Assembly (NCBI GenBank): GCA_043803105.1
Contig: JAZDKJ010000008.1
Span: 1 to 64,000, forward strand
DNA: 64,000 bases
Origin: Candidatus Woesearchaeota archaeon
GTDB taxonomy: Archaea > Nanobdellota > Nanobdellia > Woesearchaeales > JAZDKJ01
Reading direction: 5' to 3'
The notes under the pieces are model-generated. The model was not told the origin of the DNA and did no database searches. It saw nothing but the letters and a program-made list of their open reading frames with translations. Below are positions 1-64,000 of the stretch, in pieces. The stretch's first letter is position 1; every line of letters starts with the position of its first letter. A program made the translations under genes and the position numbers.

Positions 1-97
1 TGTTATTTTAATATATATTTAATTTATTATAAAAATACTTATATATAAATGTTGGGTTTCAGTTAGATTATTAAATCATGATAAGAACTCCAAAGAT

Positions 98-1222
98 ATG
101 CAAATCGAGAAGACAAAGTTTCATTCATGGAAGATTGGACAGATTGCAAAGGGATGCGAGCTTTGCGTAAAGGGGCAGAAACTCGTGCTTTTTGTAACGG
201 GGGTCTGCGGCCAAGATTGCTTTTTCTGCCCGTTATCCGAACAGAAAAAAAACAGAGATGTAATCTATGCGAATGAGTGGCCCATAACCACATACGAAGA
301 CATCATAACAGAGGCTAAACTGACCGAGGCAAAGGGCGCAGGAATAACTGGAGGAGATCCTTTACTAAGGCTTGCAAGAACTGTTGAGATTATCAAGCTT
401 CTTAAGGAAAGCTTCGGGAGGCAATTCCATATACACCTCTATACACCTTTGACCAATATCAGTTGGGAGAACCTCAAGGAGCTGCACTTAGCAGGTTTAG
501 ACGAGATAAGATTCCACCCAGAGCTTGATAACAAGGCACACTGGGAGAGGATAACCTTTTCAAAAAGGTTTGATTGGGATGTTGGAATAGAGATTCCAGC
601 ATTGCCTGGATTTGAAAAGCAAACACTGGAGCTTATCGATTTTGTTCATGACAAAATTGATTTCCTGAACCTTAATGAGCTGGAGATATCAAGCACAAAC
701 GCAGAAAACCTGGCAAAACTAGGGTACTATACAAAGAATGAAGTATCTTACGGAGTCAAGGGAAGCGAAGAGCTGGCAATGAAACTATTGGGACACTGTG
801 AAAAGTTGGGCTTAAAGACACACTACTGCACAACAACACTCAAAGACAAGGAACAGCTAGCCAAGAGGATATTAAGAAGAGCAAAAAATGTAGCAAGAAA
901 ATTTGACAAGATCACAGGCGAGGGGATGCTTATCAGGGGTGCGGTGTACCTTAATGGTTTAGAGGCAGGATTCAATTATCGAGATAGAATTACTAAAGCA
1001 AACAAAAAAGAAGCCATTGTTTTGCTGAACGCACTTAAGGTAATGTTAACCAAGAGATTTTCATTGTCTCATGAAATGACTGCAATTGATGAGATAAAGC
1101 TAAGGTTGCTTACTTCTGAATCAATAGCCAGACGAATCGCTGGCAAAATAGACAACAAATGCGCTGTTGTTGAAGAATATCCTACGTATGACCAGTTTGA
1201 GATTGAGGTAGAAATTCTTTAG
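98..1222 (+). CDS. Radical SAM protein (archaeal, PFL-activating-enzyme-related)
   Basis: CxxxCxxC motif (CGQDCFFC), N-terminal GCELC, GITGGDP and HLYT motifs. Confidence 0.85.
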   Translation: MQIEKTKFHSWKIGQIAKGCELCVKGQKLVLFVTGVCGQDCFFCPLSEQKKNRDVIYANEWPITTYEDIITEAKLTEAKGAGITGGDPLLRLARTVEIIKLLKESFGRQFHIHLYTPLTNISWENLKELHLAGLDEIRFHPELDNKAHWERITFSKRFDWDVGIEIPALPGFEKQTLELIDFVHDKIDFLNLNELEISSTNAENLAKLGYYTKNEVSYGVKGSEELAMKLLGHCEKLGLKTHYCTTTLKDKEQLAKRILRRAKNVARKFDKITGEGMLIRGAVYLNGLEAGFNYRDRITKANKKEAIVLLNALKVMLTKRFSLSHEMTAIDEIKLRLLTSESIARRIAGKIDNKCAVVEEYPTYDQFEIEVEIL

Positions 1223-1273
1223 TTAGGGTTATCCTGGGCAAATAGATTCAATTTTTTCCAAAATTAAAGGGTC

Positions 1274-1882
1274 TTATAGCTTATGTTCCACAACGTGCAT
1301 GATAAGGTCTGCCAAGATCTTTAATACTAAGAACAAGAGCAACGGTGCTGGAACCAAGGTGCCAAAGATAATAGTCAGATGCATAGGGATAATCCTAGCA
1401 TAAGGGAAGAAAAGCAAGGAGCTTATATTCCTGTCCTTAAGCCTGTCTTCCCGATAGTTGTACAAGAATGAAAACAAATGATTGACAAAAAAGACTGCAG
1501 CAGCGAGGAGCACAAAACTCAGGCTTTGAATAGGGCCTTTCACTAGGAGAAAAACAAAGTATGCTGCATGAAAAGCTCCATAATGGACTGCAAAGAAACC
1601 TGACATGAAGACCTTGGTCTTAAGTTCTGAGGAGCCAGATTTGCCATTTATTGTAAATTGTTCTGTAGAGAACTTACTTAATGTAATCATTCTGAGCACA
1701 CTGAAAAATCCAATGATTATGCTCTGGGACCAGTAGACCCACATCAGCGTAGTAAGGTCCCATGATTGCACCAGAGCAATGATAATAGTTCCAAGGTTGG
1801 AAACCAGGAGCATCCACAGCGACGAATCTTGGTAGAACAGCTTTTTTGGCTCTTTTTGCCCGACTAAACCTTTCACACACAA
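1274..1882 (-). CDS. Polytopic membrane protein (DUF6498-like)
   Basis: Multiple hydrophobic helices; YWSQSIIIG, FFAVHYGAF and PYARIIPMHLTII motifs; start uncertain. Confidence 0.65.
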   Translation of the reverse strand: MCVKGLVGQKEPKKLFYQDSSLWMLLVSNLGTIIIALVQSWDLTTLMWVYWSQSIIIGFFSVLRMITLSKFSTEQFTINGKSGSSELKTKVFMSGFFAVHYGAFHAAYFVFLLVKGPIQSLSFVLLAAAVFFVNHLFSFLYNYREDRLKDRNISSLLFFPYARIIPMHLTIIFGTLVPAPLLLFLVLKILADLIMHVVEHKL

Positions 1883-1988
1883 GTGTTGTAATGTACTTTT
1901 TAAAAACTTTTCCAGAATCCAGAGGTCTTAATTGAGAAGCAAGTGTTACCTTGCTTCCCAATCAGACTCAGAGGTGTTTAGATGAGTG

Positions 1989-2534
1989 TTAATAAATTAT
2001 AGCGACCACAACCCTTCTTATCTGGTCGAACCTGATCAAACCAGGGTCAATGGTGTCAACATTGTCGCCTTTCATCCGGCAGTACCAGCCACTTTTATCA
2101 GAGCCTATCTCAATAACCCTGTGGATAATTGTGCCGCTGGCGTATTTTGACTGATAAGAGACAATGTCTCCAACATGAACATCATCAGGCGAGTTCGGAA
2201 CAAGCTCAATGGCATTAGAGCCCAGGTCAATAACCGGATCCATCGAATTTGTGTCAGTGAAACTTGCCCATTCTGCGTTAGGCAAATCGATAACCACCCT
2301 GTCCGGATAGACATGGATCTTCTCTTCCTTGATCCTGTCGAACGGATCTGGGAGCTCTTTTGGCTCTGAAAACAGGAAAGTAGACACAGTCTGCTCTGTT
2401 TTCATATCATTGTTTGAAACAATAGGCATGTTCTGTGCAAAGACTGCATATAAGCTAGACATAAGCCAACCAAGCGCAATCAATGCTATGACCGAAATTA
2501 TCTTCCCAATGATGACGAACCACCCCCAATACAT
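1989..2534 (-). CDS. Signal peptidase I-like (S26) membrane-anchored protein
   Basis: N-terminal TM; TNSMDP (catalytic Ser), VGDIVSY, IIHRV and KGDN boxes. Confidence 0.75.
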   Translation of the reverse strand: MYWGWFVIIGKIISVIALIALGWLMSSLYAVFAQNMPIVSNNDMKTEQTVSTFLFSEPKELPDPFDRIKEEKIHVYPDRVVIDLPNAEWASFTDTNSMDPVIDLGSNAIELVPNSPDDVHVGDIVSYQSKYASGTIIHRVIEIGSDKSGWYCRMKGDNVDTIDPGLIRFDQIRRVVVAIIY

Positions 2535-2720
2535 TACTGAATAGTGGTACTAATATTTAAAACTTTCTGTTTTTTAGCATTAAGTAGTGGTAACATTATT
2601 GCTGGAAGAAAAACGCACTTACAGTTATACTACACTTCAAAGAATCAGCAAATATCTATGAGACGAAAGGCATAATAACAGCAATCACATCGCTCTTGCT
2701 TTTGGCTAGGTTTGCCTAAG

Positions 2721-4610
2721 TCACTTGATTCGTATAGTCTCAAGATTTCTTGGAGCTATTGTCTCGACGCGGGCAATCTTATGGATAGAAGAAGCAAGGT
2801 CAAGACAGCGGGCGTTCTCACCGTGATTAATAACAATCTTCTTAGGCCTTGGTTCGCAACTGGTGATGAAATTGACGAGCTGGCGCCTGTCTGAGTGGTT
2901 GGTAAACTCAATCCTGTGGACCTCCATCTTGATGTGCACAATCTCCTGCTTTAAGCCATCCTTGAAAATGATCTCGCGCTCTCCACGCAGAATACGCTGG
3001 CCCAAAGAACCCTCACCCTGATAGCATGAAAACACAAGGCTGTTCTTAGGATTGTCAGCAAGCTGCCGGAGGTATTCGACAGAAGGCCCACCGACAAGCA
3101 TACCTGAAGTGGCGAGAATTACACAAGGGCCAGTCTCCTCGACAACCTGCTGGCGCTCCTTCTTGCTGCCCACCCTCTTGAAAATAGGGTCAAGGAAGGG
3201 ATTGGCATCCTTGTGGAAAATGTTCTTGCGCACATTGCTGTTCAAAAACTCAGGATAGGCAGTATGGATCGCTGTAACGTCCCAGACAAGCCCATCAATA
3301 TAAACAGGAATTGGCTCGAGCTGACCGCTCTTCACCAGACTCTCAATCATAAGCATGATTTCCTGGGCGCGACCAGAACCTAAGGTTGGAACAAGCACCT
3401 TGCCACCACGTTTTATGGTTGTCACAATCATATCATTGAGCTGCAAGTCCTCTTCACGCTGGGGCGGCAGAATATTGTCCTTGCCACCATAAGTGCTCTC
3501 TATCATGAGGGTCTCCAGGCGTGGAAACACAGTGGAAGCAGCTTCAAGCAGATGAGTACGGGCGTACTTAATGTCACCCGTATACACGAGATTATGCAGA
3601 CCGTTGCCGATATGCAGGTGAGCCATTGCAGCTCCAAGGATGTGGCCTGAATTATACAGTGTAAGCCTAACATCGGGAGTAATATCAGTAACCTCCTCAT
3701 AATCAAGGCAGATACTGTGCTTGACCATCTCACGGACATCATCCGCAGTGAATATGGGCTCCTTTCTCTCAGAGCGCATGATCTTGATGAAGTCAAGCAA
3801 TAGAAGGCACATGACATCACGGGTTGGAGCGGTGCAATAAATGGGACCACGATAACCATACTTGTAAAGGTAAGGAACAAAACCGCTATGGTCAAGATGT
3901 GAATGGCTGACTATAACAGCATCAAGGTCATCAATTTTGAACTCAGGGGCTTCAAGATGCGGATATGCCTCTTCCTCAGAGGCAACGTTAACACCACAAT
4001 CAAGCAAGACCCTGGATTCAGGAGTCTGCAGGAACAGGCAAGACCTTCCAACCTGGCGGCCTCCGCCCAGATAACTGACCCTAATCCATTCCTTCCTTTT
4101 CTCGCGAATCCAGCCATCATATATACGGTGGCCAATCTTGTCCAGGAACTTGCGCCTATAATCAGAATTCTGGTAGAGCACAGCCCTGATGTTCTCGATG
4201 AGTTCAGACCTGATAGTAGCCGTCCTCCTTATCAGTGGAACCCACATAGTCTTTGCACGGATGTCACGAAGTATAGAACCTTGCTTTCCTATTGCAATAC
4301 CGGGTTTTTCAGCCTCGATAATGACGCGCGAACGCTGGGGATCAAAGATCACCTGGGCAATGCTCGCCTCGACAGGGATAAGGGACCTGATAACCTTCTC
4401 AGCCTTTTCAATGTCCATGGTTATGGCTGGATCTGGACGAAGCTCAACCCTTTTCTTAATGTTATCAACAATCTTCCTAATAAGACCGTTATTATTGTTG
4501 AAGAATTCAGGGTCCTTAGTATAAAGGACTATGTTCGCTCCCTCGAAGCAAGCATCGCTTATCTTCTCCTTGGGCAAAAACTTCATTACTTCTTCCAATA
4601 TTTCGGTCAT
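2721..4610 (-). CDS. fttA: aCPSF1/FttA beta-CASP ribonuclease with N-terminal KH domains
   Basis: KH region (PGIAIGKQG), HSHLDH metallo-beta-lactamase motif, GHILG, ESTYG, HGE; sits downstream of psmB as is usual in archaea. Confidence 0.95.
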   Translation of the reverse strand: MTEILEEVMKFLPKEKISDACFEGANIVLYTKDPEFFNNNNGLIRKIVDNIKKRVELRPDPAITMDIEKAEKVIRSLIPVEASIAQVIFDPQRSRVIIEAEKPGIAIGKQGSILRDIRAKTMWVPLIRRTATIRSELIENIRAVLYQNSDYRRKFLDKIGHRIYDGWIREKRKEWIRVSYLGGGRQVGRSCLFLQTPESRVLLDCGVNVASEEEAYPHLEAPEFKIDDLDAVIVSHSHLDHSGFVPYLYKYGYRGPIYCTAPTRDVMCLLLLDFIKIMRSERKEPIFTADDVREMVKHSICLDYEEVTDITPDVRLTLYNSGHILGAAMAHLHIGNGLHNLVYTGDIKYARTHLLEAASTVFPRLETLMIESTYGGKDNILPPQREEDLQLNDMIVTTIKRGGKVLVPTLGSGRAQEIMLMIESLVKSGQLEPIPVYIDGLVWDVTAIHTAYPEFLNSNVRKNIFHKDANPFLDPIFKRVGSKKERQQVVEETGPCVILATSGMLVGGPSVEYLRQLADNPKNSLVFSCYQGEGSLGQRILRGEREIIFKDGLKQEIVHIKMEVHRIEFTNHSDRRQLVNFITSCEPRPKKIVINHGENARCLDLASSIHKIARVETIAPRNLETIRIK

Positions 4611-4658
4611 GGTGAACAGAATAGGGCTCTATGAAAAAGAGCATTCATGAGTAGAAAC

Positions 4659-5300
4659 TTATGCCTGAACCCTGGTGTCTATTTCCTTATCAAAAACTTT
4701 TTTCACACCATCTTTTGTTATTGTAACAACCTCAACACCGTTGCCTGAGGCAATGTCACGCTGGATTGCCGCGCTAACGCATTTTACAGCAAGCTTCATG
4801 CCTTCATCAAGGGTCATGTCCTTCTTGTATAATGTCTCAAGCACTCCATAGGCCATTACACTACCTGAACCTGAGCTGATATAATCATCAACCTCATCAA
4901 TGGTCCCGTCAGGGAAAATATCATAGAGGTAAAAACCGGATTCATCAAAGCCAGCAAGGACAAAGTGCGAAATGCCAGGAATCATGCTCATCTTCCTGAT
5001 ATTTGAGTAAACCATCCTTGCCATGAGATTTGCTGCCTCTTTCACAGAAGGCTTTGTATTTGAGCGAATCTTCTTTAGCAATAGCTCAGCCTGGGCGAGC
5101 TTGATTATAAACTGCGCATCAGAGGCTGTTCCGGCCATAGTAACTGCTATATAATCAGTGATGTTGTTGATCTTGTGGGTCTTCTTATTTGCCACAAGGT
5201 AGCCTGCTGTAGCTCTCTTGTCTGCTGCCAGAACAACTCCATCCCTGCAAATGATTCCGACTGTTGTTGTACCAGTCTTAACGGTTGTATCTTCGTTCAT
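4659..5300 (-). CDS. psmB: Proteasome beta subunit
   Basis: Propeptide then KTG|TTTVG, AADKRAT, SGSGS, RDIASG. Confidence 0.95.
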   Translation of the reverse strand: MNEDTTVKTGTTTVGIICRDGVVLAADKRATAGYLVANKKTHKINNITDYIAVTMAGTASDAQFIIKLAQAELLLKKIRSNTKPSVKEAANLMARMVYSNIRKMSMIPGISHFVLAGFDESGFYLYDIFPDGTIDEVDDYISSGSGSVMAYGVLETLYKKDMTLDEGMKLAVKCVSAAIQRDIASGNGVEVVTITKDGVKKVFDKEIDTRVQA

Positions 5301-5385
5301 TAGTGAGAATTCACCTCAAGAACTATTGAAATAAGGAAATGAGCTTTTAATATTTAAACCTTTCGTTCAGCCTTGGCTTGTTTCC

Positions 5386-6102
5386 CTAAATGTTATAAGT
5401 CACGCTAACCTGGGCTGAGACCTCAACAGTTCCTGGCTGAATTGGCGTTGCAGATTGTGCGGCAGTGTCCTTTGACAGTTGATAGACAAAAGGGACAACC
5501 TGGTAGGATGATTCACTTATTTGTTTTACCTCCCCGAGACTGAGGCTAAGGGCAGACACCATTGCTATTGCCTTAAGTTTGGCATTGCCGACAGCATTGT
5601 TCAAAACAACCTGTCTCATCCTCTCAGAGGTTGAGTCACTCAACTGGAACTGGATATTATCTATCCTGTTTGCACCTGAGCTTGAGGCAGTATCAATAAT
5701 CTGCCCGACCTTGGCAACATCATGTATTGTTAGCTTGAGAGTATTGGTTGTCTTGTAGTCAGTCAGTTGGGGAGGGCCATTCTGAGGATAATAATATTCT
5801 GGAGTAATGCTGTATGCTGAAGTCTGCATGCTTTTATCATCGAGACCTATTGCCTTCAAGGCTGCAAGAACTTGTTCGGAAGTCAAAGCATTGCTTTGCT
5901 GTGATTCAAGAGACGTTTTTGCTGTCGTCTCCACAGACACAAAGATTACTGCCTGGTCTGGAGCAACCTCCATCTGAGCAGAACCAGTGACTATCAAGTC
6001 TGGACCCTGCGTTTTTGCAACGCCTTGCCAAACCGACATAACCAGCCCAATAGCCAACACGACCGAAACAATTCCTAACCAAATACCTTTGCTGTCTGCC
6101 AT
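5386..6102 (-). CDS. SIMPL (DUF541) family protein
   Basis: N-terminal TM; VTGSAQMEVAPD, GANRIDNIQF, PIQPG..VSAQVSVTY. Confidence 0.9.
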   Translation of the reverse strand: MADSKGIWLGIVSVVLAIGLVMSVWQGVAKTQGPDLIVTGSAQMEVAPDQAVIFVSVETTAKTSLESQQSNALTSEQVLAALKAIGLDDKSMQTSAYSITPEYYYPQNGPPQLTDYKTTNTLKLTIHDVAKVGQIIDTASSSGANRIDNIQFQLSDSTSERMRQVVLNNAVGNAKLKAIAMVSALSLSLGEVKQISESSYQVVPFVYQLSKDTAAQSATPIQPGTVEVSAQVSVTYNI

Positions 6103-6198
6103 ATTACCACCTCATTCGTTTAACAACTTAATGTAGAATAGATGCTGTCTAAATAAATATCTTTGCTTTAACAGCTAAGAACCTCTCAATACCCTCAG

Positions 6199-6714
6199 TC
6201 AAGAAAGCGGATTGAGATCGCATCTGCATAGCATTTCATCAAGGTAAAGCTTCTTGTCAAAATCAGTCTTTTTCGAGTTTAAGAACCTGCGCCAACAAGG
6301 AACCTCATGCTGCAAAATTTCGTGCTCATGCATACAGAGCGCGCCCTCCTGATTGACATCCAAGCGAGTATAATTATAGTCGGGAAGGGCTTCCTTGTAA
6401 GCATACAATTGACCAACAGGAACATTAAATTCAAGTCCACCCCAGCGTACAACATTCACTGTATCCTTAGCAACAATCATGAATCCCATACCAGAATGAG
6501 TGGAAATGGTGCCATTAATTATCTGTTCTTCGACAAATTGCTTTGCCTCAAGTATCCTGAATGGATTGCCCCGAGTCATTAAAGGCAAAAGCTCGTAGAC
6601 CTTAAGCACAAGATTATTTGTTACAAGCTTCTTGTGAGGAGTGACCACGTAGTGCTCCACAAAAATGTCTTTTGGGATATTTCCAATGTTTTCGTAGATT
6701 ATCTTATCATCCAT
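6199..6714 (-). CDS. Hypothetical protein
   Basis: Open frame; ATG at 6714 (MDDKII) preferred over the upstream TTG, which overlaps the next gene. Confidence 0.6.
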   Translation of the reverse strand: MDDKIIYENIGNIPKDIFVEHYVVTPHKKLVTNNLVLKVYELLPLMTRGNPFRILEAKQFVEEQIINGTISTHSGMGFMIVAKDTVNVVRWGGLEFNVPVGQLYAYKEALPDYNYTRLDVNQEGALCMHEHEILQHEVPCWRRFLNSKKTDFDKKLYLDEMLCRCDLNPLS

Positions 6715-6788
6715 GGAAAAACAGAAGTCTATCAAATGTTTAAAAAGATTGCTAAAGCGTAACTGCAATAACCCCCCAGACAAAAAAA

Positions 6789-6808
6789 TGCGGTGGCTTT
6801 CAGGCTGG
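6789..6808 (-). repeat. Degenerate copy of the tRNA-Gly 3' end plus part of its T-loop intron (att-like scar)
   Basis: tgcggtggc+tttcaggctgg matches 7813-7838 with a 6-nt deletion. Confidence 0.65.
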
Positions 6809-7606
6809 TAATAAGTGTGCTCTTCCAAGATTGACTAGAAGCGGATTGTGCATCTTGGTATTGGAAATAATAACTGCATCTTTCCATTTGGATCCTGGTT
6901 GCGTGTAATCTAATGGGCCGTTAACGGCTGTAATCAGTCCGCCTGCCTCTTCAAGAATCACTTGCGGACCACAAGTGTCCCACTTGCATATTCGGTTGGC
7001 AGCATCAAAAGAGAAATCAACAATTCCAGAGGCCACAGCCATGATTTCCAAGCCTGCGCTATTCATCGTAAGCTTTTCATGCACTTTTAGATTGTTGAGC
7101 CATGAGTCATAGCGACCGGTTCTTTCGAGTGTGGGCTTTAATATTGCCCTGCTTTGGGCAATTGTGTCGATTGAGTTCACATGCAGTTGGTGCCTTAAGT
7201 CACCTTCTTGCAGGAATGCACCCTTTCCCTTCTCAGCATAATACAAAGTCCCTTTCACAGGGTCAAAAACCACACCGAGAGCTGGTTTACCAGCGAGACA
7301 GCAACCAATGATAACACAATACCCATCCTTATGCTGTGAGTAGGCACTTGTGCCATCTAGAGGGTCAACTATCCACACCCTGCTTGAATAGTCAAGAACT
7401 GAAGTGTCTGACTCTTCCGAGATGATTGGGTCGTTTGGAAACTTTTTTCGCAATTCCTTTAGAATAAACTTCTCAGATGCCAAATCAGCAGATGTAACAA
7501 AGTCTTGGATAAGCTCGCTTTTTTTACTTACTTGAAAACCTTCAGCCTGCTGCTTCAGAAGGATAGCCCCAGCTCCCTTTGCTATTTCAATTGCATCATT
7601 TAGCAT
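6800..7606 (-). CDS. Inositol monophosphatase / CysQ (PAP phosphatase) family
   Basis: DFVTSAD, ISEE, WIVDPLDGT, KWDTC motifs; real start ATG 7606 (the longer ORF call runs into the tRNA). Confidence 0.9.
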   Translation of the reverse strand: MLNDAIEIAKGAGAILLKQQAEGFQVSKKSELIQDFVTSADLASEKFILKELRKKFPNDPIISEESDTSVLDYSSRVWIVDPLDGTSAYSQHKDGYCVIIGCCLAGKPALGVVFDPVKGTLYYAEKGKGAFLQEGDLRHQLHVNSIDTIAQSRAILKPTLERTGRYDSWLNNLKVHEKLTMNSAGLEIMAVASGIVDFSFDAANRICKWDTCGPQVILEEAGGLITAVNGPLDYTQPGSKWKDAVIISNTKMHNPLLVNLGRAHLLPA

Positions 7607-7640
7607 GCTGGAAAGAAACCAATATCCCTTTAAAAGATTA

Positions 7641-7652
7641 TGCGGTGGCCGG
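7641..7652 (-). repeat. 12-bp copy of the tRNA-Gly 3' end (att-like scar)
   Basis: tgcggtggccgg identical to 7813-7824. Confidence 0.55.
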
Positions 7653-7670
7653 CAGCTTAAAAGCAAGCTG

Positions 7671-7802
7671 GTGCTCGCAGACAAAGTCTGTGGCAAATCG
7701 TGCAAAATTGGAAGCAAAGCTTCCAAATTCTTGGAACAAAGTTCCAAGAAAGCCCGAGTCACCTTCATGCTCCTTACAGTCGCGTTTCGCTGATGCGAAA
7801 CA
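7671..7802. repeat. Cluster of perfect hairpins
   Basis: cagac-aaa-gtctg; ttggaagc-aaa-gcttccaa; ttcttggaac-aaa-gttccaagaa; gtttcgc-tgat-gcgaaac. Confidence 0.75.
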
Positions 7803-7812
7803 TACAAACAAA

Positions 7813-7980
7813 TGCGGTGGCCGGGAGTTTCAGGCTGGCAATCAGCTCTTTGAACCCGGGTTAGCACCGTTCTTTTCGATTAAGCTTCTCGACGTTCGGG
7901 TGGGCTTTATGCCCGCCTTTGCGCATCAATCGAGCGTAACCGATTGGCAGGGTGCTGTCCTACCGCTAGACTACCACCGC
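7813..7980 (-). tRNA. tRNA-Gly(GCC) with two introns (37/38, 75 nt, 7870-7944; T-loop 59/60, 22 nt, 7827-7848)
   Basis: Spliced product GCGGTGGTAGTCTAGCGGTAGGACAGCACC-CTGCCAC-GGTGCTAACCCGGGTTCAAATCCCGGCCACCGCA folds as a cloverleaf; T-loop intron forms a BHB (TTCA:TGAA). Confidence 0.9.
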
Positions 7981-7994
7981 CAGCTTTTTTCCAT

Positions 7995-8106
7995 AGGAAA
8001 ATGCTCAGAAAACCCTTGGTTTTCTGGCACGCCGCTCGCTTACGCTCGGCGAACCTGGGAAAAAGTACCCAGCATTTCCTGGACGAAACAATCCGGCTTC
8101 GCCGGA
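7995..8106. repeat. Multi-hairpin structured spacer between tRNA-Val and tRNA-Gly
   Basis: aggaaaatgct...agcatttcct outer stem enclosing cagaaaacc-ctt-ggttttctg and ctggg...cccag; then tccggc-ttc-gccgga. Confidence 0.7.
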
Positions 8107-8124
8107 CAAAAGCCATGTTTCTTA

Positions 8125-8229
8125 TGGGCCCACCCGGAATTCCTAGCATTTTTCGTCACGGAAAACGCTCTTCGAACCGGGGACCTCCGCCGTGTAAAGG
8201 CGACGTCATAACCGCTAGACCATAGGCCC
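8125..8229 (-). tRNA. tRNA-Val(TAC) with a 32-nt T-loop (59/60) intron at 8139-8170
   Basis: GGGCCTA...TCGCC-TTTACAC-GGCGG...CCCGGTTCGAA[intron]TCCGGGTGGGCCCA; intron is a hairpin with a relaxed BHB. Confidence 0.9.
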
Positions 8230-8269
8230 TTTGGAACAGAGGATTAGAATGGCTATTAAAAAAGTTTCG

Positions 8270-8806
8270 CTATTTTGAAGCTTTCACTCGATTGAGGATT
8301 TTGTCAATTACCTGTTCAGGAGAAATCCTTGTTGTGTCTACCACCAAATCATAGTTCTTCATATCTTTATAGTCATAACTATAGAATTTGTACCATCTGC
8401 GCCTGTTGAGCTTTGCACGCTTTCTCAGGTCAGATTCTGCTTCTCTAAGTTTTGAGAAGCTTTCTTCTTTCCTCTTGTGCTGCAATCTTCGTTTGACCTG
8501 CTCCTTTTCGCAGCATTTCAAGTACACATGAAACGCGTGAGGGATAAAATGGCCTGCAAGCCAGCTGTCAATCACAAAATTGTCCTTTGTTTCTCCCAGA
8601 TTTTTTTGGTATTCATCAACTTTCCTGTCTATACTATCATCTTTTTCTTCAAGGGTGTGAAGCCCTGTTATGGTCAATCCCATCTTGTTCGCTATCCTGC
8701 GCTGAAGGTCACCTGCACTGTAATGCTTATACTTTAGCTTTCTCGCGAGAAGCTTGGAAACAGTGCTCTTCCCAGAAGCAGCATCTCCAGAGATAGATAT
8801 TATCAT
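8270..8806 (-). CDS. cmk: Cytidylate kinase (archaeal type)
   Basis: ISISGDAASGKST P-loop, YSAGD, IDRKVD, YDLVVDT. Confidence 0.85.
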   Translation of the reverse strand: MIISISGDAASGKSTVSKLLARKLKYKHYSAGDLQRRIANKMGLTITGLHTLEEKDDSIDRKVDEYQKNLGETKDNFVIDSWLAGHFIPHAFHVYLKCCEKEQVKRRLQHKRKEESFSKLREAESDLRKRAKLNRRRWYKFYSYDYKDMKNYDLVVDTTRISPEQVIDKILNRVKASK

Positions 8807-8829
8807 AAATATAGGTTAAGAGGGGTGGT

Positions 8830-9813
8830 TTAAATTGTTTTTTGTTTGACTGCCTCAAGTATTTCGATGTACCTCAATTCACGCAAGCCAGAAACTATCG
8901 GTTCTGCCATCAAAATGTTCCTAATCGAGGTCAAAGAGAAGTCTTCTTTGAACATGATTCTTGCTGGCTTTCCTCCACACCGATTATAAGTCATAGAAGG
9001 ATAATATTTACCATCATCATGCCTCAAGCCGCCAAAAGAGAACTTGTGGTTGTCACCTTCAGTTATTACGAAATTTCTTCTGCAGGAGGCCTTATCAGCC
9101 CTATAATTGAGGTCAAACTCTCCAGTGAACTTCACAAAATCAATCTTAAAGTGCATACCTTCCTTGATCTGCCTTGCTTCTAACACTTGATAGTCTTTGA
9201 TGAGATGATAATCAAGCAAGCTGAGAGCATGTATTCCCAAGTCAAAAAGTATGTCACTCGGTTGTCCGATACTTACTGTACCTGCGGATTCCCACACACA
9301 TTTGAAATAAGTCATGGATGACATAAGTTGCGCAAGGGTTGAGCCAACCACACAACTGACAACATCTTGATTTGAAGAAAGGTGAAGGCTTGCCAACTGC
9401 AAGTTAACACCATACACTAAATTCCTTTGCCGGGCAATTTCCACGAGCTCCTTTGACCCTTCCTTATAGGTGGTAGAAGGTTTCTCCATAAGCACACGTT
9501 CAAGGTCGGGGTCTTCAGAGAACAAAGCATGGAAAACGTGATAGTGTGAACAGGTCGGTGTGGCAATAATGGCATGCGATGGTTGTTCTTTTCTTATTAA
9601 CTCATATAAATTCGAATAACCGATCATGGTTGTGCCCTGAAATTCTTTTTGAATTTTAGCGCAGGTATTAGCTACATTGTCAGAACTGGTGCGAAAAATG
9701 CTTATCCTCGAGAATGGAACTGTTAGCTCTTTTTGCAGGTTAAGCAACTTCTGTAAATGATAATAACCAATGCCTCCGGCACCAATCACAGAAGCACTAT
9801 TTCCTTGTTTCAT
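8830..9813 (-). CDS. Gfo/Idh/MocA-like NAD(P)-dependent oxidoreductase (divergent)
   Basis: VIGAGGIG Rossmann motif, IATPT..H, LMEKP, DLGIH. Confidence 0.75.
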   Translation of the reverse strand: MKQGNSASVIGAGGIGYYHLQKLLNLQKELTVPFSRISIFRTSSDNVANTCAKIQKEFQGTTMIGYSNLYELIRKEQPSHAIIATPTCSHYHVFHALFSEDPDLERVLMEKPSTTYKEGSKELVEIARQRNLVYGVNLQLASLHLSSNQDVVSCVVGSTLAQLMSSMTYFKCVWESAGTVSIGQPSDILFDLGIHALSLLDYHLIKDYQVLEARQIKEGMHFKIDFVKFTGEFDLNYRADKASCRRNFVITEGDNHKFSFGGLRHDDGKYYPSMTYNRCGGKPARIMFKEDFSLTSIRNILMAEPIVSGLRELRYIEILEAVKQKTI

Positions 9814-9909
9814 TGTCCATTCGTGTCTATTACCAACCTAGGTAGATATCTAAATTAAGAACCTTTTGATTTGCAAACCTTTATTAAAGAAAAACAATAT
9901 GGTCTAACT

Positions 9910-10773
9910 ATGAAGAGGGAGTTGCTCGAAAGGGTAGGCATATTGCTGCTTAAGGAAGGATACACTATAAAATCGCTCACTCAAACATGCTTTGACATCC
10001 TGGCCAGAAGCAATGAACGAATATTATTAATAAAGATTCTGGAAGACGCAAACTCGCTTACAAATGAATACGCAAGCGCAATGTCAAGACTTGCAGGCTA
10101 TGTCCAGGGAAGCCCGCTTATAATAGCAGAAAAGGCAGGTTCATTATTACAGGATGGGGTGGTGTATTCAAGATTCGGGATATTCTGCGTAACAATAAAC
10201 ACGTTCAAGCATTGCCTGCAAAACCGTTTCCCAATAATCTTCAGGGACCAAAGCGGACTGACAGCATTCATTAAAGGAAAAGACCTAAGGGAGATACGAG
10301 AGAAAGAAGGGTACTCATTATCATTGCTGTCAAAAAAAATAGGCGTATCAAAGCGAATGATCCAGCAATATGAAAACCAGGAGTCGAAGATAACCATAGC
10401 TAAGGCCATCAAGATGCGCTCAATATTCGGGGACAAGATATTTGACAAGCTGGACGTTTTCTCAAAAAGGCAGCAATCAGAAGAAGAACCCAAAAGCGAC
10501 CTAACAAGAAAGTACGGTGAGCTCGGATTCAAGGCAATAGAGACAAAAAAGGTACCATTTGACATAATCGCAAAAATGGACAGAGAACTAATACTCACAG
10601 AGGTAGGAGACAAGCCTAGGCCTGGATTGGAGCCAATCTCCCAGATGTTAGGGGCTGACAGGCTGGTAATATACAAGAAGAACAAACCGAAAAAAATACC
10701 TGGCTTGAAGAAAAAAGAGTTTCTCGAATTTGACAAGGCATATGAGCTTGTGCAGTTCCTAAAAGAATACTAG
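9910..10773 (+). CDS. Archaeal XRE-HTH transcriptional regulator (COG1395-like)
   Basis: CFDILAR...LLIKIL, GVVYSRFG, HTH LREIREKEGYSLSLLSKKIGVSKRMIQQYE, PFDIIA. Confidence 0.8.
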   Translation: MKRELLERVGILLLKEGYTIKSLTQTCFDILARSNERILLIKILEDANSLTNEYASAMSRLAGYVQGSPLIIAEKAGSLLQDGVVYSRFGIFCVTINTFKHCLQNRFPIIFRDQSGLTAFIKGKDLREIREKEGYSLSLLSKKIGVSKRMIQQYENQESKITIAKAIKMRSIFGDKIFDKLDVFSKRQQSEEEPKSDLTRKYGELGFKAIETKKVPFDIIAKMDRELILTEVGDKPRPGLEPISQMLGADRLVIYKKNKPKKIPGLKKKEFLEFDKAYELVQFLKEY

Positions 10774-10834
10774 GATAAAAGAGCCAATCTTAAGGGAAGC
10801 TGAGATAGTGATACGAAAGCAGCTGGCAGGCTCC

Positions 10835-11752
10835 TCAAGTCCAAATAATAGGTTTGTCTGTTGAGAGGGCGAGCCCTTTGCCGATGCCAAGGCCTAGGCT
10901 GTAGGAATTCTGGTTAAATGCGCCCAAGAGAACATCAAGCAATCCTTTCTTAGTGGAGTATTCAGCAACCTGGGCAGTGATGTTTAATTTATTTTCAAGA
11001 TAGTGTATCGCTTCCTCCCTGCCTCCAAACTCGTCAATCAGACCGAGGTCCAAGGCAGTTGAACCAAGATAGACCTGGCCTGTGGCAAGTGCCTGCACAG
11101 ACTGAACAGGCAGATGCCTGTTTTTCGCAACAGTCTCTACAAAATATTGATGCACAGAATCAAGGTCTTTCTGGAAAAGTTGCCTTTCTTCTCCGGTCAA
11201 AGGCTTGTAAGGGCTTCCCATATCCTTATATTTGCCTGAAACAAGCCGGTCATAGGTAACATTATAATCCCGCAGAAGGCCTGCAAAATCCAGATATGAA
11301 GAAATTACGCCAATCGAACCTGTAAGTGAAACTCTACTCGCAAAAATCCTATCGGTAGAGCTCGCAATCCAGTAAGCACCTGAGGCACCAACCTCGCGGA
11401 TATAGGAGACAGTGGTCTTATTGGCAGAGCGGATGGCATTGGCGATCTCTTCTGAAGCAACACCGGAGCCGCCAGGAGAATTGATCTCAAAAATTAAAGC
11501 CTTAATCTGAGGATTTTCCTTGGCACTGTTGATAAACGCAACAATGTCTGAAGAAGATGCGACAGACTCTCCAAATGGTGAACTGGAGCCTGAAGCCATA
11601 ATAACGCCGTCAACAGAGATGAGGGCAACATTGCCTGCGGAAGGCATTGAGCCTGAAAAAAGGCTAATGAAAGCAGCTGCAAAATAGGCTAGGAGCGCGA
11701 GTACTCCCACCACGACTAGCAAAGCAATCCATCTATTCGGTTTTTTTTCCAT
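10835..11752 (-). CDS. sppA: Signal peptide peptidase SppA (S49)
   Basis: INSPGGS, GASGAYWIA, TGSIGV, GKYKD; GGTGA RBS before ATG 11752. Confidence 0.92.
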   Translation of the reverse strand: MEKKPNRWIALLVVVGVLALLAYFAAAFISLFSGSMPSAGNVALISVDGVIMASGSSSPFGESVASSSDIVAFINSAKENPQIKALIFEINSPGGSGVASEEIANAIRSANKTTVSYIREVGASGAYWIASSTDRIFASRVSLTGSIGVISSYLDFAGLLRDYNVTYDRLVSGKYKDMGSPYKPLTGEERQLFQKDLDSVHQYFVETVAKNRHLPVQSVQALATGQVYLGSTALDLGLIDEFGGREEAIHYLENKLNITAQVAEYSTKKGLLDVLLGAFNQNSYSLGLGIGKGLALSTDKPIIWT

Positions 11753-11756
11753 GTTA

Positions 11757-12221
11757 TCACCACGAAACATTTTCCATAACCTTTGTCTGGCTCAGATATT
11801 CTGTAAGCCTTTGATGCTTTTTGGCAAACAAGAGGAAGACGGGGTCTGCCAGCCAGAGGAGCACAAAGGGAAACAAGGGAATGATGAAAAGGCTTCGAAG
11901 ACAATACCTCCATAAAGACTGGTTCGGCGCTACAATCTGAAGATTGAAGACAAGCTTTCCCAGGGTTTGGCCTACCATTCTCTCTAGAAGGAAAAAATAC
12001 AGGAAGGCCAGAATCGATATGATGACGAGGCTTGAGTACAAAACAACACTTGGCCTGGCAGAGATATAGTTGTAGGTTTCAAGAAAACCGGTTAAAGGAA
12101 CAGCGCTGTTTATAAGGTTCCTAAAAGGGTAGACAAAAAATGTATTGATTACCAAAAGGTCAACAACAAAGGCAAGAAACCTTTTAGCTAGAGAAGCGTC
12201 TATCATCATGTTCTTTGGCAT
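11757..12221 (-). CDS. RDD family membrane protein
   Basis: [20 protein letters not shown]. Confidence 0.85.
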
Positions 12222-12302
12222 TATACTCCGGCAAAGCACCTGTGGTATAAAAAGATTTGTTCAACCACAAAGCTTATAACATGGATTTTGTTACTTCGGA
12301 TT

Positions 12303-12647
12303 ATGAGCAGGAAAAAGGCAGAGGAGGAGCAGCAAGCGCAGATAGAAGAAGAGCTCAGGAGAGTGAAGCTGCCCAGAGGGAACCAGTGTCTTGGGCTGCT
12401 TGAGCAGAGAGTAGGAGGCTCAAGGACAAAGGTAAGATGCCTTGATGGAAAGATGAGGATATGCCGCATCCCTGGAAGACTCAAAAGAAAGCTTTGGGTA
12501 AGGGAAGGCGACATAGTGCTTGTCGAGCCATGGGAGCTTTCAGGGAACGAGAAGGGAGATATTATATTCAAGTACAAGCCGATACAGGTGGAATTCCTGC
12601 GAAGGAAAGGATACCTTGACAAATTGCAGGACCTGGAAGAATTCTAA
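12303..12647 (+). CDS. eif1a: Translation initiation factor aIF-1A
   Basis: [38 protein letters not shown]. Confidence 0.95.
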
Positions 12648-12783
12648 GCATCAACTCAGGATATGAACACTTTGCTGCATGTTTAATGCTAGGCTGAGAG
12701 GCAATGCCGAAAGATTACGAACCTTCAATTTTACCACTCTAGAATAGAAATATTTATATAGGTGTAAACCCTCTAAAAAAACA

Positions 12784-13377
12784 ATGTGGGGGAAAAAATT
12801 TCTTGCAGCGATAATAATCAGCTTTGCCTATTTTCTTGGGCTGATACCACTGATGTTCAGCATGAACAACTATTTTATCGCGGAGATGAGCATCTTTGGT
12901 GTTTTGCTGGTATTCACTGTAATCGCGACATTAGGAGTATATAATGACAAGAGATGGTCATGGCCATGGTACATCTTTGTCAATGCGCTAGCCCTGCTGA
13001 ACCTGATATTGGTGTACCTCTTCATGCAAAGGATCTTCCTTTTCGGGATTGTGGCGCTCGTTGCCGTCGTATCCTTCCTGTTTTCGGTGATGTCAGCGGA
13101 AAGCGACGAGGACTACGAATACGAAAAGTATGAGGAAAAACTGGAGCATGGGGTAAGGGACGACGAGGTCATAGTGGAAGAGATTACCCCACTGAAAGAG
13201 GCCGCGCATAAGCACAGAAAGTCTGAGAAGCAATACGTCGGAAGCATAAAGAGTGCAGAATACCACCTTGCGAGCTGCCCCACAGCAAGGAAGATCACAG
13301 GCAAAAACAAGATAATGTTCACAAGCGACAGCGAAGCAGAAGAGGAAGGATACAAAAAGCACAGCTGCGTGAAATAA
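12784..13377 (+). CDS. 4-TM membrane protein with C-terminal Ada-like metal-binding domain
   Basis: Four hydrophobic helices, acidic linker, YVGS...YHLASCPTA...GYKKHSC. Confidence 0.7.
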   Translation: MWGKKFLAAIIISFAYFLGLIPLMFSMNNYFIAEMSIFGVLLVFTVIATLGVYNDKRWSWPWYIFVNALALLNLILVYLFMQRIFLFGIVALVAVVSFLFSVMSAESDEDYEYEKYEEKLEHGVRDDEVIVEEITPLKEAAHKHRKSEKQYVGSIKSAEYHLASCPTARKITGKNKIMFTSDSEAEEEGYKKHSCVK

Positions 13378-13386
13378 TTTCGATTG

Positions 13387-13812
13387 CTATTTTCTTTTTC
13401 TGAATTGCGTAAAAAAGAGAAGGACCACACCGATAGAAATGCAGCTATCAGCAACATTAAAAGCTGGCCAGAAATGGAAATTGATGAAGTCAACAACATA
13501 GCCGAGAAAAACCCTATCAATCAGGTTGCCCACAGCGCCGGCAAGAACAAGGGCAGTAGGCCAACGGTGCTTCTTGAGTTGGTCATAATAGAAAAGGATA
13601 AGGCCTATCACGATGATGCTAGTCCAGATAAGGAGCATGCGCTGGCCCTGGAGTATACCAAAGCCTGCACCAAAATTCTGTATCTTATCCAAAGACAAAA
13701 TCTTGGGAATGAGAATTATAGGCTGGCTTACGAGCAACTGAATCAAGAGCTTTGTCAGCTGGTCGAGAATGAGCATAACCAGAAATATAGAGAGAATCCT
13801 TGGTTTTACCAT
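13387..13812 (-). CDS. lspA: Lipoprotein signal peptidase II
   Basis: DQLTK, NFGAGFG, GAVGNLIDR, VVDF, FNVAD. Confidence 0.92.
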   Translation of the reverse strand: MVKPRILSIFLVMLILDQLTKLLIQLLVSQPIILIPKILSLDKIQNFGAGFGILQGQRMLLIWTSIIVIGLILFYYDQLKKHRWPTALVLAGAVGNLIDRVFLGYVVDFINFHFWPAFNVADSCISIGVVLLFFTQFRKRK

Positions 13813-14174
13813 CTTGGGCGATAATTCTTCTCCTGCTCATGCTTGGCAATAGATTCTATAGAAATAAGTCTTTGGTTCATGCTCTCCATCTGTGCGCGCA
13901 ATGCATCAAGCTTCGCGCCAATGAGCTCAATATCCTTCTGAATGTTGTTGCCCTGCAACACGGGTTTGTCAAGCTGGGCAAAGGCAGAGGGAATGTTGGG
14001 GCTTTTGTCAAACATTGCTGAATCAAAGCCAGGAGTATTGGGCATGCTTGGCAGGTTGAAATCAGGATTCTGCGTATTGTGACTGTCAAGACCCTCGAAA
14101 TGCTGTGGCGCCTGGTCAAATGGAGAATACGCTGGTTCTTTGTCCCAAAACTTCAGCTTGCCGAAAAAACTCAC
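13806..14174 (-). CDS. Hypothetical protein with C-terminal coiled coil
   Basis: Low-complexity N-terminus; KDIELIGAKLDALRAQMESMNQRL; overlaps the lspA start. Confidence 0.7.
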   Translation of the reverse strand: MSFFGKLKFWDKEPAYSPFDQAPQHFEGLDSHNTQNPDFNLPSMPNTPGFDSAMFDKSPNIPSAFAQLDKPVLQGNNIQKDIELIGAKLDALRAQMESMNQRLISIESIAKHEQEKNYRPRW

Positions 14175-14223
14175 TTTAACACCTGTATGGATTCTCGTGA
14201 AAGACGCTTATATAAAGGTTTTG

Positions 14224-15186
14224 CTACCTCCCAAGGTGAGATGCAAAATGCACTATCCTCTTTGCAAGGTCAAAGACCAGGATTGAAAGCGATGGTTCGC
14301 TAACAGGCTTTAGTTTTTCTTCTGGAATTGCTATGACCTGAGTGCAGATGTCTCGCTTAGCTTCTTGAGCTACAGGATTGCACTCATAGTTCAAAGTCTC
14401 ATTAGACACCAAGGGCAGCGCCTTTTCCTTAATGTTCACGCACTTGTGGCTGTCCTTTGTAGCGTAAAGCTCATCAATGCAGCCAGTAACGTGAACAGAA
14501 ACGCTAGCAACAGCCGGAAGGTCTTCAACAGGAATCCTTAGCACATAGCGATCATTACCCAGTGCGAAGAACTCTCTAGTGAAGGGAAGGGCAAGCTTAC
14601 CAACATTCTTCTCATCATCTTCAGGATTTAGGGTAAAGACAACATCTGTTGAGACATTCACATCAGAAAACTCCTTGGAACCAAGACCATGGAAGTCAAC
14701 CCTGAAGAAATTCCTGTCGGTGGTGCAATTATCTATGGTAAGATTCAGGGGAGCGCAAATATGCTTGTAGCCTGGACAATTGACAGTGAACTTGAGGAGT
14801 GAAACAAATTCATAGATAGGTATGAGCTCGGCAAAGATACCTGAAAAAACCACAGAGTAATTCTTGTTCTCAATAAAGGTATATTCCTTTGACACGAACA
14901 AGGTGTTCTGTGAGTGCTTGGAGATGTTTGTCTTCTCAAAGTCAGTTGTGTAGTAAGAACCCGCGATCCATAAATAGGTGTCAGGGCCGGCCTTAATAGC
15001 AACATCCTTGATAAAGCCAGGCAATGGGACATCACCCTTTATTTGGGTAAAAGGCAGGACAGCCTGGCCGTTGGGATAGCATTTTGTTGAGGCGACCTTG
15101 CCATAATACATCATGACATCGTATTGGTCTGCAGAGACAATACCAGCTAAACAGACGAAAACCAGCAGTAGAAAAATGCACCTCAT
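14224..15186 (-). CDS. Secreted Cys-containing hypothetical protein
   Basis: Signal peptide MRCIFLLLVFVCLAGIVSA. Confidence 0.7.
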   Translation of the reverse strand: MRCIFLLLVFVCLAGIVSADQYDVMMYYGKVASTKCYPNGQAVLPFTQIKGDVPLPGFIKDVAIKAGPDTYLWIAGSYYTTDFEKTNISKHSQNTLFVSKEYTFIENKNYSVVFSGIFAELIPIYEFVSLLKFTVNCPGYKHICAPLNLTIDNCTTDRNFFRVDFHGLGSKEFSDVNVSTDVVFTLNPEDDEKNVGKLALPFTREFFALGNDRYVLRIPVEDLPAVASVSVHVTGCIDELYATKDSHKCVNIKEKALPLVSNETLNYECNPVAQEAKRDICTQVIAIPEEKLKPVSEPSLSILVFDLAKRIVHFASHLGR

Positions 15187-15266
15187 TTTAAGAAAACCTG
15201 TAAGAGCAGTTATTTAAATGTTTGCAGGAGAGGGCATATCGGCTGGCTAAGTACAGTTGCAGTGCT

Positions 15267-16112
15267 TCACTGGTTCATATCGCCCATGTTTACTATGCTG
15301 TTATACATAAAGGTCCCCATGATAGTCGTCATGGTTCCGTCGTCAGAGCCATAGGTGTGATATGCCTGCTCACTGGCCTTTTGCATTATTTCAGAAATCC
15401 TTTTTTTGTCTGCCTCAGTAAGCCGGCTGTTCAATGCGTTGCTGGTCTTTTGCAATGCATTTAAGTCGTCCGCCAGGTTTTTTGTAAGAGATGCAATGGA
15501 TTGTTTGAATTCCAAGAAAACACTGGCTTCTTTGTTGTAGGTCACCCTAAGGTTATTAAACTCAGCAGAATAATTTGCAAGAATTGTAGACTTAGTTCGG
15601 AAGAGAAAACGAAATCCAACGCCAATCCAATCTTCACAGAATTTCTGTTCTTGTTTGAGCAAATCCCCAAACTTTTCGATTAATGTAGTGGTCGTTTTCT
15701 CATAATCAGCAATATGCTGTGCAAAGGCATTTCCATGCGTGTTCCATTCAGCGAGTATATCATTATTTTCGGCGAAGATTGTTTTATAGATTGAGCCGAT
15801 AGTATTGAAAGCCCGTCTGTGCCAATGACAAAGATTACCTATCCCCACCTCGACTATTTTTATGAACTTGAGCTCCCTGTCAACAGCATAGATGTACTCC
15901 TCAATAAGATATTTGTCTTCTTTGGCAACACGCCATTTGTCGGTATCTTTGTATTTAGTCGTGACGTCAACAATCTTTTTTATCAGCTCTCGCTTGTAGG
16001 CAAGCCTTCTCTGCACAAATTCTAAGGTCCGGTTACTTCGTGCCCTGTCTTTTTCAATCGCACGGAGGTAATCCTCAGCCTCTGAAACTAGCTTCTCTAT
16101 GGTTTTTGCCAC
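15267..16112 (-). CDS. Hypothetical helical/coiled-coil protein
   Basis: 281-aa ORF, charged heptad-like sequence. Confidence 0.65.
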   Translation of the reverse strand: MAKTIEKLVSEAEDYLRAIEKDRARSNRTLEFVQRRLAYKRELIKKIVDVTTKYKDTDKWRVAKEDKYLIEEYIYAVDRELKFIKIVEVGIGNLCHWHRRAFNTIGSIYKTIFAENNDILAEWNTHGNAFAQHIADYEKTTTTLIEKFGDLLKQEQKFCEDWIGVGFRFLFRTKSTILANYSAEFNNLRVTYNKEASVFLEFKQSIASLTKNLADDLNALQKTSNALNSRLTEADKKRISEIMQKASEQAYHTYGSDDGTMTTIMGTFMYNSIVNMGDMNQ

Positions 16113-16246
16113 AAAAATAATGATTGAAGTCGCTTGTTCTTAATTCTTTCTACTTTGTTCATCCAATCTAACACTTTATTGCTTTGAAGAGCAGGCAATT
16201 TCTGTAATCCTCCCTTTTGGCATAATGCCTTTTTATAACCACAGGT

Positions 16247-17506
16247 TCAGACGCTGCGTTCTGCAATCAACTTAGAAAACAATCGTTCTCCATATTTTGT
16301 GTACATCATATTTTTCTTAACCTTGGGATCATTCTTTAGATAATCAATGAGTTCGGTTTTACTGAGTTTGAGGTATTTTTTCATCAACCAAAATCCTTTT
16401 TGGGTTGCCGCCCATACAAAGTCCAGATCATTGAATGCAGCAAGATTCTTGTCCTTAAGGTAAATACGGTAGTCGCCGAATGCCCAGTTATCATGAACCC
16501 CAACAAGATTTACGATTGCATTTGATTTGCGCTTAGGGTAACCTGTCTTACCCAAAATATCAATAGCAATCTCTTTCCCACGTTTCATATGTAGCCTTCT
16601 GACATCCCTGTCAAAAGGGTATTCTTTACCGAATCCAACATAACCAACATCATGAAGAATCACCAATGGAAGAAGAATAGTTTCATCAAGGGACTCCTCT
16701 TTTGCCATTTTTTTTGCTTCTGATAGCATCCACTGAATGTGGTCAACGTCATTAGGCCTAGCTTTCAAATAGTAAGGTTCTGCAAATCTCCATAATTTGT
16801 CATAGATACTTTCATTCCCACATTTTTTATCAAAAGTGCATTCGGTGCAGTTTGGCAACTTCATGCAGTGCCTCTTTGCATGCTCAACTATTAAAGCATG
16901 GAATTCCTGGAAGACTTTCCAATCCTTTGTAAGTGATTTTTCGAAAAAATGTCGAACATCATCATAATCCGAGTTTTCCTTAAAAAATTTTGCTCTTGAG
17001 AAAATTCTCTTTGTATAGGCGTCAACAACGAAAATTGGGACTTTGTAAGCATACAACAGAATTGAGTCAGCAGTCTCTTTGCCTACACCCCAGACAGAGA
17101 GCAGCTGCTCCCTGGTCGGAGTCCTTCCCTTCAAACTAAGGTAAAAATCTGCAAATATCTTGAGCTTCTTTGCCTTTTGGTTGAAATATCCTGCAGGCTT
17201 TATCGCTGACGTTAATCTGTTAACGGACATTTTCTTAATCTTTGCTGCATCGATTGAATTTGATTTCTTGAGGTTTGTTAGGGCTTTCTCGACATTAGGC
17301 CAGGCAGTGTTCTGCGTCAGTATGGCACCAACACAAATCTCAAATCTTTGCGCATCTGTTCGTGGATACGAGTAGTCTCCGGGATGATAACCTCTAATCG
17401 AGCCTGTCTTTGTCGGATTGCAACCTTTGCAATCTAGAAGAGGCCACCAGCCTTGAGAGCCGTAGTTCTTGAGAAGGGTTTTGTAGATTTGGAGGATTTG
17501 GTTCAT
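16247..17506 (-). CDS. Endonuclease III-like HhH-GPD glycosylase fused to a C-terminal HD-domain hydrolase
   Basis: GWWP, GAILTQNTAW, LLSVWGVGKETAD, VVDAY, Fe-S motif CMKLPNCTECTFDKKC; then H...ILHDVG...HD...D. Confidence 0.85.
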   Translation of the reverse strand: MNQILQIYKTLLKNYGSQGWWPLLDCKGCNPTKTGSIRGYHPGDYSYPRTDAQRFEICVGAILTQNTAWPNVEKALTNLKKSNSIDAAKIKKMSVNRLTSAIKPAGYFNQKAKKLKIFADFYLSLKGRTPTREQLLSVWGVGKETADSILLYAYKVPIFVVDAYTKRIFSRAKFFKENSDYDDVRHFFEKSLTKDWKVFQEFHALIVEHAKRHCMKLPNCTECTFDKKCGNESIYDKLWRFAEPYYLKARPNDVDHIQWMLSEAKKMAKEESLDETILLPLVILHDVGYVGFGKEYPFDRDVRRLHMKRGKEIAIDILGKTGYPKRKSNAIVNLVGVHDNWAFGDYRIYLKDKNLAAFNDLDFVWAATQKGFWLMKKYLKLSKTELIDYLKNDPKVKKNMMYTKYGERLFSKLIAERSV

Positions 17507-17594
17507 TTAGGCTATTTAAGTCACTCTTATTATAAATAATTATTTATACTTATAAATTCATTTATGCTTACTACAAAGGAACAGAGGTTTTTAC

Positions 17595-18011
17595 ATGAAA
17601 ATCTTTTTTTCAGGTTCGATTCGCGGCGGTAGAAATGATGTTGATATTTACAGAGAAATAGTCGACTACTTGAAGACCAAGGGAGAATTATTCGGTGAAT
17701 TTAATGCCGATAAGACTTTGGAGGAAAAGGAGAAGAAGGAAAAAACAAGTGACAATGAAATTCATAAGAATGATGTAAGACTGATAAAACAATGTGATAT
17801 TTTAGTTGCAGAGGTCTCAACTCCCAGCATTGGAGTTGGATACGAAATTGGGATTGCTGAATCCCTTAAAAAGACAATACTGTGCCTATTCAGAGAAGGA
17901 GTAGGTGCAAGACTATCAGCCATGATTAATGGCAATGACAAGATCACTGTCATAAGGTATACAACGGTGGAGGAGCTTAAAGAAGAACTCAAGGATTTTT
18001 TTGATGGTTGA
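17595..18011 (+). CDS. Nucleoside 2-deoxyribosyltransferase / DNPH1(Rcl)-like N-glycosidase
   Basis: IFFSGSIRGGR, D...CDILVAEVSTPSIGVGYE, LSAMI. Confidence 0.9.
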   Translation: MKIFFSGSIRGGRNDVDIYREIVDYLKTKGELFGEFNADKTLEEKEKKEKTSDNEIHKNDVRLIKQCDILVAEVSTPSIGVGYEIGIAESLKKTILCLFREGVGARLSAMINGNDKITVIRYTTVEELKEELKDFFDG

Positions 18012-18057
18012 GACTCTCACGACCGATAGTTGCCTGTATTAAACAAAACCTTTAAAT

Positions 18058-18088
18058 ATAAGTAATACTTATTGGTAAGTAAATCTTA
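18058..18088 (+). promoter_or_regulatory. Putative operator pair upstream of the AbrB-PIN module
   Basis: Perfect palindrome ataagt-aat-acttat plus imperfect copy taagtaaatctta, next to a TTTAAATA box. Confidence 0.5.
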
Positions 18089-18103
18089 TTATAGGTGAAA
18101 AAA

Positions 18104-18361
18104 ATGGACAAGATCGAGATAACCAGCATGAGTTCAAGGGGGCAGGTTGTTATACCTCAAGACATTAGGGAGCAACTTGGTTTGCGAGATGGTGAGAAGT
18201 TCGTTGTCATAGGTGAAGATGACACTGTGGTCTTAAAGAAGATATCAATGCCCTCTTTTGAAAACTTTGACAAGCTGCTTAAGAAGACTCAAGAGTTTGT
18301 CAAGAGCAAGAATATCACTAAGGAAAAACTTGAAGGAGCTATCAGCAGAGCTCGGAAATGA
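18104..18361 (+). CDS. AbrB/MazE-family antitoxin
   Basis: MSSRGQVVIPQDIREQLGLRDG. Confidence 0.9.
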   Translation: MDKIEITSMSSRGQVVIPQDIREQLGLRDGEKFVVIGEDDTVVLKKISMPSFENFDKLLKKTQEFVKSKNITKEKLEGAISRARK

Positions 18362-18759
18362 AGGTAGTTATAGACACCAATGTTTTCATCTCAGGGATAT
18401 TTTGGACCGGCAGCCCAAATAAGGTAATAACTGCATGGAAAGCTGGAAAATTCCAAACTATTGTGTCAATTGATATTGTCAATGAGATAAGTAGAGTATT
18501 ATCTGATTTTGAAATTGCTCTTCCGCCAGAGCAGATTAGCGAATGGACTGATTTGATAATGAAGAATTCTATTATAGTAGAACCTCAGGACAAGGTGATG
18601 ATTGTAAAGGAGGATCCAGCTGACAATAAATTTGTAGATGCGGCTGTTTCAGGAAAAGCAGAGTTAATAGTGACCGGAGATGCTCACTTGAAGAAACTAA
18701 AAGAGTATCAAGGAGTAAAGATCATTTCTCCTGATGAATTCTTACAAATGTTGAAATAG
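18358..18759 (+). CDS. PIN-domain (VapC-like) toxin
   Basis: VVIDTNVFIS, DPADNKFV, IVTGD.HL; ATGA overlap with the antitoxin. Confidence 0.9.
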   Translation: MKVVIDTNVFISGIFWTGSPNKVITAWKAGKFQTIVSIDIVNEISRVLSDFEIALPPEQISEWTDLIMKNSIIVEPQDKVMIVKEDPADNKFVDAAVSGKAELIVTGDAHLKKLKEYQGVKIISPDEFLQMLK

Positions 18760-18773
18760 GATATGGAATTTAC

Positions 18774-18964
18774 TCACTCAAAAGTATATATTGTAGAATA
18801 TATTAAAATTATTAGTTAATAAGATTATTAAAACAAGAAGGAGGTTTTAGGTTTTCCATGCTCAGAAAATATGATTTTCTGGCATCAGAAAAATGCTCTG
18901 GCATTTTTCGACATTTGGAACAAAAAATATCTGGAATCCCCAAATCCTTAGTATTCCCAATATA
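18774..18964. repeat. Island-end element R, copy A (complete)
   Basis: 18774-18845 identical (72 bp) to 24855-24926; 18847-18940 identical (94 bp) to 25729-25822. Confidence 0.9.
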
Positions 18965-19159
18965 TTGTGTCAGTATTGCCCCAACACAGATTTCAAATTG
19001 CTGGTTTTTTGTCTTTGGATAAGAATAGTCTCCTGGATGATATCCTCTTATTGAGCCTGTCTTTGTCGGATTGCAACCTTTGCAGTTTATGAGGGGCCAC
19101 CAGCCTTGAGGGCCGTAACTTTTCAAAAGGGTTTTGTAGATGTAAATTTTTTCTTTCAT
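18965..19159 (-). pseudogene. 5' fragment of endonuclease III-like gene truncated at GAILTQ
   Basis: YKTLLKSYGPQGWWPLINCKGCNPTKTGSIRGYHPGDYSYP...GAILTQ matches the N-terminus of 16247-17506, then similarity stops. Confidence 0.9.
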
Positions 19160-19161
19160 GA

Positions 19162-19461
19162 TTAATAATGACCAGCTTTGTTTATTCGTTCTTGATTCTG
19201 TCTAATTTTTTTGAGTTTCTCAGCTGTTTTATTTTTTGTTAGAACCCAATATACTCCTTGATAAGAATTCTTTGCCAAATAACCGAAATTAACAAGTTCT
19301 CTTCTGATAAGAGCATAATCCTCAACTTCAAAGGAATTAATGACATCATTGACTTCTTGTTCACTATATTCTGTATCTTCTTGAAATTTATTGATTATTT
19401 TTTGCAGGATTTCCTGTTTTTTCAAGTCATCTTTCGGTAAGGTTATCATTGAATTCAGCAA
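19162..19461 (-). CDS. DUF2087-like winged-helix protein
   Basis: LPK...KKQEIL, YSEQEVN, DYALIRRELVNFGYL...YW. Confidence 0.75.
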   Translation of the reverse strand: MLNSMITLPKDDLKKQEILQKIINKFQEDTEYSEQEVNDVINSFEVEDYALIRRELVNFGYLAKNSYQGVYWVLTKNKTAEKLKKIRQNQERINKAGHY

Positions 19462-19739
19462 TACTGAATTTTTATTGATCTTTATTCCTTTTCAATGTCT
19501 TTTTTCATACCAGGAAAGATTCCATCCATCTAGTTCACAATGCCGAAGCAGACAAATATTTTCCACCCAAGAATATAATGGGTTGGCAAGATATTAGTTA
19601 AGACATCTTCTCTATCAGGGTTTAGACCTACTATTGCAGATGCTGCTGCTAATAGGAAACAAAAGACGCACACAAATCGGATTCCCAAAGTACCATCAAC
19701 CCACTGTTTGATTATAAGCTTTTCTTGTGTTAGGATGTT

Positions 19740-20576
19740 TTAACACTTCTTCCACCTGTAAAGTTTGTCAATCCTCGCGTGGTCCACTGCGAGCATCTCA
19801 AAATCAAGACCTGCCTGATTCTCTTCCAGATGTTGCTTATTCATAGAGGTGAAGATTATACTAAAGTTCTTTTTCGCCGTTGCCCAGTTGATCAATATTT
19901 GTGCTTGGCTCTTCCTATATTTGCTCGCAAGCTCTATTAGGAGAGGTACTCTATCCGTTAACAGCTTGCCTCGGCCAAAAAGCTTGTAGGCAATGACCAT
20001 GATGTCATGTTCCTGACAATAATTCATCGTTGCAACATCGGCAGGTGCCTTGGTCCAAAGTGAAAGTTTCATCTGGTTGGCAACAATTTTGGCGGCAGAG
20101 CATTTCTGTGCTTCCTTCAGTTCCTCAATTGAGAAATTGCAAACACCAATGTTACGGACAAGCTTGTGGTTAACAAGAGCATTCATCGCCTCCATTGTCT
20201 CTTGGATTGGTACATCAGGGTTTGAAGAATGCAAGAGGTAAAGGTCCAAATGTTTAATTCCCATTCTTTTTAAGCTTGCCTTGGCTGCTGCTATTAAGTC
20301 ATCGTACCTGAAATGTGTATTGTAGACTTTACTTGTGATTAACAATTCGTTCGTGTCAAACCCACGGATCGCTTCACCCACCAACTCTTCAGTATGGTTT
20401 CCACCGTACACTTCAGCCGTATCAATATGAGTATAGCCCATTTTAATTGCAGTCCTTATTGTGTTTATCCATTCCTCATCTCTGGAATGGTCTGGTTCAT
20501 GCTCGCCGCCGAAGGAAAACGTGCCTATCCCGAGCGCAGGCATACTGAAACGAGATTTGAGCGTTACGGTTTTCAT
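19740..20576 (-). CDS. Aldo/keto reductase
   Basis: LGIGT, HIDTAEVYG, ITSK, DLYLLH, IGVCNF. Confidence 0.92.
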   Translation of the reverse strand: MKTVTLKSRFSMPALGIGTFSFGGEHEPDHSRDEEWINTIRTAIKMGYTHIDTAEVYGGNHTEELVGEAIRGFDTNELLITSKVYNTHFRYDDLIAAAKASLKRMGIKHLDLYLLHSSNPDVPIQETMEAMNALVNHKLVRNIGVCNFSIEELKEAQKCSAAKIVANQMKLSLWTKAPADVATMNYCQEHDIMVIAYKLFGRGKLLTDRVPLLIELASKYRKSQAQILINWATAKKNFSIIFTSMNKQHLEENQAGLDFEMLAVDHARIDKLYRWKKC

Positions 20577-20636
20577 GCTAGAATCCTTTATAAAACATAA
20601 TGATATCTCCTACATTTAAAGGTTTCCCTGTTGGTT

Positions 20637-21535
20637 GGGTGCGTTTAAAATCTTAATTTTTATTAACCCGAGCAGCCGTTAGGCTGCTTGGGGGTGGGGA
20701 GCACGCCCCACCATGGTATGTGATGAGAAGCTGGTAAATAAGATTAAGCGTTTGCTTAGGGCTGTTGGTTGCCCTAGATGGTTGCACCATTTTGGTCCTA
20801 AGAAGTATGAGTTGGTTCACCATTTGCTTGCTTTGATTGTTAAGCAAGAGTGTAAGCTTGGTTATCGTCGAGTTACTAGGCTGTTTAGAGGTTTGGGCTT
20901 AAGTGCCCTTGTTATTCTGCTTTGTGGCATTGTATGAACAGGATTCCTTTGGATTTGTGGCAGCGCGTATTGGCTGCCACAAACAAGCTCAAAAGTTACA
21001 TTGTAGCAATCGATGGCACAGGAATGTCCAGACCATTACCTAGCCCCTATTACTACAAAAGAATTGACAAACCTTATCCGATTGACATTCCACTTAAACT
21101 GTCTATTGCCGTCGACACAAAAACCAAAAGAATTTTAGCTCTTCGACTAAGAGCTAAAAGATCGCATGATATCAAAGATGCACACTATCTTGTGAGGAGA
21201 TTACCAAAAACTGAATGGATTGTTGCTGACAAAGGATACGACGCCGACACATTGCACAAGTTTTGCAAAGCAAGAAATATCAAATGCTGCATACCTATGA
21301 GAGAGTACAGAGAATCCAGAAATAAAAAGCACACTTTAAGACGACAAAATCAAATATATGTACATCATAAAAGATATCACAGAAGAGAGATTGTTGAATC
21401 AGTCTTTAAAGCAATGAAATGCAAATTCGGACCAAGTGTAAACTCCATCCAGATCTGCCCCAAGGGCAGAAATCTATTGTAGGGCTATAGCCCACAATAC
21501 TTTTTCTTATTTTCTAAGACTTTTTAAACGGAGCC
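20637..21535 (+). mobile_element. IS5-like insertion sequence (~900 bp), degenerate
   Basis: Imperfect terminal inverted repeats gggtgcgtttaaaa (20637-20650) / ttttaaacggagcc (21522-21535) around a DDE transposase; no clear target duplication. Confidence 0.75.
20713..21535 (+). pseudogene. IS5-family DDE transposase with two frameshifts (~20899 and ~21458)
   Basis: AIDGTG, ADKGYD, YHRREIVESVF..MK; conserved continuations (KCPCYSAL; RAEIYCRAIAHN) lie in shifted frames. Confidence 0.8.
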
Positions 21536-21643
21536 TGAATGTTTTACCGAAAACTTCCAGAGATGTCTTTCCAAATTCTTGTAGCCAGTTGTGAGGTCAA
21601 ATAAATCAAAACCTATTTATACAGAAAATTTACTCCCCTTCTT

Positions 21644-22234
21644 ATGAGATTAGTGTTGATACGTCATGGTAAGCCCAAAATTACTGATGGAGATCTTTAT
21701 CGGTGTCGTTTGGGAGAAGAAGGAATAATAAACACTAGAGATCTTGCATCCTCTGGAAAGATACCTGTACCGGACCTAATCTTTACGAGCCCGTATAATA
21801 GGACAATAGACACTGCCAGAGTCTTTTCCGAATTTTTTTCTGTAAAATATGAAATCCTAGATTGTTTGAAGGAATGGAACTTACAATCATTAAATCTTAA
21901 AGAAGATTATGCTGTACAAGAGCGGCTTGGCTGGAATGACCATGATAAGGTTGTTTTTGGAAATGAATCATTGAACAATGCTAAAGAAAGGATTTTGAAA
22001 TGTATCAAGGAGTTAGTTGGTAAGCACAAAACACAAAAAAATATCCTCCTAGTCTCACATGGTACCGTAATTGATATGTTCTGCTCAGCCATATCCGGGA
22101 GAGAAGCAAAAATATCAGACATTAGAAATTCGAATCATTTGGACTATGCTGTGGTTGATTTTCAAAGCGGGAAATTCAATTTAATTAAGGATTTGGTACC
22201 AACTCTTAGGGAAGCAGGCCAAAAATCCAGTTAG
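21644..22234 (+). CDS. Histidine phosphatase (PGM-like) family
   Basis: LIRHG, TSPYNRTIDTA, GNES, LVSHG. Confidence 0.9.
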   Translation: MRLVLIRHGKPKITDGDLYRCRLGEEGIINTRDLASSGKIPVPDLIFTSPYNRTIDTARVFSEFFSVKYEILDCLKEWNLQSLNLKEDYAVQERLGWNDHDKVVFGNESLNNAKERILKCIKELVGKHKTQKNILLVSHGTVIDMFCSAISGREAKISDIRNSNHLDYAVVDFQSGKFNLIKDLVPTLREAGQKSS

Positions 22235-22341
22235 GCATCATTTAGAATATAAAAGCGTTCTTTCCAATATCCCAGTCGCACAAGCAATCCCACCAGCGCC
22301 GTTTACAATTTGATTTATTTCTACGATAATCATTTCTATAA

Positions 22342-22390
22342 TCACCCAAAAGCATATATTGCAGAATATAGTAATTTTACTAATTAATAA
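22342..22390. repeat. Element R, left part (diverged copy)
   Basis: About 41/49 identity to 18774-18822 by manual alignment. Confidence 0.75.
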
Positions 22391-22413
22391 AAACCAAAAT
22401 CTTTAAATAATAG

Positions 22414-22428
22414 TTCCTATAATAGGAA
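22414..22428 (+). promoter_or_regulatory. Putative operator upstream of the MNT-HEPN pair
   Basis: Perfect palindrome ttcctat-a-ataggaa just before the ATG. Confidence 0.45.
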
Positions 22429-22433
22429 TTATT

Positions 22434-22982
22434 ATGGAAAGCAAAGAAAATAATGTTTTAGAGTTGTTCTTTAACGAGCCGACTAGAGAGTGGCATTTTG
22501 AAGAGATCCTAAAAGAAGCAAGAATTGCAAGGAGCAAAGCTCTTGGTTGGTTGAGATTGTTTACAAAAGAAGATATTATCAAAAGAATCAAGAAGAAAGG
22601 AAAAATGCCCTTTTATACTGCAAATTTCATATCCAACAATTATAGAAACCTTAAGATGATTTTTGCGCGCACAAAATTCTATGAAAGCGGCTTTCTAAAT
22701 CACCTACAGACTCTAGATAATGTTAAGACAGTAATTCTTTTTGGCAGCTTTGCCAGGTCAGACTGGTACAAAAATAGTGATATTGATATTTTCATTTACG
22801 GAGACCCAAAGAACTTGAAAATAGCGCCCTATGAGATCAAGTTGAATCATAACATCCAGTTATTTATCTGCAAGAATTCCGAAGAGCTTGAAAAATATGG
22901 TGCTGGATTGATAAGAAACATTATTAAGGGGGATTTGATAAAAGGTGATATAGATTTCCTAAGGGTGGAAGTAAATGCCTGA
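22434..22982 (+). CDS. HTH + minimal nucleotidyltransferase (MNT antitoxin)
   Basis: N-terminal wHTH; LFGSFARSDWYKNSDIDIF. Confidence 0.88.
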   Translation: MESKENNVLELFFNEPTREWHFEEILKEARIARSKALGWLRLFTKEDIIKRIKKKGKMPFYTANFISNNYRNLKMIFARTKFYESGFLNHLQTLDNVKTVILFGSFARSDWYKNSDIDIFIYGDPKNLKIAPYEIKLNHNIQLFICKNSEELEKYGAGLIRNIIKGDLIKGDIDFLRVEVNA

Positions 22983-23445
22983 ATACTTGACAAAAGAAGA
23001 AGCATTTGCAAAATGCCAAAAGCAAGGCAAATTTATTGCGATTGAAGACATTGATACTGAGAAAATCAAGTCAACTGTCGCTATCGCTGAATCAGACGTT
23101 AAATCAGCGGAGATTCTTAAGAAAAACCTCTCAAAGGAAGCCAATGAGTGGAGCAGTGTCTTCAAATTGTATTACGACGCGCTTCATGAGCTCTCAGAAA
23201 GTTTTTTGCGGTTTGACAAGGTCAAATTTGATAATCACCAGTGTCTGTTTTCTTACCTTTGTGTAAAACATCCCGAGCTTGAACTGTCTTGGGACTTTCT
23301 TGAGAAGGTTAGAACTAAAAGGAACGGAATAAACTACTATGGTATTCCAACAAGCTATGCGGATTGGAAGGAAGTTGAATTGCAAATTAGCCTTTACATC
23401 AAACTGTTGAAAAGGGAAGTCGAAAAGAATATAGAGCAAAGCTAG
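22975..23445 (+). CDS. HEPN-domain toxin
   Basis: Helical; YYDAL, NHQCL, RTKRNGINYYG (R-x4-Y HEPN variant); overlaps the MNT gene. Confidence 0.8.
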   Translation: MPEYLTKEEAFAKCQKQGKFIAIEDIDTEKIKSTVAIAESDVKSAEILKKNLSKEANEWSSVFKLYYDALHELSESFLRFDKVKFDNHQCLFSYLCVKHPELELSWDFLEKVRTKRNGINYYGIPTSYADWKEVELQISLYIKLLKREVEKNIEQS

Positions 23446-23510
23446 AACAAGAAAGGAGGTTTAGGTTTCGACATTTGGCACCCTACAATATTTGGCGTCC
23501 ATTAATCATT
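23445..23510. repeat. Element R, right part (diverged, lacking the hairpin insert)
   Basis: gaacaagaaaggaggtttaggtttcgacatttgg aligns to copy A with the atgctcag...gcattt hairpins absent. Confidence 0.75.
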
Positions 23511-23638
23511 ACAAAAATTGTGCGAGAGGATTGCAAACGCGTTAAGCAAGGATAAGAATATTAGATTACCCCAAAAAAAGCTCCCGGCCAAGTACAAAAC
23601 TCAACAGTTAATAAAAAATAATTAAGGAGGGAAGAATA

Positions 23639-24355
23639 ATGGCAATCAAAGCAATAATCTTCGATTGGAATGACACAATCACGGATCAATCTAGCACATT
23701 TTCCTATTTGTTGGAGAAAAAAATCGACCAGAAAATCATGCAGAATTTTGGCATTAAAGTTGATGATGAAGTATTCCTTTCTGGTATGAGAAAGACTAAC
23801 AAAGAGCTAAGAAAAGTCACCTCAATCAAAGCAAAGGAACTGCCTGGGTTGTGGACCAAGATTTTTTTTAAGCAGATCGGTTTGAAAGTGGACGATGAGA
23901 TAAGCAAACTCATTCAAGAGGAATATGAAAATTACTATTTACTCAATATCAAATTGAATCCAAACGTTGCGGAAACAGTGAGTGTTCTAAAGCAAAAGAA
24001 AATTCAGCTTTTTCTACTAACCAACTGCATTCGATCGAGTCTGAATAAGGAATTAGCAAAGTTTGGATTTGGTGAGTTATTTTCCAAGATTGTTACGGGA
24101 AGTGATGCCGGAGAAAAAACAACGTCAGAACCATTCAAATTGCTTCTAGGAATAATGCAAAATGAATTTCGAGGAGAAATCAGACCACAGGATTGTCTCA
24201 TGGTTGGTAACAGTCCAGAAAATGATCTCCTGGCAGCCAAGTTTGGCATTCATACTGCGATCTATGACAAGACTGGAAAGTACAAAGACCTGAAAGGCAT
24301 GGAGTTTCACGTCAAAGACTTTCTTGAACTTGTTCAACTAGTTGATGAAGTATGA
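23639..24355 (+). CDS. HAD-superfamily hydrolase
   Basis: IIFDWNDT, LLTN, K, MVGNSPEND. Confidence 0.85.
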   Translation: MAIKAIIFDWNDTITDQSSTFSYLLEKKIDQKIMQNFGIKVDDEVFLSGMRKTNKELRKVTSIKAKELPGLWTKIFFKQIGLKVDDEISKLIQEEYENYYLLNIKLNPNVAETVSVLKQKKIQLFLLTNCIRSSLNKELAKFGFGELFSKIVTGSDAGEKTTSEPFKLLLGIMQNEFRGEIRPQDCLMVGNSPENDLLAAKFGIHTAIYDKTGKYKDLKGMEFHVKDFLELVQLVDEV

Positions 24356-24412
24356 GTTACCCCCAAAGGATTTTGTTCTTGGTACCAAGAAATACAAAAG
24401 AAATTTTAAGAG

Positions 24413-24712
24413 CTAGCACAAGCAAGGTGTTGAAAGAAAGAACCAAGTTAATGCAGAGACTTCATGTGCATTCTTTGCGTCAGGCGTTTCCTGGCAGAAA
24501 TGTTCGTCCACCAAGCTTGAATTATCGTTACCATTTGGGAATTCTGCATCTTTGCTCGAAAGTGAGACAAAAGCTTTTACCACCTCAAATCCGTTATATC
24601 GTAGAAAATCCACGATTTCTTCGGCAACTGTATGATTCCAAAGGAACCCTGCTCTTCTTCGGAGCGTACTCGGTTTCAATAAAAAGAAAGTATAATGATC
24701 TTCAGTTATCAT
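24413..24712 (-). CDS. Hypothetical small protein; N-terminus weakly resembles NDP kinase (possible fragment)
   Basis: YTFFLLKPS...EIVDFLRYNGFEVV resembles the NDK start; no catalytic His region. Confidence 0.35.
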   Translation of the reverse strand: MITEDHYTFFLLKPSTLRRRAGFLWNHTVAEEIVDFLRYNGFEVVKAFVSLSSKDAEFPNGNDNSSLVDEHFCQETPDAKNAHEVSALTWFFLSTPCLC

Positions 24713-24854
24713 TTTTCTTAGAGCGATCTTACTTACAACAATATAAAAGTTTTGATTCCCCCCTGCGAAACGCGATTTTGTTTTTGGAAGGAGTGTATAG
24801 GTATCACCCTTTAGGCCTCAGACTGTTTGTCCACTAAAAATCCAGCAAAATTCA

Positions 24855-24980
24855 TCACTCAAAAGTATATATTGTAGAATATATTAAAATTATTAGTTAA
24901 TAAGATTATTAAAACAAGAAGGAGGTACTCTTGGGATTCCATGTTTGGTACTCACAATGTCTGGAATACATTTCCTTAAT
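24855..24980. repeat. Element R, copy B
   Basis: 72 bp identical to copy A, then a diverged right part (tttggtactcacaatgtctggaat...ccttaatc). Confidence 0.85.
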
Positions 24981-25023
24981 CCCTTTTTAAACATAAAACA
25001 AAAGATATTTATATAAGTTTATA

Positions 25024-25037
25024 TATACAATTGTATA
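25024..25037 (+). promoter_or_regulatory. Putative operator upstream of the wHTH-RelE pair
   Basis: Perfect palindrome tatacaattgtata next to a TTTATATA box. Confidence 0.45.
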
Positions 25038-25063
25038 AGCTCATATAAATTAGGTGAAGTAAA

Positions 25064-25327
25064 ATGCAAAACTTGGAAATCATTCATTATCCAAATTTGA
25101 AGACAGTTCTTATGGTAGAGGAAACTCTAAAAAAGTCAAACAAATTGATGAGTAGAGAACAATTGAAGAGCAAGCTTAAAACCAAGATTATGCACCAAAC
25201 CCTTAATATTATTCTTAAGTATCTAGAGGACAGTGGGAAAATAATTGACGGTCGAAAAGGAATCATATGGATTCACAACCCAAGCCAAAAACTGGACAAA
25301 GCAATAAAGGAAGGAGTTGAACTATAA
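25064..25327 (+). CDS. Small winged-helix protein, putative antitoxin
   Basis: PNLKTVLMVE...QTLNIILKYLEDSGKI...WI; translationally coupled to the next gene. Confidence 0.7.
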   Translation: MQNLEIIHYPNLKTVLMVEETLKKSNKLMSREQLKSKLKTKIMHQTLNIILKYLEDSGKIIDGRKGIIWIHNPSQKLDKAIKEGVEL

Positions 25328-25704
25328 TGTTTAAGGGAAAGCCTGTAAAGGTTATTATCACAGGCGGGGCTAAAGAAGAGTTTGATGAACTCAATCAGAT
25401 TGTAGGTGAAGAAATAGCAAAAGGAATAACAAGCAGCGATCATCAAACTTTACTGAATTCAATAAAACAAAAGGTGGATTTATTACAATTGAATCCTGAG
25501 TATGGAATCCATATCCCTAAAGACAGAATCCCAAAAGAGTATGTTGTCAAGTATGATGTTAATAACCTGTGGAAGGTGAATCTCTCAGGGGCTTGGAGAA
25601 TGATTTATACAATAAGGGGAAGTGAAGTAGAGATTATTTCCTTAATACTTGATATTCTGAACCATAGTGATTATGAAAAGAAGTTTGGTTACAGAAAAAA
25701 TTAA
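25327..25704 (+). CDS. RelE/ParE-like toxin
   Basis: NPEYG, NLWKVNLSGAWRMIYTI, ILDILNHSDY..FGY. Confidence 0.7.
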   Translation: MFKGKPVKVIITGGAKEEFDELNQIVGEEIAKGITSSDHQTLLNSIKQKVDLLQLNPEYGIHIPKDRIPKEYVVKYDVNNLWKVNLSGAWRMIYTIRGSEVEIISLILDILNHSDYEKKFGYRKN

Positions 25705-25710
25705 CAAATA

Positions 25711-25846
25711 GAACAGGAAGGAGTTACCTTAGGTTTTCCATGCTCAGAAAATATGATTTTCTGGCATCAGAAAAATGCTCTGGCATTTTTCGACATTTGG
25801 AACAAAAAATATCTGGAATCCCTTAATCATAAGTATTCCTAATATA
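25711..25846. repeat. Element R, right part, copy C (with hairpin insert)
   Basis: 94 bp identical to 18847-18940; continues to the nth junction. Confidence 0.9.
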
Positions 25847-26020
25847 TTGTGTCAGAATGGCCCCGATACACACCCCAAAGCACTGCGCTTCTGTCTTAGG
25901 GTAGCTGTAATCGCCAGGATGATACTCACATAACAGAGTTTTGTCATTTATCAGACGCCACCATCCTTGAGGACCATAACTCTTGAGAAGGGTTTTGTAG
26001 ATTTGGAGGATTTGGTTCAT
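25847..26020 (-). pseudogene. Second 5' fragment of endonuclease III-like gene truncated at GAILTQ
   Basis: First 40 bp identical to 17467-17506; ends GAILTQ followed by element R. Confidence 0.9.
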
Positions 26021-26062
26021 GGCCTGTTTATTGAAAATGGATTATATTAAGACACATTTCAA

Positions 26063-26479
26063 TCAATCAGATAATTCTTCTTCTCGAATCTTTGCCAGCA
26101 ACTTTTTAGTGTTATCAAATGGCAAAAGCTTTGCAGCCTCTGTTTGGGTTACCCATGCGAATTTTGTGTGTTCATTAGAGAGTTTAACTTTTTCTTCGTT
26201 TGTTTGAACAAGATAGTAATGGATAATACGTTTTTTCAAAACATCAGGTTTTTGCACAGCGTAATTAATAGCGCCAATCTTTTTTATTATTTTGATCATA
26301 TGGATACCTACCTCTTCCTTAATTTCTCTTTTTATAGTGTCTTCGTGAGATTCAAGGTCTTCTGTGTGCCCCTTTGGGAATTCCCAATCCTGGCTATCAG
26401 CTCTAAGTAAAAGGAGGAATCTTTTCTTGATACCATTATAGAGGAATGCGCCAACTGATTCTTCAGTTACATATTTCAT
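26063..26479 (-). CDS. NUDIX hydrolase (Ap4A hydrolase-like)
   Basis: WEFPKGH...REIKEEVG, LSNEH..FAW. Confidence 0.88.
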   Translation of the reverse strand: MKYVTEESVGAFLYNGIKKRFLLLLRADSQDWEFPKGHTEDLESHEDTIKREIKEEVGIHMIKIIKKIGAINYAVQKPDVLKKRIIHYYLVQTNEEKVKLSNEHTKFAWVTQTEAAKLLPFDNTKKLLAKIREEELSD

Positions 26480-26774
26480 TTTACCCTTCAGCGATGTTAA
26501 ATACTGACCTTATTAACCTTCTGCTTGGTGGATTGCCTTGCAGAGAATAAGCAACATCAGGACCTGAACAATTTATTCCTATGTTGACAACTCCTTGTTT
26601 TGTTCGACCACCCCGGAATACGAAATATACTTCACTGCCTACACTCTGCTTAATGTATTCATACATTGTTGCAAACACTCCCAATTCATGACATGTGGCA
26701 TTACCTGAGTAGATATTCTTATCCAGGACAGCATGACCCCTGATTGAAAACGGCCTTTGCGCCAAGTTTGCTCT

Positions 26775-27278
26775 CTGCGGATCAAGTCCAAGGGTGGGTT
26801 CGTCCAAAAAAAGTATTTTAGGCTCGTGAAGAAGGCCTCTCGCAATCTCCATCCTGCGGCGCATCCCGCCAGAATACTTCTTGACCTGGTCATTTTTTCG
26901 CTTCTGCAGGTTGACAAGAGAAAGAACCTTGTCAATCTTTGTCCCAATGTCACGCAAGGGAAGGTCATATATCAGAGCATGAAGCTTTAGGTTCTCATAA
27001 CCTGTAAGAAGCTCATCAGAACTAGGATCCTGGAAGACGATTCAAATCGAATCCCTAACCTTTGCAGGCTCACGCACAACATCAAAGCTGTTGACAACTG
27101 CCTTACCTGAAGTGGGCTTTAGCAGAGTGTAGAGCATAAGCAGGGTTGTGGTCTTGCCAGCACCGTTAGGACCTAGGAGCCCAAATATTTCGCCTTCATG
27201 AATCTTTAGGCTAATCTTATCAACTGCTAGAAGATTGCCATACTTCTTGGTGAGGCTGTTGACCGTAATTGCATCCAT
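26775..27278 (-). pseudogene. ABC transporter ATPase pseudogene (in-frame TGA at 27042-27044, truncated after LDPQ)
   Basis: GPNGAGKT, SI*IVFQ, YSGGMRRR, LFLDEPTLGLDPQ, then unrelated sequence. Confidence 0.85.
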
Positions 27279-27341
27279 TCAAATGCGGCAATAAATTCTG
27301 ATTATTAAAGGTTGGCATTAAAAAGAAAAAAAGAAAAAAAT

Positions 27342-28364
27342 TTAGGTTTTACAACCTGTTGTCGCGTCGCAACCCTTGTTACCACAATATTGGGCATAGT
27401 CATAATACTTACAATAACCAGGGTCGCAGCTAATATCTGTGCCGTGACCTGTCGTGCAACGGTTGAAGTCTTTCCAGACTGCTCTGCCGTAAACACACTT
27501 GTTCTGAAACTCATTAGGTTTGGTCAAACAATTCTCCTTAGGCAGTGGATTGCAGGAATTATTTGAACAGCCGTATTGGCAAGTTGTGCCTGAGTCCCAA
27601 ACCCAGTTGCTTGTGCAGGTCCTTAGCATGCTGCCATCACAGATGGTCTGGCCCATGACACAAAAGTCACTCAAGTCACAAGTGCAGGCACCGGGTCCTT
27701 GAGGTCCTTGAGGTCCTACTTCACCCTCTGGTCCCTGCGGGCCTGTTAGACCTATCGGTCCTATCAAGCCTGGCGGTCCTACTGGCCCTTGCGGTCCTGT
27801 TGCTCCAGTGGTGCCTTTATCGCCTTTCAAACCCTGAGGTCCTGTTGGTCCGGCTGGTCCTGCCGGGCCTGGAGGTCCTTGCGGTCCTGCTGTTCCTGTA
27901 TCTCCCATTTCTCCCTGAGGTCCTTGCGGCCCTGCGGTTGGTGTGATCTTGAATGCATTATACCTTATCCAGAAGTAGTTATTCGGTGTGTCATAGAAGC
28001 CGAACATCATTCCTTGAATTATTATACCGTTTTCACAACCTAAGGTGAAAGTTCCCGAACTCCTAGCGGCATCCACGGTTGCACCAGTATAAAATCCTTC
28101 ACAGGCACCCACATCTGCAAAGTTTGCGGTTACATTGCCGTACATTTCTCCAACAGTGCTGCACATGCTGTCGTAATATGTATTGCTTAATACATCAATA
28201 GTCCCGTCAAGGTCGCCGTTAAGACTACCTGTGAACTCCTTAACCCCAGTTGGGCGGCCAATATATGTTAGCCTTCCGTACCCTCCAATTCGTTCCCAGT
28301 CAGCCAATACCACTGGCACCAACATTAAAAGCAGCGTAGCCAACAAAAAGATTGCTTTTCTCAT
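27342..28364 (-). CDS. Secreted collagen-like protein with Cys-rich C-terminus
   Basis: Signal peptide; 26 uninterrupted Gly-X-Y triplets (27693-27932); Cys-rich tail. Confidence 0.88.
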
Positions 28365-28725
28365 TCTTACTTACCTCCTACATTTGTTGATTTACTTTAA
28401 CAATATCCTTTGCAAGATATTGCAGGACCAAAATGTCGAGAGACTGCAAGCGGATTGCGCAGCATGCCATTAACTAACCCAGAATAAATTGACTTATTGG
28501 TCCCCCCAAAATATTTCATTTACAAATTTACCATTAATTAGTAGTAGTTTAAAAGCATTTATATCTTTTAGTAGTGAATGCACTTCTGGGCAATACTTCA
28601 AGAACATAGCCTTATCTTTTGGAAAGGCTGACAACTTTGATTGTGTACATGCAATTACTGCAATGAATTTCTCTTTATTAAAGGTGGGCCATAGAAAAAT
28701 CAAAAAAAAGAAAAAGAAAGAAAGT

Positions 28726-31227
28726 TTACACTGCTTCTCCCCAGAACATTATGCTTCCTTCTGAGAAGTCGCCGTTGCACGGCTCAGGCAAAGCAAGCCT
28801 AAAGGTCATTGCAATCTCAGCACCCGGAGATAAAACATTCCCGGGCTGGTAGGCACTTATGTCGCCACCAGGAATCGGTGAGTTTGCGAATGGTTCGCAG
28901 CCTATTATTTCCTGTGACTGATCTATCCTGTTGCCGTAAGGAATTGCTACATAACCCTCAGCATCATGCACATGCAGCGCTGTCCCGCTGTTGCAGGCAA
29001 GCGTGCTGTACGCTCCGTTGGTTGCGAAATAAGCAAAGTTTGTTAGCGCCAGCTGGTTTGTGTCTGGGCACTTTGCTCCGCTTGAGCTTGGGTCATAAAA
29101 GTCAGTTCCTGCAATGTACATATCAAGCATCACTCCGGAGTCATCCTCTGCTGCGTTTCCGACAAGGAGTGTGTCAGAGTATGACAACGCTCCTGGCCTG
29201 ACTGTTCCAAAGTCAATTGCCCCTTGGATGCTCAACGCAATCTCCGGGTTCAAGAACCAATATTCGCGCTCATCCATGTCGCCAAAAAGGCCGTCAAGGT
29301 CTTCTGCTTCAACAGTAACCCAGTATTCTCCGTGCATGCTGAATGGTGTCTCTACAGTGAAGGTGCAGGCATAATAAGCCATGTCCTGGGGATTAAATTC
29401 TGTAATGCTCTCCTCAAGAATCCTGGCATTGCACCTATCCGGAGAGAACCATCTGCATCCTGCAGGGTCGAGGTCGCAAGTGGCGCTGTCCGTTATCTGG
29501 TTGCATGAGGTAGGCGTGCCTGAACAGATTGGAAAGGTTGGCTCATCAATAACAGAGACTGAGTCTATTGTGAATGCAGTTGAGGCATATGGCACAGAAT
29601 TGATGTTACCAACTGTCAGTTCGCAAGTGCCAGTGTTTGGTCCTGTTGCGCAACCCCAATAGTTGTTTGTCGCGTCCAGGAATGGCACACCGTCCCATTG
29701 AAATCCTGTTATGCTAGTAAGCAGGTTATTTTGGTTCACTGTTGTACCTGTGGCAATATGGCCGTTGTAGGCTGCTCCGAGGAAGCTGGTATCCATATTG
29801 CTTATTTGGTTTGAACCAATTACAGCATTAGTCACAAGTCCTAACAACCTAATCCCGATTCCTCCGACGCTGCCTGGCACTCCAATGATTGTGTTATCAT
29901 TAATTAGTGGAGCGTTTATGTTTCCGAAAGCCCCGGTTCCAGGTGCGTTGTTCCAGAGTCCAATACCTCTTCTGTAGTCGCGGAGATTGATTATTCTGTT
30001 TCCAGAGATTTCCACATTGGTATATCCTCCCTGCGAGGCTGCACCAGTGAAGTCACCTGCGAAGGTGATTGCAAAACCTCTGTGGGCTGAATCAAAGTCA
30101 GTTCCCGTTCCCATATCAATGATGTTGTTGCTCACTTTTTGGAGAGTGGTTATATCACTGCCCCCATAATTCATGTTGAAATAAGAGTCAACTGAGCCGT
30201 CAGCTACACCCCTATCCCAGGTGTTAAAGCTGACATCTGTTGGCCCTGCATGCATTTCCAGCAGGATTGCGTTTGCCCCAGTTTGGGTTATGGAGTTGTA
30301 AGTGAATATTAAGGTCTCAAGGCCGCTGTTGCTGTAAAAACCATAATCCTGTTCGTCCAGAGGGTCGTTGGATCCAAAAAGATGATTGTCCGTAATGGTG
30401 TAGGTTGCGCTTGAGCTTGCAGACTGCGCGTAAATAATTACCCGTACGGGAAACCCTCCACTTGTAACAGTCGGATCAACACCAGCATTCCTCAGTGTGA
30501 ACCCGGAGAACTCAACATTAGCCGCAGCGGTAATCCTGACCAGGCCGATGCCTGCCAAGTTTGTTGCACTGCCACCATCAATGATTGTAACTGCAGGTCC
30601 TGAACCCAGCACCCTAAGAGCTTTGTTGATAAGTATTTGGCTCTCATCATATGTTCCCGGCAATACACAGACTGTGTCGTCTGCTTCAGCTGCGTCAATA
30701 GCTGCCTGGATTGTGGAATAACACGGCGTCAGACCATCGCAAGCGTTGCTTGCATAAACGTCGCAAACAGTGGTGCATCCATCTACAGCAGCGCACTGTT
30801 CCATACCATAGTTGGAGCAACTGCCCTGTGATGGGTCCCCAAAGCATCCAATGCCTGTGACTTCAGAGAGCACCTGACAGTTTGCCTCGATGCTCGAGGT
30901 TGAGGTGCCAACAGTAACATAAACATCCTTTACCTTCTCAATACCGTTCTTGTCCATCACAAGAACATCCCATTGAATCTGCTCGCCTTCAAAGGCATAA
31001 TTCTCTATCCGCTCGATGAGTTCTGTTCCACCTCCAGAAATCCTTCCTGGCTCCACATTGTCATCCAAAACAATCCTGTGGTCGCACATCCAGACCATCG
31101 GCGGGAACTTTTCAGTCTCCATGCTGATTCCTGTTCCAGTTCCCACGTCTACAGAAATGACGGAAGGTATCAGCCCGACAAACAACAATATGATTGATAT
31201 CAAAACTAATCTAGAAAGACTTACCAT
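28726..31227 (-). CDS. Secreted surface protein with central pectin-lyase-like beta-helix
   Basis: Signal peptide; YSTIQAAIDAA...VLPGTYDE, IDG, repeated I..N.I strands, LDATNNYWG; Cys-rich flanks. Confidence 0.8.
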   Translation of the reverse strand: MVSLSRLVLISIILLFVGLIPSVISVDVGTGTGISMETEKFPPMVWMCDHRIVLDDNVEPGRISGGGTELIERIENYAFEGEQIQWDVLVMDKNGIEKVKDVYVTVGTSTSSIEANCQVLSEVTGIGCFGDPSQGSCSNYGMEQCAAVDGCTTVCDVYASNACDGLTPCYSTIQAAIDAAEADDTVCVLPGTYDESQILINKALRVLGSGPAVTIIDGGSATNLAGIGLVRITAAANVEFSGFTLRNAGVDPTVTSGGFPVRVIIYAQSASSSATYTITDNHLFGSNDPLDEQDYGFYSNSGLETLIFTYNSITQTGANAILLEMHAGPTDVSFNTWDRGVADGSVDSYFNMNYGGSDITTLQKVSNNIIDMGTGTDFDSAHRGFAITFAGDFTGAASQGGYTNVEISGNRIINLRDYRRGIGLWNNAPGTGAFGNINAPLINDNTIIGVPGSVGGIGIRLLGLVTNAVIGSNQISNMDTSFLGAAYNGHIATGTTVNQNNLLTSITGFQWDGVPFLDATNNYWGCATGPNTGTCELTVGNINSVPYASTAFTIDSVSVIDEPTFPICSGTPTSCNQITDSATCDLDPAGCRWFSPDRCNARILEESITEFNPQDMAYYACTFTVETPFSMHGEYWVTVEAEDLDGLFGDMDEREYWFLNPEIALSIQGAIDFGTVRPGALSYSDTLLVGNAAEDDSGVMLDMYIAGTDFYDPSSSGAKCPDTNQLALTNFAYFATNGAYSTLACNSGTALHVHDAEGYVAIPYGNRIDQSQEIIGCEPFANSPIPGGDISAYQPGNVLSPGAEIAMTFRLALPEPCNGDFSEGSIMFWGEAV

Positions 31228-31415
31228 ACAGTACACCCCCAAATAATTTGCATTAACATAATTAGTATCTCATAGTAGTATTAAAGAATTTCTATTCTAC
31301 AATAGTTAATACCACATATCCTCATTACTTTTTGCAATAAGGAAAGCGAAAACATTTTAAACAAGACAGTTTTCATAGACGAGAGGATATCTGATTTTGT
31401 TTTTTGGGAAAACGT

Positions 31416-32357
31416 ATGGGGAACGCAATCGAAATAAGGTCGCTCACGAAGAGATTCGGGAACTTCACTGCAGTAGACAGGATCAACCTTAATGTCAGAG
31501 AGGGAGAGATATTCGGCTTTCTTGGGCCAAATGGGGCAGGGAAGACAACAACAATCAGCATGCTGACAACGCTCATCAAGCCAACCTCAGGAACAGCACT
31601 TGTCGGAGGGCATGACATCCTGACAGAAGGTGTAAATGTTCGTAGCATAATCGGAGTTGTGCCGCAATCGTTCTCGCTCTTCCCAGAACTCACTGCTGAG
31701 GAAAACCTGACATACATCGGCAAACTGTATGGCATGGAATCAGGCAAGATCAGCGAGAGAAGCGAGGAGCTCTTGAAGACTGTGGAGCTATTCGAGCACC
31801 GAACCAGGATTGCAGGTATATTCTCAGGTGGAATGAAGCAAAGGCTGTCACTCGCGGCAAGCATAATGTCAAGCCCCAAAATACTTTTCATGGACGAGCC
31901 AACAACGGGGCTTGACCCGCAGAGCAGGATAGCAATACGGGAGCTCACAAAGCGGCTTAACAGCGAAGGGATGACGATAGTCTACACGACACACGACATG
32001 GATGAAGCAGAGAAGGTTTGCGACAGGATAACTGTAATGGACAAGGGAAAGATCATAGCGGATGGCACAAGCAGGGAGCTTAAGCGCATGATAACTAAAG
32101 GTCATATAGTGGAAGTGGAGATAGACAATCCTGGCAAGGAAATAGTCAGAGAGCTGCAAAAACTTCCATTTGTTACGAGAGTCACTCAATCAGCAAGCAT
32201 CATAAACCTGACAGTAAAAAACAAAGAGGGCGTATTCTACAAACTCAGCGATTACTTCTGCAGCAAGAAACAAAGAGTGGTTGAGATAAAATTCAAGGAG
32301 CCAACACTGGAAGATGTATTCATACAACTAACGAGCAAAGAGCTAAGGGACAAATGA
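31416..32357 (+). CDS. ABC-2 exporter ATP-binding subunit
   Basis: GPNGAGKT, FSGGMKQR, FMDEPT, TTH, PTLEDVF. Confidence 0.95.
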   Translation: MGNAIEIRSLTKRFGNFTAVDRINLNVREGEIFGFLGPNGAGKTTTISMLTTLIKPTSGTALVGGHDILTEGVNVRSIIGVVPQSFSLFPELTAEENLTYIGKLYGMESGKISERSEELLKTVELFEHRTRIAGIFSGGMKQRLSLAASIMSSPKILFMDEPTTGLDPQSRIAIRELTKRLNSEGMTIVYTTHDMDEAEKVCDRITVMDKGKIIADGTSRELKRMITKGHIVEVEIDNPGKEIVRELQKLPFVTRVTQSASIINLTVKNKEGVFYKLSDYFCSKKQRVVEIKFKEPTLEDVFIQLTSKELRDK

Positions 32358-33925
32358 ATGATAGAAAAGAAAAATTCATAGACATCAAGAAGATAGGCGC
32401 CATAATACAGAAGAATTTCATAGTACTTACAAGAGACAAGACAAGACTGGTGCCATTGGTTTTGTTTCCAGTATTCATGATACTTATTTTTGGATACACA
32501 TCAGGCAATATTCCCAAGCACATCCCTGCTGCCATAGTGCCGTATGACTACTCAATATTATCCCAGCAGATACAGAAGCAGATACAAGGCAACCAGGTAT
32601 TTTCGATTACCAGAACAGTGAGCAGTGAGGGGGAAGCACTGAAGCTCCTTGACAGCGGCAGCGTGAGGGTTATAATCGAGATTCCCGCCAACTTTGAGAG
32701 AGACATAAACGCAGGAGTGCAGACTGCAATTACTGTAATTGTTGATGAGTCTGATTCTGCCATAGCGCAGACCTCAAGACAGACGGTGAACCAGATAGTA
32801 ATGCAAGCCTCAGCCCAATTGAGTGCGCAAAAGGTGGCAGGATTCCAACAGTCAATAGACAAGGTAACCAGGCAAACTAGCTTTGCACAGAGCAGTGAGT
32901 ACAGGCTAATAGCGGCGAACACACAACGAGCAGAAGCACAACTGGTTCAAGCCAGAAAAATAACCGAAGGACTTGGAATGAACCTAATCGACTCGCTTCA
33001 GCTGCCCTCGTTAAGGACTCTTTCGAGTGGCCAACTCAATATTAGCCAAGCCTTCCTTTCAGAACCGCCGGGATTCAGCAGCCAAAAGGCTCAGATACAC
33101 CTCATGCAAACAATAACAGGGCTAATAGCAAGCGCAGAGGCACAAGTGCAGTCAGCCGGCGCAGAGGCAGAGCAAGGCAGCCAAGAGCAACAACTGCTTG
33201 CGCAGGAGAGTGCGCGAAACGCTGCAGAAAGCAGCAAAGTGATAAGAGCTTTCACACAGTATGACACTAAAACCCTGTTAATGCCACTAACCTATACAGA
33301 AAAGCCAGCATATGGGACAGGCAAAAGAACAATAGACTTCCTGATACCTGCGATAATAGCGCTCACGATATTCCAGGGAGCAGTGTTTGGAATGGGAAGG
33401 GCTGTTGCAGGAGAAAAGAGAGATGGCTCACTAACCAGGGTGTTCCTCACACCAACCTCCACTGCTACCATCATCGCAGGAACACTGTCATTTTATGTGT
33501 TCTTCGAGATATTCAGGTCCCTATTCCTCATAGTGGTTTCAATGATGTTCTTTGGGATACACATAGAGGGGAGCTTGCTTGCCATTGGCCTGACCATCGT
33601 TATATACTCGACAGTTGCCACAGGAATAGGAATGATAATATCAAGCGTGGTAAGCACAGAGCAGCAGTACATGGCCCTCTCGATGCTCGTTACGTTACCG
33701 AGCATGTTCCTCGCTGGAGTGTTCTTCCCGCTGCAGGCAATGCCCAAAGTACTGCAAATAATCGCAGGGTTCCTGCCAATCACATACGCAGGAGAGGCGC
33801 TAAGGGGAGTAATGATAAAAGGGTTCTCTGTTGCGACTATAGCCTACCCACTTTTCATACTGCTTGTCTTCCTGGTTTTCGTCCTAACAATTTTGTTCAT
33901 CGTTTTCAAGAGGGATATTGAATGA
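32354..33925 (+). CDS. ABC-2 exporter permease with large extracellular helical insert
   Basis: One N-terminal TM plus five C-terminal TMs; EKRDGSL, GVFFP, LPITY. Confidence 0.9.
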   Translation: MNDRKEKFIDIKKIGAIIQKNFIVLTRDKTRLVPLVLFPVFMILIFGYTSGNIPKHIPAAIVPYDYSILSQQIQKQIQGNQVFSITRTVSSEGEALKLLDSGSVRVIIEIPANFERDINAGVQTAITVIVDESDSAIAQTSRQTVNQIVMQASAQLSAQKVAGFQQSIDKVTRQTSFAQSSEYRLIAANTQRAEAQLVQARKITEGLGMNLIDSLQLPSLRTLSSGQLNISQAFLSEPPGFSSQKAQIHLMQTITGLIASAEAQVQSAGAEAEQGSQEQQLLAQESARNAAESSKVIRAFTQYDTKTLLMPLTYTEKPAYGTGKRTIDFLIPAIIALTIFQGAVFGMGRAVAGEKRDGSLTRVFLTPTSTATIIAGTLSFYVFFEIFRSLFLIVVSMMFFGIHIEGSLLAIGLTIVIYSTVATGIGMIISSVVSTEQQYMALSMLVTLPSMFLAGVFFPLQAMPKVLQIIAGFLPITYAGEALRGVMIKGFSVATIAYPLFILLVFLVFVLTILFIVFKRDIE

Positions 33926-33941
33926 TAGGAGGCATGACAAA

Positions 33942-35144
33942 ATGAAAAAACAGTCAATCTTAGCTTGCTTTGCACTGATAATTCTGTTCAGCGCAACAGT
34001 ACAGGCACAGGTTAAGCCAAATGTGATAATATCAAGCTTTCAGGTCAAGCAAGGCAGGGCAGAAGTGGGAAAAGACTTTACCTTGGCACTATTGATGGTA
34101 AACACTGAGCCTTCAGCATGCGCAGCCTCAATAACCGTAAGTTTGCAGGCAGGATTCCCTTTCATAATGAACGGACTTTCCACAATACTTGTTGGAGACC
34201 TTTGCGACAGCTCACCAAAAGAGGTGGATTTCCCGATGAAGATAGACCCGAGCGCAACAGGAGGCTTCTACCAGATAACTGTAACAGCCAATTATGAGAC
34301 AACGAGCTTTGTGGCGCTGTCAAACTCACAGACTGTCAACTTCCTTGTGAACGGAAGCCCAAACATCAATTCCTACATAACAAACTCTATTCCGGTTAAG
34401 GTTTACCCTGGGGACAGCGCAAAAATCACTGTCACAGTGGAGAACGATGGGTCATTCGACGCACAATCAGTTAATGCAATGCTAACAAGCGACAATGAGA
34501 TTGAAGTATCTCCTCTAAACTCTCTTGGTGCAATAGGGTTGCTTCCTGCAAAGCAGAGCAAAAATGTTGACTTCACAGTGGACGTGCCGAAGAACGCAAA
34601 AGGCACGAGCTATCCACTGAACCTGAAGATAAGCTACCTGGATGAACAGCTAAACGAAAAGATGAAATTTTCAACCATTAACTTCCAGGTGCAAAAAAAA
34701 GCGATGTTCAATACAACCGAAACAGGATCACAGTCCCTGCACCCGAACGACAATTCACGGACAGTAAAACTCCTCATCACCAATAAGGGGACAGACAGTG
34801 CACACAGGATACAGGCAAAACTCATACCTCAGTTCCCGTTATCCACAGACGGGAGCACGCGCTATATCGATCAGTTAAATCCTGGTGAGAGCTCAAGCGC
34901 AGAATTCATTGTCAACGTTGACAAGGATGGCACAGCAGGAACCTACGGACTTGACATGCTGCTTGATTATGAGGACAACCAGGGAAAAAGCATGCAAGAC
35001 ACAGCAACAGTCTCGATCACTGTGCAGCCAAAGGGATTAATTAGGACAGTATTCATAAATTTCTGGTACCTGTGGGCTATTGCAATAATCCTTGCCGGAA
35101 TAGTATTCCTAAGAAAGTCAAGGCAGCAGAAAAAGAAGAAATAA
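33942..35144 (+). CDS. COG1361-like S-layer-domain protein (Ig/CARDB-like repeats, C-terminal TM)
   Basis: Signal peptide; VENDG, ITNKGT, LNPGES, GTYGL..L.YED; C-terminal TM plus basic tail. Confidence 0.8.
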   Translation: MKKQSILACFALIILFSATVQAQVKPNVIISSFQVKQGRAEVGKDFTLALLMVNTEPSACAASITVSLQAGFPFIMNGLSTILVGDLCDSSPKEVDFPMKIDPSATGGFYQITVTANYETTSFVALSNSQTVNFLVNGSPNINSYITNSIPVKVYPGDSAKITVTVENDGSFDAQSVNAMLTSDNEIEVSPLNSLGAIGLLPAKQSKNVDFTVDVPKNAKGTSYPLNLKISYLDEQLNEKMKFSTINFQVQKKAMFNTTETGSQSLHPNDNSRTVKLLITNKGTDSAHRIQAKLIPQFPLSTDGSTRYIDQLNPGESSSAEFIVNVDKDGTAGTYGLDMLLDYEDNQGKSMQDTATVSITVQPKGLIRTVFINFWYLWAIAIILAGIVFLRKSRQQKKKK

Positions 35145-35145
35145 C

Positions 35146-35577
35146 TCAAAGTCCCTTGGACTTCATGTAATATTTAAGGAAGTCGCCAACGCCAGCCAGA
35201 AGGTCCTGCTTTAAGGCTTCTGCAGGATGCAACAACAGGTGAGCTTGAATCTTGTGGTCATTCTTGTCAAGCTTGCCAGCAATGTATTTGCAGACAAAAC
35301 AGAAAACGAGGGTGTGCTGGTAATATGTGGAATAGTCCCAGCTCTGCTGGATTGAAATAGGAAGCATTGACTTAACCTCGACAGTCAAGCCAGTCTCCTC
35401 CAATATCTCCCTCTTGACTGTAACATCAAGAGACTCCCCGGGCTCGTTCCTGCCACCAGGAAGCTCCCACTTGAGGTGAGCCTTGGGATTAATTGGCTCA
35501 TACCTCTGGGACAACAAAATCCTGCCGTCAGGAAATTCAACAATGCCAATAGCAACTACCTTAGTCTTCCACTCCAT
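35146..35577 (-). CDS. NUDIX hydrolase (MutT-like)
   Basis: WELPGGRNEPGES...REILEETGL. Confidence 0.9.
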   Translation of the reverse strand: MEWKTKVVAIGIVEFPDGRILLSQRYEPINPKAHLKWELPGGRNEPGESLDVTVKREILEETGLTVEVKSMLPISIQQSWDYSTYYQHTLVFCFVCKYIAGKLDKNDHKIQAHLLLHPAEALKQDLLAGVGDFLKYYMKSKGL

Positions 35578-35688
35578 GAACAGATGTTTGGAAAAGCAGC
35601 TAATAAAACTTTGCTATAAGTTAGATAAACATGCTTTTAAGCATTTATTCAAGGATATTTTTATAAGAACAAGAGACTTCCTTAGGTC

Positions 35689-36534
35689 ATGAGCCAGGTG
35701 CAGATTAAGAAACCACTGTTCGGAAAAGAGGTAGGAATAACAATATATGATGTAGACGAAAATCTGGCATACGGAGCGATCGAAGAGGCATACAATGAAG
35801 GGCTAAGGCTCTCAAAAATCTTCAACCCCTTTGATTCGGCAAGCGAGCTAACCAAACTCAACAAGGAAAGAGAGAAGAAGGTCTCAGCAGAGCTATTCTA
35901 CGTGATAGAGTCAGCATTAAAGATATGCGAACTGACAGACGGGGCTTATGACATAAGCTTAGGAAAATTGATTGAGCAAAGGAAGAAAAGCCTCAAGGAA
36001 GCAGAGCCTAAATGCTCATTTAGGGATATTAAGATCAGCGGAAATAAAGTAATATTGACTCATTCAGAGGCAATGATTGACCTAGGGAGTATTGCCAAGG
36101 GTTATATTGGAGATAGGATGGCAGAGAAGCTGCAAAAACAAGGCATAAAATCAGGGCTCATCGACGCGCGCGGAGACATAAGGGTTTTCGGAGAAGCAAG
36201 AATAATAAGGATACAACACCCAAGAGAGATGCAGAAAACAATTGGCTCAATTAAGCTTGCCAACAACTCTGTAGCCACTTCAGGCGATTACAGGCAATAT
36301 TATGGGAGCTTTGAGAATTGCCATATAGTCAACAGGAGTGATGCAATATCAGTTACTGCAATTGCAAAGGAGCTCATGTGGGCTGACGGATTTGCCACAG
36401 CGCTTTTTGTGCTGGGCAAGGAATCAAGGGAAGATTTATTAGAAAGAAAAAACACCGTCAGGGCAATGGTAATGGACAATAAGCTAAGGATAGAGAATTA
36501 CAACGGATTTGAGAAATACATGATTGAAGGATGA
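35689..36534 (+). CDS. apbE: ApbE-family FAD:protein FMN transferase
   Basis: SELTKLN, TDGAYDIS, IDLGSIAKGY, GDI, VATSGDY, HI, ADGFATA. Confidence 0.9.
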   Translation: MSQVQIKKPLFGKEVGITIYDVDENLAYGAIEEAYNEGLRLSKIFNPFDSASELTKLNKEREKKVSAELFYVIESALKICELTDGAYDISLGKLIEQRKKSLKEAEPKCSFRDIKISGNKVILTHSEAMIDLGSIAKGYIGDRMAEKLQKQGIKSGLIDARGDIRVFGEARIIRIQHPREMQKTIGSIKLANNSVATSGDYRQYYGSFENCHIVNRSDAISVTAIAKELMWADGFATALFVLGKESREDLLERKNTVRAMVMDNKLRIENYNGFEKYMIEG

Positions 36535-37844
36535 ATACAAAAAAAATCCTTGGATGGGCAATGCTTGCATTGATAGCAGTAGTACCAGGAATATTATGGT
36601 ATTTTCTCAAGCCAAGCAGCACACTGACAGGGTATGCCTTACTCACGCAAAGCCTTGGGCAACTTGCAGCGCTAACTGGAGTCACGCTTTTTGCACTAAG
36701 CTTTGTACTCTCCACAAGGATGGTATGGATCGAGGACCTTTTCGGAGGACTGGACAAGGTATACGTTGTACATGCAATGGTCGGAGCAACCGCTCTTGTT
36801 CTTCTGCTGTTTCACCCGATACTCCTTGTCCTAAAATATTTTCCTGGACGGTCAGAGACTGCGGCACAGTACCTCTTGCCTGGCTCGCACTGGTCTGTCA
36901 ATTTTGGCATAATAGCACTCACTCTTCTAATCGCGCTTATCTATGTAACCCTTTATACAAAAATCAAGTACAACAAATGGAAGAACACACACACATTCCT
37001 CGGCGCGGTATTCATAATAGCAGTACTGCACATCTTCCTGGTAAGGGGAGATGCATCGAGAGACAGTATCTTCACAGGCTATTACGCGTTTGCCGCAATA
37101 GTCTCTCTCATAGGAATCTCAAGCTTCTCTTACACTTTGCTAATTAAGAAAAGCGGATTACATGAGGCAATATTCACTGTGCAAAAGATAGAAAAGAAAA
37201 AACAAGGAGTCTATGAGATCGGGCTAAAGCCGAAACACAAGCCAATAAGGTATAAATCAGGGCAATTTGTGTTCTTGAGGTTTTACAATGAGGCATTGAC
37301 CACAGAGGCACACCCGTTCTCAATAATATCAAAGAGCAACGAGCCAGAGGTCAAGGTCATAATCAAGGATTTGGGAGACTTCACAAACAAGATAGAGAGG
37401 CTCAAGGTTGAAGATGAGGTTGCAATAGAAGGGCCATATGGCAGATTCAACTACAACAAAAGGTTTAGCTGCGACCAAGTCTGGATTGCTGGTGGGATAG
37501 GCATAACACCATTCATTGGCATGGCAGCAGACTTTGCTGAAATGCGGCAGACTTGCACGATAGACCTTTATCACACAGTGAGGAATAAAGAGGACCTGAT
37601 AGCATTCGATTACCTGAAATCACTTGAAAAAGAGACCAAGCGAAAGTTCAGAATTATCCCCTGGATAAGCAGCGAATCAGGGCATATAGATGCAAAGGTA
37701 ATAGCGCAGTACAGCAAAGAGCTGAAGCACAAGGAAATATTCATATGCGGGCCAAAGGGCTTTAAGGCAGCGTTTACAAAAGGGCTTGCAGAAATGGGTG
37801 TACCGAAAACCAGGATACACCAGGAGGAGTTCAGTTTCAGATGA
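36531..37844 (+). CDS. Ferric-reductase-like transmembrane protein with FAD/NAD-binding domain
   Basis: Six TMs with heme His residues (GGLDKVYVVH, FHP, WKNTH, LH); GQF, HPFS, GDFT, EGPYG, AGGIGITPF, CGP, EEF. Confidence 0.9.
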   Translation: MNTKKILGWAMLALIAVVPGILWYFLKPSSTLTGYALLTQSLGQLAALTGVTLFALSFVLSTRMVWIEDLFGGLDKVYVVHAMVGATALVLLLFHPILLVLKYFPGRSETAAQYLLPGSHWSVNFGIIALTLLIALIYVTLYTKIKYNKWKNTHTFLGAVFIIAVLHIFLVRGDASRDSIFTGYYAFAAIVSLIGISSFSYTLLIKKSGLHEAIFTVQKIEKKKQGVYEIGLKPKHKPIRYKSGQFVFLRFYNEALTTEAHPFSIISKSNEPEVKVIIKDLGDFTNKIERLKVEDEVAIEGPYGRFNYNKRFSCDQVWIAGGIGITPFIGMAADFAEMRQTCTIDLYHTVRNKEDLIAFDYLKSLEKETKRKFRIIPWISSESGHIDAKVIAQYSKELKHKEIFICGPKGFKAAFTKGLAEMGVPKTRIHQEEFSFR

Positions 37845-38383
37845 ACCTCAAGGCTTTTGTGGCAATACCATTGGCTGCAGGCATCTTTGTTGCAGGAACC
37901 ATAGTGCTTTTCGGGCTGTTCAACAACAGCACAATCATCTTTCCTGCACTCTACTTCTTGTTGTGCCTCGCCTTGCTTTCTTTGGCGCTTATGATGTCAA
38001 GAGAGATGTTCACTGACAAAAGCGACCTGTTGTTTTCATTCTGGATAGGAATATTAGTGTGCGCTTCTGCTGCTTTAAGCGCAACGAGCATAAGGGCTTA
38101 TGTACAGAGTTCTACAGAAAATCCTGGACAGCAAATAAGCCTAGACCTGGACACAATCTCTAAGACAAACGATTATTACCAACAATACATGACCTATTTA
38201 CAGAAGCAGATACAATCCTATCAAGAAAGATCAACAAGTCTGCAGGCGCAAATCAACCAAAAAATCAAGGAGATAAATACAACACAAGTGGTACAGGTGA
38301 TACAACCAGCGCAGATCGTGCAGCAGCCGATTGTTCGGCCACCCAGAATCGAGCGGGAGCGCGAAAGTGAGGAAGATGACTAA
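37841..38383 (+). CDS. Membrane protein with coiled coil and acidic tail
   Basis: Three TMs, Gln-rich coil, ends ERERESEEDD; overlaps neighbours. Confidence 0.7.
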   Translation: MNLKAFVAIPLAAGIFVAGTIVLFGLFNNSTIIFPALYFLLCLALLSLALMMSREMFTDKSDLLFSFWIGILVCASAALSATSIRAYVQSSTENPGQQISLDLDTISKTNDYYQQYMTYLQKQIQSYQERSTSLQAQINQKIKEINTTQVVQVIQPAQIVQQPIVRPPRIERERESEEDD

Positions 38384-38747
38384 TGCGATAAAAGCGTTCA
38401 TTGCAGTTATCAGCATTTTACTTGCTGCTCTGCTAATTCTGGCAGCAATCTACTTTGCAAGCCTGCAGAATGCAAGAGAGCTAAACCTAAGGCCTTATTA
38501 TGCAAGAAGAGAAGAGCTGCTCGCAATGCAGGAAAGGCTCAATTCAATGATAGCTGAACTCAATGGCACTCTGCAAAGGGAGGCGGCACTGAATAGCAAG
38601 CTCGGCGAGACATTCAAGAATCTGACCAATCGCCCAAATGCTGCAAGCAATCCTGTAATAACGCCGCAACAAATGGTAACACAGCCACCTTTGATAACGC
38701 AACCTTCGCGGCCTGTGAGCCAACCGGTGGTCACAAGGGCATCATAA
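38376..38747 (+). CDS. Membrane-anchored coiled-coil protein with Pro-rich stalk ending VVTRAS
   Basis: N-terminal TM, coil, P/Q/T-rich linker. Confidence 0.7.
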   Translation: MTNAIKAFIAVISILLAALLILAAIYFASLQNARELNLRPYYARREELLAMQERLNSMIAELNGTLQREAALNSKLGETFKNLTNRPNAASNPVITPQQMVTQPPLITQPSRPVSQPVVTRAS

Positions 38748-38776
38748 GAACAGTCATTTCATGTTTGGGAAAAGAC

Positions 38777-39457
38777 TTAACTGACCTTTTTTTGTACAGG
38801 AATGTTATAACCTGGGACAGGCATGATAACAAATGTCTTATGGAATTTGCTTGCCGGAGAAAACATTGCTGGGCCGTCCGTAATCTGGTAACATTCGTCA
38901 GCTATCTTCTCAAATTTTGACTGCTCGAATATACGACAAAAGCCATAACTTTTATGTCCCTCTTTGATATGAGTGCGGTCATAATCAATAGGAAGAATGT
39001 TGAAGGCCCTAATTGATTCTTCACGCCTTTGAGGATCTGGCTGGAAATAAACCAAGAACTGACGATTTTCCTGAAACTGCAATACGTTAAATGCCAGTAG
39101 GTTAATCCCGATCATATTATCCCTCTGCTTATCGCTATATTGCTTGAGGCTTTTGTATTTCCTTGCATGGGCACTTCGCCCCAGTGGCTTGAAAAAAGTC
39201 TTGCCATCATTATATAAAATGCTGCTTGTGAAAATACCTTTTGAAAAATTTGAATTTAGAATATCAAAATACTCACTTTCAGTCATTGGCTGATTATGGA
39301 GAATCAAATGAATTGTTTTCTTTTGTGCATCAATATCAGGCTTTTGCTCCAAGAGAAGACGCTCAAGGTTAGACTTCAGAACATTGTAGCAGCCAGATTG
39401 CTCCAGCCGAGCAAGAACAAAATCAGCCATCCTTTGCTTTGCTTCCTTGTTTACCAT
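38777..39457 (-). CDS. Hypothetical protein (paralog of 39523-40119)
   Basis: KQRMADFVLARLEQS...LVYFQP aligns with KTEMCHFIVGRIKES...LVFYQP. Confidence 0.65.
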   Translation of the reverse strand: MVNKEAKQRMADFVLARLEQSGCYNVLKSNLERLLLEQKPDIDAQKKTIHLILHNQPMTESEYFDILNSNFSKGIFTSSILYNDGKTFFKPLGRSAHARKYKSLKQYSDKQRDNMIGINLLAFNVLQFQENRQFLVYFQPDPQRREESIRAFNILPIDYDRTHIKEGHKSYGFCRIFEQSKFEKIADECYQITDGPAMFSPASKFHKTFVIMPVPGYNIPVQKKVS

Positions 39458-39522
39458 CCTGAATTATGGCAAAACTTCTGGTATATAAATCTTTTGTTTT
39501 TGTTATCACTTATTAGTGACTA

Positions 39523-40119
39523 TTATTTCTCTTGCTGGGTGGCTGGCAGAATAATTGCTGGGCCTTTACCTTTAGCCAAGACATCAATCTTAGCAGGCTG
39601 AGCTGCATCAATCTCGAACCTCTTGGCAGGTCGGTCAAGGTAAACCCTGAAAAGCTGGTCTGCGTTAAGTCCATACGGACCATCTCCATAGCGCGTCGAT
39701 GATTCTTGAACATTCACATCAGAAAATTGATACCCAACCAAACATGCAGGGCTTGATTGAGTTTGCGGTTGGTAAAAGACCAGGGTGTTGAATGGCCTCT
39801 GCTGAGAAAGCACCATCCTTTCGATATCACTTGTTTTCCATGTATCTCCTTTCCTTGCACATTTCTTAACATCTTCCTTGAAGATTATATGGCCTGAAAT
39901 GTAACCGTCTGAAGCCAATCTGGCGTGCAGTTCCTTGTTTTCTTGCAGCCCATAGACTGACGGCAGAAGATGCAAGGCAACTAGTGTGCTTGCCTGAGCA
40001 CCTTTCGGTCGCGCGATGATAAAATCAGGGTGCATTTCAATGATTTGGCACAGTTTTGACTCTTTAATCCTACCTACAATAAAATGACACATTTCCGTTT
40101 TTTGTTGTGGAGTTATCAT
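39523..40119 (-). CDS. Hypothetical protein (paralog of 38777-39457)
   Basis: Shared motifs with the neighbouring gene. Confidence 0.65.
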   Translation of the reverse strand: MITPQQKTEMCHFIVGRIKESKLCQIIEMHPDFIIARPKGAQASTLVALHLLPSVYGLQENKELHARLASDGYISGHIIFKEDVKKCARKGDTWKTSDIERMVLSQQRPFNTLVFYQPQTQSSPACLVGYQFSDVNVQESSTRYGDGPYGLNADQLFRVYLDRPAKRFEIDAAQPAKIDVLAKGKGPAIILPATQQEK

Positions 40120-40163
40120 AAGGGAGAAAAATCACTGAGATTTTTTAAAGCTTTAGGAAAAAA

Positions 40164-40541
40164 TCAGATCAAGACTGCGTTAACAGTGCCGTCCTGGCCT
40201 GGCCGTGATGTTATTCTTGCCTTGCCCAGGTCTGTATCAACGATGGTGCCTTTGGTGAGGATATTTCTCCTGACAAAATGCCTATTTGCCGGATTTTCCA
40301 GGACAGTCTTTATTTTGGCAACCTTGGATTTCTTATCTTTGCTGTCGAAAACATGAATGGTATTGGCGTACAATGTGCGGACTTTGCGATTGCCCCCTAA
40401 GGTGCGAATGACCTTGGTCTTATTATCATCAAGCCTTGTGTTTGTAGGCACGCGGCCCATGTCTATCTTTCTCTTCTTGCGAAAATCCTTATATTTTGCG
40501 CCAGTTTGCTTCTGCGATGATTTGTATTGGCTGATAACCAT
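40164..40541 (-). CDS. rps8e: 30S ribosomal protein S8e
   Basis: RTLGGNRK, ENPAN.HFVRRNILTKG, ITSRPGQDGTVNAVL. Confidence 0.97.
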   Translation of the reverse strand: MVISQYKSSQKQTGAKYKDFRKKRKIDMGRVPTNTRLDDNKTKVIRTLGGNRKVRTLYANTIHVFDSKDKKSKVAKIKTVLENPANRHFVRRNILTKGTIVDTDLGKARITSRPGQDGTVNAVLI

Positions 40542-40634
40542 GATATCCAGGAATAATAAACGGTTTATAAAACTTTAGGTTTGCAGAGGAAAAAGCATAG
40601 ATTTAAATAGAATACTCGAATCCAAGGATTTACC

Positions 40635-40859
40635 ATGGAAGCAGCAAGACCGCTGGACGCACTCAACAAAGCACGAGACAAAAGAGTGATTGTCGAGCTC
40701 AAAAACGGCAAGCAGTTCGCAGGAATTCTAAGGGCTTTTGACATCCACATCAACGTTGTACTTGAAAACTGTGAAGAGAGGGCAAACGGCGAAGTAACAA
40801 GAAAAATCGGGGTTGCCTTTGTCAGGGGCGACACAATAACAGTTATTTCTCCAGAATAA
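40635..40859 (+). CDS. Sm/Lsm-like protein (SmAP1)
   Basis: [25 protein letters not shown]. Confidence 0.93.
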
Positions 40860-40860
40860 A

Positions 40861-41031
40861 ATGGGAACTGGGACTGCTTCTCTAGGAAAGAAATCAGGCA
40901 AAAAGACCCATATAATCTGCAGGCGCTGCGGAAAGAGAACATACCACGTCAGCAAGAAACAATGCTCGAGCTGCGGGTTTGGCAAATCAAAAAAGCTTCG
41001 TTCTTACAGTTGGAAAAAAGCAAGGAAATAG
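40861..41031 (+). CDS. rpl37e: 50S ribosomal protein L37e (56 aa, below the ORF-track cutoff)
   Basis: [51 protein letters not shown]; conserved Sm-L37e linkage. Confidence 0.95.
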
Positions 41032-41136
41032 GCTAGTTTCTAGGACATATTTTAGCAATGTTTAAATAAGAATTTGAAACACTTTACGTACATAGTGCGA
41101 GCAAATGAGACGCGGTCTGAAAGCTCGCAAACCTTT

Positions 41137-41279
41137 GCGAGGATGCCGGAGTGGCCAAACGGGACAGATTGTTCTACAACAGTAGAAAAGTCAAAGCTTA
41201 GGTCGCCAGGTTGGCAGCAACTGGGTGAAAGACACCTGTTAGCTTAGTGCTTGCGTGGGTTCGAATCCTACTCCTCGCA
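41137..41279 (+). tRNA. tRNA-Leu(TAG) with two introns (30/31 at 41168-41195; 37/38 at 41203-41233)
   Basis: Spliced product GCGAGGA...ACAGG-CTTAGGA-CCTGT, long variable arm, GTGGGTTCGAATCCTACTCCTCGCA; both introns are hairpins with BHB-like junctions. Confidence 0.88.
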
Positions 41280-41447
41280 TTATTCAAAAGATGCTCAGCG
41301 TTTTTTCTTCAATTAAGAAATGACAGAATTTGAAAAAAAGAAATGGGTTCGCATAACCAGGTATTGCGATTGCCTGAAATGTCAGAAATTGTTATAGAAT
41401 TTTTGACAGTTCAAAAGGGATTTGAGAATCCCTGGCCCGGCGCAAAA

Positions 41448-43208
41448 TCAATAATTCACAAGAACTTCAACATCCTTGCCGAAAATCTTCTTCAGGTCAT
41501 CAAAGATCGGCTGCTTGATGAAGACCCGTATAGGAATCTCGATTTTTGCCAAGGCATGATCTAACTCTTCAAGAGAGCTTTTATTTGGCTCACCCAGGGA
41601 ACCGTCAGGGTTGATTACTGCGCGAGAAAGCTCTTTTTCCTCATTGTCGATATCATGGATGATGAAAGCTTCCTTGTCAAGCATAATGACTTCACCATAC
41701 CTGTCACCATGCTTTACCCTAATCTTGGTCCGCTCGATCTCTCTTCCTCTCTTTCTCTGCATATACTCCACAAGGAATTTAACCAATTCACGATAGCTCT
41801 TCTTTACCTTCTCAATCTCTTGCTTTGTGAGCTTGTTTAGGTCGTAGTCTTTCTTAGCCTTGACTATCTGATTAAGAATCCTCAAAAACTTCTCAGGGGC
41901 CTTGCCTTGATGCACCAATTGCTCCTCAAAGAGCTTAACTATGTCGCTGTCACGAGCACGCTCAATTCCTTCCACGCGCAAAGTGTCGCGGATAATCGTA
42001 ACCACATTCTCATAGCTCTGGACAATGTCCTCTTTCTCCTTGATAATATCAATCTCGGTAAATAGCTTCTTTATGCGCTTCAAATAAGCTTCTGCATCAG
42101 TGAGAAGCTCATCAACTTCTTTGCCTGTAAAGTCTTTTTTTGTTCCGTGCTCAATATCCTTTCTGACCTTGACTGTCTTCTCAAGTATATCAATAAACTT
42201 CTCTTCCAGGAGCTTCTCCTTCTTAACAAAAATATCGCGCATCAATTGACCAGTCTCCTTCGGAGCTGGCGGAGGTACTCCAAAAAGCATCAATGCAGCC
42301 TGGCTAGGGGTCAGGATTGCATAGAAGATGTCCTCCATGCCAATGTCCTTTAACTTAAACCTCACGCGCTCAAGCATCTGCTCGCCTGTGCTCATGAACA
42401 TGTCAATAGCTTCCTGCGAGGGCTTGATCTTACCCATCTTCAGGAGCTGTTTCCAGGGCATGAAAATGCCTCGGTCATAGAAAGGAACACCGTCCCTTAA
42501 CAATGTGAAGATGATGGGATTAGCCTCTTTCAAACTGTCCCAGAAATCAGTCAGTATATAGACCTGGACGTTCAGCTTGTTCTTGATGCCAGTCATCTCG
42601 CCAGCCTCAAGGCCCATGCCGATGATGATTGCACGAAGCTTGTCCTTTAACTCAGCCCTAGTCATCTTCTTGACATCAGTGTCGTCAATGACAATCCAGA
42701 CGTCGATGTCAGAAGTGGCTGTGGCTTTTCCTTGGACCAAAGACCCTGCGAGAACATAGCTCACAATATACTTCTCGAACTTCTTTAAGACCATATTCTT
42801 GTGCAACTCAGCGATCTTCACAGCAGAGAGCATGCCTGTATCATAAATCGGGGCAGCCATTGCAACAACCTGCAATACATCGCATTTGCCATCATAACAG
42901 CTCTGCCAGAGCTCTGAGAGAATTACAACCTGGGGAGTGATGTTCTTGTCAATCTCCTCAGCGAACTTTGCAATTATGGAAGCGAGCTTGTCCCGAAGCT
43001 CTTCCTTTGACATCTTCTGAGAATCATTATCATCAACCAGAACGAGAACATGAATCTTATCCTTGTCTTCCTTTCCATCCTCGGTCTTAGGCGGAGGCAG
43101 AAGAGCAATACCGACAATGTACTTGTCAAACTTGTCAACAACCTTTTTCTGGAACTTGTCAAGCTTAACCTTTATTGCCTGCAGTTTTTCCTGCACATCC
43201 TTTGGCAA
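41448..43208 (-). CDS. Tandem nucleotidyltransferase domains plus HEPN-like helical region
   Basis: Degenerate first MNT (IHVLVLVDD), intact second (LAGSLVQG..TATSDIDVWIVIDD), helical C-terminus; start may lie up to 43271. Confidence 0.8.
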   Translation of the reverse strand: MPKDVQEKLQAIKVKLDKFQKKVVDKFDKYIVGIALLPPPKTEDGKEDKDKIHVLVLVDDNDSQKMSKEELRDKLASIIAKFAEEIDKNITPQVVILSELWQSCYDGKCDVLQVVAMAAPIYDTGMLSAVKIAELHKNMVLKKFEKYIVSYVLAGSLVQGKATATSDIDVWIVIDDTDVKKMTRAELKDKLRAIIIGMGLEAGEMTGIKNKLNVQVYILTDFWDSLKEANPIIFTLLRDGVPFYDRGIFMPWKQLLKMGKIKPSQEAIDMFMSTGEQMLERVRFKLKDIGMEDIFYAILTPSQAALMLFGVPPPAPKETGQLMRDIFVKKEKLLEEKFIDILEKTVKVRKDIEHGTKKDFTGKEVDELLTDAEAYLKRIKKLFTEIDIIKEKEDIVQSYENVVTIIRDTLRVEGIERARDSDIVKLFEEQLVHQGKAPEKFLRILNQIVKAKKDYDLNKLTKQEIEKVKKSYRELVKFLVEYMQRKRGREIERTKIRVKHGDRYGEVIMLDKEAFIIHDIDNEEKELSRAVINPDGSLGEPNKSSLEELDHALAKIEIPIRVFIKQPIFDDLKKIFGKDVEVLVNY

Positions 43209-43408
43209 GTCCTCAAGCTTTGGAATGCCTTGAGGTTGAGGTTCTTGTTCAGGATTCTTCTTGTTAGTCAGGCGAAATCACCGAGCATCCGGGATGCGGG
43301 ATAGTATTTAAAGGTTTTTATATATAGTATGGAGTGTATAAGTCGAAGCGAAAGGTTTATATGAGAGTGTTTACTTGGGAATAGTATCTTATTCCTGAGG
43401 TGAGCTAT

Positions 43409-44170
43409 ATGGCTAAAAAGACCGAAAAGAAAATGGAAACAATTGATGATTATATGAATGGAGTGAGAGACCTCCATCCAAAGGATTTGGACGAAGCGCT
43501 AAAACACTATGATAAGATGACTTCAAGCAATGTCATCGAGCCAATGAAAACATTGGTCTTCAAGCCAGCGCAGGAAGAATTATACCATAAACTAGAAGAA
43601 GAACTTGACAAGACCTTCAAGGGTGAGAACGAAAGCGTCCATAACAAGGAAAAAGAGTTACGGCAAGCAGGAATCAAGGCATTGGAGGCGTATTTTGATA
43701 AAGTGATGCCTGGGGTGTCAAAAAGCGCCCAAGACATTGCGGATGAAGAAAAAAGGTTTCACTATTTAGCTAGGCATTATGACCAACACGTTGGAGTCAA
43801 GTCAGGAGAAAAAGGTTCTATATTTGGATTATTGAGTGCAGCAAGCGACAAAGGGGGAAAGGTCCGCGATGTCAAACAATATGCATATACAGTAGCACCA
43901 AACCATATAGAAGGCGCAGGAGAAATGCTTAAGGCAAAAGCGACAAATTTCTATTTGGGTTCTTTCCATCCAACTGACCTTGCACCATCTGTCAAAGACG
44001 ATCTAGAGGAAAGAGGTATTGGGGTAGACGACAAGACTCTTTATGTGCAGCATGAGATACCCACCCTTTTAGAAATCCGCAAGGGTGCACGGAAGGGAAA
44101 ATGGGCAAAGAAGCTTGAAGAATACGGACTAAAATACGAAGAGAAAGAGAAAAACAAAAACGAAGATTAG
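43409..44170 (+). CDS. Hypothetical helical protein
   Basis: GAGGTGA RBS, 253-aa ORF. Confidence 0.7.
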   Translation: MAKKTEKKMETIDDYMNGVRDLHPKDLDEALKHYDKMTSSNVIEPMKTLVFKPAQEELYHKLEEELDKTFKGENESVHNKEKELRQAGIKALEAYFDKVMPGVSKSAQDIADEEKRFHYLARHYDQHVGVKSGEKGSIFGLLSAASDKGGKVRDVKQYAYTVAPNHIEGAGEMLKAKATNFYLGSFHPTDLAPSVKDDLEERGIGVDDKTLYVQHEIPTLLEIRKGARKGKWAKKLEEYGLKYEEKEKNKNED

Positions 44171-44224
44171 CTGGAAACTCAGGAAAGGAAAGGTAAATAA
44201 ACCTTAAGATTTTTCTTCTTTTTT

Positions 44225-45040
44225 ATGATTAGACGCAATCACACTTCTCTGGATAAAATAATCGCTGGAATAGTTCTATACAAAGCACTAGAGCGAAAGT
44301 TTCAACCGAACCAATACAACCTTTACGGAATGACAGAAGTGTCAAGGCAAGGTGCTGTGGGAGACTTTGAAGACACAACAGACCAGTACAAAAGAGCAAA
44401 AATCCTGCAAGCTGCGCAAGAGTTGCCTTCTGAATACCAGGAAAATCTCCTGACAAAAGATTATGTTGCGCAATTGCTTCTAAAATATATGGCTTCAAAA
44501 GAAGGGAAAGGAGCAATGAAAAAGTATGGGCTAAACAAAGAAGATATAAGGCCGGCTGCAGCAAGACTTGAAGAAGGGGTTGTGGCTGCAACGACAAAAG
44601 ATGTCTATCCTTATCCTGTGATGAAGAACATTGAAGATCGGGACAGATACATAAGGAGCATACAGGAGAGCGAGCCAAAACTCTCAGCCTATGATGTTGA
44701 GACAATGTGGGTAAGGCACGAGCTAAGGCACCTCTCTCAAGACGCAAGGTTGCTTGCAAGTGCAAGCACATCGCTTGAAAACAGGCTCTATGTGGAAGCA
44801 GACAACATTGCGGGATTGTTCAGGGAGTATGTAGAAGAGATGCAGCAGGCAACAGGCCATAAAAAAGAAGTGCTCGCTGCAAAGGCAAGAGCAACATTGG
44901 GTCATTACCTTGGAACAAAGGCAGGAATGATGGACGAGCGCGGAACGGAGTACAGCGGAAAGGAAGAGCTTACATCCATAGCAAAAGAACTAGAAGGAAA
45001 GCTTGGAACAGAAGACTACAACACGCTCTTCAACCGGTAA
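44225..45040 (+). CDS. Hypothetical protein with HExxH motif (possible zincin)
   Basis: VRHELRH followed by E..AD. Confidence 0.55.
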   Translation: MIRRNHTSLDKIIAGIVLYKALERKFQPNQYNLYGMTEVSRQGAVGDFEDTTDQYKRAKILQAAQELPSEYQENLLTKDYVAQLLLKYMASKEGKGAMKKYGLNKEDIRPAAARLEEGVVAATTKDVYPYPVMKNIEDRDRYIRSIQESEPKLSAYDVETMWVRHELRHLSQDARLLASASTSLENRLYVEADNIAGLFREYVEEMQQATGHKKEVLAAKARATLGHYLGTKAGMMDERGTEYSGKEELTSIAKELEGKLGTEDYNTLFNR

Positions 45041-45863
45041 TTCTTAAGATTGCGAAGATTCTCAGGATTGTGAGCAGAGGGAATACTATAACCAGAAGGT
45101 AGAGCAGGAACAGAACAAAGTGGCTTGACAAGAGAAAGCCGAGAATAACGAGCACGGCGATTATAACAAGGCAGGGCAGGAAAGTCAAAAGAATCTTCTT
45201 GTAGTCCTTGAAGCCGACAATAAAAGTCTTCTGAAAGATCTTCTTTAGGCCAGTCTTCCTTAGCAAAGGATAAGAAACAAAAGCAAAATATGCTAAGGCA
45301 AAAGTGCAGATGATGAAAAGCACAGTGACAAAATCCCTGCTCACAAGGGGGAAGATACTAAAGGTTGCGTAAACCGAAAGCTTGACCCAGGTGTAGATAA
45401 AGCAGTAAAACAAGGAAAGCCATATGATGTTAACCGCAAGGAACCGAAGCAAATAACTTGCCTTGGTCCTGCGGTCAACGACTCTGTTGCAGAAGAGCCA
45501 TACAAGACCTTGAAAGACACAGTAAACAACCATAGCTAGGGCCATCAACAAGAGCAGGAGCTGGAGGGCTTTGGTGAAGTAATAGGCAAACTCTGGCTTG
45601 TTGAGCATCACATCAACCATTGAGTTCTGATTTGCAACAAGGCCTGAGACATTGCTTATATCAGTCTGTGCAGCATTCATGAGAAAACCGATGTAATCGA
45701 AAATCCTCTGCTGGATGATTGCGAAGGTGAGGAGAAAGGTCATGAAAAAAAGGATGTCTGAGGCAACTGAAAGAATAAAATAAAGCTTGTTTGAAAGCGG
45801 CAGAAGGAAGGTTTGTTTAATATCCTTCAAAATAGTGTTTCTTAATATTTGGGGCTTACGCAT
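45030..45863 (-). CDS. Polytopic membrane protein (paralog of 54199-54954)
   Basis: About 6 TMs; VYCVFQGLVW and YLLRFLAVNIIW match VYSLFQGLVW and YFKRFSLLNLCW. Confidence 0.75.
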   Translation of the reverse strand: MRKPQILRNTILKDIKQTFLLPLSNKLYFILSVASDILFFMTFLLTFAIIQQRIFDYIGFLMNAAQTDISNVSGLVANQNSMVDVMLNKPEFAYYFTKALQLLLLLMALAMVVYCVFQGLVWLFCNRVVDRRTKASYLLRFLAVNIIWLSLFYCFIYTWVKLSVYATFSIFPLVSRDFVTVLFIICTFALAYFAFVSYPLLRKTGLKKIFQKTFIVGFKDYKKILLTFLPCLVIIAVLVILGFLLSSHFVLFLLYLLVIVFPLLTILRIFAILRITG

Positions 45864-48800
45864 GTGATCTCCAGGTTTTGGTCGACAACATTCTTTGCTT
45901 CATCTTCTGCATAAACCCTTGCATAGTCACCGCAGCTGTAGATGGTAGAACCTTGATAAACAGATGGTGTTGCAGCGCTAGGAGGTGTCACCGGAATGTC
46001 TGAAGTGCCGAAATAGATAGTCTTCAATGACTTATCTTCCTGCACGAATATGTTAACAGCATAAGTTACATCGCTCAAAAGATTCCCCTTGAAGTTTGTT
46101 GTCTTGTCAACAGTTACAGACTGGCCTGTGTTGACTGCAGTAAAGACAACTTTCAATATTTCTGGAGCTTTGGTATCAACCTGGGAGCCTGTAGTCACTG
46201 CAGAAGCGGTGGTACAAGGCTCATCCTTACATTCGTCTCCACAACAGTATTGGTTCGGAGAACAAACACCTTTTGGATCGTTCTGGCTGTAAGCAAGCCC
46301 ATTGCAAACACAATAATCTGTCAGTATAGTCTTGCCGTCGTTAACGCAGCCTACAGTATCGACACACTTCTTATCAACGCAATACTTGCCTTCCTTACAA
46401 TCACGAGGTGTGGTAGAAACTATTGCTGTGGTCTCGCAATAACAGTCAAACTGATTTGCCTTTGTTGAAGGGTCAGTGCACCTGCCTGCAGACAGAGCAC
46501 CTTCACCGCACTGGGCATTAAATGGAATTACCTGCTCCTGCTTTACACTGTTGTAAACAGTGACTTGTGTTGAGGGAATCCAGCTCGCACCAGCTTGGGT
46601 TGCGTCAAGTATCTGGAAGTGCGCCTTCCAGGTCTGCTTTCCTGAACTTGCGGAACAGGCATCTGCGGTTGAAGCGGACTGATAAGAAACAACATACCAA
46701 CCCTTTGTGTTAGCTGCAGAGGGTGTGTTCGTTCTAAAACGTATCCTGACACCTGCAGTTTCCACTATCATATTCTCAAATTTTGCACGGCTTCCACGCT
46801 GTTGATTGGAACTGCAGGCAGAATCACCACAGATCTGATACATCACTGTGTCGCCATCCTTGGAAAACAATATGTAAAAAGGGAATAGCGTCTTGTCAAT
46901 ATTTGCTGCAATAATATCACCTTCAGTAACAACATCGTTTGGATTTGCGCCTGTACCTGTTGATACAACAGGCTTTGTGGATGAGGCACCAGTAAAATCA
47001 TCAGCCTTTATCTCCCTTAACTTAATTGAGTCAGTGTACCTTCCCTTAGAGTTCAGGAAGATATAATCAGGATACTGAAAGATGTCGCGACCGTTCTGGT
47101 TCTCAATCCAGACCTTCAAGTACTTTGTGTACTCGCAGTTGTTCTGGCCGCTGCAAGACTGGCAATTCAAGCCTTGGCAGTTGGCCGCATCAGGGATCTG
47201 CTGCTGAATATCAACGCTAAACTGCATCATACTGCCAACCCTAAACGCATCTGCACCATAAGGATATTCAGGAGCTGGCTTGTTTTTGAACATAGCCCAG
47301 TTCTCAGTGCCAACGCCAACTGAGCAGCGGTACATCAATGAACCAACATCCCACTTGCAGATAGCTGGAGGCTTGCCACCAACCTGGCCAATCTTACAGG
47401 TGGATTTGTCAATCACAGTCTTCTTGTTGTTATCAATATAAGTCCACTCAAGGATTGCAGTATCGTACCTCACCTGCAAGTCCTGCTTTGTCTTATAGAT
47501 ATCTCCCTGGTCAAAAATCATCTCGCCCGGAAGCAGGTGATTGGGCAGGCCCTCAATAGTAATCTCCTGAGGCTTTCCAGGGCAATCACAACGGCCATTT
47601 TCAAAACCATCCGAGCTACTGCAGGTAAAACCATCAGAGCAGATAAGCCTCAACCTGATATTATTCAATTCAGCTCCAGCAACAAGGCCTACACCAAAAT
47701 GATAATTCCAAGTAGTAAGTCCGCTCGGATTGCTGACAGGATTAAACGACATGAAGCGGCGCTCGCAAGGATAAAGGAAGCCCTCACTCTTGATTGGTGC
47801 AGAGAACTGCTGGTTCAAGAGACCGGAAACATCAAGGTCCCAAGTGCCTGTGAAAGCAAAAAGGCAGACTGAGTGGACAAGCTTCTTATCAGCAAACATG
47901 GACTGCCACAAAGCAGAATTGCCATAACGGCCGGCAACAGAGCGCTGAACACCTTCGCCGGCACTCGTCAAGGCACCAAAAAAGTTGCCGATAGAGCCGC
48001 CAGAAGCAGAGCGCTGGCCAGACAGGCTGTACTTTTCTGTAACGCAGCTGATAAGGTCATAGATAAAGTCACAGACGTAAACAGTTAGCACTGCCCTACA
48101 AGTGCCTGAACTGCCGTCACCAGTAACGAGAATGGTCTGGAAACAATTCTTTATCGCAGTCAACATATTCTTGTAAAGGGTAAGGTAGCCTGTGACTGCT
48201 GCAATGCAAGCGCACTGGATGCTTCTTAAAAATCCTGATGTCGGTTCAACAATATATTCACGCTCCTTATGGCCAAGCTTTTCCTGGATGCGGTTGTAAA
48301 GGTCAAGTGCTTGCGTCTCACTAATGGTTCCGCATTTCTCCAAATCCTTCCAAAAAGAAGAACACCATTGGTCAAGGCTACAGCGCTTGATAGAACCTTG
48401 CCTTTGAATCTCTTTGCTAGGAACTGAGAAATAGGCTGTCACATCAGGGTCTAGATTACCTATCCTGAAAGCATTCTCTTTTGTTATTGGGGTATCATCA
48501 GTGGCCTTGGAGTTCTTGTTTGTCAATTCAGCAACCCTCTTAGTCGTCAGCATATAGCCACGATGCACCTGATAGTCTGTGTTGCCAGTCAATTTGTTCG
48601 GCGGAAGGATGCGATAATATATCGTGTCATAATCCTCGCGCAGATTGAGCTGGTCATAAAGGCACTGATTGCTCACCGTGTCAGTATTACCAGAAGTAAG
48701 CCTTCCCTTGTACTTCACTCCAGAATCAATGATATCAGCCTGCACCTGGCCGGCAGGAGAGCAGATGCCAGCCACCTTGTTCCAGGTGACCTGGCATTTA

Positions 48801-51800
48801 ATCGGGTCTTCAGCATTAGCGAGTTCAGTGACCTTAGCTTCGTCCTCAGCGATGACACAGACATTCTCCTTCAACTCGTTCATGACAGCACAGGCAGAGT
48901 TCCACTCGTTCATGTACTCCTGGCCGCAACACTGCGCATTTGGAGGATGAAGCCCAGAACATGAAACCTGGTCAGGGCCTGTGGCGGCAGTCTGCATCTT
49001 CTTGTAATCAGCATAAATCTTCTGGGCTTGGGCTGTGTTTAGGGTGAACTTTTTTGAAATGGAGCTAACCGCGGTTGTTGTTTGACCCATGGCAGCCCTC
49101 AAAGCATTCTCATCCTTGTAAAGGCCTGAGGGTGTCCAACCAGTTGTGCCGTCCACTGTACCATCATTCCAAACTTCAACATTGTTGCCTGTAACCTTGT
49201 ATCTTCTGGAGCCGCCAGCGTCAGCAACGACATACTCGGCCTTGTTCTTGACATCTGCAGGGGTTTTTGGCGACTCAACCCATTTGCCTGAGTTATCCTG
49301 GGAATATGCCTTGTCATTTTCAATCTTATATTTGGTGTAGCCTTCATAGCCGCTAGAAATTGAGTATTCATTGGCATCAAGGCTCATCCCGTTAGCGGTG
49401 CTGGCGACAGCAGCGCAATCACTGCCTTTCTTGAATGTAGTTCCTGGAATAGTCCTCACAGGGTTTTGCGCTATTTTGGTGCGGATATACATCTCCAGAG
49501 TCGGGACGCTCGGGCAGAAAATCCTGTCGCAGATCCAGCGCATGTAGACCTCAAAGTTGAGGCGCTTCTGGATAGCGTCCCTGCATTTGACGCACTGGTT
49601 GTTCAGCTCAGTCTTTGGCTTGTCTCCCTGTATAGGATAGACCTGGTCACACTTGTTTATCTGGGCAACATCCTTGTCAAAACGATCAGCAGGACTTAAC
49701 TTAGCGACTGCATTGACTGTGCTTATGGCGCTCGCAAACTGGCAGCTCCAACCCTCTTGCAGCCAGAAATAAAAGTCAATAACCCAGGAAGCAGCACAGC
49801 CGTAAAAAACATATTCCTTGATCGTGTTAAGAGGTTTTAGGACAGCATCGATAATGGTGATTGTGGCATTCAGGACATCAATGGAGGCCTTCAAGAAAGC
49901 CTCAGGGATCATGTTGCTAGGTATGCGCCTGTCAATAGTGACCATAACATCAAAACAATGCCTCTGCTGGAGCGTGTAGTTGTAATTCGGAAGCTCAAAG
50001 TCAACGACAAGCATCAAAGGCACCTTTACGCAGCCCAGGCCAGGCACACCGCACTGGCCTATACGGTGATTGCTAAGGTTTGCTTCCTTGTCAAGCATGG
50101 TCATGTTCTTGCCGTGCGAAGGATCCTGGGGCAAGACCTTAAGCATAACATAACCCTGCCTCTTGTTTGTGCTTTTGACAATGTCAGAAATTACCCAGCT
50201 CTTATCCCAGTCCTTTTCCTCTGCAGCGCTCAGGGGCCTATTACGCAAATAGATATCGCGGATAGTGCCATTATTCCAACCGCCCTGCCAGGAGATGTTG
50301 ACAGAAAGCCCTATCATATCCATTCCCTCAATCATCAACCTGGGAGTTAGCATGTTGGGAGTGGGCTTGGAAATGTCGACCTTCCACCAGCTGCCAAGCC
50401 CGCATTGGGCAAGGATAACTGAGCTTTTCTTCTCATCCTTCAATCCTGCATCATCAATCGCGACAATCCTTACATCATTCCTCCAAGCGTCAGCAACCTT
50501 GATTTCCATAGCAGAGACTGGAAGGTTGCGATTCGTGGTTGAGTCAAAATGGTCAACCGCAACATCACGCCTAAGCTTGACATCAACCTTGAAATTACCC
50601 TTGTCATCAGTCTTGGTCATTGAAGATGGGCTGGTGTCATTGTTGATAAAGACAGCAATAGTGGCTTTTTCACTTACCTTGCCTATCAAGGTAACATCAG
50701 GAATGTAGGTCGGAGAGATCATGCCCAGATTGTCCTCAAGAATCTTAGGCGCTTGTGTGTCAAAGAGCGTCTGGTTCTCGAAAACAGCAACATTGCCTGC
50801 GCGGTCTCTTGCTTCAATCTTCAGATTATTTATGCCCTGTGATAATGTCACTGACTCTGAAAAATCACCGCTCAGGTTAATGCTCTTTTCAAAAATGTGC
50901 TGCTTGCAGGAAAGATTCACCTCGCTTGGAGTCTTGTTGTATACAGACCCGCCAGCCATGGTGCGTACAACAAGGTCCTTGGACTTGAGGCCTTCATTGC
51001 AATTGGTATCCACCGCAGCAACATTATAGGTATAGGCCTTGCCTGAATCAATAGTGGCGCCAACATCAACAAACACAGTCTCTTTGGTTGTGGTGATACG
51101 CTTTTGGTTCCTGAAAACAGAATACATCAGGAGATCCTCTTCCTTGTTCTTGCTCCAGACAAGCTTGACAGAATTCGTAGCAAGCGAACCATTAGTCAAG
51201 CCACTAACCTGGCTAGGAGCAAGAAGGTCTTTAGCAGAAGAGACAGTAAAAGTGATGGCAGAAAGCTCATTGACAGAGCCGTCAATCTGCATGGATTGTT
51301 GTGTTGCAACCCTGGAGACATTCTTTATTGTGAGCACAGGCGGGTTAGAGTCAAGAGTCACCTTATACTCCTTGACAGCAACATTGCCGACAAGATCCTT
51401 TGCTTCCAGGCGAACCAGGTTAGTCTGGTCAGAGAGCTCCAGGCCAATCACCTTGAAGCTGCCTGCAGAATCAGCCTTTGCCCAACGCTGGAGCTGATTG
51501 TTGACAAAAACGTTAACGTCTGCCAATGGGTCAGTCTTGCCAGAAAAGGTCAGCAGGCGGTTGTTAAAGAACTCTGGGATTGAGGCTTCAATTGAAGGAG
51601 GCGTAAGGTCAGCGCCTGCGATAAAGGTTCTAGCAGAAGAATTTATGCAATTCTTGTGTGTGTCACACATGCCGACCTTAAAATAATAAATTGTTCCATT
51701 TGAAACAGCAAGGGTGAGGGAATGCTGCTTTGCCAGATTACCATCATTTGCCATGAACCCGAAGCCTTGGGTGGTGCCGTAGAAAACAGCACTTGTTGAA

Positions 51801-52249
51801 GGCTCATCAGTTGCCCATTCCACAACAGCCTGTGCATCAGACGGAAGTTTCAAGGTAATGTTTGAGGCGAGCCTTGGCGGAACCCTATCAGGGGCTTGGG
51901 TTGTTTTCAGGCTAAAAGGATTTCCTGCATTCCTTGTGGTAATGGAAAAACCAGAGGCATTTGTCGAAACAAGCTCGTAAAAATACTGAGTGCTGTTCTG
52001 CAAGCCTTTGATGATGACAGTATGCTTCTTCAGAAGCGAGCTGTTTTCAGCTGACTGATCAAGATTTGTCGATGTTAGGCCAAAATTCACTTTTGCTGCA
52101 GCAGGCTCGGTAGTTGTCCATGCAATGGTGGCGTTGTTGTAAGAGATTACAGGCCTTGCATCATAAGAGACCTCAAGCCTTGCCAGGGCAAATGGGAAAA
52201 GTATCATAAGCTCTGCGATCCACAATGCCATCAGCTGGTTCATCCTCAT
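45842..52249 (-). CDS. Giant secreted protein (2135 aa): FN3/Ig-like repeats plus Cys-rich helical domain
   Basis: Signal peptide; WTTTEP/WATDEP FN3-like units; EAKDLVGN/EARDRAGN Ig motifs; many Cys. Confidence 0.85.
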   Translation of the reverse strand: MRMNQLMALWIAELMILFPFALARLEVSYDARPVISYNNATIAWTTTEPAAAKVNFGLTSTNLDQSAENSSLLKKHTVIIKGLQNSTQYFYELVSTNASGFSITTRNAGNPFSLKTTQAPDRVPPRLASNITLKLPSDAQAVVEWATDEPSTSAVFYGTTQGFGFMANDGNLAKQHSLTLAVSNGTIYYFKVGMCDTHKNCINSSARTFIAGADLTPPSIEASIPEFFNNRLLTFSGKTDPLADVNVFVNNQLQRWAKADSAGSFKVIGLELSDQTNLVRLEAKDLVGNVAVKEYKVTLDSNPPVLTIKNVSRVATQQSMQIDGSVNELSAITFTVSSAKDLLAPSQVSGLTNGSLATNSVKLVWSKNKEEDLLMYSVFRNQKRITTTKETVFVDVGATIDSGKAYTYNVAAVDTNCNEGLKSKDLVVRTMAGGSVYNKTPSEVNLSCKQHIFEKSINLSGDFSESVTLSQGINNLKIEARDRAGNVAVFENQTLFDTQAPKILEDNLGMISPTYIPDVTLIGKVSEKATIAVFINNDTSPSSMTKTDDKGNFKVDVKLRRDVAVDHFDSTTNRNLPVSAMEIKVADAWRNDVRIVAIDDAGLKDEKKSSVILAQCGLGSWWKVDISKPTPNMLTPRLMIEGMDMIGLSVNISWQGGWNNGTIRDIYLRNRPLSAAEEKDWDKSWVISDIVKSTNKRQGYVMLKVLPQDPSHGKNMTMLDKEANLSNHRIGQCGVPGLGCVKVPLMLVVDFELPNYNYTLQQRHCFDVMVTIDRRIPSNMIPEAFLKASIDVLNATITIIDAVLKPLNTIKEYVFYGCAASWVIDFYFWLQEGWSCQFASAISTVNAVAKLSPADRFDKDVAQINKCDQVYPIQGDKPKTELNNQCVKCRDAIQKRLNFEVYMRWICDRIFCPSVPTLEMYIRTKIAQNPVRTIPGTTFKKGSDCAAVASTANGMSLDANEYSISSGYEGYTKYKIENDKAYSQDNSGKWVESPKTPADVKNKAEYVVADAGGSRRYKVTGNNVEVWNDGTVDGTTGWTPSGLYKDENALRAAMGQTTTAVSSISKKFTLNTAQAQKIYADYKKMQTAATGPDQVSCSGLHPPNAQCCGQEYMNEWNSACAVMNELKENVCVIAEDEAKVTELANAEDPIKCQVTWNKVAGICSPAGQVQADIIDSGVKYKGRLTSGNTDTVSNQCLYDQLNLREDYDTIYYRILPPNKLTGNTDYQVHRGYMLTTKRVAELTNKNSKATDDTPITKENAFRIGNLDPDVTAYFSVPSKEIQRQGSIKRCSLDQWCSSFWKDLEKCGTISETQALDLYNRIQEKLGHKEREYIVEPTSGFLRSIQCACIAAVTGYLTLYKNMLTAIKNCFQTILVTGDGSSGTCRAVLTVYVCDFIYDLISCVTEKYSLSGQRSASGGSIGNFFGALTSAGEGVQRSVAGRYGNSALWQSMFADKKLVHSVCLFAFTGTWDLDVSGLLNQQFSAPIKSEGFLYPCERRFMSFNPVSNPSGLTTWNYHFGVGLVAGAELNNIRLRLICSDGFTCSSSDGFENGRCDCPGKPQEITIEGLPNHLLPGEMIFDQGDIYKTKQDLQVRYDTAILEWTYIDNNKKTVIDKSTCKIGQVGGKPPAICKWDVGSLMYRCSVGVGTENWAMFKNKPAPEYPYGADAFRVGSMMQFSVDIQQQIPDAANCQGLNCQSCSGQNNCEYTKYLKVWIENQNGRDIFQYPDYIFLNSKGRYTDSIKLREIKADDFTGASSTKPVVSTGTGANPNDVVTEGDIIAANIDKTLFPFYILFSKDGDTVMYQICGDSACSSNQQRGSRAKFENMIVETAGVRIRFRTNTPSAANTKGWYVVSYQSASTADACSASSGKQTWKAHFQILDATQAGASWIPSTQVTVYNSVKQEQVIPFNAQCGEGALSAGRCTDPSTKANQFDCYCETTAIVSTTPRDCKEGKYCVDKKCVDTVGCVNDGKTILTDYCVCNGLAYSQNDPKGVCSPNQYCCGDECKDEPCTTASAVTTGSQVDTKAPEILKVVFTAVNTGQSVTVDKTTNFKGNLLSDVTYAVNIFVQEDKSLKTIYFGTSDIPVTPPSAATPSVYQGSTIYSCGDYARVYAEDEAKNVVDQNLEITCVSPKY

Positions 52250-54183
52250 TTTAGTTCTGGCTTAAGCTTGTCCTTATAATTACCCTCAAACAGATAAGAG
52301 GCCATATTTAGCTTTTGCTCTTCAGTGACAGGGGAGGGCCGATAATCCACAACATGCAAAGTAACAGACTCTGCCTGGGCAACCTCTGAAATAGAGAGAT
52401 GGAAATTATTATTTGTGTAACCGCCGACATGATCATTATTGTGCAGGAAGACAATGTCAAGGGAATAATCAGCATTGTCCTCAACAAAACCAAGGCTTAC
52501 TGTTAAGTTCTGGAACTGAGCAAATTGCCTAAATGAATTGTTGAGAAGATCCAAGGCAATAACGACCTTCTCATCAGACGCGAGAGGCTCTGCTTCACCT
52601 AAGGTTTTAGAGGATTCCTGGTAGACGTGCTTGACCACATTAAGGTTCAACTGCTTAATTTTTTTCATAGGTACGTTTACTGCAGGCGCAAGAACCTGCT
52701 GCCTGGCAGGCAGATAGCCAGTCTTGTTAGCGATAATGTAGGGGTTTGTGCAACCTGACGGCAGATAAGCATTAAGACGATAATGACCAGAGTCAGCCTT
52801 TGTCTTTCCAAGAGAACAATGGTAATTAAGACACTCGTAGGAAATATCAACGTCAGGGATTTCCATGTCAGTGTAACCCTCAAAAGTGCCGAATGCTGTA
52901 AAGGAATACTGGTCCTCGCCTCTAGATTGGCAAAAGCCCTGGCCTCTTGAAGGAGTCTCAAACACCATGGCTCCGCGATCAGCCCTATCAGGCTTGTTCT
53001 GATGGATGGTAACAGGGAAAGCGAATGCAAAAAGATAACCAGTACCTCCGAAGGCAGAGTCATCCCTTACCCAGACCTCAACAGGATAGGTAATATCATA
53101 AGTGAAATGGTAGATGTTGACGCACAAGAACTGAAGATACTGGCCCTGGCCTTCAACAAGAGAGGACTTAAGCACCCCATCGGCCGAAGGATAACCCATC
53201 AAATCCATCCCATACTGTGGCTTGTAGATAAATTTAGCCTTTAGCGATGGGTCAGAGCTGCCGACATCAAGGAGAAAATGATTGAACTCATAAGCATCTG
53301 CAGGAGGATTTGTTGCCGGAAGATTGCCTTCGTTGATGTCTTTCATCGTATACTTCTTGAATTTCTCATAAACACTCTTTGGCTGGTCAAAGGCTGCAAA
53401 ATCAGTATTGTCGATCCTGATTCTTGGAATATTATAGAACAGTGTGGATTGCAGTTCAGACTTTATGCCTGCAATCGGCCATTCCAGTGAACCGCACTGA
53501 AACTCCATTCCGGTAAAAGGAATTGTTGGGTCAGCAGCCATAAGGTCGATGGTAATATTCTCAAGGTACTTGCGGTTGTTCTCAGCGTCCATGATATCTG
53601 TGGCAAGCTTATAGACAGACTTCAACTTCACAGGCAAATCTGCAGTGAAATTAGCCATACGAACAACCTTTTCGAGCTTAAGATAATGAATCTCAACAGG
53701 ATAATTGACATTCACAGAGACTGACTTGTCCTGCAAGGCAGCTGTTGCGATAGGGGGCCCTGTCCTGATGTCAAACTCCTTACTAAATACCTTGAAGTCG
53801 CAAGAAGGAAGGTTTTGCTCAACATACCTTGCTATCTGATATCTTAGGTAGTTCTCGTTAGGAATACGGGCCTGGCCGCGATAATACCAGTAAGGGCGAA
53901 TGACAAGGCCAAATGGGTCAACAGAGATGTAGCTTGCAGGATTTCGGCCAATATCAGGCGGGATTTCAATAAAACCTGACTGAAGCCCAAGCTTTACAAC
54001 AGCATCCTTTGCTAAATCATAAACACACTGGTCAATGTATTGGCGAATGGGCATCACTTCTTCAGGAATGATGACATCGGGCTCGAACTTTGTCTGGGCA
54101 TTCTGCAAAATGAAAAAAAGCGAAAAGGCAAGAAGCATAGCAAGGCCCAAGATGATAAAGACAGTAAGTTGACCTCTTTTCAT
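52246..54183 (-). CDS. Large pilin-like protein with class III signal peptide
   Basis: MKRG|QLTVFIILGLAMLL; paralogous to 62145-64000. Confidence 0.8.
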   Translation of the reverse strand: MKRGQLTVFIILGLAMLLAFSLFFILQNAQTKFEPDVIIPEEVMPIRQYIDQCVYDLAKDAVVKLGLQSGFIEIPPDIGRNPASYISVDPFGLVIRPYWYYRGQARIPNENYLRYQIARYVEQNLPSCDFKVFSKEFDIRTGPPIATAALQDKSVSVNVNYPVEIHYLKLEKVVRMANFTADLPVKLKSVYKLATDIMDAENNRKYLENITIDLMAADPTIPFTGMEFQCGSLEWPIAGIKSELQSTLFYNIPRIRIDNTDFAAFDQPKSVYEKFKKYTMKDINEGNLPATNPPADAYEFNHFLLDVGSSDPSLKAKFIYKPQYGMDLMGYPSADGVLKSSLVEGQGQYLQFLCVNIYHFTYDITYPVEVWVRDDSAFGGTGYLFAFAFPVTIHQNKPDRADRGAMVFETPSRGQGFCQSRGEDQYSFTAFGTFEGYTDMEIPDVDISYECLNYHCSLGKTKADSGHYRLNAYLPSGCTNPYIIANKTGYLPARQQVLAPAVNVPMKKIKQLNLNVVKHVYQESSKTLGEAEPLASDEKVVIALDLLNNSFRQFAQFQNLTVSLGFVEDNADYSLDIVFLHNNDHVGGYTNNNFHLSISEVAQAESVTLHVVDYRPSPVTEEQKLNMASYLFEGNYKDKLKPELK

Positions 54184-54198
54184 AACACCCTCTTTTTT

Positions 54199-54954
54199 TT
54201 ATATCAGTTTAGCAAAATAGATCCTGGCTGAAGCAAAGTACATCAAGCTGACAATGACAAAAAAGACTGTATCAAGACCGTAAGCTGGAAGGATTTTGAA
54301 GATCCAGCCGAACTGCATGACAACAATGTACGCTAAAATAATTAGGAGATAAGGGATGACAAAGCGATGAATCCTCCAACCCCTTGATATTGTGGTGGAG
54401 AGCGCCTGCCTTACCTTCTGGGTTCGTGTGAAATCGACAGCAAGCACCAGAGTGAAGTGCACCATAAGCCCAAAAACAACCAGGATGACAAAGGTTCCAA
54501 CACCAGGCTTTAATGCAAGAGCCAAAGCAACAAGCAAGAGAGTCCATGCAAAAAACCAGCAGAGATTAAGCAAGGAAAAACGCTTAAAGTAAGTCCAACT
54601 GAACCTCTTGCGCAAAACAGTCGACCAGACAAGGCCCTGGAACAATGAATAGACCAAAGCGAAAACCACAAAAAGAGCAATAGCTGAAATCAATGCGATT
54701 ATGAGAAAATTTGTCATCGACTGCACTGCAACATTAACCATAGCTTCATTAGTTACATCAAATGAAGGAGGATTGAACTGGACTTTTGCGTCCTGCCAGG
54801 CAATAAGCCTGGTCCAGCCAAGATAACAAAAAAGAGAGACAGCCCAAAAAGCAAGGTCGTGGACGGCTATTAAGAAAATCCTCTTGTCGATGTCAAGCAA
54901 ACCTTTTCTTAAGTTCTTGAAAAATTGCTGGAAATATTGCTTTAGTCGGTTCAT
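54199..54954 (-). CDS. Polytopic membrane protein (paralog of 45030-45863)
   Basis: About 6 TMs, shared FQGLVW motif. Confidence 0.75.
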   Translation of the reverse strand: MNRLKQYFQQFFKNLRKGLLDIDKRIFLIAVHDLAFWAVSLFCYLGWTRLIAWQDAKVQFNPPSFDVTNEAMVNVAVQSMTNFLIIALISAIALFVVFALVYSLFQGLVWSTVLRKRFSWTYFKRFSLLNLCWFFAWTLLLVALALALKPGVGTFVILVVFGLMVHFTLVLAVDFTRTQKVRQALSTTISRGWRIHRFVIPYLLIILAYIVVMQFGWIFKILPAYGLDTVFFVIVSLMYFASARIYFAKLI

Positions 54955-57887
54955 ATAGTATTCACTTCCGCTTTCTTTGAGGTAGAGGATGTTGCTGCAG
55001 CCTGGGCTTGGGGGACATAGCCTGTTGGAGAACCCTTGAATTCAGTGATAATATTACAGACCTCACTAGTCTCTACACCGTCTGCGCTGAATACAGGCTC
55101 CTTAAATTGTATGCAAATCTGTTTGTAGAGGTTGTTAGAGAACTGGACAATCATCGCGCTTCCAGTCTTGGAAAATGTCTTGCCTGGCTGCACATTAATG
55201 TCCTGCTTGAACAAAGTGGTTTGCTTTCCAGGGCCAATCAATACAACATTGAAATTCATCTCCTGCACAACGCTCTGGCCGCTCTTAGAAGGCTTTTCCG
55301 GGTTCTTGACAAAAAGGCTGATCTTGTAGAAAAACTGCTGCTGATAGCCAGAGGCATTAGTGAATTCTATAAGTTGGCGGTCTGCCTCAACATGAGCACC
55401 GATGCCGACCATGTTTGCTCCGTCAGGGATAGTGATATACATGGTGCCTTCAGGAGGCCTTGAAATATAGTGCTGGCAAGCAGTCTCTTCCCAATTGCCG
55501 CTTATGACCTGGCCCAAGACGCTGTAAACAAAGAACTGGTCAGTAGCCCTTCTCCAAGCGCTGTCTTCCATGCCGAGCAAAATGGATAGAGCCCTTCCAC
55601 CCTGAGCAGCCTGATAGACCTGGTTTATTGAGGTGCCGATCATCTGGTTATTGACAAATTGGCTGTAGGTATACTTGTCGCCATTCTGCATAGTGACATA
55701 CCATTGGCCGTTATCGCTTTGGGTGTAAGGCCTGAATTCACCATCGGGACCTTTTATTTGCATTGAGTCAAAAATATCGGTCTCGCCAGGCATTGGCTTT
55801 GCCTCAACCTTCTGATTGTTGATTACGGTAAAGTATTGTCCGCTTTTTGTTTCCAAAACATACAGACCCAAGTAATCATTATAGTAGCTGTTTTTCTCGA
55901 CAAAATCACTCCCCAGATTAATCCATCCTTTATCTTTATCCGCACCTTTAGGGAGGTACTGTGCTGTATAAGTTTCGCTTGTCGCTGAGGCTTTTGCAAG
56001 GTATATAACATCTCCATTGTCACTTGCCCATTCATAATTGCCGTCATAACCAGAGCGTTTCCAGGTGTTTGCGGTGGAATCATAAGACAAGCCGAGCTGG
56101 CTGACGACTGTTTGCTGGTCAGTAGTTAGTGCCAGTGGTGTAGAAGCTTCGACCAAGGCCTTTGCCTTTGCGTCAAAAGCTGCTTTGTCCATGAAAGAGT
56201 TCTTGATATCATTATAATTGGTTCCAGTATATTTTTCTGCTTCCAAAACACCCAAAATATTTCCTTGATTGTCGGTCTTGAGCACTGAACCATCATCAAA
56301 GATCTGATATCTCACATTTGGCTCATCCGCCCTAGTGTAATAAATTCCATCGCTAGATGCGGTAAAGCCATCAAAAGCGTAGGCAGAGGCTTGAGGTTGG
56401 GCTGCTGCTCCTGGCTGAAACGAATTGAGCAAAGCAGAATTCCCTGTTGCATCCTTCACATAGATATTGCCTTTTGAGTCAACAGAATCCACCTGAAGCC
56501 AGCCTTTATCGGTAAGAACATAGCCAGCCTCATTTTCCTGCGAATACTGGTATGTCTTACCATTCAAAAACAAGGATGTTTGGCCATTTTGTGTGATAAT
56601 CGTGCCGGTTCCCATAACATAAACTTCTACCGGGCCTGCGGTTTGTATTTCGTTACCCTGTCCGTCGAGAAAGTGAAATACTCCATCCGAGCCTGCATAA
56701 AATTTTTCTGTTCCTTGTGGAGAAACAACCCCTGGTGGGAGAGAAGGTGTCGGCAATGGCACATAAGTGCTTATTGTTCCGGGAAAGGCTGCTTTCAGCT
56801 GATCTTCAGTTTGATAGGCAGATTTGTGCCATTGACCGTTGATGTCCTTCCAGAACAACAGAGTAGTTCCTGTCTTGTCAGTCCCTTTACCATACTCAGT
56901 AGGTGGTGAACTTTTGTAAGAGCTTGTACCCCAGTCAACAATGAAAGCTGCTGTGGCTGGGGGATTGTACTGACTTTGCCAACCTTGCAAGGCAAATGCA
57001 TCCTGGTCATAAGCTTTCAACATTTTTCCTGTTTTGTCATCCTTATATTGATATTCCCAATGTTGTCCGTTGAATGTATAACTGCCCCAGGTTGTACCCA
57101 CATCCGGAACCAACTGGCCTGAAGTTCCGCTTGTTGATTGTGAGGGCGCAGTGTCAAGCCCTGAATTCGTTGCCCTTGAACTAACCAAAAGTTTGGCCAG
57201 GTCGGGTGCAACGTTAGGATAGATACCGGCAGCATCCATTTTGTTGATTGCATCTGGATTCGCCGGGTTTTTCTGATTGTAACTGAACAGGACTTCTGCA
57301 AATTTTTTATCTTCGCCTGCCTGTCTAAACTGAGTGGTGTCAATAATTTCTGCAACTTTTTGCGCTCCAGCATCAATGTTGTATTGTGCCTGCTTGAGCT
57401 GCTCCACTGAGTAGCCTCCATTGCTTCCTGAGTCTTTAGAGTAGATCTGCAAGAAACCGATCTCACTGTTCCCATTAAGCGGCTTATTCACTCCATTTGA
57501 TTCAACAATAATAAGGCGTTCCAAAAAAAGTTGGTCCTTGTATGGTTGCAAGGTATAGTAATTCTGGTACGCCTTTTGGACAGCCTCTTTCAAACCCGGA
57601 TTATTTGCGTACATACTTTCAATCCGGGAAAGAATCTTCTGATTATTGTAAGGAGTATTTCCAGTGACCTTGAGCATCAGACCTGTTGGAACATTTGCTT
57701 CGTCCGACAGCCGGACATTATTTTGGTCGAAGTACATAGCCCCAAGGCTCAAAATAAAGAACGCCAAGACAAACAAGGCAGCTTTCTGCTGGGTGGGGTG
57801 CTCTCTCTGGATGGATCTCTTCACATCGAGCTTGGCTGATTTCACTAGGTCAAGGAGGAACATTGATCGCTTTGGGATCTTTTTCAT
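54951..57887 (-). CDS. Membrane-anchored surface protein with SLT/lysozyme-like transglycosylase domain
   Basis: N-terminal TM; IIVES, GFLQI, YNIDAG and SYN motifs in SLT order and spacing. Confidence 0.7.
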   Translation of the reverse strand: MKKIPKRSMFLLDLVKSAKLDVKRSIQREHPTQQKAALFVLAFFILSLGAMYFDQNNVRLSDEANVPTGLMLKVTGNTPYNNQKILSRIESMYANNPGLKEAVQKAYQNYYTLQPYKDQLFLERLIIVESNGVNKPLNGNSEIGFLQIYSKDSGSNGGYSVEQLKQAQYNIDAGAQKVAEIIDTTQFRQAGEDKKFAEVLFSYNQKNPANPDAINKMDAAGIYPNVAPDLAKLLVSSRATNSGLDTAPSQSTSGTSGQLVPDVGTTWGSYTFNGQHWEYQYKDDKTGKMLKAYDQDAFALQGWQSQYNPPATAAFIVDWGTSSYKSSPPTEYGKGTDKTGTTLLFWKDINGQWHKSAYQTEDQLKAAFPGTISTYVPLPTPSLPPGVVSPQGTEKFYAGSDGVFHFLDGQGNEIQTAGPVEVYVMGTGTIITQNGQTSLFLNGKTYQYSQENEAGYVLTDKGWLQVDSVDSKGNIYVKDATGNSALLNSFQPGAAAQPQASAYAFDGFTASSDGIYYTRADEPNVRYQIFDDGSVLKTDNQGNILGVLEAEKYTGTNYNDIKNSFMDKAAFDAKAKALVEASTPLALTTDQQTVVSQLGLSYDSTANTWKRSGYDGNYEWASDNGDVIYLAKASATSETYTAQYLPKGADKDKGWINLGSDFVEKNSYYNDYLGLYVLETKSGQYFTVINNQKVEAKPMPGETDIFDSMQIKGPDGEFRPYTQSDNGQWYVTMQNGDKYTYSQFVNNQMIGTSINQVYQAAQGGRALSILLGMEDSAWRRATDQFFVYSVLGQVISGNWEETACQHYISRPPEGTMYITIPDGANMVGIGAHVEADRQLIEFTNASGYQQQFFYKISLFVKNPEKPSKSGQSVVQEMNFNVVLIGPGKQTTLFKQDINVQPGKTFSKTGSAMIVQFSNNLYKQICIQFKEPVFSADGVETSEVCNIITEFKGSPTGYVPQAQAAATSSTSKKAEVNTI

Positions 57888-58516
57888 TTGTTCACCTTGA
57901 AGACTGCAGGCATCCAGATGTCTTTTTTTCTGTATTTCACATTCTGGCTTTTAAACAAGTCTTCAAAAGGCTTCAATTTTTCGTAAGGAACAATAATGGA
58001 AGATGGGCCTATTCTTTCTGCGTGCAAAACCCTAACCAGACCTTGCGACCGAGAAATATAGGTTTTTCCCTTGTAACGCTTTTGGGAAATATACCCCTCA
58101 AGTGCTCTGGCTAATCTGTCTCTTTTGCTCTTGTCAGGTCCAAAATTAAAATTAATTATTATGAAGGGTTCCAGCAGAAGTTTTTCTGCCCTTACAGTCG
58201 GAATATTGCCATAGATGACAATGCCCTCCTTAAGAATAGTTTCAACGAAATTTCTGTCCAAACCTTCAAAGTTTTTCTTGGAAAAAACCATCTGAACAGT
58301 CTTTTCATATTTTGCTCCCAAATCCTGAGAAATACTGAACATCTTTTTCTCGTCACTTGAACCAATTTTATCAAGTAATACCAGTACATCGATGTCAGAC
58401 CTTTTATCTGCGTCTCCCCTGGCAACACTTCCAAACACTACAACAGCCCTGATACTATCAAAATCGCTTGCCTTTTTTGCTAATTCAAACACCAAATCTC
58501 TAAATTCCTTCTGCAT
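57884..58516 (-). CDS. MNT nucleotidyltransferase antitoxin with extra C-terminal domain
   Basis: VFGSVARGDADKRSDIDVLV; ATG at 58516 (MQKEF). Confidence 0.85.
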   Translation of the reverse strand: MQKEFRDLVFELAKKASDFDSIRAVVVFGSVARGDADKRSDIDVLVLLDKIGSSDEKKMFSISQDLGAKYEKTVQMVFSKKNFEGLDRNFVETILKEGIVIYGNIPTVRAEKLLLEPFIIINFNFGPDKSKRDRLARALEGYISQKRYKGKTYISRSQGLVRVLHAERIGPSSIIVPYEKLKPFEDLFKSQNVKYRKKDIWMPAVFKVNK

Positions 58517-58943
58517 TTTCGTGATATTTTTCTTGCGAAAACCCCATTTTTGAGCTTTTCGTGATATTTTTCTTGCGAAAATCTTTAACAGTTTTTTCAC
58601 ATATCTCAAATATAAACGCAGCCAATTCCTTTGCTTTCTGCAGGTTTTCTCCATTGATTTTGCCACCGTAAAGCTGACCTGGCCTGACCTTATTTTCGAG
58701 GTCCTGAAATTTGGACCATACACTCATTGTTTCTTGTCCGAAAATTACTTTGTTTTGCTCAAGTACTCTCCTGACATCCTGGTGCTTATTTATATGAATA
58801 CCAAACAAAACAGCACAAGATTCAATGGCATGAAACGATGCCTCGAAATATGAATTGATCCTAGTCATGGGTGAGTTATCACTGTTCTCAGCATCCTTTC
58901 TGAACAAAAGATATTTTTTCTCATGGATTTCGAATGATGACAT
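58500..58943 (-). CDS. HEPN-like toxin
   Basis: YFEASFHAIE, NKHQDVR, RPGQLYG; adjacent to the MNT gene. Confidence 0.7.
   Translation of the reverse strand: MSSFEIHEKKYLLFRKDAENSDNSPMTRINSYFEASFHAIESCAVLFGIHINKHQDVRRVLEQNKVIFGQETMSVWSKFQDLENKVRPGQLYGGKINGENLQKAKELAAFIFEICEKTVKDFRKKNITKSSKMGFSQEKYHENAEGI
58516..58581. repeat. 26-bp direct repeat of an imperfect palindrome (2 copies, 40-bp period)
   Basis: ttttcgtgatatttttcttgcgaaaa at 58516-58541 and 58556-58581. Confidence 0.85.
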
Positions 58944-58992
58944 CTTGTTTACTCAAATATAATATATCCTCGATAGTATTTTGCTATTGTTT

Positions 58993-61900
58993 TCATGTTG
59001 TTGTTGCAGCAGCCTTCGGCTTTGCAGCAGGCTGAGTTGTGACCTTCTCGAGCTCTTTGCACATATCGTTAGCTGGCTTGAACAAATTCTTGATATTGTT
59101 GAAAGTGTTGGAGAGATCAACAATCACCTTTGAAAACTCTGCCACAAACTTCTGGGCAACGCAGAGGAAATGGCCCTGTGGATTTGTTGTCACAAGAGGG
59201 GTGCAGATGAGCTGGGTGATGCTGAAGACCATGGAGAAGGGATCAGAGAAAATGGTATAGATGTAATTGCCCAATTGCTTGAAGGTGTTTGCGAAAGGTA
59301 TTATCTGGAAAATCTCACCAAAGATGAATTTGCACTCAAGATAAGACTTCTGGTCCTCGCAGACCTTCAATGGAATCCTTTGGTTGGTGCTCTGCTGCAA
59401 GCAAACACCGTAGTTGCATTGGATCTGGCGCCACTGCTGCAATTTGTCGATAATGCCAGGAAGACAACCAGTGGCAAGGCTTAAGACAAGGCTATCCTTC
59501 GGGCTTTGAGGCCAGGGAGCTGACTTGAAGCCGTACTTGTCAAGGAGATTTATTTTCTGGTTGGAAAAATCCCATGTGCCAAGGTTAATGAGGCTGCCGT
59601 GCTGAGAACCTGAGGTTAGGTCACTAAAACTCTTGATATAACCATTATACCAGCTGCCCCACAAAGTAACGTCACAACTCACCATCATGCAAAACTTGTA
59701 GACTGAACCTGTCCAGGTAGTCTTGATCTTATCATTGAAATCAACGCCGAAACGCCATGATGTCGCGGCTGGCTGTGCTGCAGTGGTGGTTTTGGCAATG
59801 ATGTTCAGAGCTTGTCCAATCATGTTACCATAATAGACAATCTGGTTCCAGGTCTTGATTATAGAACACATGGTCTTTGCAAAACTCATGAACTTCTCCA
59901 AAGTGCTAATGAAGCTGAGCTTCACAAATGCGCTGTTCTTCACATCCTCAATTTTCTGCTTAGCCTCAGAAGTGAACTCTCCCAGAGGAAGGTTGTAGAA
60001 AAGCACGGTGACAGTAGCATTCTCTATTTCAGGGTTTTGGACAACAAAAAAGTTCTGTCCAGAAGAAACCTTTGACATAATGGTTAGAGGGCAAGTGAAC
60101 TTAAGCTGTGAAATCTTCATTGCTGTGGCCTTTAGAGTCACCTTAAGGAAAGGATCTCTGCTTCCAGGACCATCATTGAAGAGGCTAATATCACTGATGA
60201 AATCCATAGAATTGTTTGCAAGGCTAACACACTTTCCTTTGTCAAGGCTGATGCCCAAAGTGTCAGCACCGCTAAAGCCCGCAACCAGATGGACGTCACA
60301 GAAAACTCTCTGCTCAATAAGGGTGGTAACCTGTCTGTCAATCTTGTCTGGAGAGCAAGTAACCTCAGAAGTCCAATAATTGGGATTGGTCTCATTCTTT
60401 ATACCCTGCACAGAAACCATTACAGAAACAGTCACCTTGTTGTTTACAAAATCCTTGAAAGTGAAGTAAACAGGAGCCTTGAAAGGACCAGAACGGTCAA
60501 TCGGAGAGCTGTCCCAGACACATTCCCAGATTGTGCCTGTAATCAGTGAGCAAGCACCCTGAAGCCTTGAATCAGTGCTTATGACACGGGAAAAATTAGC
60601 AGAAGCTGTAACTTGCGAAGCGTCGCTAAGATTGGCACGGACTGCAAGCTTATCACCCTTAACAGTGTAGTTGACTCCCGGAACAACAAGAGAGCCGTGA
60701 ACAGTATTGATAACGATGCTCCTGACCTGGACAGGTGATGTGTCAACCTTAACAGTAATTGATTTTGCAGAATCTGCCTTATTGCCGAGGTCATCTGAAG
60801 AATCAAGGCTAACTACCACATCAGCCTCTGTACCTGTAGGAGCAGAAACAAGCCTGTTGTACCAATAGCATGTGTAAGAGCCAGTGCAATTGTCAGCCTG
60901 CTGCACACCCAGGTCAAGGCCTGAGAGGTCCAGGAAAATGTTGTGGTTCACCAGATTGCCTGCATTCTCCTGCACCTCAGCGATAAAAGTAGCATTGTGT
61001 CCAACAATCCATTGGCCATTCAACTGACCCATATTAGTGCGAATAGCTGTAACAACAGGGCCCTGGTTGTCAAAGGTCAGCTGCTGCAAGCTAATGGACA
61101 GAGGGCCAATAGAATTGCCTGCATTGTCGCGGCCGTAAACTTTTATAGTGGGCGTCTTGGTCTGGGAGAGCTGCACATTCAAGTTGAAGCGGACTACAGT
61201 ATTATCATCTACGACAGAAACGCTAATGGGACTCAAGTTGCCTGACTGGCCGTTAATGCCTGAGATGTCTGCTTTAATCGAAGACTGGAAAAGATCTGTA
61301 CCAGAAATATTAACTATCAAAAAGGACTGTATTGCAGAAGAGCCAACAAACTGCAACAGCAATGCATTGTCAGCACGATAGAGCCTCGCTGACCTGATTG
61401 AAGGAGCAAGCTTGTCAACAGTAAAGGAATCACAGCCAGCCCCTGACACTTGGTCAAAGCGGTCAGTAACCTTGCAGCAGATCCTTGACAATCCTGAAAT
61501 ATCAGTAACTGAAAGCTTGAAATTAGAGGATATGGAGCATTGCGAAGGGTCTGAGGGCTCAATCATTTTCAGGAGCGGGCCAGAAAAGTCATCCCGAAAA
61601 AACTCTATCTTCTTTATGCCTGAGCACTTAGAGGTATCGCCTTCGACATCAGCATAGTCTTCAGCAACAGAGTCAACAGTTATGTTCACACCATTAGTCA
61701 GATGCGGTGAGACAGAGATGGACTTAACAACAGGAGCCAAGAGATCTGTCGTTACGTAAACAGCCTCTGAACGCATCATCTTTCCAGAATCATTGAGGAG
61801 CTTTACCTGGTAACTGACTGTGCCAGAACGATAACCAGTCTCATAATACTTGCAGTTAAAAGCTCCACCAGAACCTGTGCAGGAATTAAACCAGAAAGAA

Positions 61901-62148
61901 TTTGCCTGGACCTGGCTTCGATTAATGTCTGCATCATTATCGATCTGGGCATCAACATCAATGGTCAGATTATCAAAATATTTCCTGTAGCCGTGCTTGG
62001 GAGCATTCTCAGACTGGGTATAAATGCCATCCTTCCCGGAAATGCTGTTGACCCGAAGGAACGAGCCTGCAAGGGCAGAAGTAAAACAAAATGGCATGCT
62101 TATGACAAGCACAATCAACCACAATGCTACCGAATGGTTCAAACTCAT
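58993..62148 (-). CDS. Large secreted Ig-repeat protein (1051 aa) with Cys-rich helical C-terminal domain
   Basis: Signal peptide; GRDNAGN/SDDLGN/KDFVNN Ig motifs; C-terminal Cys pattern shared with the 2135-aa protein. Confidence 0.85.
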   Translation of the reverse strand: MSLNHSVALWLIVLVISMPFCFTSALAGSFLRVNSISGKDGIYTQSENAPKHGYRKYFDNLTIDVDAQIDNDADINRSQVQANSFWFNSCTGSGGAFNCKYYETGYRSGTVSYQVKLLNDSGKMMRSEAVYVTTDLLAPVVKSISVSPHLTNGVNITVDSVAEDYADVEGDTSKCSGIKKIEFFRDDFSGPLLKMIEPSDPSQCSISSNFKLSVTDISGLSRICCKVTDRFDQVSGAGCDSFTVDKLAPSIRSARLYRADNALLLQFVGSSAIQSFLIVNISGTDLFQSSIKADISGINGQSGNLSPISVSVVDDNTVVRFNLNVQLSQTKTPTIKVYGRDNAGNSIGPLSISLQQLTFDNQGPVVTAIRTNMGQLNGQWIVGHNATFIAEVQENAGNLVNHNIFLDLSGLDLGVQQADNCTGSYTCYWYNRLVSAPTGTEADVVVSLDSSDDLGNKADSAKSITVKVDTSPVQVRSIVINTVHGSLVVPGVNYTVKGDKLAVRANLSDASQVTASANFSRVISTDSRLQGACSLITGTIWECVWDSSPIDRSGPFKAPVYFTFKDFVNNKVTVSVMVSVQGIKNETNPNYWTSEVTCSPDKIDRQVTTLIEQRVFCDVHLVAGFSGADTLGISLDKGKCVSLANNSMDFISDISLFNDGPGSRDPFLKVTLKATAMKISQLKFTCPLTIMSKVSSGQNFFVVQNPEIENATVTVLFYNLPLGEFTSEAKQKIEDVKNSAFVKLSFISTLEKFMSFAKTMCSIIKTWNQIVYYGNMIGQALNIIAKTTTAAQPAATSWRFGVDFNDKIKTTWTGSVYKFCMMVSCDVTLWGSWYNGYIKSFSDLTSGSQHGSLINLGTWDFSNQKINLLDKYGFKSAPWPQSPKDSLVLSLATGCLPGIIDKLQQWRQIQCNYGVCLQQSTNQRIPLKVCEDQKSYLECKFIFGEIFQIIPFANTFKQLGNYIYTIFSDPFSMVFSITQLICTPLVTTNPQGHFLCVAQKFVAEFSKVIVDLSNTFNNIKNLFKPANDMCKELEKVTTQPAAKPKAAATTT

Positions 62149-64000
62149 GTTATCTTTGGAGCCAAAAGCTGCCTGTACGAATTGGAATAATCGCCTATCC
62201 TGCTAATCTGGTCAAGGTCTTCTATAACGCGGTCCTGCTCTGGAACATCAGCCAGGTCGACCTCTATCACGTAAAAGGTTATCTTCTTCTTGGAAAGGTC
62301 AGAAAATGTATAGTTAGCTACGATACCGCCAACAGGAGCAGGGGCATCTATTGTCATAAGTTCCTGAGGGACATAGAAACAATTGCTTGTCAAGAGTGAG
62401 TTTTCGCACCGCTTTTGAGGCCTGAAAATAATAGGCTGGTTCAAAAGCAGGCTAGCCTGGACAGAATAGGCACCGGGCGCAAGAGAAATCTCCTGTGGTG
62501 AATTGTTGAACTGCACAAGGAGAGAGTATTGTTCCTCACCAAGGGTTCCTAGCCTTTGCAGGTTCAAGGTGCCCCACTCGTCATTATCAAGGCCAACAGG
62601 ATTATCCCGCAACACCCATTTGCCAGCAGACTTCACAAGCTTATATTGCTGGACAGAAAGCTCAAGTGTAACCATTGGAACAAGCTCGAAAGTAAGAGAA
62701 TCCTGCTTTCCAATCTCTGTTGACAAGAACTTTGACTGCGAGACAAAACCTTCAGAAAGCACAGAAACCACACCGCCTAAACAGACAGGGAACTGGGCTT
62801 TAATGATACCGGATGAGGTCTTGCCAAGCGAGCAGCTTTCCTCAGCACAGCTGTAAGTAATCTGGGCTGCGTCGACAGGTGATTTATCATTTGCATTTTT
62901 CACAGCAATCGTGATGTTTCCTGAGTTTCTCTTGTCAGGATCACAAAACATGGAGGATTCTGAAGGCACAATACTGGACAATGGAACATAGGTGGTGTTG
63001 AGAGGCTCGTTTGCCCGGATGTTGCCTTCAAGAAAAAACTGGAATATGTAACCGCGATTATTCAATGCCTTAGGATCACTGATTGCCACAAGAACAGGAA
63101 ATGAGACATCATAAAGGAAATTATACCTTTGCACTCCAATAAGACTCACAATGTTGGATGAGGCAGACTCGTGACCACAGACATCGCCGTTGCAGTTAAG
63201 GCTAAAGTAAATCGGCCAGACAGGAAGGTAATTGAACTCGACAGCAAGGCTGGGAAAGGTCTTTTCTGAACGGACAAGCATTCCACTATTGTAAAGGGTT
63301 TCCCTGAAAGCATCTCCTGTTATAACAACAGGATGGTAGTTCATTGATTGGTAGACCTGAAGAGCGGGAATGTCGCGCACAAGGAGGTCTTGCACAAGAG
63401 ACTTAACCTTGGATTGGGACCAGAACTTGCCAGAACCAAACTCAAAATCGGTAGCGGCCATTGGGGGAAGCTTGCTCTCGTCAACTCCAGAATAGCCAAC
63501 AATAAGGTTGAGCAGGTCCTTTTCGAGGAACTTGTAATGAGCTTCCAATTCTGTAATGACTGAAGCCTGCTCATAAATCGACCTTAGGTCTACGGGAATC
63601 CTGAGGAAGAACTCATTCATATCATGCGAATTCCCATCCTTGGTTATCTTCAAAGGATAGTTCACGAAGAAACCAACATCCTTGCTGTAGACACTCGTTG
63701 TTGTCTTAATAGGACCAGACTGTTCAATTGTAAAACCCTGGAAAAGTGAGCTTGAGGCAAGGCAGTCAGCAAGATGAGAGTTCATGTATTCGTCAAGTTG
63801 GCCTTCAATAGATGGCTCGCCTTCGCTCCTGTAAAGATGGGGCCGATTGTAAGAGAACTCGCAGTTCATTGTGCAGGCATTATCACTCTTGAGAAAAAAC
63901 CAATAAGGAGAAACCAAACCTGAGCCTGGGACAAACTCAACAGCAGAAGCACTAGTGGGCTGCAGAGGATTTGTCAGCAAGCCAGATTGCATGGGGTTGA
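62145..64000 (-). CDS. Pilin-like large protein, paralog of 52246-54183 (5' end outside window)
   Basis: YNFLYDVSFPV...GYIFQF matches YHFTYDITYPV...GYLFAF; frame open to the window edge. Confidence 0.8.
   Translation of the reverse strand, partial: NPMQSGLLTNPLQPTSASAVEFVPGSGLVSPYWFFLKSDNACTMNCEFSYNRPHLYRSEGEPSIEGQLDEYMNSHLADCLASSSLFQGFTIEQSGPIKTTTSVYSKDVGFFVNYPLKITKDGNSHDMNEFFLRIPVDLRSIYEQASVITELEAHYKFLEKDLLNLIVGYSGVDESKLPPMAATDFEFGSGKFWSQSKVKSLVQDLLVRDIPALQVYQSMNYHPVVITGDAFRETLYNSGMLVRSEKTFPSLAVEFNYLPVWPIYFSLNCNGDVCGHESASSNIVSLIGVQRYNFLYDVSFPVLVAISDPKALNNRGYIFQFFLEGNIRANEPLNTTYVPLSSIVPSESSMFCDPDKRNSGNITIAVKNANDKSPVDAAQITYSCAEESCSLGKTSSGIIKAQFPVCLGGVVSVLSEGFVSQSKFLSTEIGKQDSLTFELVPMVTLELSVQQYKLVKSAGKWVLRDNPVGLDNDEWGTLNLQRLGTLGEEQYSLLVQFNNSPQEISLAPGAYSVQASLLLNQPIIFRPQKRCENSLLTSNCFYVPQELMTIDAPAPVGGIVANYTFSDLSKKKITFYVIEVDLADVPEQDRVIEDLDQISRIGDYSNSYRQLLAPKIT

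What the first reader, a model, noticed from the sequence alone, without database searches (positions are those of the whole stretch)
16247..26020. Serial integration into the endonuclease III gene: integrase-less islands that replace the 5' end of nth
Seen: three different versions of the nth 5' end. One belongs to the intact gene; the other two (18965-19159, 25847-26020) stop at exactly the same codon (GAILTQ|) and are followed by the same non-coding element R (94 bp identical). The versions are mosaic: fragment C shares its first 40 bp with the intact gene but has a different loop (INDKTLLCEYHPG), while fragment A has the CKGCNPTKTG loop but a different start. Established: integrative elements that target protein genes often carry a replacement gene end so the target stays intact. 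Inference: two successive integrations (cargo about 17507-18964 and 19160-25846), each restoring nth and orphaning the previous 5' end. No integrase is encoded in this stretch, so the islands would be mobilised in trans. I do not know of this being described for DPANN archaea.
Basis: partly seen in the sequence, partly recalled or inferred. Interest (0 to 1): 0.85.

Follow-up and report, generated by a model that had tools for sequence, protein, structure and literature searches.

The report
Stacked gene islands in a DNA-repair gene
A small archaeon's DNA-repair gene has been hit at least three times at the same codon by small mobile islands, each bringing a new front end for the gene; this is a known way of integrating, seen here at a target and in a host group for which I found no earlier report.

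Summary
An intact nth-like glycosylase gene (16247-17506, minus strand) is preceded by two orphan 5' ends (18965-19159 and 25847-26020). Both stop at the Gln codon of GAILTQ and both are followed by the same element R, with a 94-nt identical run.

I also found a third, decayed R at about 23447-23493. The stretch therefore holds at least three units, not two.

Comparative data support site-specific serial integration:
- A metagenome contig from a relative (L135) has three orphans plus an intact gene, with the same R, the same D5 repeat and the same toxin-antitoxin modules.
- Genome G140 has one orphan cut at the same codon.
- In L136 and G451 a roughly 590-aa tyrosine integrase lies 126 nt and 98 nt from this junction.
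- The 13.4-kb G451 element also carries a D5-like primase-helicase, and its arm next to the junction is homologous to R.
- 12 of the 24 short metagenome ORFs I read (one is the window's own fragment C) stop being nth-like at this Gln.

The window holds no integrase or integrase remnant, and this 96%-complete genome has no close relative of that integrase. Mobilisation in trans is therefore plausible but not shown, and no reads could be laid.

This is the same kind of system as dusA-type islands, tandem accretion and integrase-less CIMEs, with a new target and host.

The parts
16247..17506 (-). Intact target gene: an nth-like HhH-GPD glycosylase fused to an HD domain (419 aa).
   Evidence: Pfam finds HhH-GPD (2.7e-16), HHH and HD. 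NCBIfam nth and MagIII hits are below their cut-offs.
17312..17506 (-). Current 5' end of the gene (65 codons up to the Gln of GAILTQ). By inference it was brought by the last unit to integrate.
   Evidence: It is 78.5% identical to fragment A and 70.6% to fragment C. The junction reads CAG|AACAC.
17595..18759 (+). Cargo of the innermost unit: a nucleoside 2-deoxyribosyltransferase-like gene (17595-18011), a MazE-type antitoxin (18095-18361) and a PIN toxin (18358-18759).
   Evidence: Pfam.
18767..18845 (.). D5 repeat, copy A. It ends sharply at ..CTTTTGAGTGA when read in the nth direction.
   Evidence: Repeat family D5. The core motif occurs only 3 times in the genome, all in this locus. Alignment A2.
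18847..18964 (.). R, copy A: the arm that starts right after the orphan's Gln codon (TATATTGGGAATAC.. in the nth direction). It carries two inserted palindromic hairpins.
   Evidence: It is homologous to the junction-side arm of the G451 element. Fold z-score -3.5.
18965..19159 (-). Orphan nth 5' end A (65 codons, ends at GAILTQ).
19162..22234 (.). Cargo of the middle unit: DUF2087 (19162-19461, -), aldo/keto reductase (19740-20576, -), a DDE transposase in two ORFs (20713-21482, +) and a histidine phosphatase (21644-22234, +).
   Evidence: Pfam. The histidine phosphatase has a 73%-identical counterpart beside an orphan in L135.
22335..22413 (.). D5 repeat, middle copy (63% identical to copy A).
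22434..23445 (+). A wHTH-nucleotidyltransferase (MNT-like, 22434-22982) with a partner ORF (22975-23445). The pair sits between R' and D5.
   Evidence: Pfam NTP_transf_2 and Polbeta. NCBIfam MntA hit is below its cut-off. The partner ORF has no family hit, so 'HEPN' is only my reading of the gene pair. 82% identical to L135 1018-2158.
23447..23493 (.). Decayed third R (R'). A possible remnant of the orphan junction lies near 23535.
   Evidence: Local alignment score 43 against a maximum of 30 in 300 shuffles. The junction remnant itself was not tested against shuffles.
23639..24837 (+). Cargo of the outer unit: an HAD hydrolase (23639-24355) and a stretch with no family hit (24352-24837).
   Evidence: Pfam. 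NCBIfam found nothing for 24413-24712.
24848..24926 (.). D5 repeat, copy C (96% identical to copy A).
25064..25704 (+). A wHTH protein (25064-25327) and a RelE/ParE-like protein (25327-25704) nested between R and D5. The pair is flanked by a direct repeat of about 35 nt.
   Evidence: The family hits are weak: ParE_toxin 0.0083 and RelE_StbE 0.0028. 83% identical to L135 3420-4298. Flanking repeat.
25729..25846 (.). R, copy C.
25847..26020 (-). Orphan nth 5' end C (58 codons, KTLLCEYH type, mosaic).
26063..26479 (-). NUDIX hydrolase gene. This is the flank outside the array.
   Evidence: Pfam. It has no syntenic counterpart in G001 or G140.

Best explanation
The stretch is an accretion array at a site-specific integration hot spot inside a conserved DNA-glycosylase gene.

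The site. The recombination core is the roughly 12 nt that encode Ile-Leu-Thr-Gln of the GAILTQ motif.

The autonomous elements. Members of this family are 10-13 kb or longer and encode a roughly 590-aa tyrosine integrase with a C-terminal zinc ribbon. At least one also encodes a D5-like primase-helicase. They recombine with the gene at this core.

How the gene survives. In most cases seen, the arm on the gene's upstream side carries a promoter and a copy of the first 58-65 codons. The gene therefore stays whole, and the former 5' end is left behind as an orphan joined to the element's other arm, which begins TATAT.

What happened in this genome. This occurred at least three times. What remains are three integrase-less units of about 1.65 kb, about 4.3 kb (including a later IS) and about 2.3 kb. 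Each begins with the conserved arm R, followed by D5. The units hold toxin-antitoxin pairs and small enzymes.

Shown:
- the anatomy of the array;
- the shared junction in several lineages;
- integrases next to that junction in other genomes;
- the homology of R to the arm of one integrase-bearing element.

Inferred:
- each unit entered by integrase action;
- the order of events;
- the units can still be moved by a helper element's integrase, as with CIMEs. I put this last point at about 0.4.
For: The junction and its spread:
- Two orphans and R meet at one codon, with an abrupt change of identity there: R is 95% identical between copies, the nth parts 64%.
- All seven orphan junctions then in hand read ..CAA and the three intact sites read ..CAG|AACAC. 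Six of the seven continue |TATAT; the G140 orphan continues |GTGTT. The G451 orphan, found later, also reads CAA|TATAT.
- L135, which is 68-94% identical to the window over its aligned segments and syntenic on the 3' side, has three orphans plus an intact gene, each orphan followed by R.
- G140, from another family, has an orphan cut at the same codon 2.7 kb upstream of its intact gene.
- Of the 24 short ORFs I read out of 57 hits, 12 stop being nth-like at this Gln. One of the 12 is the window's own fragment C, and 7 of them, fragment C included, continue with Tyr.

Integrases at the junction:
- L136: the orphan ends at GAILTQ|TATAT, and 126 nt later a 591-aa integrase starts (PF00589 1.8e-12, zinc ribbon), followed by a defence island.
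- G451: an orphan|TATATTAG.. junction on one side and ..|ILTQ-3' part on the other bound a 13.4-kb element. The integrase lies 98 nt from the second junction and the element carries a D5-like helicase. The 12-nt cores match at 10 of 12 positions.
- G508: a 55%-identical integrase lies 7.7 kb upstream of nth on the same strand.

Link to R:
- The first 50 nt of the G451 arm align to R_C with score 38. Shuffles gave mean 14.8 and maximum 29, and none of 1000 reached the observed score.

The islands look foreign:
- GC is 0.31-0.39 across the islands, apart from the AKR/IS segment at about 0.43-0.44, against 0.43-0.46 in the flanks.
Against: - There is no integrase or integrase remnant in the window, in L135, or in the 18 kb examined in G140.
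- The genome's own integrases of this broad family are only 24-32% identical to the nth-linked clade. Two of them sit beside a GC-rich RNA-like motif instead of nth.
- Only two genomes show the integrase next to the junction. G494 has a 45%-identical integrase but no nth of this family.
- The arms in L136 and G140 are not significantly similar to R.
- Fragment C is a mosaic, so homologous exchange also acts on these copies.
- The G451 element does not replace the 5' end. It carries a whole nth in the opposite orientation, so the family is not uniform.
- No reads were available, so neither excision nor the correctness of the assembly is shown directly.
Confidence: 0.75

Rival explanations
1. 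Relic array. The units are decayed leftovers of once-autonomous elements whose integrase and replication genes were deleted. They no longer move. R and D5 are kept alike by gene conversion or by another role such as transcription termination.
For: - The 96%-complete genome has no cognate integrase.
- The third R is decayed and its orphan is almost gone.
- An IS and a broken ABC ATPase gene lie in or beside the array.
- The mosaic of fragment C shows exchange between copies.
Against: - No integrase or helicase remnants are left in three separate arrays (G000, L135, G140).
- The start of R is better conserved across five copies in two lineages than the orphans beside it.
- The same R[TA]D5 modules stand in a different order and beside different orphans and cargo in G000 and L135.
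Confidence: 0.4
2. Campbell-type homologous recombination. Circles carrying a truncated nth 5' piece fused to R enter by a single crossover within the roughly 195-nt homology. No integrase is needed. All orphans end at one codon only because the truncated piece is inherited with R.
For: - The copies are mosaic: fragment C has 41 nt identical to the intact gene followed by a different type. The first 65 nt of fragment C are 94% identical to L135 fragment 2.
- The model would explain the lack of an integrase.
Against: - The same junction occurs without R in G140 and L136.
- It lies 98-126 nt from integrases in two genomes.
- In G451 the repeat flanking the element is only about 12 nt long.
- The 5' copies are only 64-80% identical, which is a poor substrate for homologous recombination.
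Confidence: 0.1
3. Assembly chimera of strain variants of one locus in the metagenome-assembled genome.
For: The genome is a MAG, and no reads could be laid to check it.
Against: - The three 5' copies differ by 21-36% and stand between different genes.
- Independent assemblies show the same kind of array or junction: L135 with three orphans, G140 and G451.
Confidence: 0.03

Closest known systems
dusA-specific genomic islands and prophages with DAI integrases (PMC4482086; I read passages found by search, not the whole paper)
   Same: - Integration is by a tyrosine recombinase at one site in the 5' part of a conserved housekeeping gene.
[quoted passage not shown]
- A remnant 5' end stays behind.
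- Cargo is varied and includes restriction-modification genes.
   Different: - The target is an HhH-GPD glycosylase and the hosts are DPANN archaea.
- Several tiny integrase-less units are stacked here.
- The integrase clade is Xer-like with a zinc ribbon. Its relation to DAI integrases was not tested.
Cis-mobilizable elements (CIMEs) and tandem accretion with ICEs (ICEberg 2.0, PMC6323972; passages read)
   Same: - The paper defines CIMEs as having lost their integration and transfer genes while keeping intact attL and attR.
- They form tandem composites with an autonomous element at the same site.
- The window's units fit that anatomy.
   Different: - The helper here would be an integrative plasmid- or virus-like element of archaea, not a conjugative element.
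- No helper is present in this genome.
- Mobilisation is not shown.
Tycheposon-built islands in Prochlorococcus (bioRxiv 10.1101/2020.12.28.424599; passages read)
   Same: The paper describes repeated integration at one site that pushes older elements inward. It also describes partial copies of the target gene between elements and degenerate remnants within the islands.
   Different: - The target there is a tRNA gene and the partial copies are short.
- Here each event copies 58-65 codons of a protein gene, and the units share a roughly 140-200-nt arm.
Integrated mobile elements of Thaumarchaeota (PMC6563490; passages read)
   Same: - This is archaeal site-specific integration into protein genes.
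- The paper says arrays formed by re-use of one site are known for tyrosine-recombinase elements.
   Different: The 14 of 68 protein-gene integrations reported there lie in 3'-distal regions with short att sites. Here the 5' end is replaced, and the hosts are DPANN.
Archaeal integrons and CALINs (bioRxiv 10.1101/2022.02.06.479319; passages read)
   Same: Arrays of small integrase-less gene units in archaeal MAGs, Nanoarchaeota included, in which toxin-antitoxin genes are common.
   Different: - There is no integron integrase.
- R-D5 shows no attC-type ends on inspection.
- The units have mixed orientation and their own promoter-like sequences.
- Each unit carries a copy of the target gene's 5' end.

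Membership tests
Integrative elements that target a protein gene's 5' end and restore it (dusA-island type) | All insertions lie at one conserved position in the target gene. | tested here: met
   The Gln codon of GAILTQ is the break point in 2 orphans of G000, 3 of L135, 1 of G140, 1 of L136 and 1 of G451.
Integrative elements that target a protein gene's 5' end and restore it (dusA-island type) | The element supplies a replacement 5' end, so the gene stays open. | tested here: met
   Intact ORFs lie downstream of the orphans in G000 (419 aa), L135 (283 aa) and G140 (269 aa). G451 is an exception: there the element carries a whole nth instead.
Integrative elements that target a protein gene's 5' end and restore it (dusA-island type) | The element encodes its own tyrosine integrase next to an att site. 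| tested here: not met
   None was found in the window, L135 or the G140 locus. The feature is met in L136 (126 nt from the junction) and G451 (98 nt).
Integrative elements that target a protein gene's 5' end and restore it (dusA-island type) | Excision gives a circle and a restored junction. | not testable with these tools
   No sequencing run was listed, so no reads could be laid.
CIME (cis-mobilizable element) | Flanked by attL- and attR-type sites, with no integration or transfer genes. | tested here: met
   Each unit lies between two ILTQ sites, with R on one side and an nth 5' copy on the other. No recombinase is present.
CIME (cis-mobilizable element) | A related autonomous element uses the same att site. 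| tested here: met
   The G451 element has the same core, and its arm is homologous to R (none of 1000 shuffles reached the score). It is in another genome, not in G000.
CIME (cis-mobilizable element) | Mobilisation with or by the helper element is shown. | not testable with these tools
   This needs reads or an assay.
Integron or CALIN | An integron integrase, or clustered attC sites with the usual inverted-repeat ends. | tested here: not met
   There is no PF00589 hit on contig C8. By inspection, R begins TATATTGG and D5 ends CTTTTGAGTGA, with no GTTRRRY-type ends. No dedicated attC finder was available.
MITE or IS-derived element (for the R-D5 module) | Terminal inverted repeats, a target-site duplication and copies at other places. 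| tested here: not met
   There is only a weak 8+5-nt inverted repeat. I saw no duplication. R and D5 occur nowhere else in the genome. The end motif is not enriched.
SSV-type integrase elements (integrase gene split on integration) | Integrase gene halves lie at the two ends of the element. | tested here: not met
   tblastn found no integrase fragments. The frames reading across R into the antisense of nth close within about 55 codons.
Endonuclease III (Nth) proper, for the target gene | The protein reaches the curated nth model cut-off. | tested here: not met
   TIGR01083 scores 70.5 bits against a cut-off of 211.7. The best hit is the MagIII-type PRK13913 at 109.7 against 192. The HhH-GPD domain is present. 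The gene is best called an endonuclease III-related glycosylase.

The most novel reading that the evidence does not exclude
The nth site may serve as a gene-capture platform in DPANN archaea.
- Integrase-less cassettes of 1.3-4 kb would each carry their own copy of the target gene's first 58-65 codons plus a conserved roughly 140-nt arm (R-D5).
- The integrase of a visiting plasmid- or virus-like helper would insert, excise and reshuffle them.
- Toxin-antitoxin pairs would enter at a second site inside the arm.

This would be an integron-like system built on a housekeeping gene rather than on attI and attC.
Probability: 0.25. Interest if true: 0.8.

Novelty: new variant of a known kind. Interest (0 to 1): 0.6.

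Why it matters
Mobile elements of DPANN archaea are poorly known, and I could not find their integration sites described.

- The finding gives a defined, conserved target: the ILTQ codons of a COG2231-type glycosylase gene.
- It gives a candidate integrase clade and a recognisable scar, namely an orphan 5' end that stops at GAILTQ. The scar can be searched for in any assembly.
- It also shows how small genomes can gather toxin-antitoxin and defence genes without losing the target gene.
- If the small units prove mobile, they would be an archaeal counterpart of CIMEs or cassettes that depend on a helper's integrase.

My full-text searches found no paper describing integration into an endonuclease III-type gene in archaea. 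One search listed 15 of 583 papers and one search listed 15 of 25. I screened these by title and abstract start and read passages of one, PMC6563490. Supplementary tables of the papers cited could not be read and may list further target genes.

Tried and rejected
- **R as a known RNA.** Rfam gave no relevant hit. The only hit was a sub-threshold Mg riboswitch match at 15369-15469, E 0.68. The window has no tRNA.
- **R as a decayed continuation of nth.** The best local match (CCAAATGTCGAAAAATGCC against CCTAATGTCGAGAAAGCC) was reached by 216 of 500 shuffles against the whole rest of the gene, and by 74 of 2000 against its first 150 nt. This is not significant. The G451 arm holds a similar CCTAATGTC at the same distance, so the point stays open.
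- **R hairpins as the conserved core.** A stem pattern found nothing in metagenome or viral contigs. Alignment shows the hairpins are secondary insertions, different in G000 and in L135 copy 1.
- **The junction pattern with TAYAT in 401 order genomes.** It matched G000 only.
- **80 nth loci from species genomes.** None holds an orphan ending at GAILTQ.
- **Viral contigs.** No junction pattern, no nth 5' fragment and no relative of the L136 integrase were found.
- **An arm-type motif ATATATTGGGAATA.** It is not enriched in the window (2 matches; 13 of 100 shuffles did as well) and is absent from the G451 locus.
- **An unoccupied site in the same genus.** G001 (84% complete) shows no nth 3' part with this query. 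It has only an N-terminal remnant cut after WWPL.
- **NUDIX synteny.** None was found.
- **Sequencing runs.** None was listed, so no reads were laid.
- **The rest of the L136 record.** It could not be searched because the record is not held.
- **ORF 24413-24712 as a nucleoside diphosphate kinase.** This was my own recalled impression. Pfam and NCBIfam gave no support.

Full report
**What is in the window**

The window is contig C8 of a 1.56-Mb Woesearchaeota-type MAG with 13 contigs, 96% complete.

The target gene:
- On the minus strand lies a 419-aa gene (16247-17506) with an HhH-GPD glycosylase domain and a C-terminal HD domain.
- It is endonuclease III-related, not a curated Nth equivalog. 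TIGR01083 scores 70.5 bits against a cut-off of 211.7.

The two orphans:
- Two further copies of its first 58-65 codons lie upstream at 18965-19159 (A) and 25847-26020 (C) (E 4.7e-34 and 4.3e-20).
- Both end at the Gln codon of GAILTQ.
- Both are followed by R (18847-18964 and 25729-25846), which has a 94-nt identical run and 113 of 119 matching columns. The nth parts beside R are only 64% identical.
- R is followed by a 79-nt repeat, D5 (18767-18845). In copy C, D5 lies at 24848-24926, because a wHTH + RelE-like pair is nested between R and D5, flanked by a repeat of about 35 nt.

A third unit:
- A third D5 (22335-22413) lies beside a nucleotidyltransferase pair.
- On the other side of that pair is a decayed R (23447-23493; score 43 against a shuffle maximum of 30).

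Read in the direction of nth, the stretch is:

NUDIX | orphan C | R [RelE-like pair] D5 | HAD | (orphan nearly lost) R' [MNT pair] D5 | histidine phosphatase, IS, aldo/keto reductase, DUF2087 | orphan A | R-D5 | PIN-MazE, deoxyribosyltransferase-like gene | intact gene.

Other properties of the stretch:
- R and D5 occur nowhere else in the genome.
- GC is 0.31-0.39 across the islands, apart from the AKR/IS segment at about 0.43-0.44. The flanks are 0.43-0.46.
- No integrase is present.

**Is it more than a local oddity?**

Species genomes of the order:
- 109 of 201 genomes have the N-terminus.
- Only G000 and G140 show a short copy plus an intact gene on one contig.
- G001, of the same genus, has a remnant cut after WWPL. 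These tallies, and those, include the unpublished genomes G132 and G182. No other claim rests on them.
- In G140 the orphan also ends at GAILTQ. It is followed by an MNT-HEPN-like pair and a PEP-utilising enzyme, then the intact gene.

Short proteins in metagenomes:
- A search for short proteins like the fragment A ORF gave 57 hits.
- Of the 24 I read, 12 stop being nth-like at this Gln, the window's own fragment C among them.
- 7 of the 12, fragment C included, go on with Tyr.
- One of them, P0001, repeats the R-encoded tail.
- Some of these may be cut by contig ends. I could not see their contigs.

The degenerate junction pattern:
- It found only G000 among 401 order genomes.
- It found two metagenome stretches, L135 and L136.

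L135 holds three orphans, each followed by R, and then an intact gene. It also holds the neighbour gene that corresponds to window 14224-15186. Its MNT pair, RelE-like pair and histidine phosphatase are 73-83% identical to those of the window. They stand in a different order and beside different orphans and cargo.

**The recombinase**

L136:
- Its flank encodes what I read as an archaeal ribosomal protein (S8e, from the ORF translation; no family search was run).
- The orphan ends GAILTQ|TATAT.
- 126 nt later a 591-aa tyrosine integrase starts (PF00589, zinc ribbon). A DUF6602 protein, a QueC-like protein and large ORFs that I read as type I restriction-modification genes (not family-searched) follow.

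Phylum search with the L136 integrase (401 genomes):
- 16 genomes matched at E up to 1e-45.
- Three carry full-length relatives: G451 and G508 at 55% identity and G494 at 45%.

G451:
- A 42-codon orphan ends GAILTQ|TATATTAG.
- 13.4 kb further on, the resident 3' part restarts exactly at ILTQ, 98 nt from the integrase start.
- The two 12-nt cores match at 10 of 12 positions.
- The element carries a D5-like primase-helicase and a whole nth of its own in the opposite orientation.
- The PUA-domain neighbour gene shows which nth part is resident.

G508 and G494:
- In G508 the integrase lies 7.7 kb upstream of nth on the same strand, and the contig ends before the expected orphan.
- G494 has no nth of this family.

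Link to R:
- The first 50 nt after the G451 junction are homologous to R. The score is 38 against a shuffle mean of 14.8 and maximum of 29, and none of 1000 shuffles reached it.
- The arms of L136 and G140 are not significantly similar to R.

**The core and the 'double' genes**

- Orphans keep nth sequence up to the Gln codon. All eight use CAA, and seven continue TATAT.
- Resident 3' parts start at the Ile codon of ILTQ.
- The intact sites read CAG|AACAC. The shared core is therefore the roughly 12 nt encoding ILTQ.
- In G140, L135 and G508 the intact gene carries an in-frame extra segment..AIL(T/A)Q.T.WYP..V.. plus about 35 residues, then ILTQNT.W.NVEKA...
- I read this as an upstream arm that contains a longer nth-derived piece. 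That is inference.
- Fragment C of the window is of this KTLLCEYH type.

**Mechanism and limits**

- The best reading is serial site-specific integration with restoration of the target. It left CIME-like integrase-less units.
- Homologous exchange also acts on the copies. Fragment C is a mosaic.
- Whether the units still move is open.
  - In favour: the start of R is conserved, modules are shuffled between G000 and L135, and no recombinase remnants are left.
  - Against: G000's own integrases (418-431 aa, 24-32% identical to L136's) are not close relatives. Two of them sit beside an RNA-like motif. One R is decaying.
- No sequencing runs were listed, so excision and assembly could not be checked.

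**Comparison with what is known**

I read passages found by search, not whole papers.
- Replacement of a gene's 5' end by an island is described for dusA (PMC4482086).
- Arrays formed by re-use of one site, and integration into archaeal protein genes (3'-distal), are described for Thaumarchaeota (PMC6563490).
- Serial integration that leaves partial target copies is described for tycheposons (10.1101/2020.12.28.424599).
- Integrase-less att-flanked CIMEs and accretion are described in ICEberg 2.0 (PMC6323972).
- Archaeal CALINs rich in toxin-antitoxin cassettes are described in 10.1101/2022.02.06.479319.
- Two full-text searches found no paper on integration into an endonuclease III-type gene in archaea. 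One search listed 15 of 583 papers and one search listed 15 of 25. I screened these by title and abstract start and read passages of one.

The palindromic hairpins inside R look like secondary insertions of that sort. I did not compare the sequences.

**Verdict**

- The mechanism is of a known kind, at a target and in a host group for which I found no report, with an unusual stack of small helper-dependent-looking units.

Noticed in passing
window 18860-18910 and 25742-25792; L135 956-1010: R carries perfect palindromic hairpins, for example a 9-bp stem with a 4-nt loop. The short R copies of L135 lack them, and L135 copy 1 has different ones at another position. They look like small secondary hairpin insertions.
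   Followed up: partly
G000 C7 about 30530-30575 (L006 494-540) and C10 about 28510-28625 (L007 723-835): Two of the genome's own zinc-ribbon integrases (418 and 428 aa) each lie downstream of a GC-rich stretch sharing the motif GCGCCGnGGTGGCACAACCTGGTACTGCGC. ARAGORN and Rfam found nothing there. It may be the attachment region of these integrases in an unrecognised RNA gene.
   Followed up: partly
L170 2466-3218 (G451) and the 'double' nth genes of L135 (6834-7685), L048 (11287-12096) and L171 (2416-3249): The element-borne nth copy in G451 reads GAVLAQ at the target motif. The first site of the 'double' genes reads GAILAQ in two of three cases. Altered core codons might protect these copies from further integration.
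   Followed up: no
L049 1643-1711 (G001) and L100 6985-7047: nth N-terminal remnants are cut near the WWP motif rather than at GAILTQ. One lies beside an MNT-HEPN-like pair in the sister species. The other lies 3 kb upstream of an nth that starts at residue 26 in an Akkermansiaceae genome. This may be a second break site or simple decay.
   Followed up: no
window 26481-27278: An ABC-transporter ATPase gene is split into two ORFs (78 aa and 158 aa) just outside the array. It is probably a pseudogene.
   Followed up: no
window 27342-28364: A secreted-looking 340-aa protein has a long run of collagen-like Gly-Pro-X triplets. It shows up as a 9-nt periodic repeat family.
   Followed up: no
window 16247-16800: Only in G000 is the glycosylase fused to an HD domain. 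The relatives' genes I looked at are about 200-340 aa, and those I read have no HD domain. An extra 281-aa coiled-coil-like gene (15267-16112) separates it from the neighbour that is adjacent in L135.
   Followed up: no
L129 11482-11574 and L088 10196-10915: One Nanoarchaeota locus has a duplicated nth 3' end about 800 nt after the intact gene. One Woesearchaeota nth has an internal insertion of about 190 nt. These hint at other events in the same gene family.
   Followed up: no

Follow-up and report, generated by a model that had tools for sequence, protein, structure and literature searches.

The arrangement of this locus raises the question of whether the repeat R, which recurs beside toxin-antitoxin (TA) operons in the window (the whole stretch of 64,000 nucleotides that was analysed), is a site for cassette capture, as the initial annotation had proposed, or the trace of a different event. 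Three TA operons lie on the + strand, each a complete unit from promoter to stop and, each ending, as had been noticed, close to an R copy (0-8 nt away); two of the three break R at one common AACARGAAGGAG point. TA module 1 (18041..18759) consists of a promoter-like box (AAACAAAAnnTTTAAATA, 18041-18063), which is also found ahead of paralogous TA operons at other places in the genome, an AbrB/MazE gene (18095-18361) and a PIN_3 gene (18358-18759) whose stop lies 7 nt ahead of R1 (start 18767). TA module 2 (22392..23445) comprises a box (22392-22414), a wHTH-nucleotidyltransferase (MNT) gene (22434-22982; NTP_transf_2, E 8e-11, Pfam) and an overlapping, HEPN-like helical partner (22975-23445); its paralogues (50% and 44-53% identical) adjoin a related integrase on contig C10. 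TA module 3 (24996..25704) has a box (24996-25018), a wHTH gene (25064-25327) and a RelE/ParE-like ORF (25327-25704) ending 4-7 nt ahead of R3b, where R resumes at the AACARGAA point as previously described. A paralogous pair lies at C8:94757-95384. While the AbrB/MazE and PIN_3 assignments proved solid (Pfam, NCBIfam), the other toxin identities fared less well: the RelE/ParE-like ORF gave two weak matches only (E 0.008 and 0.003; Pfam, NCBIfam) and an unusable structure model (pLDDT 43), and HEPN was not confirmed for the MNT partner, which had no Pfam, NCBIfam or PDB sequence match. With the single-sequence model of this partner (pLDDT 64), no fold reached E ≤ 0.001 in the fold search, where HEPN chains appeared only at ranks 20 and 42.

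We searched the whole genome (13 contigs, 1.56 Mb) with R1 and recovered only 17313-17488, 24855-24943 and 25709-26002, the remaining 31 of 35 rows being ≤27 nt with E ≥ 0.006. R is real and local and was not found elsewhere in its own genome. R1 begins with an AT-rich part a (18767..18845, +), which ends in AACAAGAAGGAGGT and carries the palindrome AAGTATATATTGTAGAATATA, confined to R within this genome. The short inverted repeats reported for part a are present, but shuffled sequences fold as well as the part itself (z -0.4), and no long hairpin spanning it was found. Part b (arm S-long, 18846..18965, +) contains a double hairpin (18858-18910; fold z -3.7 and -4.3 against shuffles), a motif also present in other genomes. 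The MNT module splits a diverged copy, as had been stated, into R2a (22339..22390, +), a left part of a that is 83% identical to R1 and cut after TTAATAA, and R2b (23443..23517, +; start 23443-23446), which consists of AACAAGAAAGGAGG, overlapped by the stop codon of the MNT partner, and a short arm S without hairpin. R3a (24849..24990, +) combines a part a (24855-24926) identical to that of R1 in 72/72 nt with a short, diverged arm S (24927 to about 24990) that does not run on into a gene fragment. R3b (25709..25846, +) is made up of AACAGGAAGGAG and arm S-long, with a double hairpin at 25740-25792 and 94 nt (25729-25822) identical to part b of R1.

The continuation of R into a gene fragment had been missed by the initial annotation. 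The right 195 nt of R correspond to the first 65 codons of the neighbouring minus-strand gene, an intact EndoIII-like HhH-GPD + HD fusion (16247..17506, 419 aa; Pfam HhH-GPD 2.7e-16, plus HHH and HD), and the cut always falls directly after the Gln codon of GAILTQ, i.e. codon 65, which in the intact gene ends at 17312/17313. The HD domain is absent from EndoIII-like homologues elsewhere, which measure 214-241 aa. Orphan c1 (18966..19159, -) is an open frame with 80% identity over 65 aa (tblastn, E 2e-30), and orphan c3 (25847..26020, -) has 58 codons of the '...INxKTLLCEYH...' type, R3b and c3 together spanning 25709-26020. Both c1 and c3 represent the 5' portion of the neighbouring gene, lie upstream of it on the same strand and share the cut codon. 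Orphan c2 (23518..23600, right limit approximate, -) is heavily decayed and gave no significant tblastn match to the EndoIII-like protein, although GCAATCCTCTCGCACAA and TATTCTTATCC are still discernible in alignments and on reading the sequence. Judged by this composition, R is not a free-standing site, and its right half cannot be attC-like, as it is the displaced 5' fragment of a protein-coding gene, the very finding that had been named beforehand as speaking against a capture site.

The 5' ends of the intact gene, c1 and c3 differ by pairwise dS of 1.0-1.9 with dN/dS of 0.12-0.18 (0.13 for c1 versus the intact gene). With 73-80% amino-acid identity, the fragments resemble one another no more than c1 and the intact copy resemble their best outside homologues (up to 83%), and the best match of c3 outside this organism is 62% only. 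The substitution rates therefore point to 5' ends taken from separate working alleles rather than to decay in place, and on this measure the intact copy, c1 and c3 have diverged as working genes. Segmental duplication in place, followed by decay and gene conversion without site-specific recombination, was thus already disfavoured, and we consider it improbable: such rates are incompatible with neutral decay of local duplicates, and each fragment has a different upstream sequence, reaching right to its start codon, even though R is strictly local and the 100%-identical stretches would fit recent exchange between copies. Under duplication, TA operons would lie beside R because TA-bearing segments resist deletion. 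The region is also rich in pseudogenes, with a split ABC ATPase (26481-27278) and a two-ORF IS, as this explanation would have it.

The same break recurs outside this organism, which further contradicts duplication in place. Among 401 genomes of the order, 167 carry the EndoIII-like gene; a short orphan 5' end occurs only in G000, G140 and G340, and the break after GAILTQ-type codons is also seen in three other genomes, G140, G340 and G361. In G140, an orphan ending in ...AILTQ is followed by 47 nt, an MNT-HEPN operon, a PEP-utiliser and the full gene, which is headed by the same N-terminal type as c3 and has an in-frame 46-aa insert between AILTQGTAW and TILTQNTAW. In G340, 125 nt separate an orphan ending in ...AILTQ from an ORF that is the N-terminus of a tyrosine integrase (four longer homologues of 581-592 aa, 45-67% identical, all with PF00589), and in G361 the start of a homologous integrase lies about 120 nt from a copy of the gene that begins MTQNTSW. 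A classical tyrosine integrase thus neighbours the break junction in two genomes. The first bases after the break are similar (TATATTGGG in this window versus TATTTGGTG in G340), and TTCCAGrTATT lies at an offset of 29-39 past the break both here and in G140. The junction that recurs at a single nucleotide in other genomes is the boundary between fragment and arm after the Gln codon of GAILTQ; it coincides with neither the AACARGAA point nor the taataa-ga-ttatta palindrome, both pointed out earlier. The capture reading is borne out in part: R is a marker of recombination junctions, although their position and kind differ from those supposed. An assembly artefact, in which strain variants of one hypervariable locus were joined through identical stretches of 72-94 nt, would require such repeats, which do exist in this 13-contig assembly. 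We regard it as highly improbable, since the copies diverge in part c (70-80% identity) as well as in the adjoining sequence, alleles of a single site cannot account for three orphans whose upstream genes all differ, and G140 independently has the same topology.

R is most likely the scar left by each insertion of a small, TA-bearing mobile island at one codon of a DNA-repair gene. With a probability of roughly 0.55, the segment 17313-25846 is a low-GC tandem stack of three to four small, decayed integrative islands at a single codon, as in islands of dusA and tRNA genes. This reading draws on the anatomy of c1 and c3, their dS, the other genomes, the post-break bases, GC and the MNT-HEPN operon beside an integrase on contig C10. 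The junctions seen here are inferred to be the work of integrases, with all islands entering at the GAILTQ codons (60-65). Each incoming element would carry along a further copy of codons 1-65, and the target gene would therefore remain whole, while successive insertions would displace the earlier 5' end outward, giving c1, c2 and c3. Orphan c3, which is preceded by a NUDIX gene (26063-26479, minus), is probably the original chromosomal 5' end. The orphan would end up joined to the terminal arm of the element, which comprises S with the AACARGAA box and in some cases also part a, and R would be this orphan/arm junction, an attR-type scar. The TA operons would be cargo lying directly against the arm, probably retained while integrases and other cargo vanished, because loss of a TA pair is presumably costly to the cell.

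The GC content of the putative stack is 0.369, compared with 0.436 and 0.448 in the flanks. The module next to the gene carries a nucleoside 2-deoxyribosyltransferase-like gene (17595..18011, +; Pfam Nuc_deoxyrib_tr, 1.2e-13). The second (19162..22234, both strands; Pfam and sequence) contains DUF2087 (19162-19461, -), whose stop codon and the c1 start codon are 2 nt apart, an aldo/keto reductase (19740-20576, -), an IS whose DDE_Tnp_1 transposase occupies two ORFs (20713-21482, +) and a histidine phosphatase (21644-22234, +). In the region 23639..24848, a HAD hydrolase (23639-24355, +; Pfam) is followed by about 490 nt without a family match.

Several observations count against stacked islands. 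No tyrosine recombinase, integrase or integrase remnant was found in the window or on contig C8, and the modules measure only 0.8-4.6 kb. Orphan c2 is more decayed than c3, contrary to a simple outward order of age, and R3a has an arm without an orphan. No orphan was found in 87 homologous loci from metagenomes and relatives (46 of them with at least 2 kb of upstream flank) or in 26 further gene-bearing genomes of the class. The element in G361 leaves the 5' end unrestored, and the integrase stands at opposite junction ends in G340 and G361. Finally, two TA operons with no relation to each other stop within 0-8 nt of copies of the same AACARGAA box; the island model does not predict these tight junctions, and they remain unexplained.

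The junctions at this box speak for an integron-like mechanism, in which a site in R (AACARGAAGGAGGT..TTAGG plus arm S) would serve as a secondary attachment site for circular, integrase-less TA cassettes moved by a recombinase acting in trans, each cassette being a TA operon with its own site copy that is inserted and excised. R1 equals R3 minus an 802-nt insert, with 72 nt on the left and 94 nt on the right identical. The two look like a clean pair of empty and filled sites, and the array does resemble serial capture of self-contained modules, as the initial annotation had suggested; together with the shared AACARGAA ends, the pair is better explained by insertion within the arm than by stacking alone. 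The insert is bounded by diverged site copies (25 of 31 nt alike, counted on the alignment) plus the short arm S, TA module 2 also resumes at AACAAGAAAGGAGG, and the base composition of the genome predicts about 0.5 occurrences of AACARGAA(A)GGAG, whereas there are seven, four of them in R. We nevertheless consider this mechanism doubtful. There are only two such junctions, the third TA pair abutting the start of part a, and their left ends are unlike (after TTAATAA versus after arm S). Classical attC ends are absent, as had been noted: 17-27 kb holds no RYYYAAC...GTTRRRY pair on either strand (2.8 ± 2.6 in shuffles). Besides the poor folding of part a, R and its parts were not found in 400 genomes of the order (hairpin motif only), species genomes (0 matches) or the protein database, and paralogous TA operons of the same genome are without such flanks. 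Integron arrays and CALINs, including archaeal ones (Ghaly et al., 2022; PMC9668308), for which TA cassettes and integrase-less arrays are typical, share with this locus small, TA-rich modules in one orientation, an intervening repeat and the lack of a nearby integrase; the array described here differs from them in having no attC consensus ends or site-spanning hairpin, a gene fragment in its repeat, a recurrent junction inside a gene, and interspersed opposite-strand genes and an IS. What the region displays is thus characteristic of integrative islands piled up at a target gene rather than of an integron.

Islands that split and regenerate a target gene, leave a displaced fragment and form tandem arrays are established by the Islander principle (Hudson et al., 2015; PMC4383910). 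As there, an intact target is accompanied by same-orientation displaced fragments at island ends, several islands share one target and, here in related genomes, a tyrosine integrase lies beside the junction. The target there is, however, a tRNA or tmRNA gene rather than a protein-coding gene, and islands of 0.8-4.6 kb without integrase would not pass the Islander filter, under which every island must contain one. The dusA-specific integrases (Farrugia et al., 2015; PMC4482086) likewise target the 5' region of a housekeeping gene that is conserved; the new 5' end comes from the island, and the original one forms the outer boundary. The present case differs in its archaeal hosts, in its EndoIII-like HhH-GPD target, which the putative islands would enter at the GAILTQ codons, in the integrase of related genomes, a tyrosine recombinase of about 590 aa that looks unrelated, and in the unrestored 5' end in G361. 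The kind of event is thus familiar; we did not find an EndoIII-like target described in the literature.

The palindrome of part a could also be a dif-like XerA site at which modules insert. In IMEX elements and the pdif modules of Acinetobacter plasmids, short recombinase sites bound small TA-bearing modules and the recombinase is encoded elsewhere, features that recur here. Of 400 other genomes of the order, 28 contain the palindrome with ≤2 mismatches (31 sites, versus 6 for a reversed control), mostly in single copy and intergenic at every locus inspected, and in G255 two copies lie in 155-nt direct repeats flanking a 15.6-kb defence island. This explanation is nonetheless scarcely probable: no TA junction falls at the palindrome, the alternating site orientation of pdif modules was not seen, and as an 11-6-11 site it pairs at the inner 6 of 11 arm positions only. 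The palindrome lies upstream of ftsZ in 5 of 29 loci, beside a BRE/TATA-like box, and in three loci an ATG follows 33-35 nt past it, a placement that fits a promoter or operator.

The region at 17313-25846 lies in a genome of 1.56 Mb in 13 contigs and has a GC content of 0.369, with 0.436 and 0.448 in its flanks. The window itself covers the first 64 kb of contig C8. A TBP is encoded in the genome, and as this family was detected in no control genomes but the four archaeal ones, the host is an archaeon with a small genome. Three operons laid out like toxin-antitoxin (TA) pairs are found on its plus strand. The first encodes an AbrB/MazE antitoxin (MazE_antitoxin, 3e-8; AbrB domain, 2.9e-11) and, downstream and sharing a 4-nt overlap, a PIN_3 toxin (7e-21; TIGR00305, 1.6e-18), and is firmly identified as a predicted type II TA pair. 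The second consists of a gene for a wHTH-nucleotidyltransferase (MNT), whose MNT domain is firm by family match, and an overlapping gene for a 156-aa helical partner. For this putative HEPN protein no family, PDB or fold match was obtained, and where the type VII HEPN motif Rx4-6H would be expected we read RTKRNGINYY, which has no histidine. The third pairs a wHTH gene with a 125-aa RelE/ParE-like ORF, whose weak matches (ParE_toxin, E 0.008; RelE_StbE, E 0.003) are both below the family cut-offs; no PDB match was found, and its structure model (pLDDT 43) was unusable. The structure models of the HEPN-like and RelE-like proteins were of low confidence, and no known fold was matched significantly. 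Each of the three operons has its own promoter-like BRE/TATA-like box, AAACAAAAnnTTTAAATA; since this box also stands ahead of paralogous TA operons at other genomic positions, it represents an ordinary promoter type. The initial annotation had these pairs adjoining copies of a repeat, R, and the underlying sequence facts proved correct: the ends of the toxin genes precede R copies by 7, 0 and 4-7 nt, and four of the seven genome-wide occurrences of AACARGAA(A)GGAG are in R copies. R was not found elsewhere in the genome.

To describe R, we divide its first copy, R1 (18767-19159), into three parts. Part a (18767-18845) is AT-rich, contains the palindrome AAGTATATATTGTAGAATATA, terminates in AACAAGAAGGAGGT and folds no better than shuffled sequences (z -0.4 on both strands). 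Part b, or arm S (18846-18965), has two forms, a long one that includes a 50-nt double hairpin (R1 and R3b) and a short one that lacks it (R2b and R3a); its hairpins fold beyond shuffles (z -3.7 and -4.3). Part c, termed c1 (18966-19159, minus strand), comprises the first 65 codons of an EndoIII(HhH-GPD)-HD gene, the intact copy of which is located at 16247-17506 (80% protein identity, E 2e-30). A second orphan 5' end, c3, is found at 25847-26020 on the minus strand, and a third, c2 (~23518-23600), is decayed and barely recognisable. All three lie upstream of the intact gene in the same orientation, and the homology to it is limited by the start codon on one side and ends exactly after the Gln codon of GAILTQ (codons 60-65) on the other. 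R is thus largely a displaced gene end, which calls for caution in repeat-based hunts for new recombination sites.

No tRNA gene was found in the window, and Rfam gave nothing in 15-28 kb except one sub-threshold row. The part a consensus had no match in a search of one genome per species, and the ORF tail read from parts b and a had no homologues among proteins of 63-202 aa. We also considered whether part b could stem from the 3' end of a gene with an internal deletion, and rejected this as the C-termini and downstream DNA of seven homologues are unlike part b. Likewise, arm S does not correspond to codons 66-80 of the gene, as the best local alignments (21-24) were not above the shuffle maxima (25-28). 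The EndoIII-like glycosylase encoded at 16247-17506 is fused with an HD phosphohydrolase domain, which is absent from all seven homologues of relatives and from most metagenomic ones; these end at ~215-240 aa.

The intact 5' end, c1 and c3 share 73-80% protein identity among themselves, with pairwise dS of 1.0-1.9 and dN/dS of 0.12-0.18, and homologues from unrelated metagenome contigs match the intact copy and c1 at up to 83% identity. Moreover, the unusual N-terminal type of c3 (...INDKTLLCEYH...) also heads the full-length gene of another genome of the order, G140. Taken together, these findings indicate that the orphans diverged while they still belonged to functional genes and came to lie next to each other afterwards, each cut at the same codon, rather than being products of local decay. 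The fragments bear the mark of purifying selection, and the target gene is an uninterrupted ORF of 419 aa. A local duplication of the gene followed by decay of the copies is disfavoured by the dN/dS values, and also by the recurrence of the arrangement across genomes.

This recurrence was assessed in 401 genomes sampled from the order, 167 of which carry the gene (query c1). A short open frame as in the present genome was detected only in G140 and G340, a count that leaves out G270 and G378, whose matches are cut by contig ends. In G140, an 86-aa ORF ends with ...ICIGAILTQ and diverges beyond; 47 nt separate it from an MNT-HEPN pair, beyond which a PEP-utilising enzyme is encoded and then the complete gene (L189, contig C27 of G140, 9287-10096). 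The latter contains an in-frame 46-aa insert bracketed by near-identical 27-nt repeats encoding AILTQGTAW and TILTQNTAW, and has the look of a footprint left by recombination at this target. In G340, the orphan ends with ...GAILTQ, and 125 nt further on an ORF begins that is truncated by the contig end; a phage-integrase domain is present in each of its four longer homologues (581-592 aa, 45-67% identical). A divergently oriented homologue of this integrase (41% identical) starts ~120 nt from the gene copy of G361, the frame of which begins with MTQNTSW, which gives the reciprocal junction. The Gln codon of AILTQ is the last one in c1, in c3 and in the orphans of G140 and G340, and the G361 gene resumes at these same codons. 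The first bases past the break show modest similarity between the window and G340, and a similarly modest likeness is seen with G140, where TTCCAGrTATT occurs at the identical offset of 29-39 as in the window.

No orphan fragment was found in 26 further gene-bearing genomes of the class sample, and none of 87 homologous loci (80 metagenomic and seven from relatives; 46 with at least 2 kb upstream) had a second fragment. Neither did these 87 loci share cargo-gene synteny with the window, save for one weak NUDIX match. A gene homologue was not found in the same-genus genome G001, which is 84% complete, and no locus related to P0001, an integrase of the G340-type family, was confirmed in the species genomes.

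Integrative islands are known to split and regenerate their target gene, so that the displaced fragment marks the outer end and repeated insertion produces tandem arrays (PMC4383910); islands at dusA replace the 5' end of the gene, with the original 5' end as the outer boundary (PMC4482086). The window resembles these systems in having an intact target with displaced ends on the same side and in the same orientation (c1 and c3, with c2 decayed) and in the break at the same nucleotide in independent insertions (window, G140, G340 and G361), but differs from them in that the window modules lack an integrase. We therefore consider it somewhat probable (about 0.55), judging from sequence comparison, that the window consists of three or four stacked, decayed integrative islands targeting the EndoIII-like gene. 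R would then be an attR-type scar, in which a displaced 5' gene end is joined to the terminal arm of an island. The modules would be 17313-18965 (NDT and AbrB-PIN), 18966 to ~23517 (DUF2087, aldo/keto reductase, IS, histidine phosphatase, and MNT with its partner), ~23518-24990 (HAD) and 24991-25846 (wHTH-RelE), and the original chromosome would continue with c3 and the NUDIX gene. By our account TA pairs stand against the arm in every module, and in G140 a TA pair is also found beside the orphan; they may be what remained once the integrases and other cargo had been deleted. Islands that shrink to a TA pair and a scar would explain why unrelated TA operons are lined up on one repeat. As c2 is more decayed than c3 and the R3a arm has no orphan, the history of the region includes deletions or gene conversion. 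The island reading does not account for the lack of an integrase in the window, for the relation between R1 and R3 described below, or for two unrelated TA operons ending at one AACARGAA box.

A tyrosine integrase beside the att junction is present in G340 and G361 and absent from the window. No PF00589 match was obtained for a tyrosine recombinase on contig C8, from which the window is taken, nor was an integrase remnant detected there by tblastn. Five recombinases are encoded elsewhere in the genome, the nearest integrases being on contigs C7 and C10. On C10 (27372-30073), an MNT-HEPN pair that is 50% and 44-53% identical to that of the window directly adjoins a 413-aa tyrosine integrase, with 450 nt of GC-rich, repetitive DNA separating the MNT gene from the integrase; a second MNT-HEPN-like pair is located at C10:22001-23117. 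The 418-aa integrase on C7 is this genome's closest to the EndoIII-targeting family. Just upstream of it are 300 nt (C7:30700-31000) that are GC-rich and apparently structured, and which may be an RNA gene used as the attachment site of that integrase's element.

The initial annotation had further proposed that R contains a site for cassette capture, functionally like an integron. This was partly supported, in that R does mark a recombination junction; the features of an attC site were not observed. A simple regular expression for R'' (RYYYAAC) and R' (GTTRRRY) ends, used in place of IntegronFinder, found no pairs 50-150 nt apart on either strand of 17000-27000, where 2.8 +/- 2.6 were expected from 100 shuffles. 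No hairpin spans the site, the sole strong hairpins being the separate 50-nt motif in part b. An integron would have IntI, an integrase with an extra domain, beside attI; the present contig has no tyrosine recombinase. The junction that recurs across genomes lies inside a gene. The R array is not a canonical integron.

It is nevertheless conceivable that the arms (AACARGAAGGAGGT..TTAGG plus S) serve as secondary attachment sites, at which a tyrosine integrase supplied in trans moves integrase-less TA cassettes of 0.8-1.1 kb. Removal of 802 nt from R3 yields R1, the two being identical over 72 nt in part a and 94 nt in part b, and diverged copies of one site are found at both ends of the 802-nt insert. 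Since R3 therefore looks like a small circle inserted within an arm, a cassette-type process acting in trans has some basis, yet we regard both the process and its specific form with secondary sites as unlikely. If it were true, these perfect identities would mean recent activity, and the archaea with small genomes would possess an integron-like cassette platform in which the integrase of gene-targeting islands takes the place of IntI and attC. The cassette question is the more novel possibility.

The palindrome AAGTATATATTGTAGAATATA is present in three copies in the window (18782-18802, 22350-22370 and 24863-24883). When up to two mismatches were allowed, 28 of the 400 other genomes from the order contained it, mostly as a single copy, a tally that includes the unpublished genomes G244 and G303; the reversed control gave six hits. 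Five of 29 palindrome loci (L055-L084) are upstream of ftsZ, beside a BRE/TATA-like box resembling TATAAAGATTTC, and three loci have an ATG 33-35 nt past the palindrome, which may be an operator or promoter element. Its conservation and mostly single occurrence in relatives would also fit a Xer/dif-type site, for which the case is weak. We compared it with the written definition in PMC2958812, which gives two inverted arms of 11 bp around a 6-bp spacer, genome-unique, conserved among relatives and located at the terminus; here, just the inner 6 of 11 arm positions pair, three copies are present, the contexts are promoter-like and there is no TA junction at the palindrome. An MNT-HEPN pair beside the palindrome in G036 is 22% identical to that of the window and was taken as coincidence.

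The palindrome is also part of ~155-nt direct repeats (81-89% identical) that flank a 15.6-kb segment in another genome (L165, G255:C12:70400-90000) at 1875-2029 and 17437-17620 and that combine it with the 3' end of a 540-aa ORF. Genes for type I restriction-modification, a Cas4/DUF2779 protein and a HEPN-like protein lie in the segment, and Pfam recognised no integrase in it.

The double-hairpin motif of part b is conserved; after ATGCTCAGAAA-loop-TTTCTGGCA come another hairpin, which is AT-rich, and a run of T. The motif occurs in the window at 18858-18910 and 25740-25792, once more in this genome (C5:113045-113100) and in intergenic positions in at least six other genomes of the order (L170, L171, L174, L176, L048 and L177). 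Stem 1 is invariant and the loops are variable, with 3 of 18 pairs changed on both sides (compensatory); no Rfam match or conserved ORF was found. Within R the double hairpin is an insertion, as it is in the long arm and missing from the short arm.

To our knowledge, the mobile elements and att sites of small-genome archaea are poorly mapped. The present analysis points to the GAILTQ codons in the gene of an EndoIII-like glycosylase as a concrete, testable integration target, and to integrases of ~590 aa as a candidate family. Gene-targeted, tandem, decayed islands would be of a known kind; for this target and lineage, a limited full-text search, which is no proof that none is published, yielded no description.

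At the edge of the putative islands, an ABC-transporter ATPase gene (26481-27278, minus strand) is split into ORFs of 78 and 158 aa, the second of which runs into unrelated sequence, and is probably a pseudogene. Beyond it, a secreted 340-aa protein is encoded at 27342-28364 (minus strand) with a collagen-like Gly-X-Y run (GPQGP...), which is visible in the DNA as 9-nt periodic repeats.

Follow-up and report, generated by a model that had tools for sequence, protein, structure and literature searches.

An anciently duplicated operon for predicted giant surface proteins in Woesearchaeota, a candidate apparatus for contact with other cells

One end of the 64,000-nt stretch of Candidatus Woesearchaeota archaeon DNA analysed here (GCA_043803105.1 JAZDKJ010000008.1:1-64000, hereafter the window) is occupied by co-oriented genes for very large proteins. 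Do these proteins form one device, and does it serve contact with other cells, as proposed in an earlier note that saw in them a pilus-associated adhesion or envelope-breaching machine? The homologues were labelled Woesearchaeota or Nanoarchaeota, in agreement with the Woesearchaeota/DPANN lineage assumed at that time. We favour, with a probability of roughly 0.5, the reading that the operon encodes a membrane-anchored multi-protein cell-surface complex, built from two anciently duplicated modules and likely to be engaged in contact with the envelopes of other cells.

The cluster spans positions 45030 to about 64241 on the minus strand and thereby extends 241 nt past the window end. It contains seven coupled genes and an inserted MNT/HEPN-like pair, listed below in operon order, 5' to 3'; gene calls returned the coordinates, strand and tight packing reported previously.

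62145..64000 (start codon at about 64241, beyond the window), minus strand: pilB, 698 aa, class III-signal anchor protein of module B, N-terminus MLQRKG/QITVFIILGLVLLILF
58993..62148, minus strand: giantB, 1051 aa and 27 Cys, secreted (N-terminal signal peptide); about six beta-sandwiches, one beta domain and, at the C-terminus, a Cys-rich bundle of helices
58500..58943, minus strand: 147-aa ORF, possible HEPN-like partner of the nucleotidyltransferase; insertion, outside the core operon
57884..58723, minus strand: MNT/MntA-like minimal nucleotidyltransferase, true start probably downstream of the listed GTG; insertion, outside the core operon
54951..57887, minus strand: mid, 978 aa, with an N-terminal membrane helix, a borderline SLT-like segment, a Gly/Thr/Tyr-rich middle that varies, and a C-terminal domain that is conserved
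54199..54954, minus strand: tm6B, 251 aa, about 6 TM segments, FQGLVW motif, module B
52246..54183, minus strand: pilA, 645 aa, class III-signal anchor protein of module A, N-terminus MKRG/QLTVFIILGLAMLLAF
45842..52249, minus strand: giantA, 2135 aa and 66 Cys, secreted (signal peptide); fn3/Ig-like in its N-terminal third, Cys-rich over the long rest
45030..45863, minus strand: tm6A, 277 aa, about 6 TM segments, FQGLVW motif, module A

The second pilin-like copy, previously given as 615 aa or more, proved to be 698 aa long once its full frame was read from the contig, past the window end. Four junctions (pilB/giantB, MNT/mid, mid/tm6B and pilA/giantA) consist of a 4-nt overlap, that between pilA and giantA being an ATGA stop/start overlap, while giantA and tm6A overlap by 22 nt and the remaining two junctions are gaps of 15 and 49 nt. 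The ATGA overlaps suggest coupled translation within the modules. Searches of the core families in Pfam, NCBIfam, PHROGs and the PDB gave no match beyond generic Ig-like sandwiches, and no description of the operon was found in the literature searched. The operon thus appears to comprise four protein families without a described relative, all predicted to lie at the cell surface because of the class III-type N-termini, the signal peptides and cysteines of the giants, the TM segments of mid and the tm6 proteins, and the structural models.

The nucleotidyltransferase and the overlapping 147-aa ORF between giantB and mid had been missed in the earlier note. The former scored above the cut-offs of Polbeta (49.8 bits, cut-off 26.9) and NTP_transf_2 (39.6 bits), as do members of MntA/HepT-type MNT/HEPN toxin-antitoxin pairs. 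In contrast to such pairs, its score against the NCBIfam MntA equivalog remained under the cut-off (48.4 bits against 60), and the 147-aa ORF matched no HEPN model and no Pfam or NCBIfam family beyond chance level. A homologue of this ORF adjoins a nucleotidyltransferase homologue in genome G001 (2e-57). The pair is not conserved in the operon: among the 12 regions inspected plus G000, MNT-type genes separate giantB from mid in G000, G001 and G039 alone.

Paralogy was analysed by pairwise and profile comparisons. BLASTP aligned pilA with pilB over 435 columns at 23% identity (E 4e-23), and their profiles aligned over 600 columns with a probability of 100% (hhalign, E 4.4e-85), so that the homology is full-length. 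The giants were only weakly related when compared pairwise (E 7e-4), whereas profiles of their orthologues matched with a probability of 98% (E 2e-13) over residues 1-824 of giantA and 1-781 of giantB. For tm6A and tm6B, both of which show about six hydrophobic segments by hydropathy, BLASTP returned 98 aligned columns including FQGLVW (E 3e-5). The three paralogous pairs announced previously (pilin-like proteins, giants and 6-TM proteins) therefore all hold at the profile level. In a tree of the pil family, 13 pilA rows (support 100/99) and 9 pilB rows (support 99/99) each fell on one side of a branch; as judged from these sequences, the A/B split is older than the divergence of the families sampled from the order.

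Synteny in relatives, on which the earlier note had staked its proposal, was very strong, the gene order recurring in many genomes. The pilA family was found in 52 of 61 relatives and, in a class-wide sample, in 183 of 201 good genomes (142/154 from the same order and 41/47 from elsewhere in the class). All of the 72 related loci had giantA immediately after pilA, which agrees with the duplicated pilin-giant module suggested earlier; in 43 of 63 loci tm6B was the gene immediately upstream of pilA, most loci with a sufficient flank had a tm6A orthologue downstream of giantA, and all seven genes stood in this order in 16 of the 27 loci whose flanks sufficed. Such figures bear on the idea that these are unrelated surface proteins sharing a transcript, each acting alone as an adhesin, an enzyme or a transporter-like protein. 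Their generic domain content would fit this idea, which we nevertheless regard as very unlikely in view of the invariable pilA-giantA pairing, the occurrence of the seven-gene order in many families of the order, the parallel duplication of the whole set with retention of both copies, and the ATGA overlaps suggestive of coupled translation.

The operon is chromosomal and vertically inherited rather than mobile, since its neighbours are housekeeping genes, its G+C content (0.41-0.48) is similar to that of the genome, and the core proteins have no PHROG match. An integrated virus or mobile element encoding receptor-binding or entry proteins would account for giant Ig-like proteins next to a toxin-antitoxin-like pair, and a viral structure library did return phage tail and baseplate matches, which were generic (TM at most 0.19). 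Against this origin stand the G+C content, the lack of a PHROG family for any core protein, the lack of any gene for an integrase, a capsid or replication within the cluster or next to it, the presence of the family in 183/201 genomes, and paralogue trees that group by module and not by transfer; we consider it extremely unlikely.

Both pil proteins carry a class III-type N-terminus, as claimed for the pilin-like pair and now read on pilA and on full-length pilB: a short basic leader ending with Gly, Gln at +1, and about 20 hydrophobic residues. The family consensus is KRGQxTVFIIxGI, with Q5, F9 and G13 found in at least 90% of 51 sequences. In the EppA substrates (Epd pilins) of Methanococcus maripaludis, the leader likewise ends with Gly and is followed by Gln at +1, with Glu at +5 (PMC3875500). 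In pilA and pilB the +5 residue is Phe, so the EppA-type Glu is missing. The pil proteins matched no class III-signal or pilin model, and at E<=0.1 nothing in Pfam or NCBIfam was returned for either, the scan of pilB having used its 617-aa in-window part, which is devoid of the N-terminus. Processing of these proteins would thus not be assured, because the +5 Glu and a Pfam class III-signal match are missing and their size is far above that of pilins.

The AF2 model of pilA (mean pLDDT 88.8) showed a helix at residues 2-29, a flexible low-confidence linker and then three domains, of which one is alpha/beta and two are beta-sandwiches. The term pilin-like is consequently deserved for the class III-type N-terminus and misleading for the rest, proteins of 645-698 aa with several domains not being pilin-sized subunits. 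No match was recorded for the alpha/beta domain when searched together with the rest of the protein. The best Foldseek matches of pilA were SdrD (E 8.3e-7) and SpaA (E 2.6e-5), with TM-scores of at most 0.2, and structure alignments pointed to SlaB (Z 9.0, 80 residues, rmsd 2.2) and CnaB2 (Z 7.6). Tandem beta-sandwich stalk domains are indeed shared with Gram-positive pilins and MSCRAMM adhesins (CnaB/Ig-like stalks); this likeness does not go beyond the fold (TM at most 0.2), and those proteins are bacterial, with an unrelated assembly, while a sortase signal is lacking here. In the same four genomes, pilA was 33-40% identical where FttA was 70-73% identical, suggesting a fast evolution, as would be expected of exposed proteins.

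Do these anchors belong to a type IV filament, as minor or tip pilins showing the giants as adhesins at the fibre tip? The genome encodes a Peptidase_A24 prepilin peptidase (C5:54252-54569, 54.4 bits, cut-off 26.5), together with T2SSE ATPase and T2SSF platform genes (C10:17550-20049); the latter lie on another contig than the operon and the peptidase on a third one. The earlier note had suggested looking for a VirB4/PilB ATPase and a prepilin peptidase past position 64000. No ATPase was present just beyond that point, the filament ATPase and the peptidase being found on these other contigs, and the genome, of 96.5% completeness, gave no match to the VirB4 family PF03135. A24 was detected in 58/61 genomes of the order sample and T2SSE in 60/61, and archaeal pilin genes are often unlinked from assembly genes according to the same source (PMC3875500). 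With the Gly at -1 and Gln at +1 typical of EppA substrates, these points favour a filament accessory. The resemblance to class III signal-peptide proteins and Epd pilins covers the leader, the +1 Gln, the hydrophobic stretch and the presence of peptidase, ATPase and platform in the genome. It ends with the missing +5 Glu and Pfam class III-signal match, and with size and architecture: such pilins have tens to a few hundred residues, and archaeal pilins bear a single small globular domain on a long N-terminal helix and are able to polymerise, in contrast to the 645-698 aa and three ectodomains of the pil proteins and to the low-confidence linker that follows the first helix in the pilA model. 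No ATPase or platform gene occurred in or beside the cluster here, nor in any of the 12 regions and 80 loci that were surveyed for the seven operon families, the operon includes no gene for a small major pilin, and pil is always paired with a giant and a 6-TM protein. A filament accessory is, in our opinion, quite unlikely.

The AF2 model of giantB (mean pLDDT 85.0) comprised about six beta-sandwich domains and showed an Ig-like stalk with a helical head. The earlier designation of Ig-repeat giants is backed for giantB by this model and not by Pfam, in which Ig/fn3-type matches were sub-threshold only. The giantB family comprised 1138 representative clusters at E<=1e-3. A further generic Foldseek match was to the EA1 S-layer protein (E 3.8e-12, TM 0.12). 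The fold matches are those of generic beta-sandwiches with low TM-scores, the helical head having been searched together with the rest of the giant. Structural neighbours of tm6B in the Atlas were GPDPase_memb/UPF0259/DUF975-like 6-TM proteins, with TM-scores of 0.5-0.64 that fall under the Atlas bar for family naming and provide a lead only; tm6B had no Pfam match.

Ig-like arrays are common in S-layer proteins, and a family present almost throughout the class could belong to a housekeeping structure of the envelope just as well as to a device for host contact. The operon could accordingly encode an S-layer-like or coat scaffold, with the giant as outer lattice or spacer protein seated on the pil protein as a membrane stalk, and would then not be specifically concerned with host contact. 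Its distribution in 183/201 genomes, the strict synteny, the housekeeping context, the Ig-like arrays and the generic matches to SlaB (Z 9.0) and EA1 (TM 0.12) all point in this direction. The closest parallel is the SlaA/SlaB S-layer of Sulfolobales, in which a very large secreted, beta-sandwich-rich protein is encoded beside a membrane-anchored stalk protein, slaA and slaB being adjacent genes. One pilA sandwich aligns to SlaB, with no relation in sequence. The two systems differ in that the pil anchor is N-terminal and of prepilin type, and in the module duplication, the 6-TM partners and the large number of cysteines seen here. Two non-redundant modules, a 6-TM partner, abundant cysteines and wall-related add-ons are foreign to known S-layers, the structural matches cover one generic sandwich only, and Pfam scanning with the S_layer_N and S_layer_C models gave no match for either giant. 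Moreover, a gene of the archaeal S-layer family, distinct from the operon, stands elsewhere in the genome (PF05124, S_layer_C; C6:358511-360934, 56.7 bits). On balance, we judge a scaffold of this kind unlikely.

The mid protein has a single hydrophobic segment (residues 36-54). With its orthologues mid has only the C-terminal 200-240 aa or so in common, the N-terminal part differing even in the same-genus orthologue; the conserved C-terminal domain (about 230 aa, at about 54954-55670) gave no match to the other operon families in profile comparisons. Members of the SLT family have a catalytic Glu in an E-S motif and further conserved motifs. A segment of mid at about 57267-57554 contains ESNG, GFLQ and YNQ-type strings. 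It scored 18.1 bits against PF01464 (E 0.002) when the whole protein was scanned and 22.4 bits (E 8.4e-5) in a six-frame genome search, for a cut-off of 21.3, a borderline result overall. This segment had no PDB sequence match and a search with the region returned only mid itself. An SLT domain was found in none of the 34 mid orthologues at E<=0.001 and was missing from the same-genus genome, so that the domain, presented earlier as a component of the cluster, is not a conserved one. From the sequences at hand, the SLT region of mid is borderline and specific to the genome studied.

Other wall-related domains were present in relatives: LysM (47.9 bits) in one mid orthologue out of 34 and NlpC/P60 (53.9 bits) in one giantA orthologue out of 19, where it forms the very C-terminal end, with none in 35 proteins of the giantB family. 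The variable ends of mid and giantA thus hold, at times, wall-binding or wall-cutting modules, and their presence in a few relatives lends some support to the host-contact reading. As they are rare, and as the SLT-like one is borderline and missing from the orthologue of the same genus, these domains may be an occasional add-on rather than a core function. Castelle et al. 2021 (PMC8204110) described extracellular giants of Woesearchaeota and Pacearchaeota with a murein lytic-transglycosylase domain (fam00969), proposed to bind or degrade the walls of bacteria. Our proteins resemble them in lineage, in being extracellular giants and in the proposed wall role, and SLT is clear in two ORFs elsewhere in the genome (46.4 and 34.4 bits); they differ since the SLT-like segment of the operon is borderline (18.1 and 22.4 bits) and absent from 34/34 orthologues. 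The lineage-specific families of unknown function listed in the same paper may include those of the operon, and the DPANN-specific secreted family cls.004306 of Makarova et al. 2019 may equal the pil family.

Returning to the favoured reading of a membrane-anchored surface complex, we infer its processing, assembly, stoichiometry and function from the genes, paralogy, conservation, predicted folds and signals observed above. First, the 650-700-aa protein with a class III-type (Gly/Gln, prepilin-like) N-terminus would be exported, probably trimmed by the A24 prepilin peptidase of the genome, and held in the membrane by its hydrophobic N-terminal helix. The giant, the gene of which is coupled to the pil gene by the ATGA overlap, would be secreted by Sec and fold into a stalk of Ig-like sandwiches with a cysteine-rich head, the pil anchor keeping it at the surface. 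The 6-TM protein could be the membrane base or an assembly factor. Module B would have in addition the membrane-tethered mid protein, the C-terminal domain of which may dock to the complex while its N-terminal part varies between lineages. The likeliest job would be contact with the envelope of another cell, host or partner, and sometimes its binding or cutting, because the variable ends carry peptidoglycan-related modules (SLT-like, LysM, NlpC/P60) in some lineages. A bolder version, which we advance tentatively and consider possible but short of likely, is that of an undescribed contact organelle found throughout the class Nanoarchaeia (Woesearchaeales and relatives). Two prepilin-anchored arms with Ig-like stalks, disulfide-rich heads and 6-TM bases would bear interchangeable distal modules (LysM, SLT-like, NlpC/P60) setting which partner envelope is gripped or opened; it would be the long-sought attachment or feeding apparatus of these host-dependent archaea, needing neither a filament nor an ATPase of its own.

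Archaea of the Woesearchaeota and related groups are abundant and uncultured, have small genomes and are thought to depend on other cells. The operon is one of the most conserved gene arrangements of this lineage. If it encodes a contact apparatus, its proteins would be targets for antibodies and tomography in the few existing co-cultures, the type of host might be predicted from the variable wall-binding ends, and the system would represent a case of prepilin-type signals re-used to anchor very large proteins. If it encodes instead a housekeeping coat, it would show how the envelope of an entire class of archaea is built.

The window covers the opening 64 kb of a contig of 170,786 bp, which belongs to an archaeal genome of 1.56 Mb in 13 contigs. 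Nine open reading frames (ORFs) were found between 45030 and ~64241. They include two paralogous sets, module A (pilA, giantA, tm6A) and module B (pilB, giantB, tm6B, together with mid), and are given here in the direction of transcription, pilB first.

62145 to ~64241 (start 241 nt past the window end), minus strand: pilB, class III-signal anchor protein, 698 aa
58993-62148, minus strand: giantB, large secreted Ig-type protein, 1051 aa
58500-58943, minus strand: unmatched ORF, 147 aa
57884-58723, minus strand: minimal nucleotidyltransferase, listed as 279 aa
54951-57887, minus strand: mid, 978 aa
54199-54954, minus strand: tm6B, 6-TM membrane protein, 251 aa
52246-54183, minus strand: pilA, class III-signal anchor protein, 645 aa
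45842-52249, minus strand: giantA, large secreted Ig-type protein, 2135 aa
45030-45863, minus strand: tm6A, 6-TM membrane protein, 277 aa

Every one of these ORFs is on the minus strand, with 4-nt overlaps at four junctions (ATGA in the case of pilA/giantA), a 22-nt overlap at one and gaps of 15 and 49 nt at two others. The second pilin-like protein, previously given as 615+ aa, does run beyond the window, and its full length is 698 aa. Upstream of pilB the strand switches, with genes for an MscS channel, a ParA/MinD-type ATPase and Trm1, and a convergent gene lies downstream of tm6A. Housekeeping genes occupy other parts of the window (FttA, a proteasome subunit and ribosomal protein S8e among them), and the G+C content of the cluster (0.41-0.48) is similar to that of the genome. 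The seven core proteins gave no Pfam match above threshold, and no NCBIfam or PHROG match above chance level. A mobile-element reading of the cluster was rejected on the basis of the housekeeping context, the genome-like G+C and the lack of PHROG matches to the core.

An MNT-type nucleotidyltransferase gene and an overlapping 147-aa partner ORF are located between giantB and mid (57884-58943). When 12 regions from relatives were compared alongside the genome under study (G000), nucleotidyltransferase genes were seen at this junction only in G000, G001 and G039 (several in G039), and the pair is therefore a lodger rather than an operon component. MNT/HEPN genes occur in housekeeping contexts in DPANN archaea, according to Makarova et al. 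2019 (PMC6393860). Elsewhere in the window, G+C falls to 0.355-0.40 (vs ~0.44) at ~16000-26000; this stretch contains a gene with a PIN domain, a fragment of a DDE transposase and a second MNT-type nucleotidyltransferase, and may represent a mobile or defence island. At 27342-31242, a 340-aa ORF with collagen triple-helix repeats (50.1 bits) adjoins an ORF of 838 aa in which no Pfam family was recognised.

The three paralogous pairs proposed in the earlier note (pilin-like proteins, giants and 6-TM proteins) were borne out by pairwise and/or profile comparison. pilA and pilB are 23% identical by BLASTP (E 4e-23), and their profiles align over 600 columns with 100% probability (E 4.4e-85). Compared pairwise, the giants are barely alike (E 7e-4); their profiles, built from 11 and 9 orthologues, match with 98% probability (E 2e-13) over giantA 1-824 and giantB 1-781, an alignment which begins at the extreme N-terminus. 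tm6A and tm6B share 98 columns around the FQGLVW motif (E 3e-5). In the tm6 family (99 members), conservation is strongest at an Asp of the first helix, the FQGLVW Trp, a Phe and a C-terminal Arg. Conserved cysteines are absent, and on this ground the idea of tm6 as a DsbB-like oxidase, which arose from a paralogue located beside DsbA-like genes, was rejected. The C-terminal ~230 aa of mid represent a fourth conserved family, unrelated to the pil, giant and tm6 profiles by hhalign (probability at most 1.7%). In a tree from 13 genomes, the 13 pilA (support 100/99) and nine pilB sequences (99/99) fall each to one side of a branch, and the duplication therefore took place before these families of the order separated.

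The homologues of the cluster proteins carry the labels Woesearchaeota or Nanoarchaeota. A pilA query against a clustered database recovered 68 proteins, all annotated as 'hypothetical' and none with a Pfam domain. The pilA family was present in 52 of 61 whole genomes of relatives (E<=1e-10) and, by profile, in 183 of 201 genomes of a phylum-level sample (E<=1e-20), all of which belong to one class (142/154 in the same order, 41/47 in the rest of the class). An exhaustive search for giantB returned 1138 representative clusters (E<=1e-3), of which 402 also passed E<=1e-30. Among G000 and the 12 fetched regions, the order pilB-giantB-mid-tm6B-pilA-giantA-tm6A is intact or almost intact in seven genomes (G000, G001, G011, G026, G031, G039, G044), rearranged in three (G017, G018, G019) and interrupted by contig ends in two (G024, G057), and the G008 site has module A only. 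The synteny survey across relatives suggested in the earlier note was carried out with HMMs of the seven families on named public genomes, and the adjacency on which that note relied was recovered: among the best 80 of 295 confirmed loci (300 pattern matches), giantA is the next gene after pilA in every one of the 72 loci whose downstream flank measures 1 kb or more, tm6B immediately precedes pilA in 43 of 63, and the full seven-gene order is found in 16 of the 27 loci that extend 9 kb or more upstream and 8.5 kb or more downstream. The exceptions to the full order are mostly module A on its own. An apparent natural pilA-giantA fusion (a 2644-aa open frame, G229/L078) proved to be an artefact, the junction being a masked N run read as X.

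The pil N-termini fit the archaeal class III pattern, with a leader ending in Gly and a Gln at +1, and to this extent the description of these proteins as pilin-like is upheld. Both features are common to the EppA substrates of M. maripaludis (PMC3875500), which in addition have a Glu at +5, a residue that the pil proteins are without. With a strict pattern, a class III-type N-terminus was found in seven ORFs of the genome, three of which are pil-family proteins of 645-723 aa. This size and the multi-domain build are unlike those of polymerising pilins and argue against such a function; a role in membrane anchoring fits better, or, at most, that of a lone tip subunit. The proposal that a prepilin peptidase and a VirB4/PilB-type ATPase might lie beyond 64000 was not borne out: the genome encodes an A24 peptidase (54.4 bits), a T2SSE ATPase (122.3 bits) and two T2SSF platform matches, all on other contigs, and VirB4 was not found in the genome. 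In the order sample, A24 is present in 58 and T2SSE in 60 of 61 genomes, so that processing in trans is possible everywhere. A 2026 survey (PMC13705601) states that clusters of type IV filament genes are rare in this group; given the near-universal T2SSE and A24, the filament genes may simply be dispersed. In one T2SSE match (G015:C56:7097-7600), TGA occurs in frame 6 times; the listed contamination of that genome is 6%, and this contig may come from an organism reading TGA as a residue.

The pilA model (51-sequence alignment, mean pLDDT 88.8, pTM 0.58) comprises an N-terminal helix (2-29), a low-confidence linker, an alpha/beta region to ~415 and two beta-sandwiches (421-640); the best-kept feature of the family is the N-terminus, KRGQxTVFIIxGI. 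In the giantB model (77-sequence alignment, mean pLDDT 85.0, pTM 0.48), a signal peptide is followed by about six Ig-like sandwiches (17-572), an extra beta domain (580-706) and a helical Cys-rich C-terminal bundle (713-1023). Fold searches with the two whole models returned only generic beta-sandwich or tandem-Ig matches, with TM at most 0.2 (Foldseek PDB, VIA-align, BFVD). For pilA, these were confined to the sandwiches, of CnaB, transthyretin or carboxypeptidase-regulatory type (best Z 9.9 over 75 residues; 48,161 chains in VIA-align; Foldseek TM at most 0.2), and for giantB they were arrays such as titin (E 6.2e-18, TM 0.13; best VIA Z 10.4). giantA has 66 cysteines and giantB 27, and no C-terminal anchor was found in either. 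The tm6B Atlas model resembles 6-TM domains of the GPDPase_memb/UPF0259/DUF975 type (TM 0.5-0.64), which is a lead only. Complex prediction for pilB 30-480 with giantB 574-1039 gave 0.73, 0.00 and 0.00 in three runs; the median is below the mark and the runs were without controls, and they speak neither for nor against binding. The signal peptides of giantA, giantB (~52180-52249 and ~62080-62148) and their families are kept in sequence, including a Pro (consensus A.FMI.L....P.Y). Sec signals are not usually kept in this way, and those of the giants might be recognised by a dedicated factor, for instance tm6.

The earlier note had counted an SLT-domain protein among the components; this assignment is borderline, and the region is not kept among orthologues. 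The match in the 978-aa mid protein lies on either side of the cut-off of 21.3, at 18.1 bits for the complete protein and 22.4 bits in a six-frame search; the SLT-like segment had no PDB sequence match, phmmer with the whole protein against PDB sequences retrieved nothing relevant, and a search with the region found no homologue beyond mid itself. The mid orthologues have only the C-terminal domain in common. Among the 34 of 41 mid ORFs not truncated by a locus end, none had SLT, one had LysM (47.9 bits, L125) and one a sub-threshold PG_binding_3 (21.5 bits, L109). An NlpC/P60 domain ends one of 19 giantA orthologues scanned (53.9 bits, residues 2082-2208 of 2214, L075), taken from 42 ORFs over 5.4 kb as the 20 longest minus one with masked bases. 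From at least 150 giantB-family representatives, 35 were scanned; no wall-related domain was found in these 35, and two of them carry a PDZ insertion. Wall-directed modules thus occur rarely, and always on variable ends. Large extracellular lytic-transglycosylase proteins are typical of Woesearchaeota and Pacearchaeota according to Castelle et al. 2021 (PMC8204110), and two clear SLT ORFs are present elsewhere in this genome. The middle of mid (55670-57100, residues ~260-740) is rich in Gly, Thr, Asp and Tyr; an N/D-G-Q/D/S/N pattern matches 10 times in the whole protein and 9 times in this variable middle, with several matches preceding aromatic residues. These putative repeats, without a Pfam match, are reminiscent of wall-binding repeats.

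Further copies were noticed in the same genome. On contig 6 (372429-377280), a tm6 paralogue accompanies a 723-aa pil protein and a 649-aa partner, whose N-terminal signal is of the same kind as that of the giants. At the start of contig 12 (1427-15308), a pil-like protein is followed by Ig-type giants of 2509 and 1222 aa. On contig 2 (71769-87213), a tm6 paralogue adjoins DsbA-like (212 aa) and GILT/DsbA-like (573 aa) proteins, which may provide disulfide-forming support for Cys-rich surface proteins, and a 3169-aa Ig-type giant lies a few kb away. About 11.5 kb from the contig-6 module (C6:358511-360934), an 808-aa protein matches the archaeal S-layer family (S_layer_C, 56.7 bits) and is likely to be encoded by the true S-layer gene.

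Taken together, the data show that these exported and membrane proteins are encoded by one operon of two ancient modules, with vertical inheritance and translational coupling. No description of it was found in the papers searched, the supplementary tables of family lists being outside the search. A DPANN-specific secreted family, cls.004306, is said by Makarova et al. 2019 (PMC6393860) to be 'often encoded next to' S-layer-like proteins and may be the pil family. The products would form a membrane-anchored surface complex, in which pil would be the anchor, the giant a projecting arm, tm6 the base and mid a variable extra subunit. The main rival is that the operon encodes a housekeeping envelope scaffold, which the near-universal presence of the family fits equally well, but a separate S-layer-family gene is present in the genome. 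In view of the presumed host-dependent lifestyle, a divergence faster than that of housekeeping proteins (pilA is 33-40% identical across the same four genomes in which FttA is 70-73% identical) and the wall-related add-ons, contact with other cells would be the most likely role of the operon.
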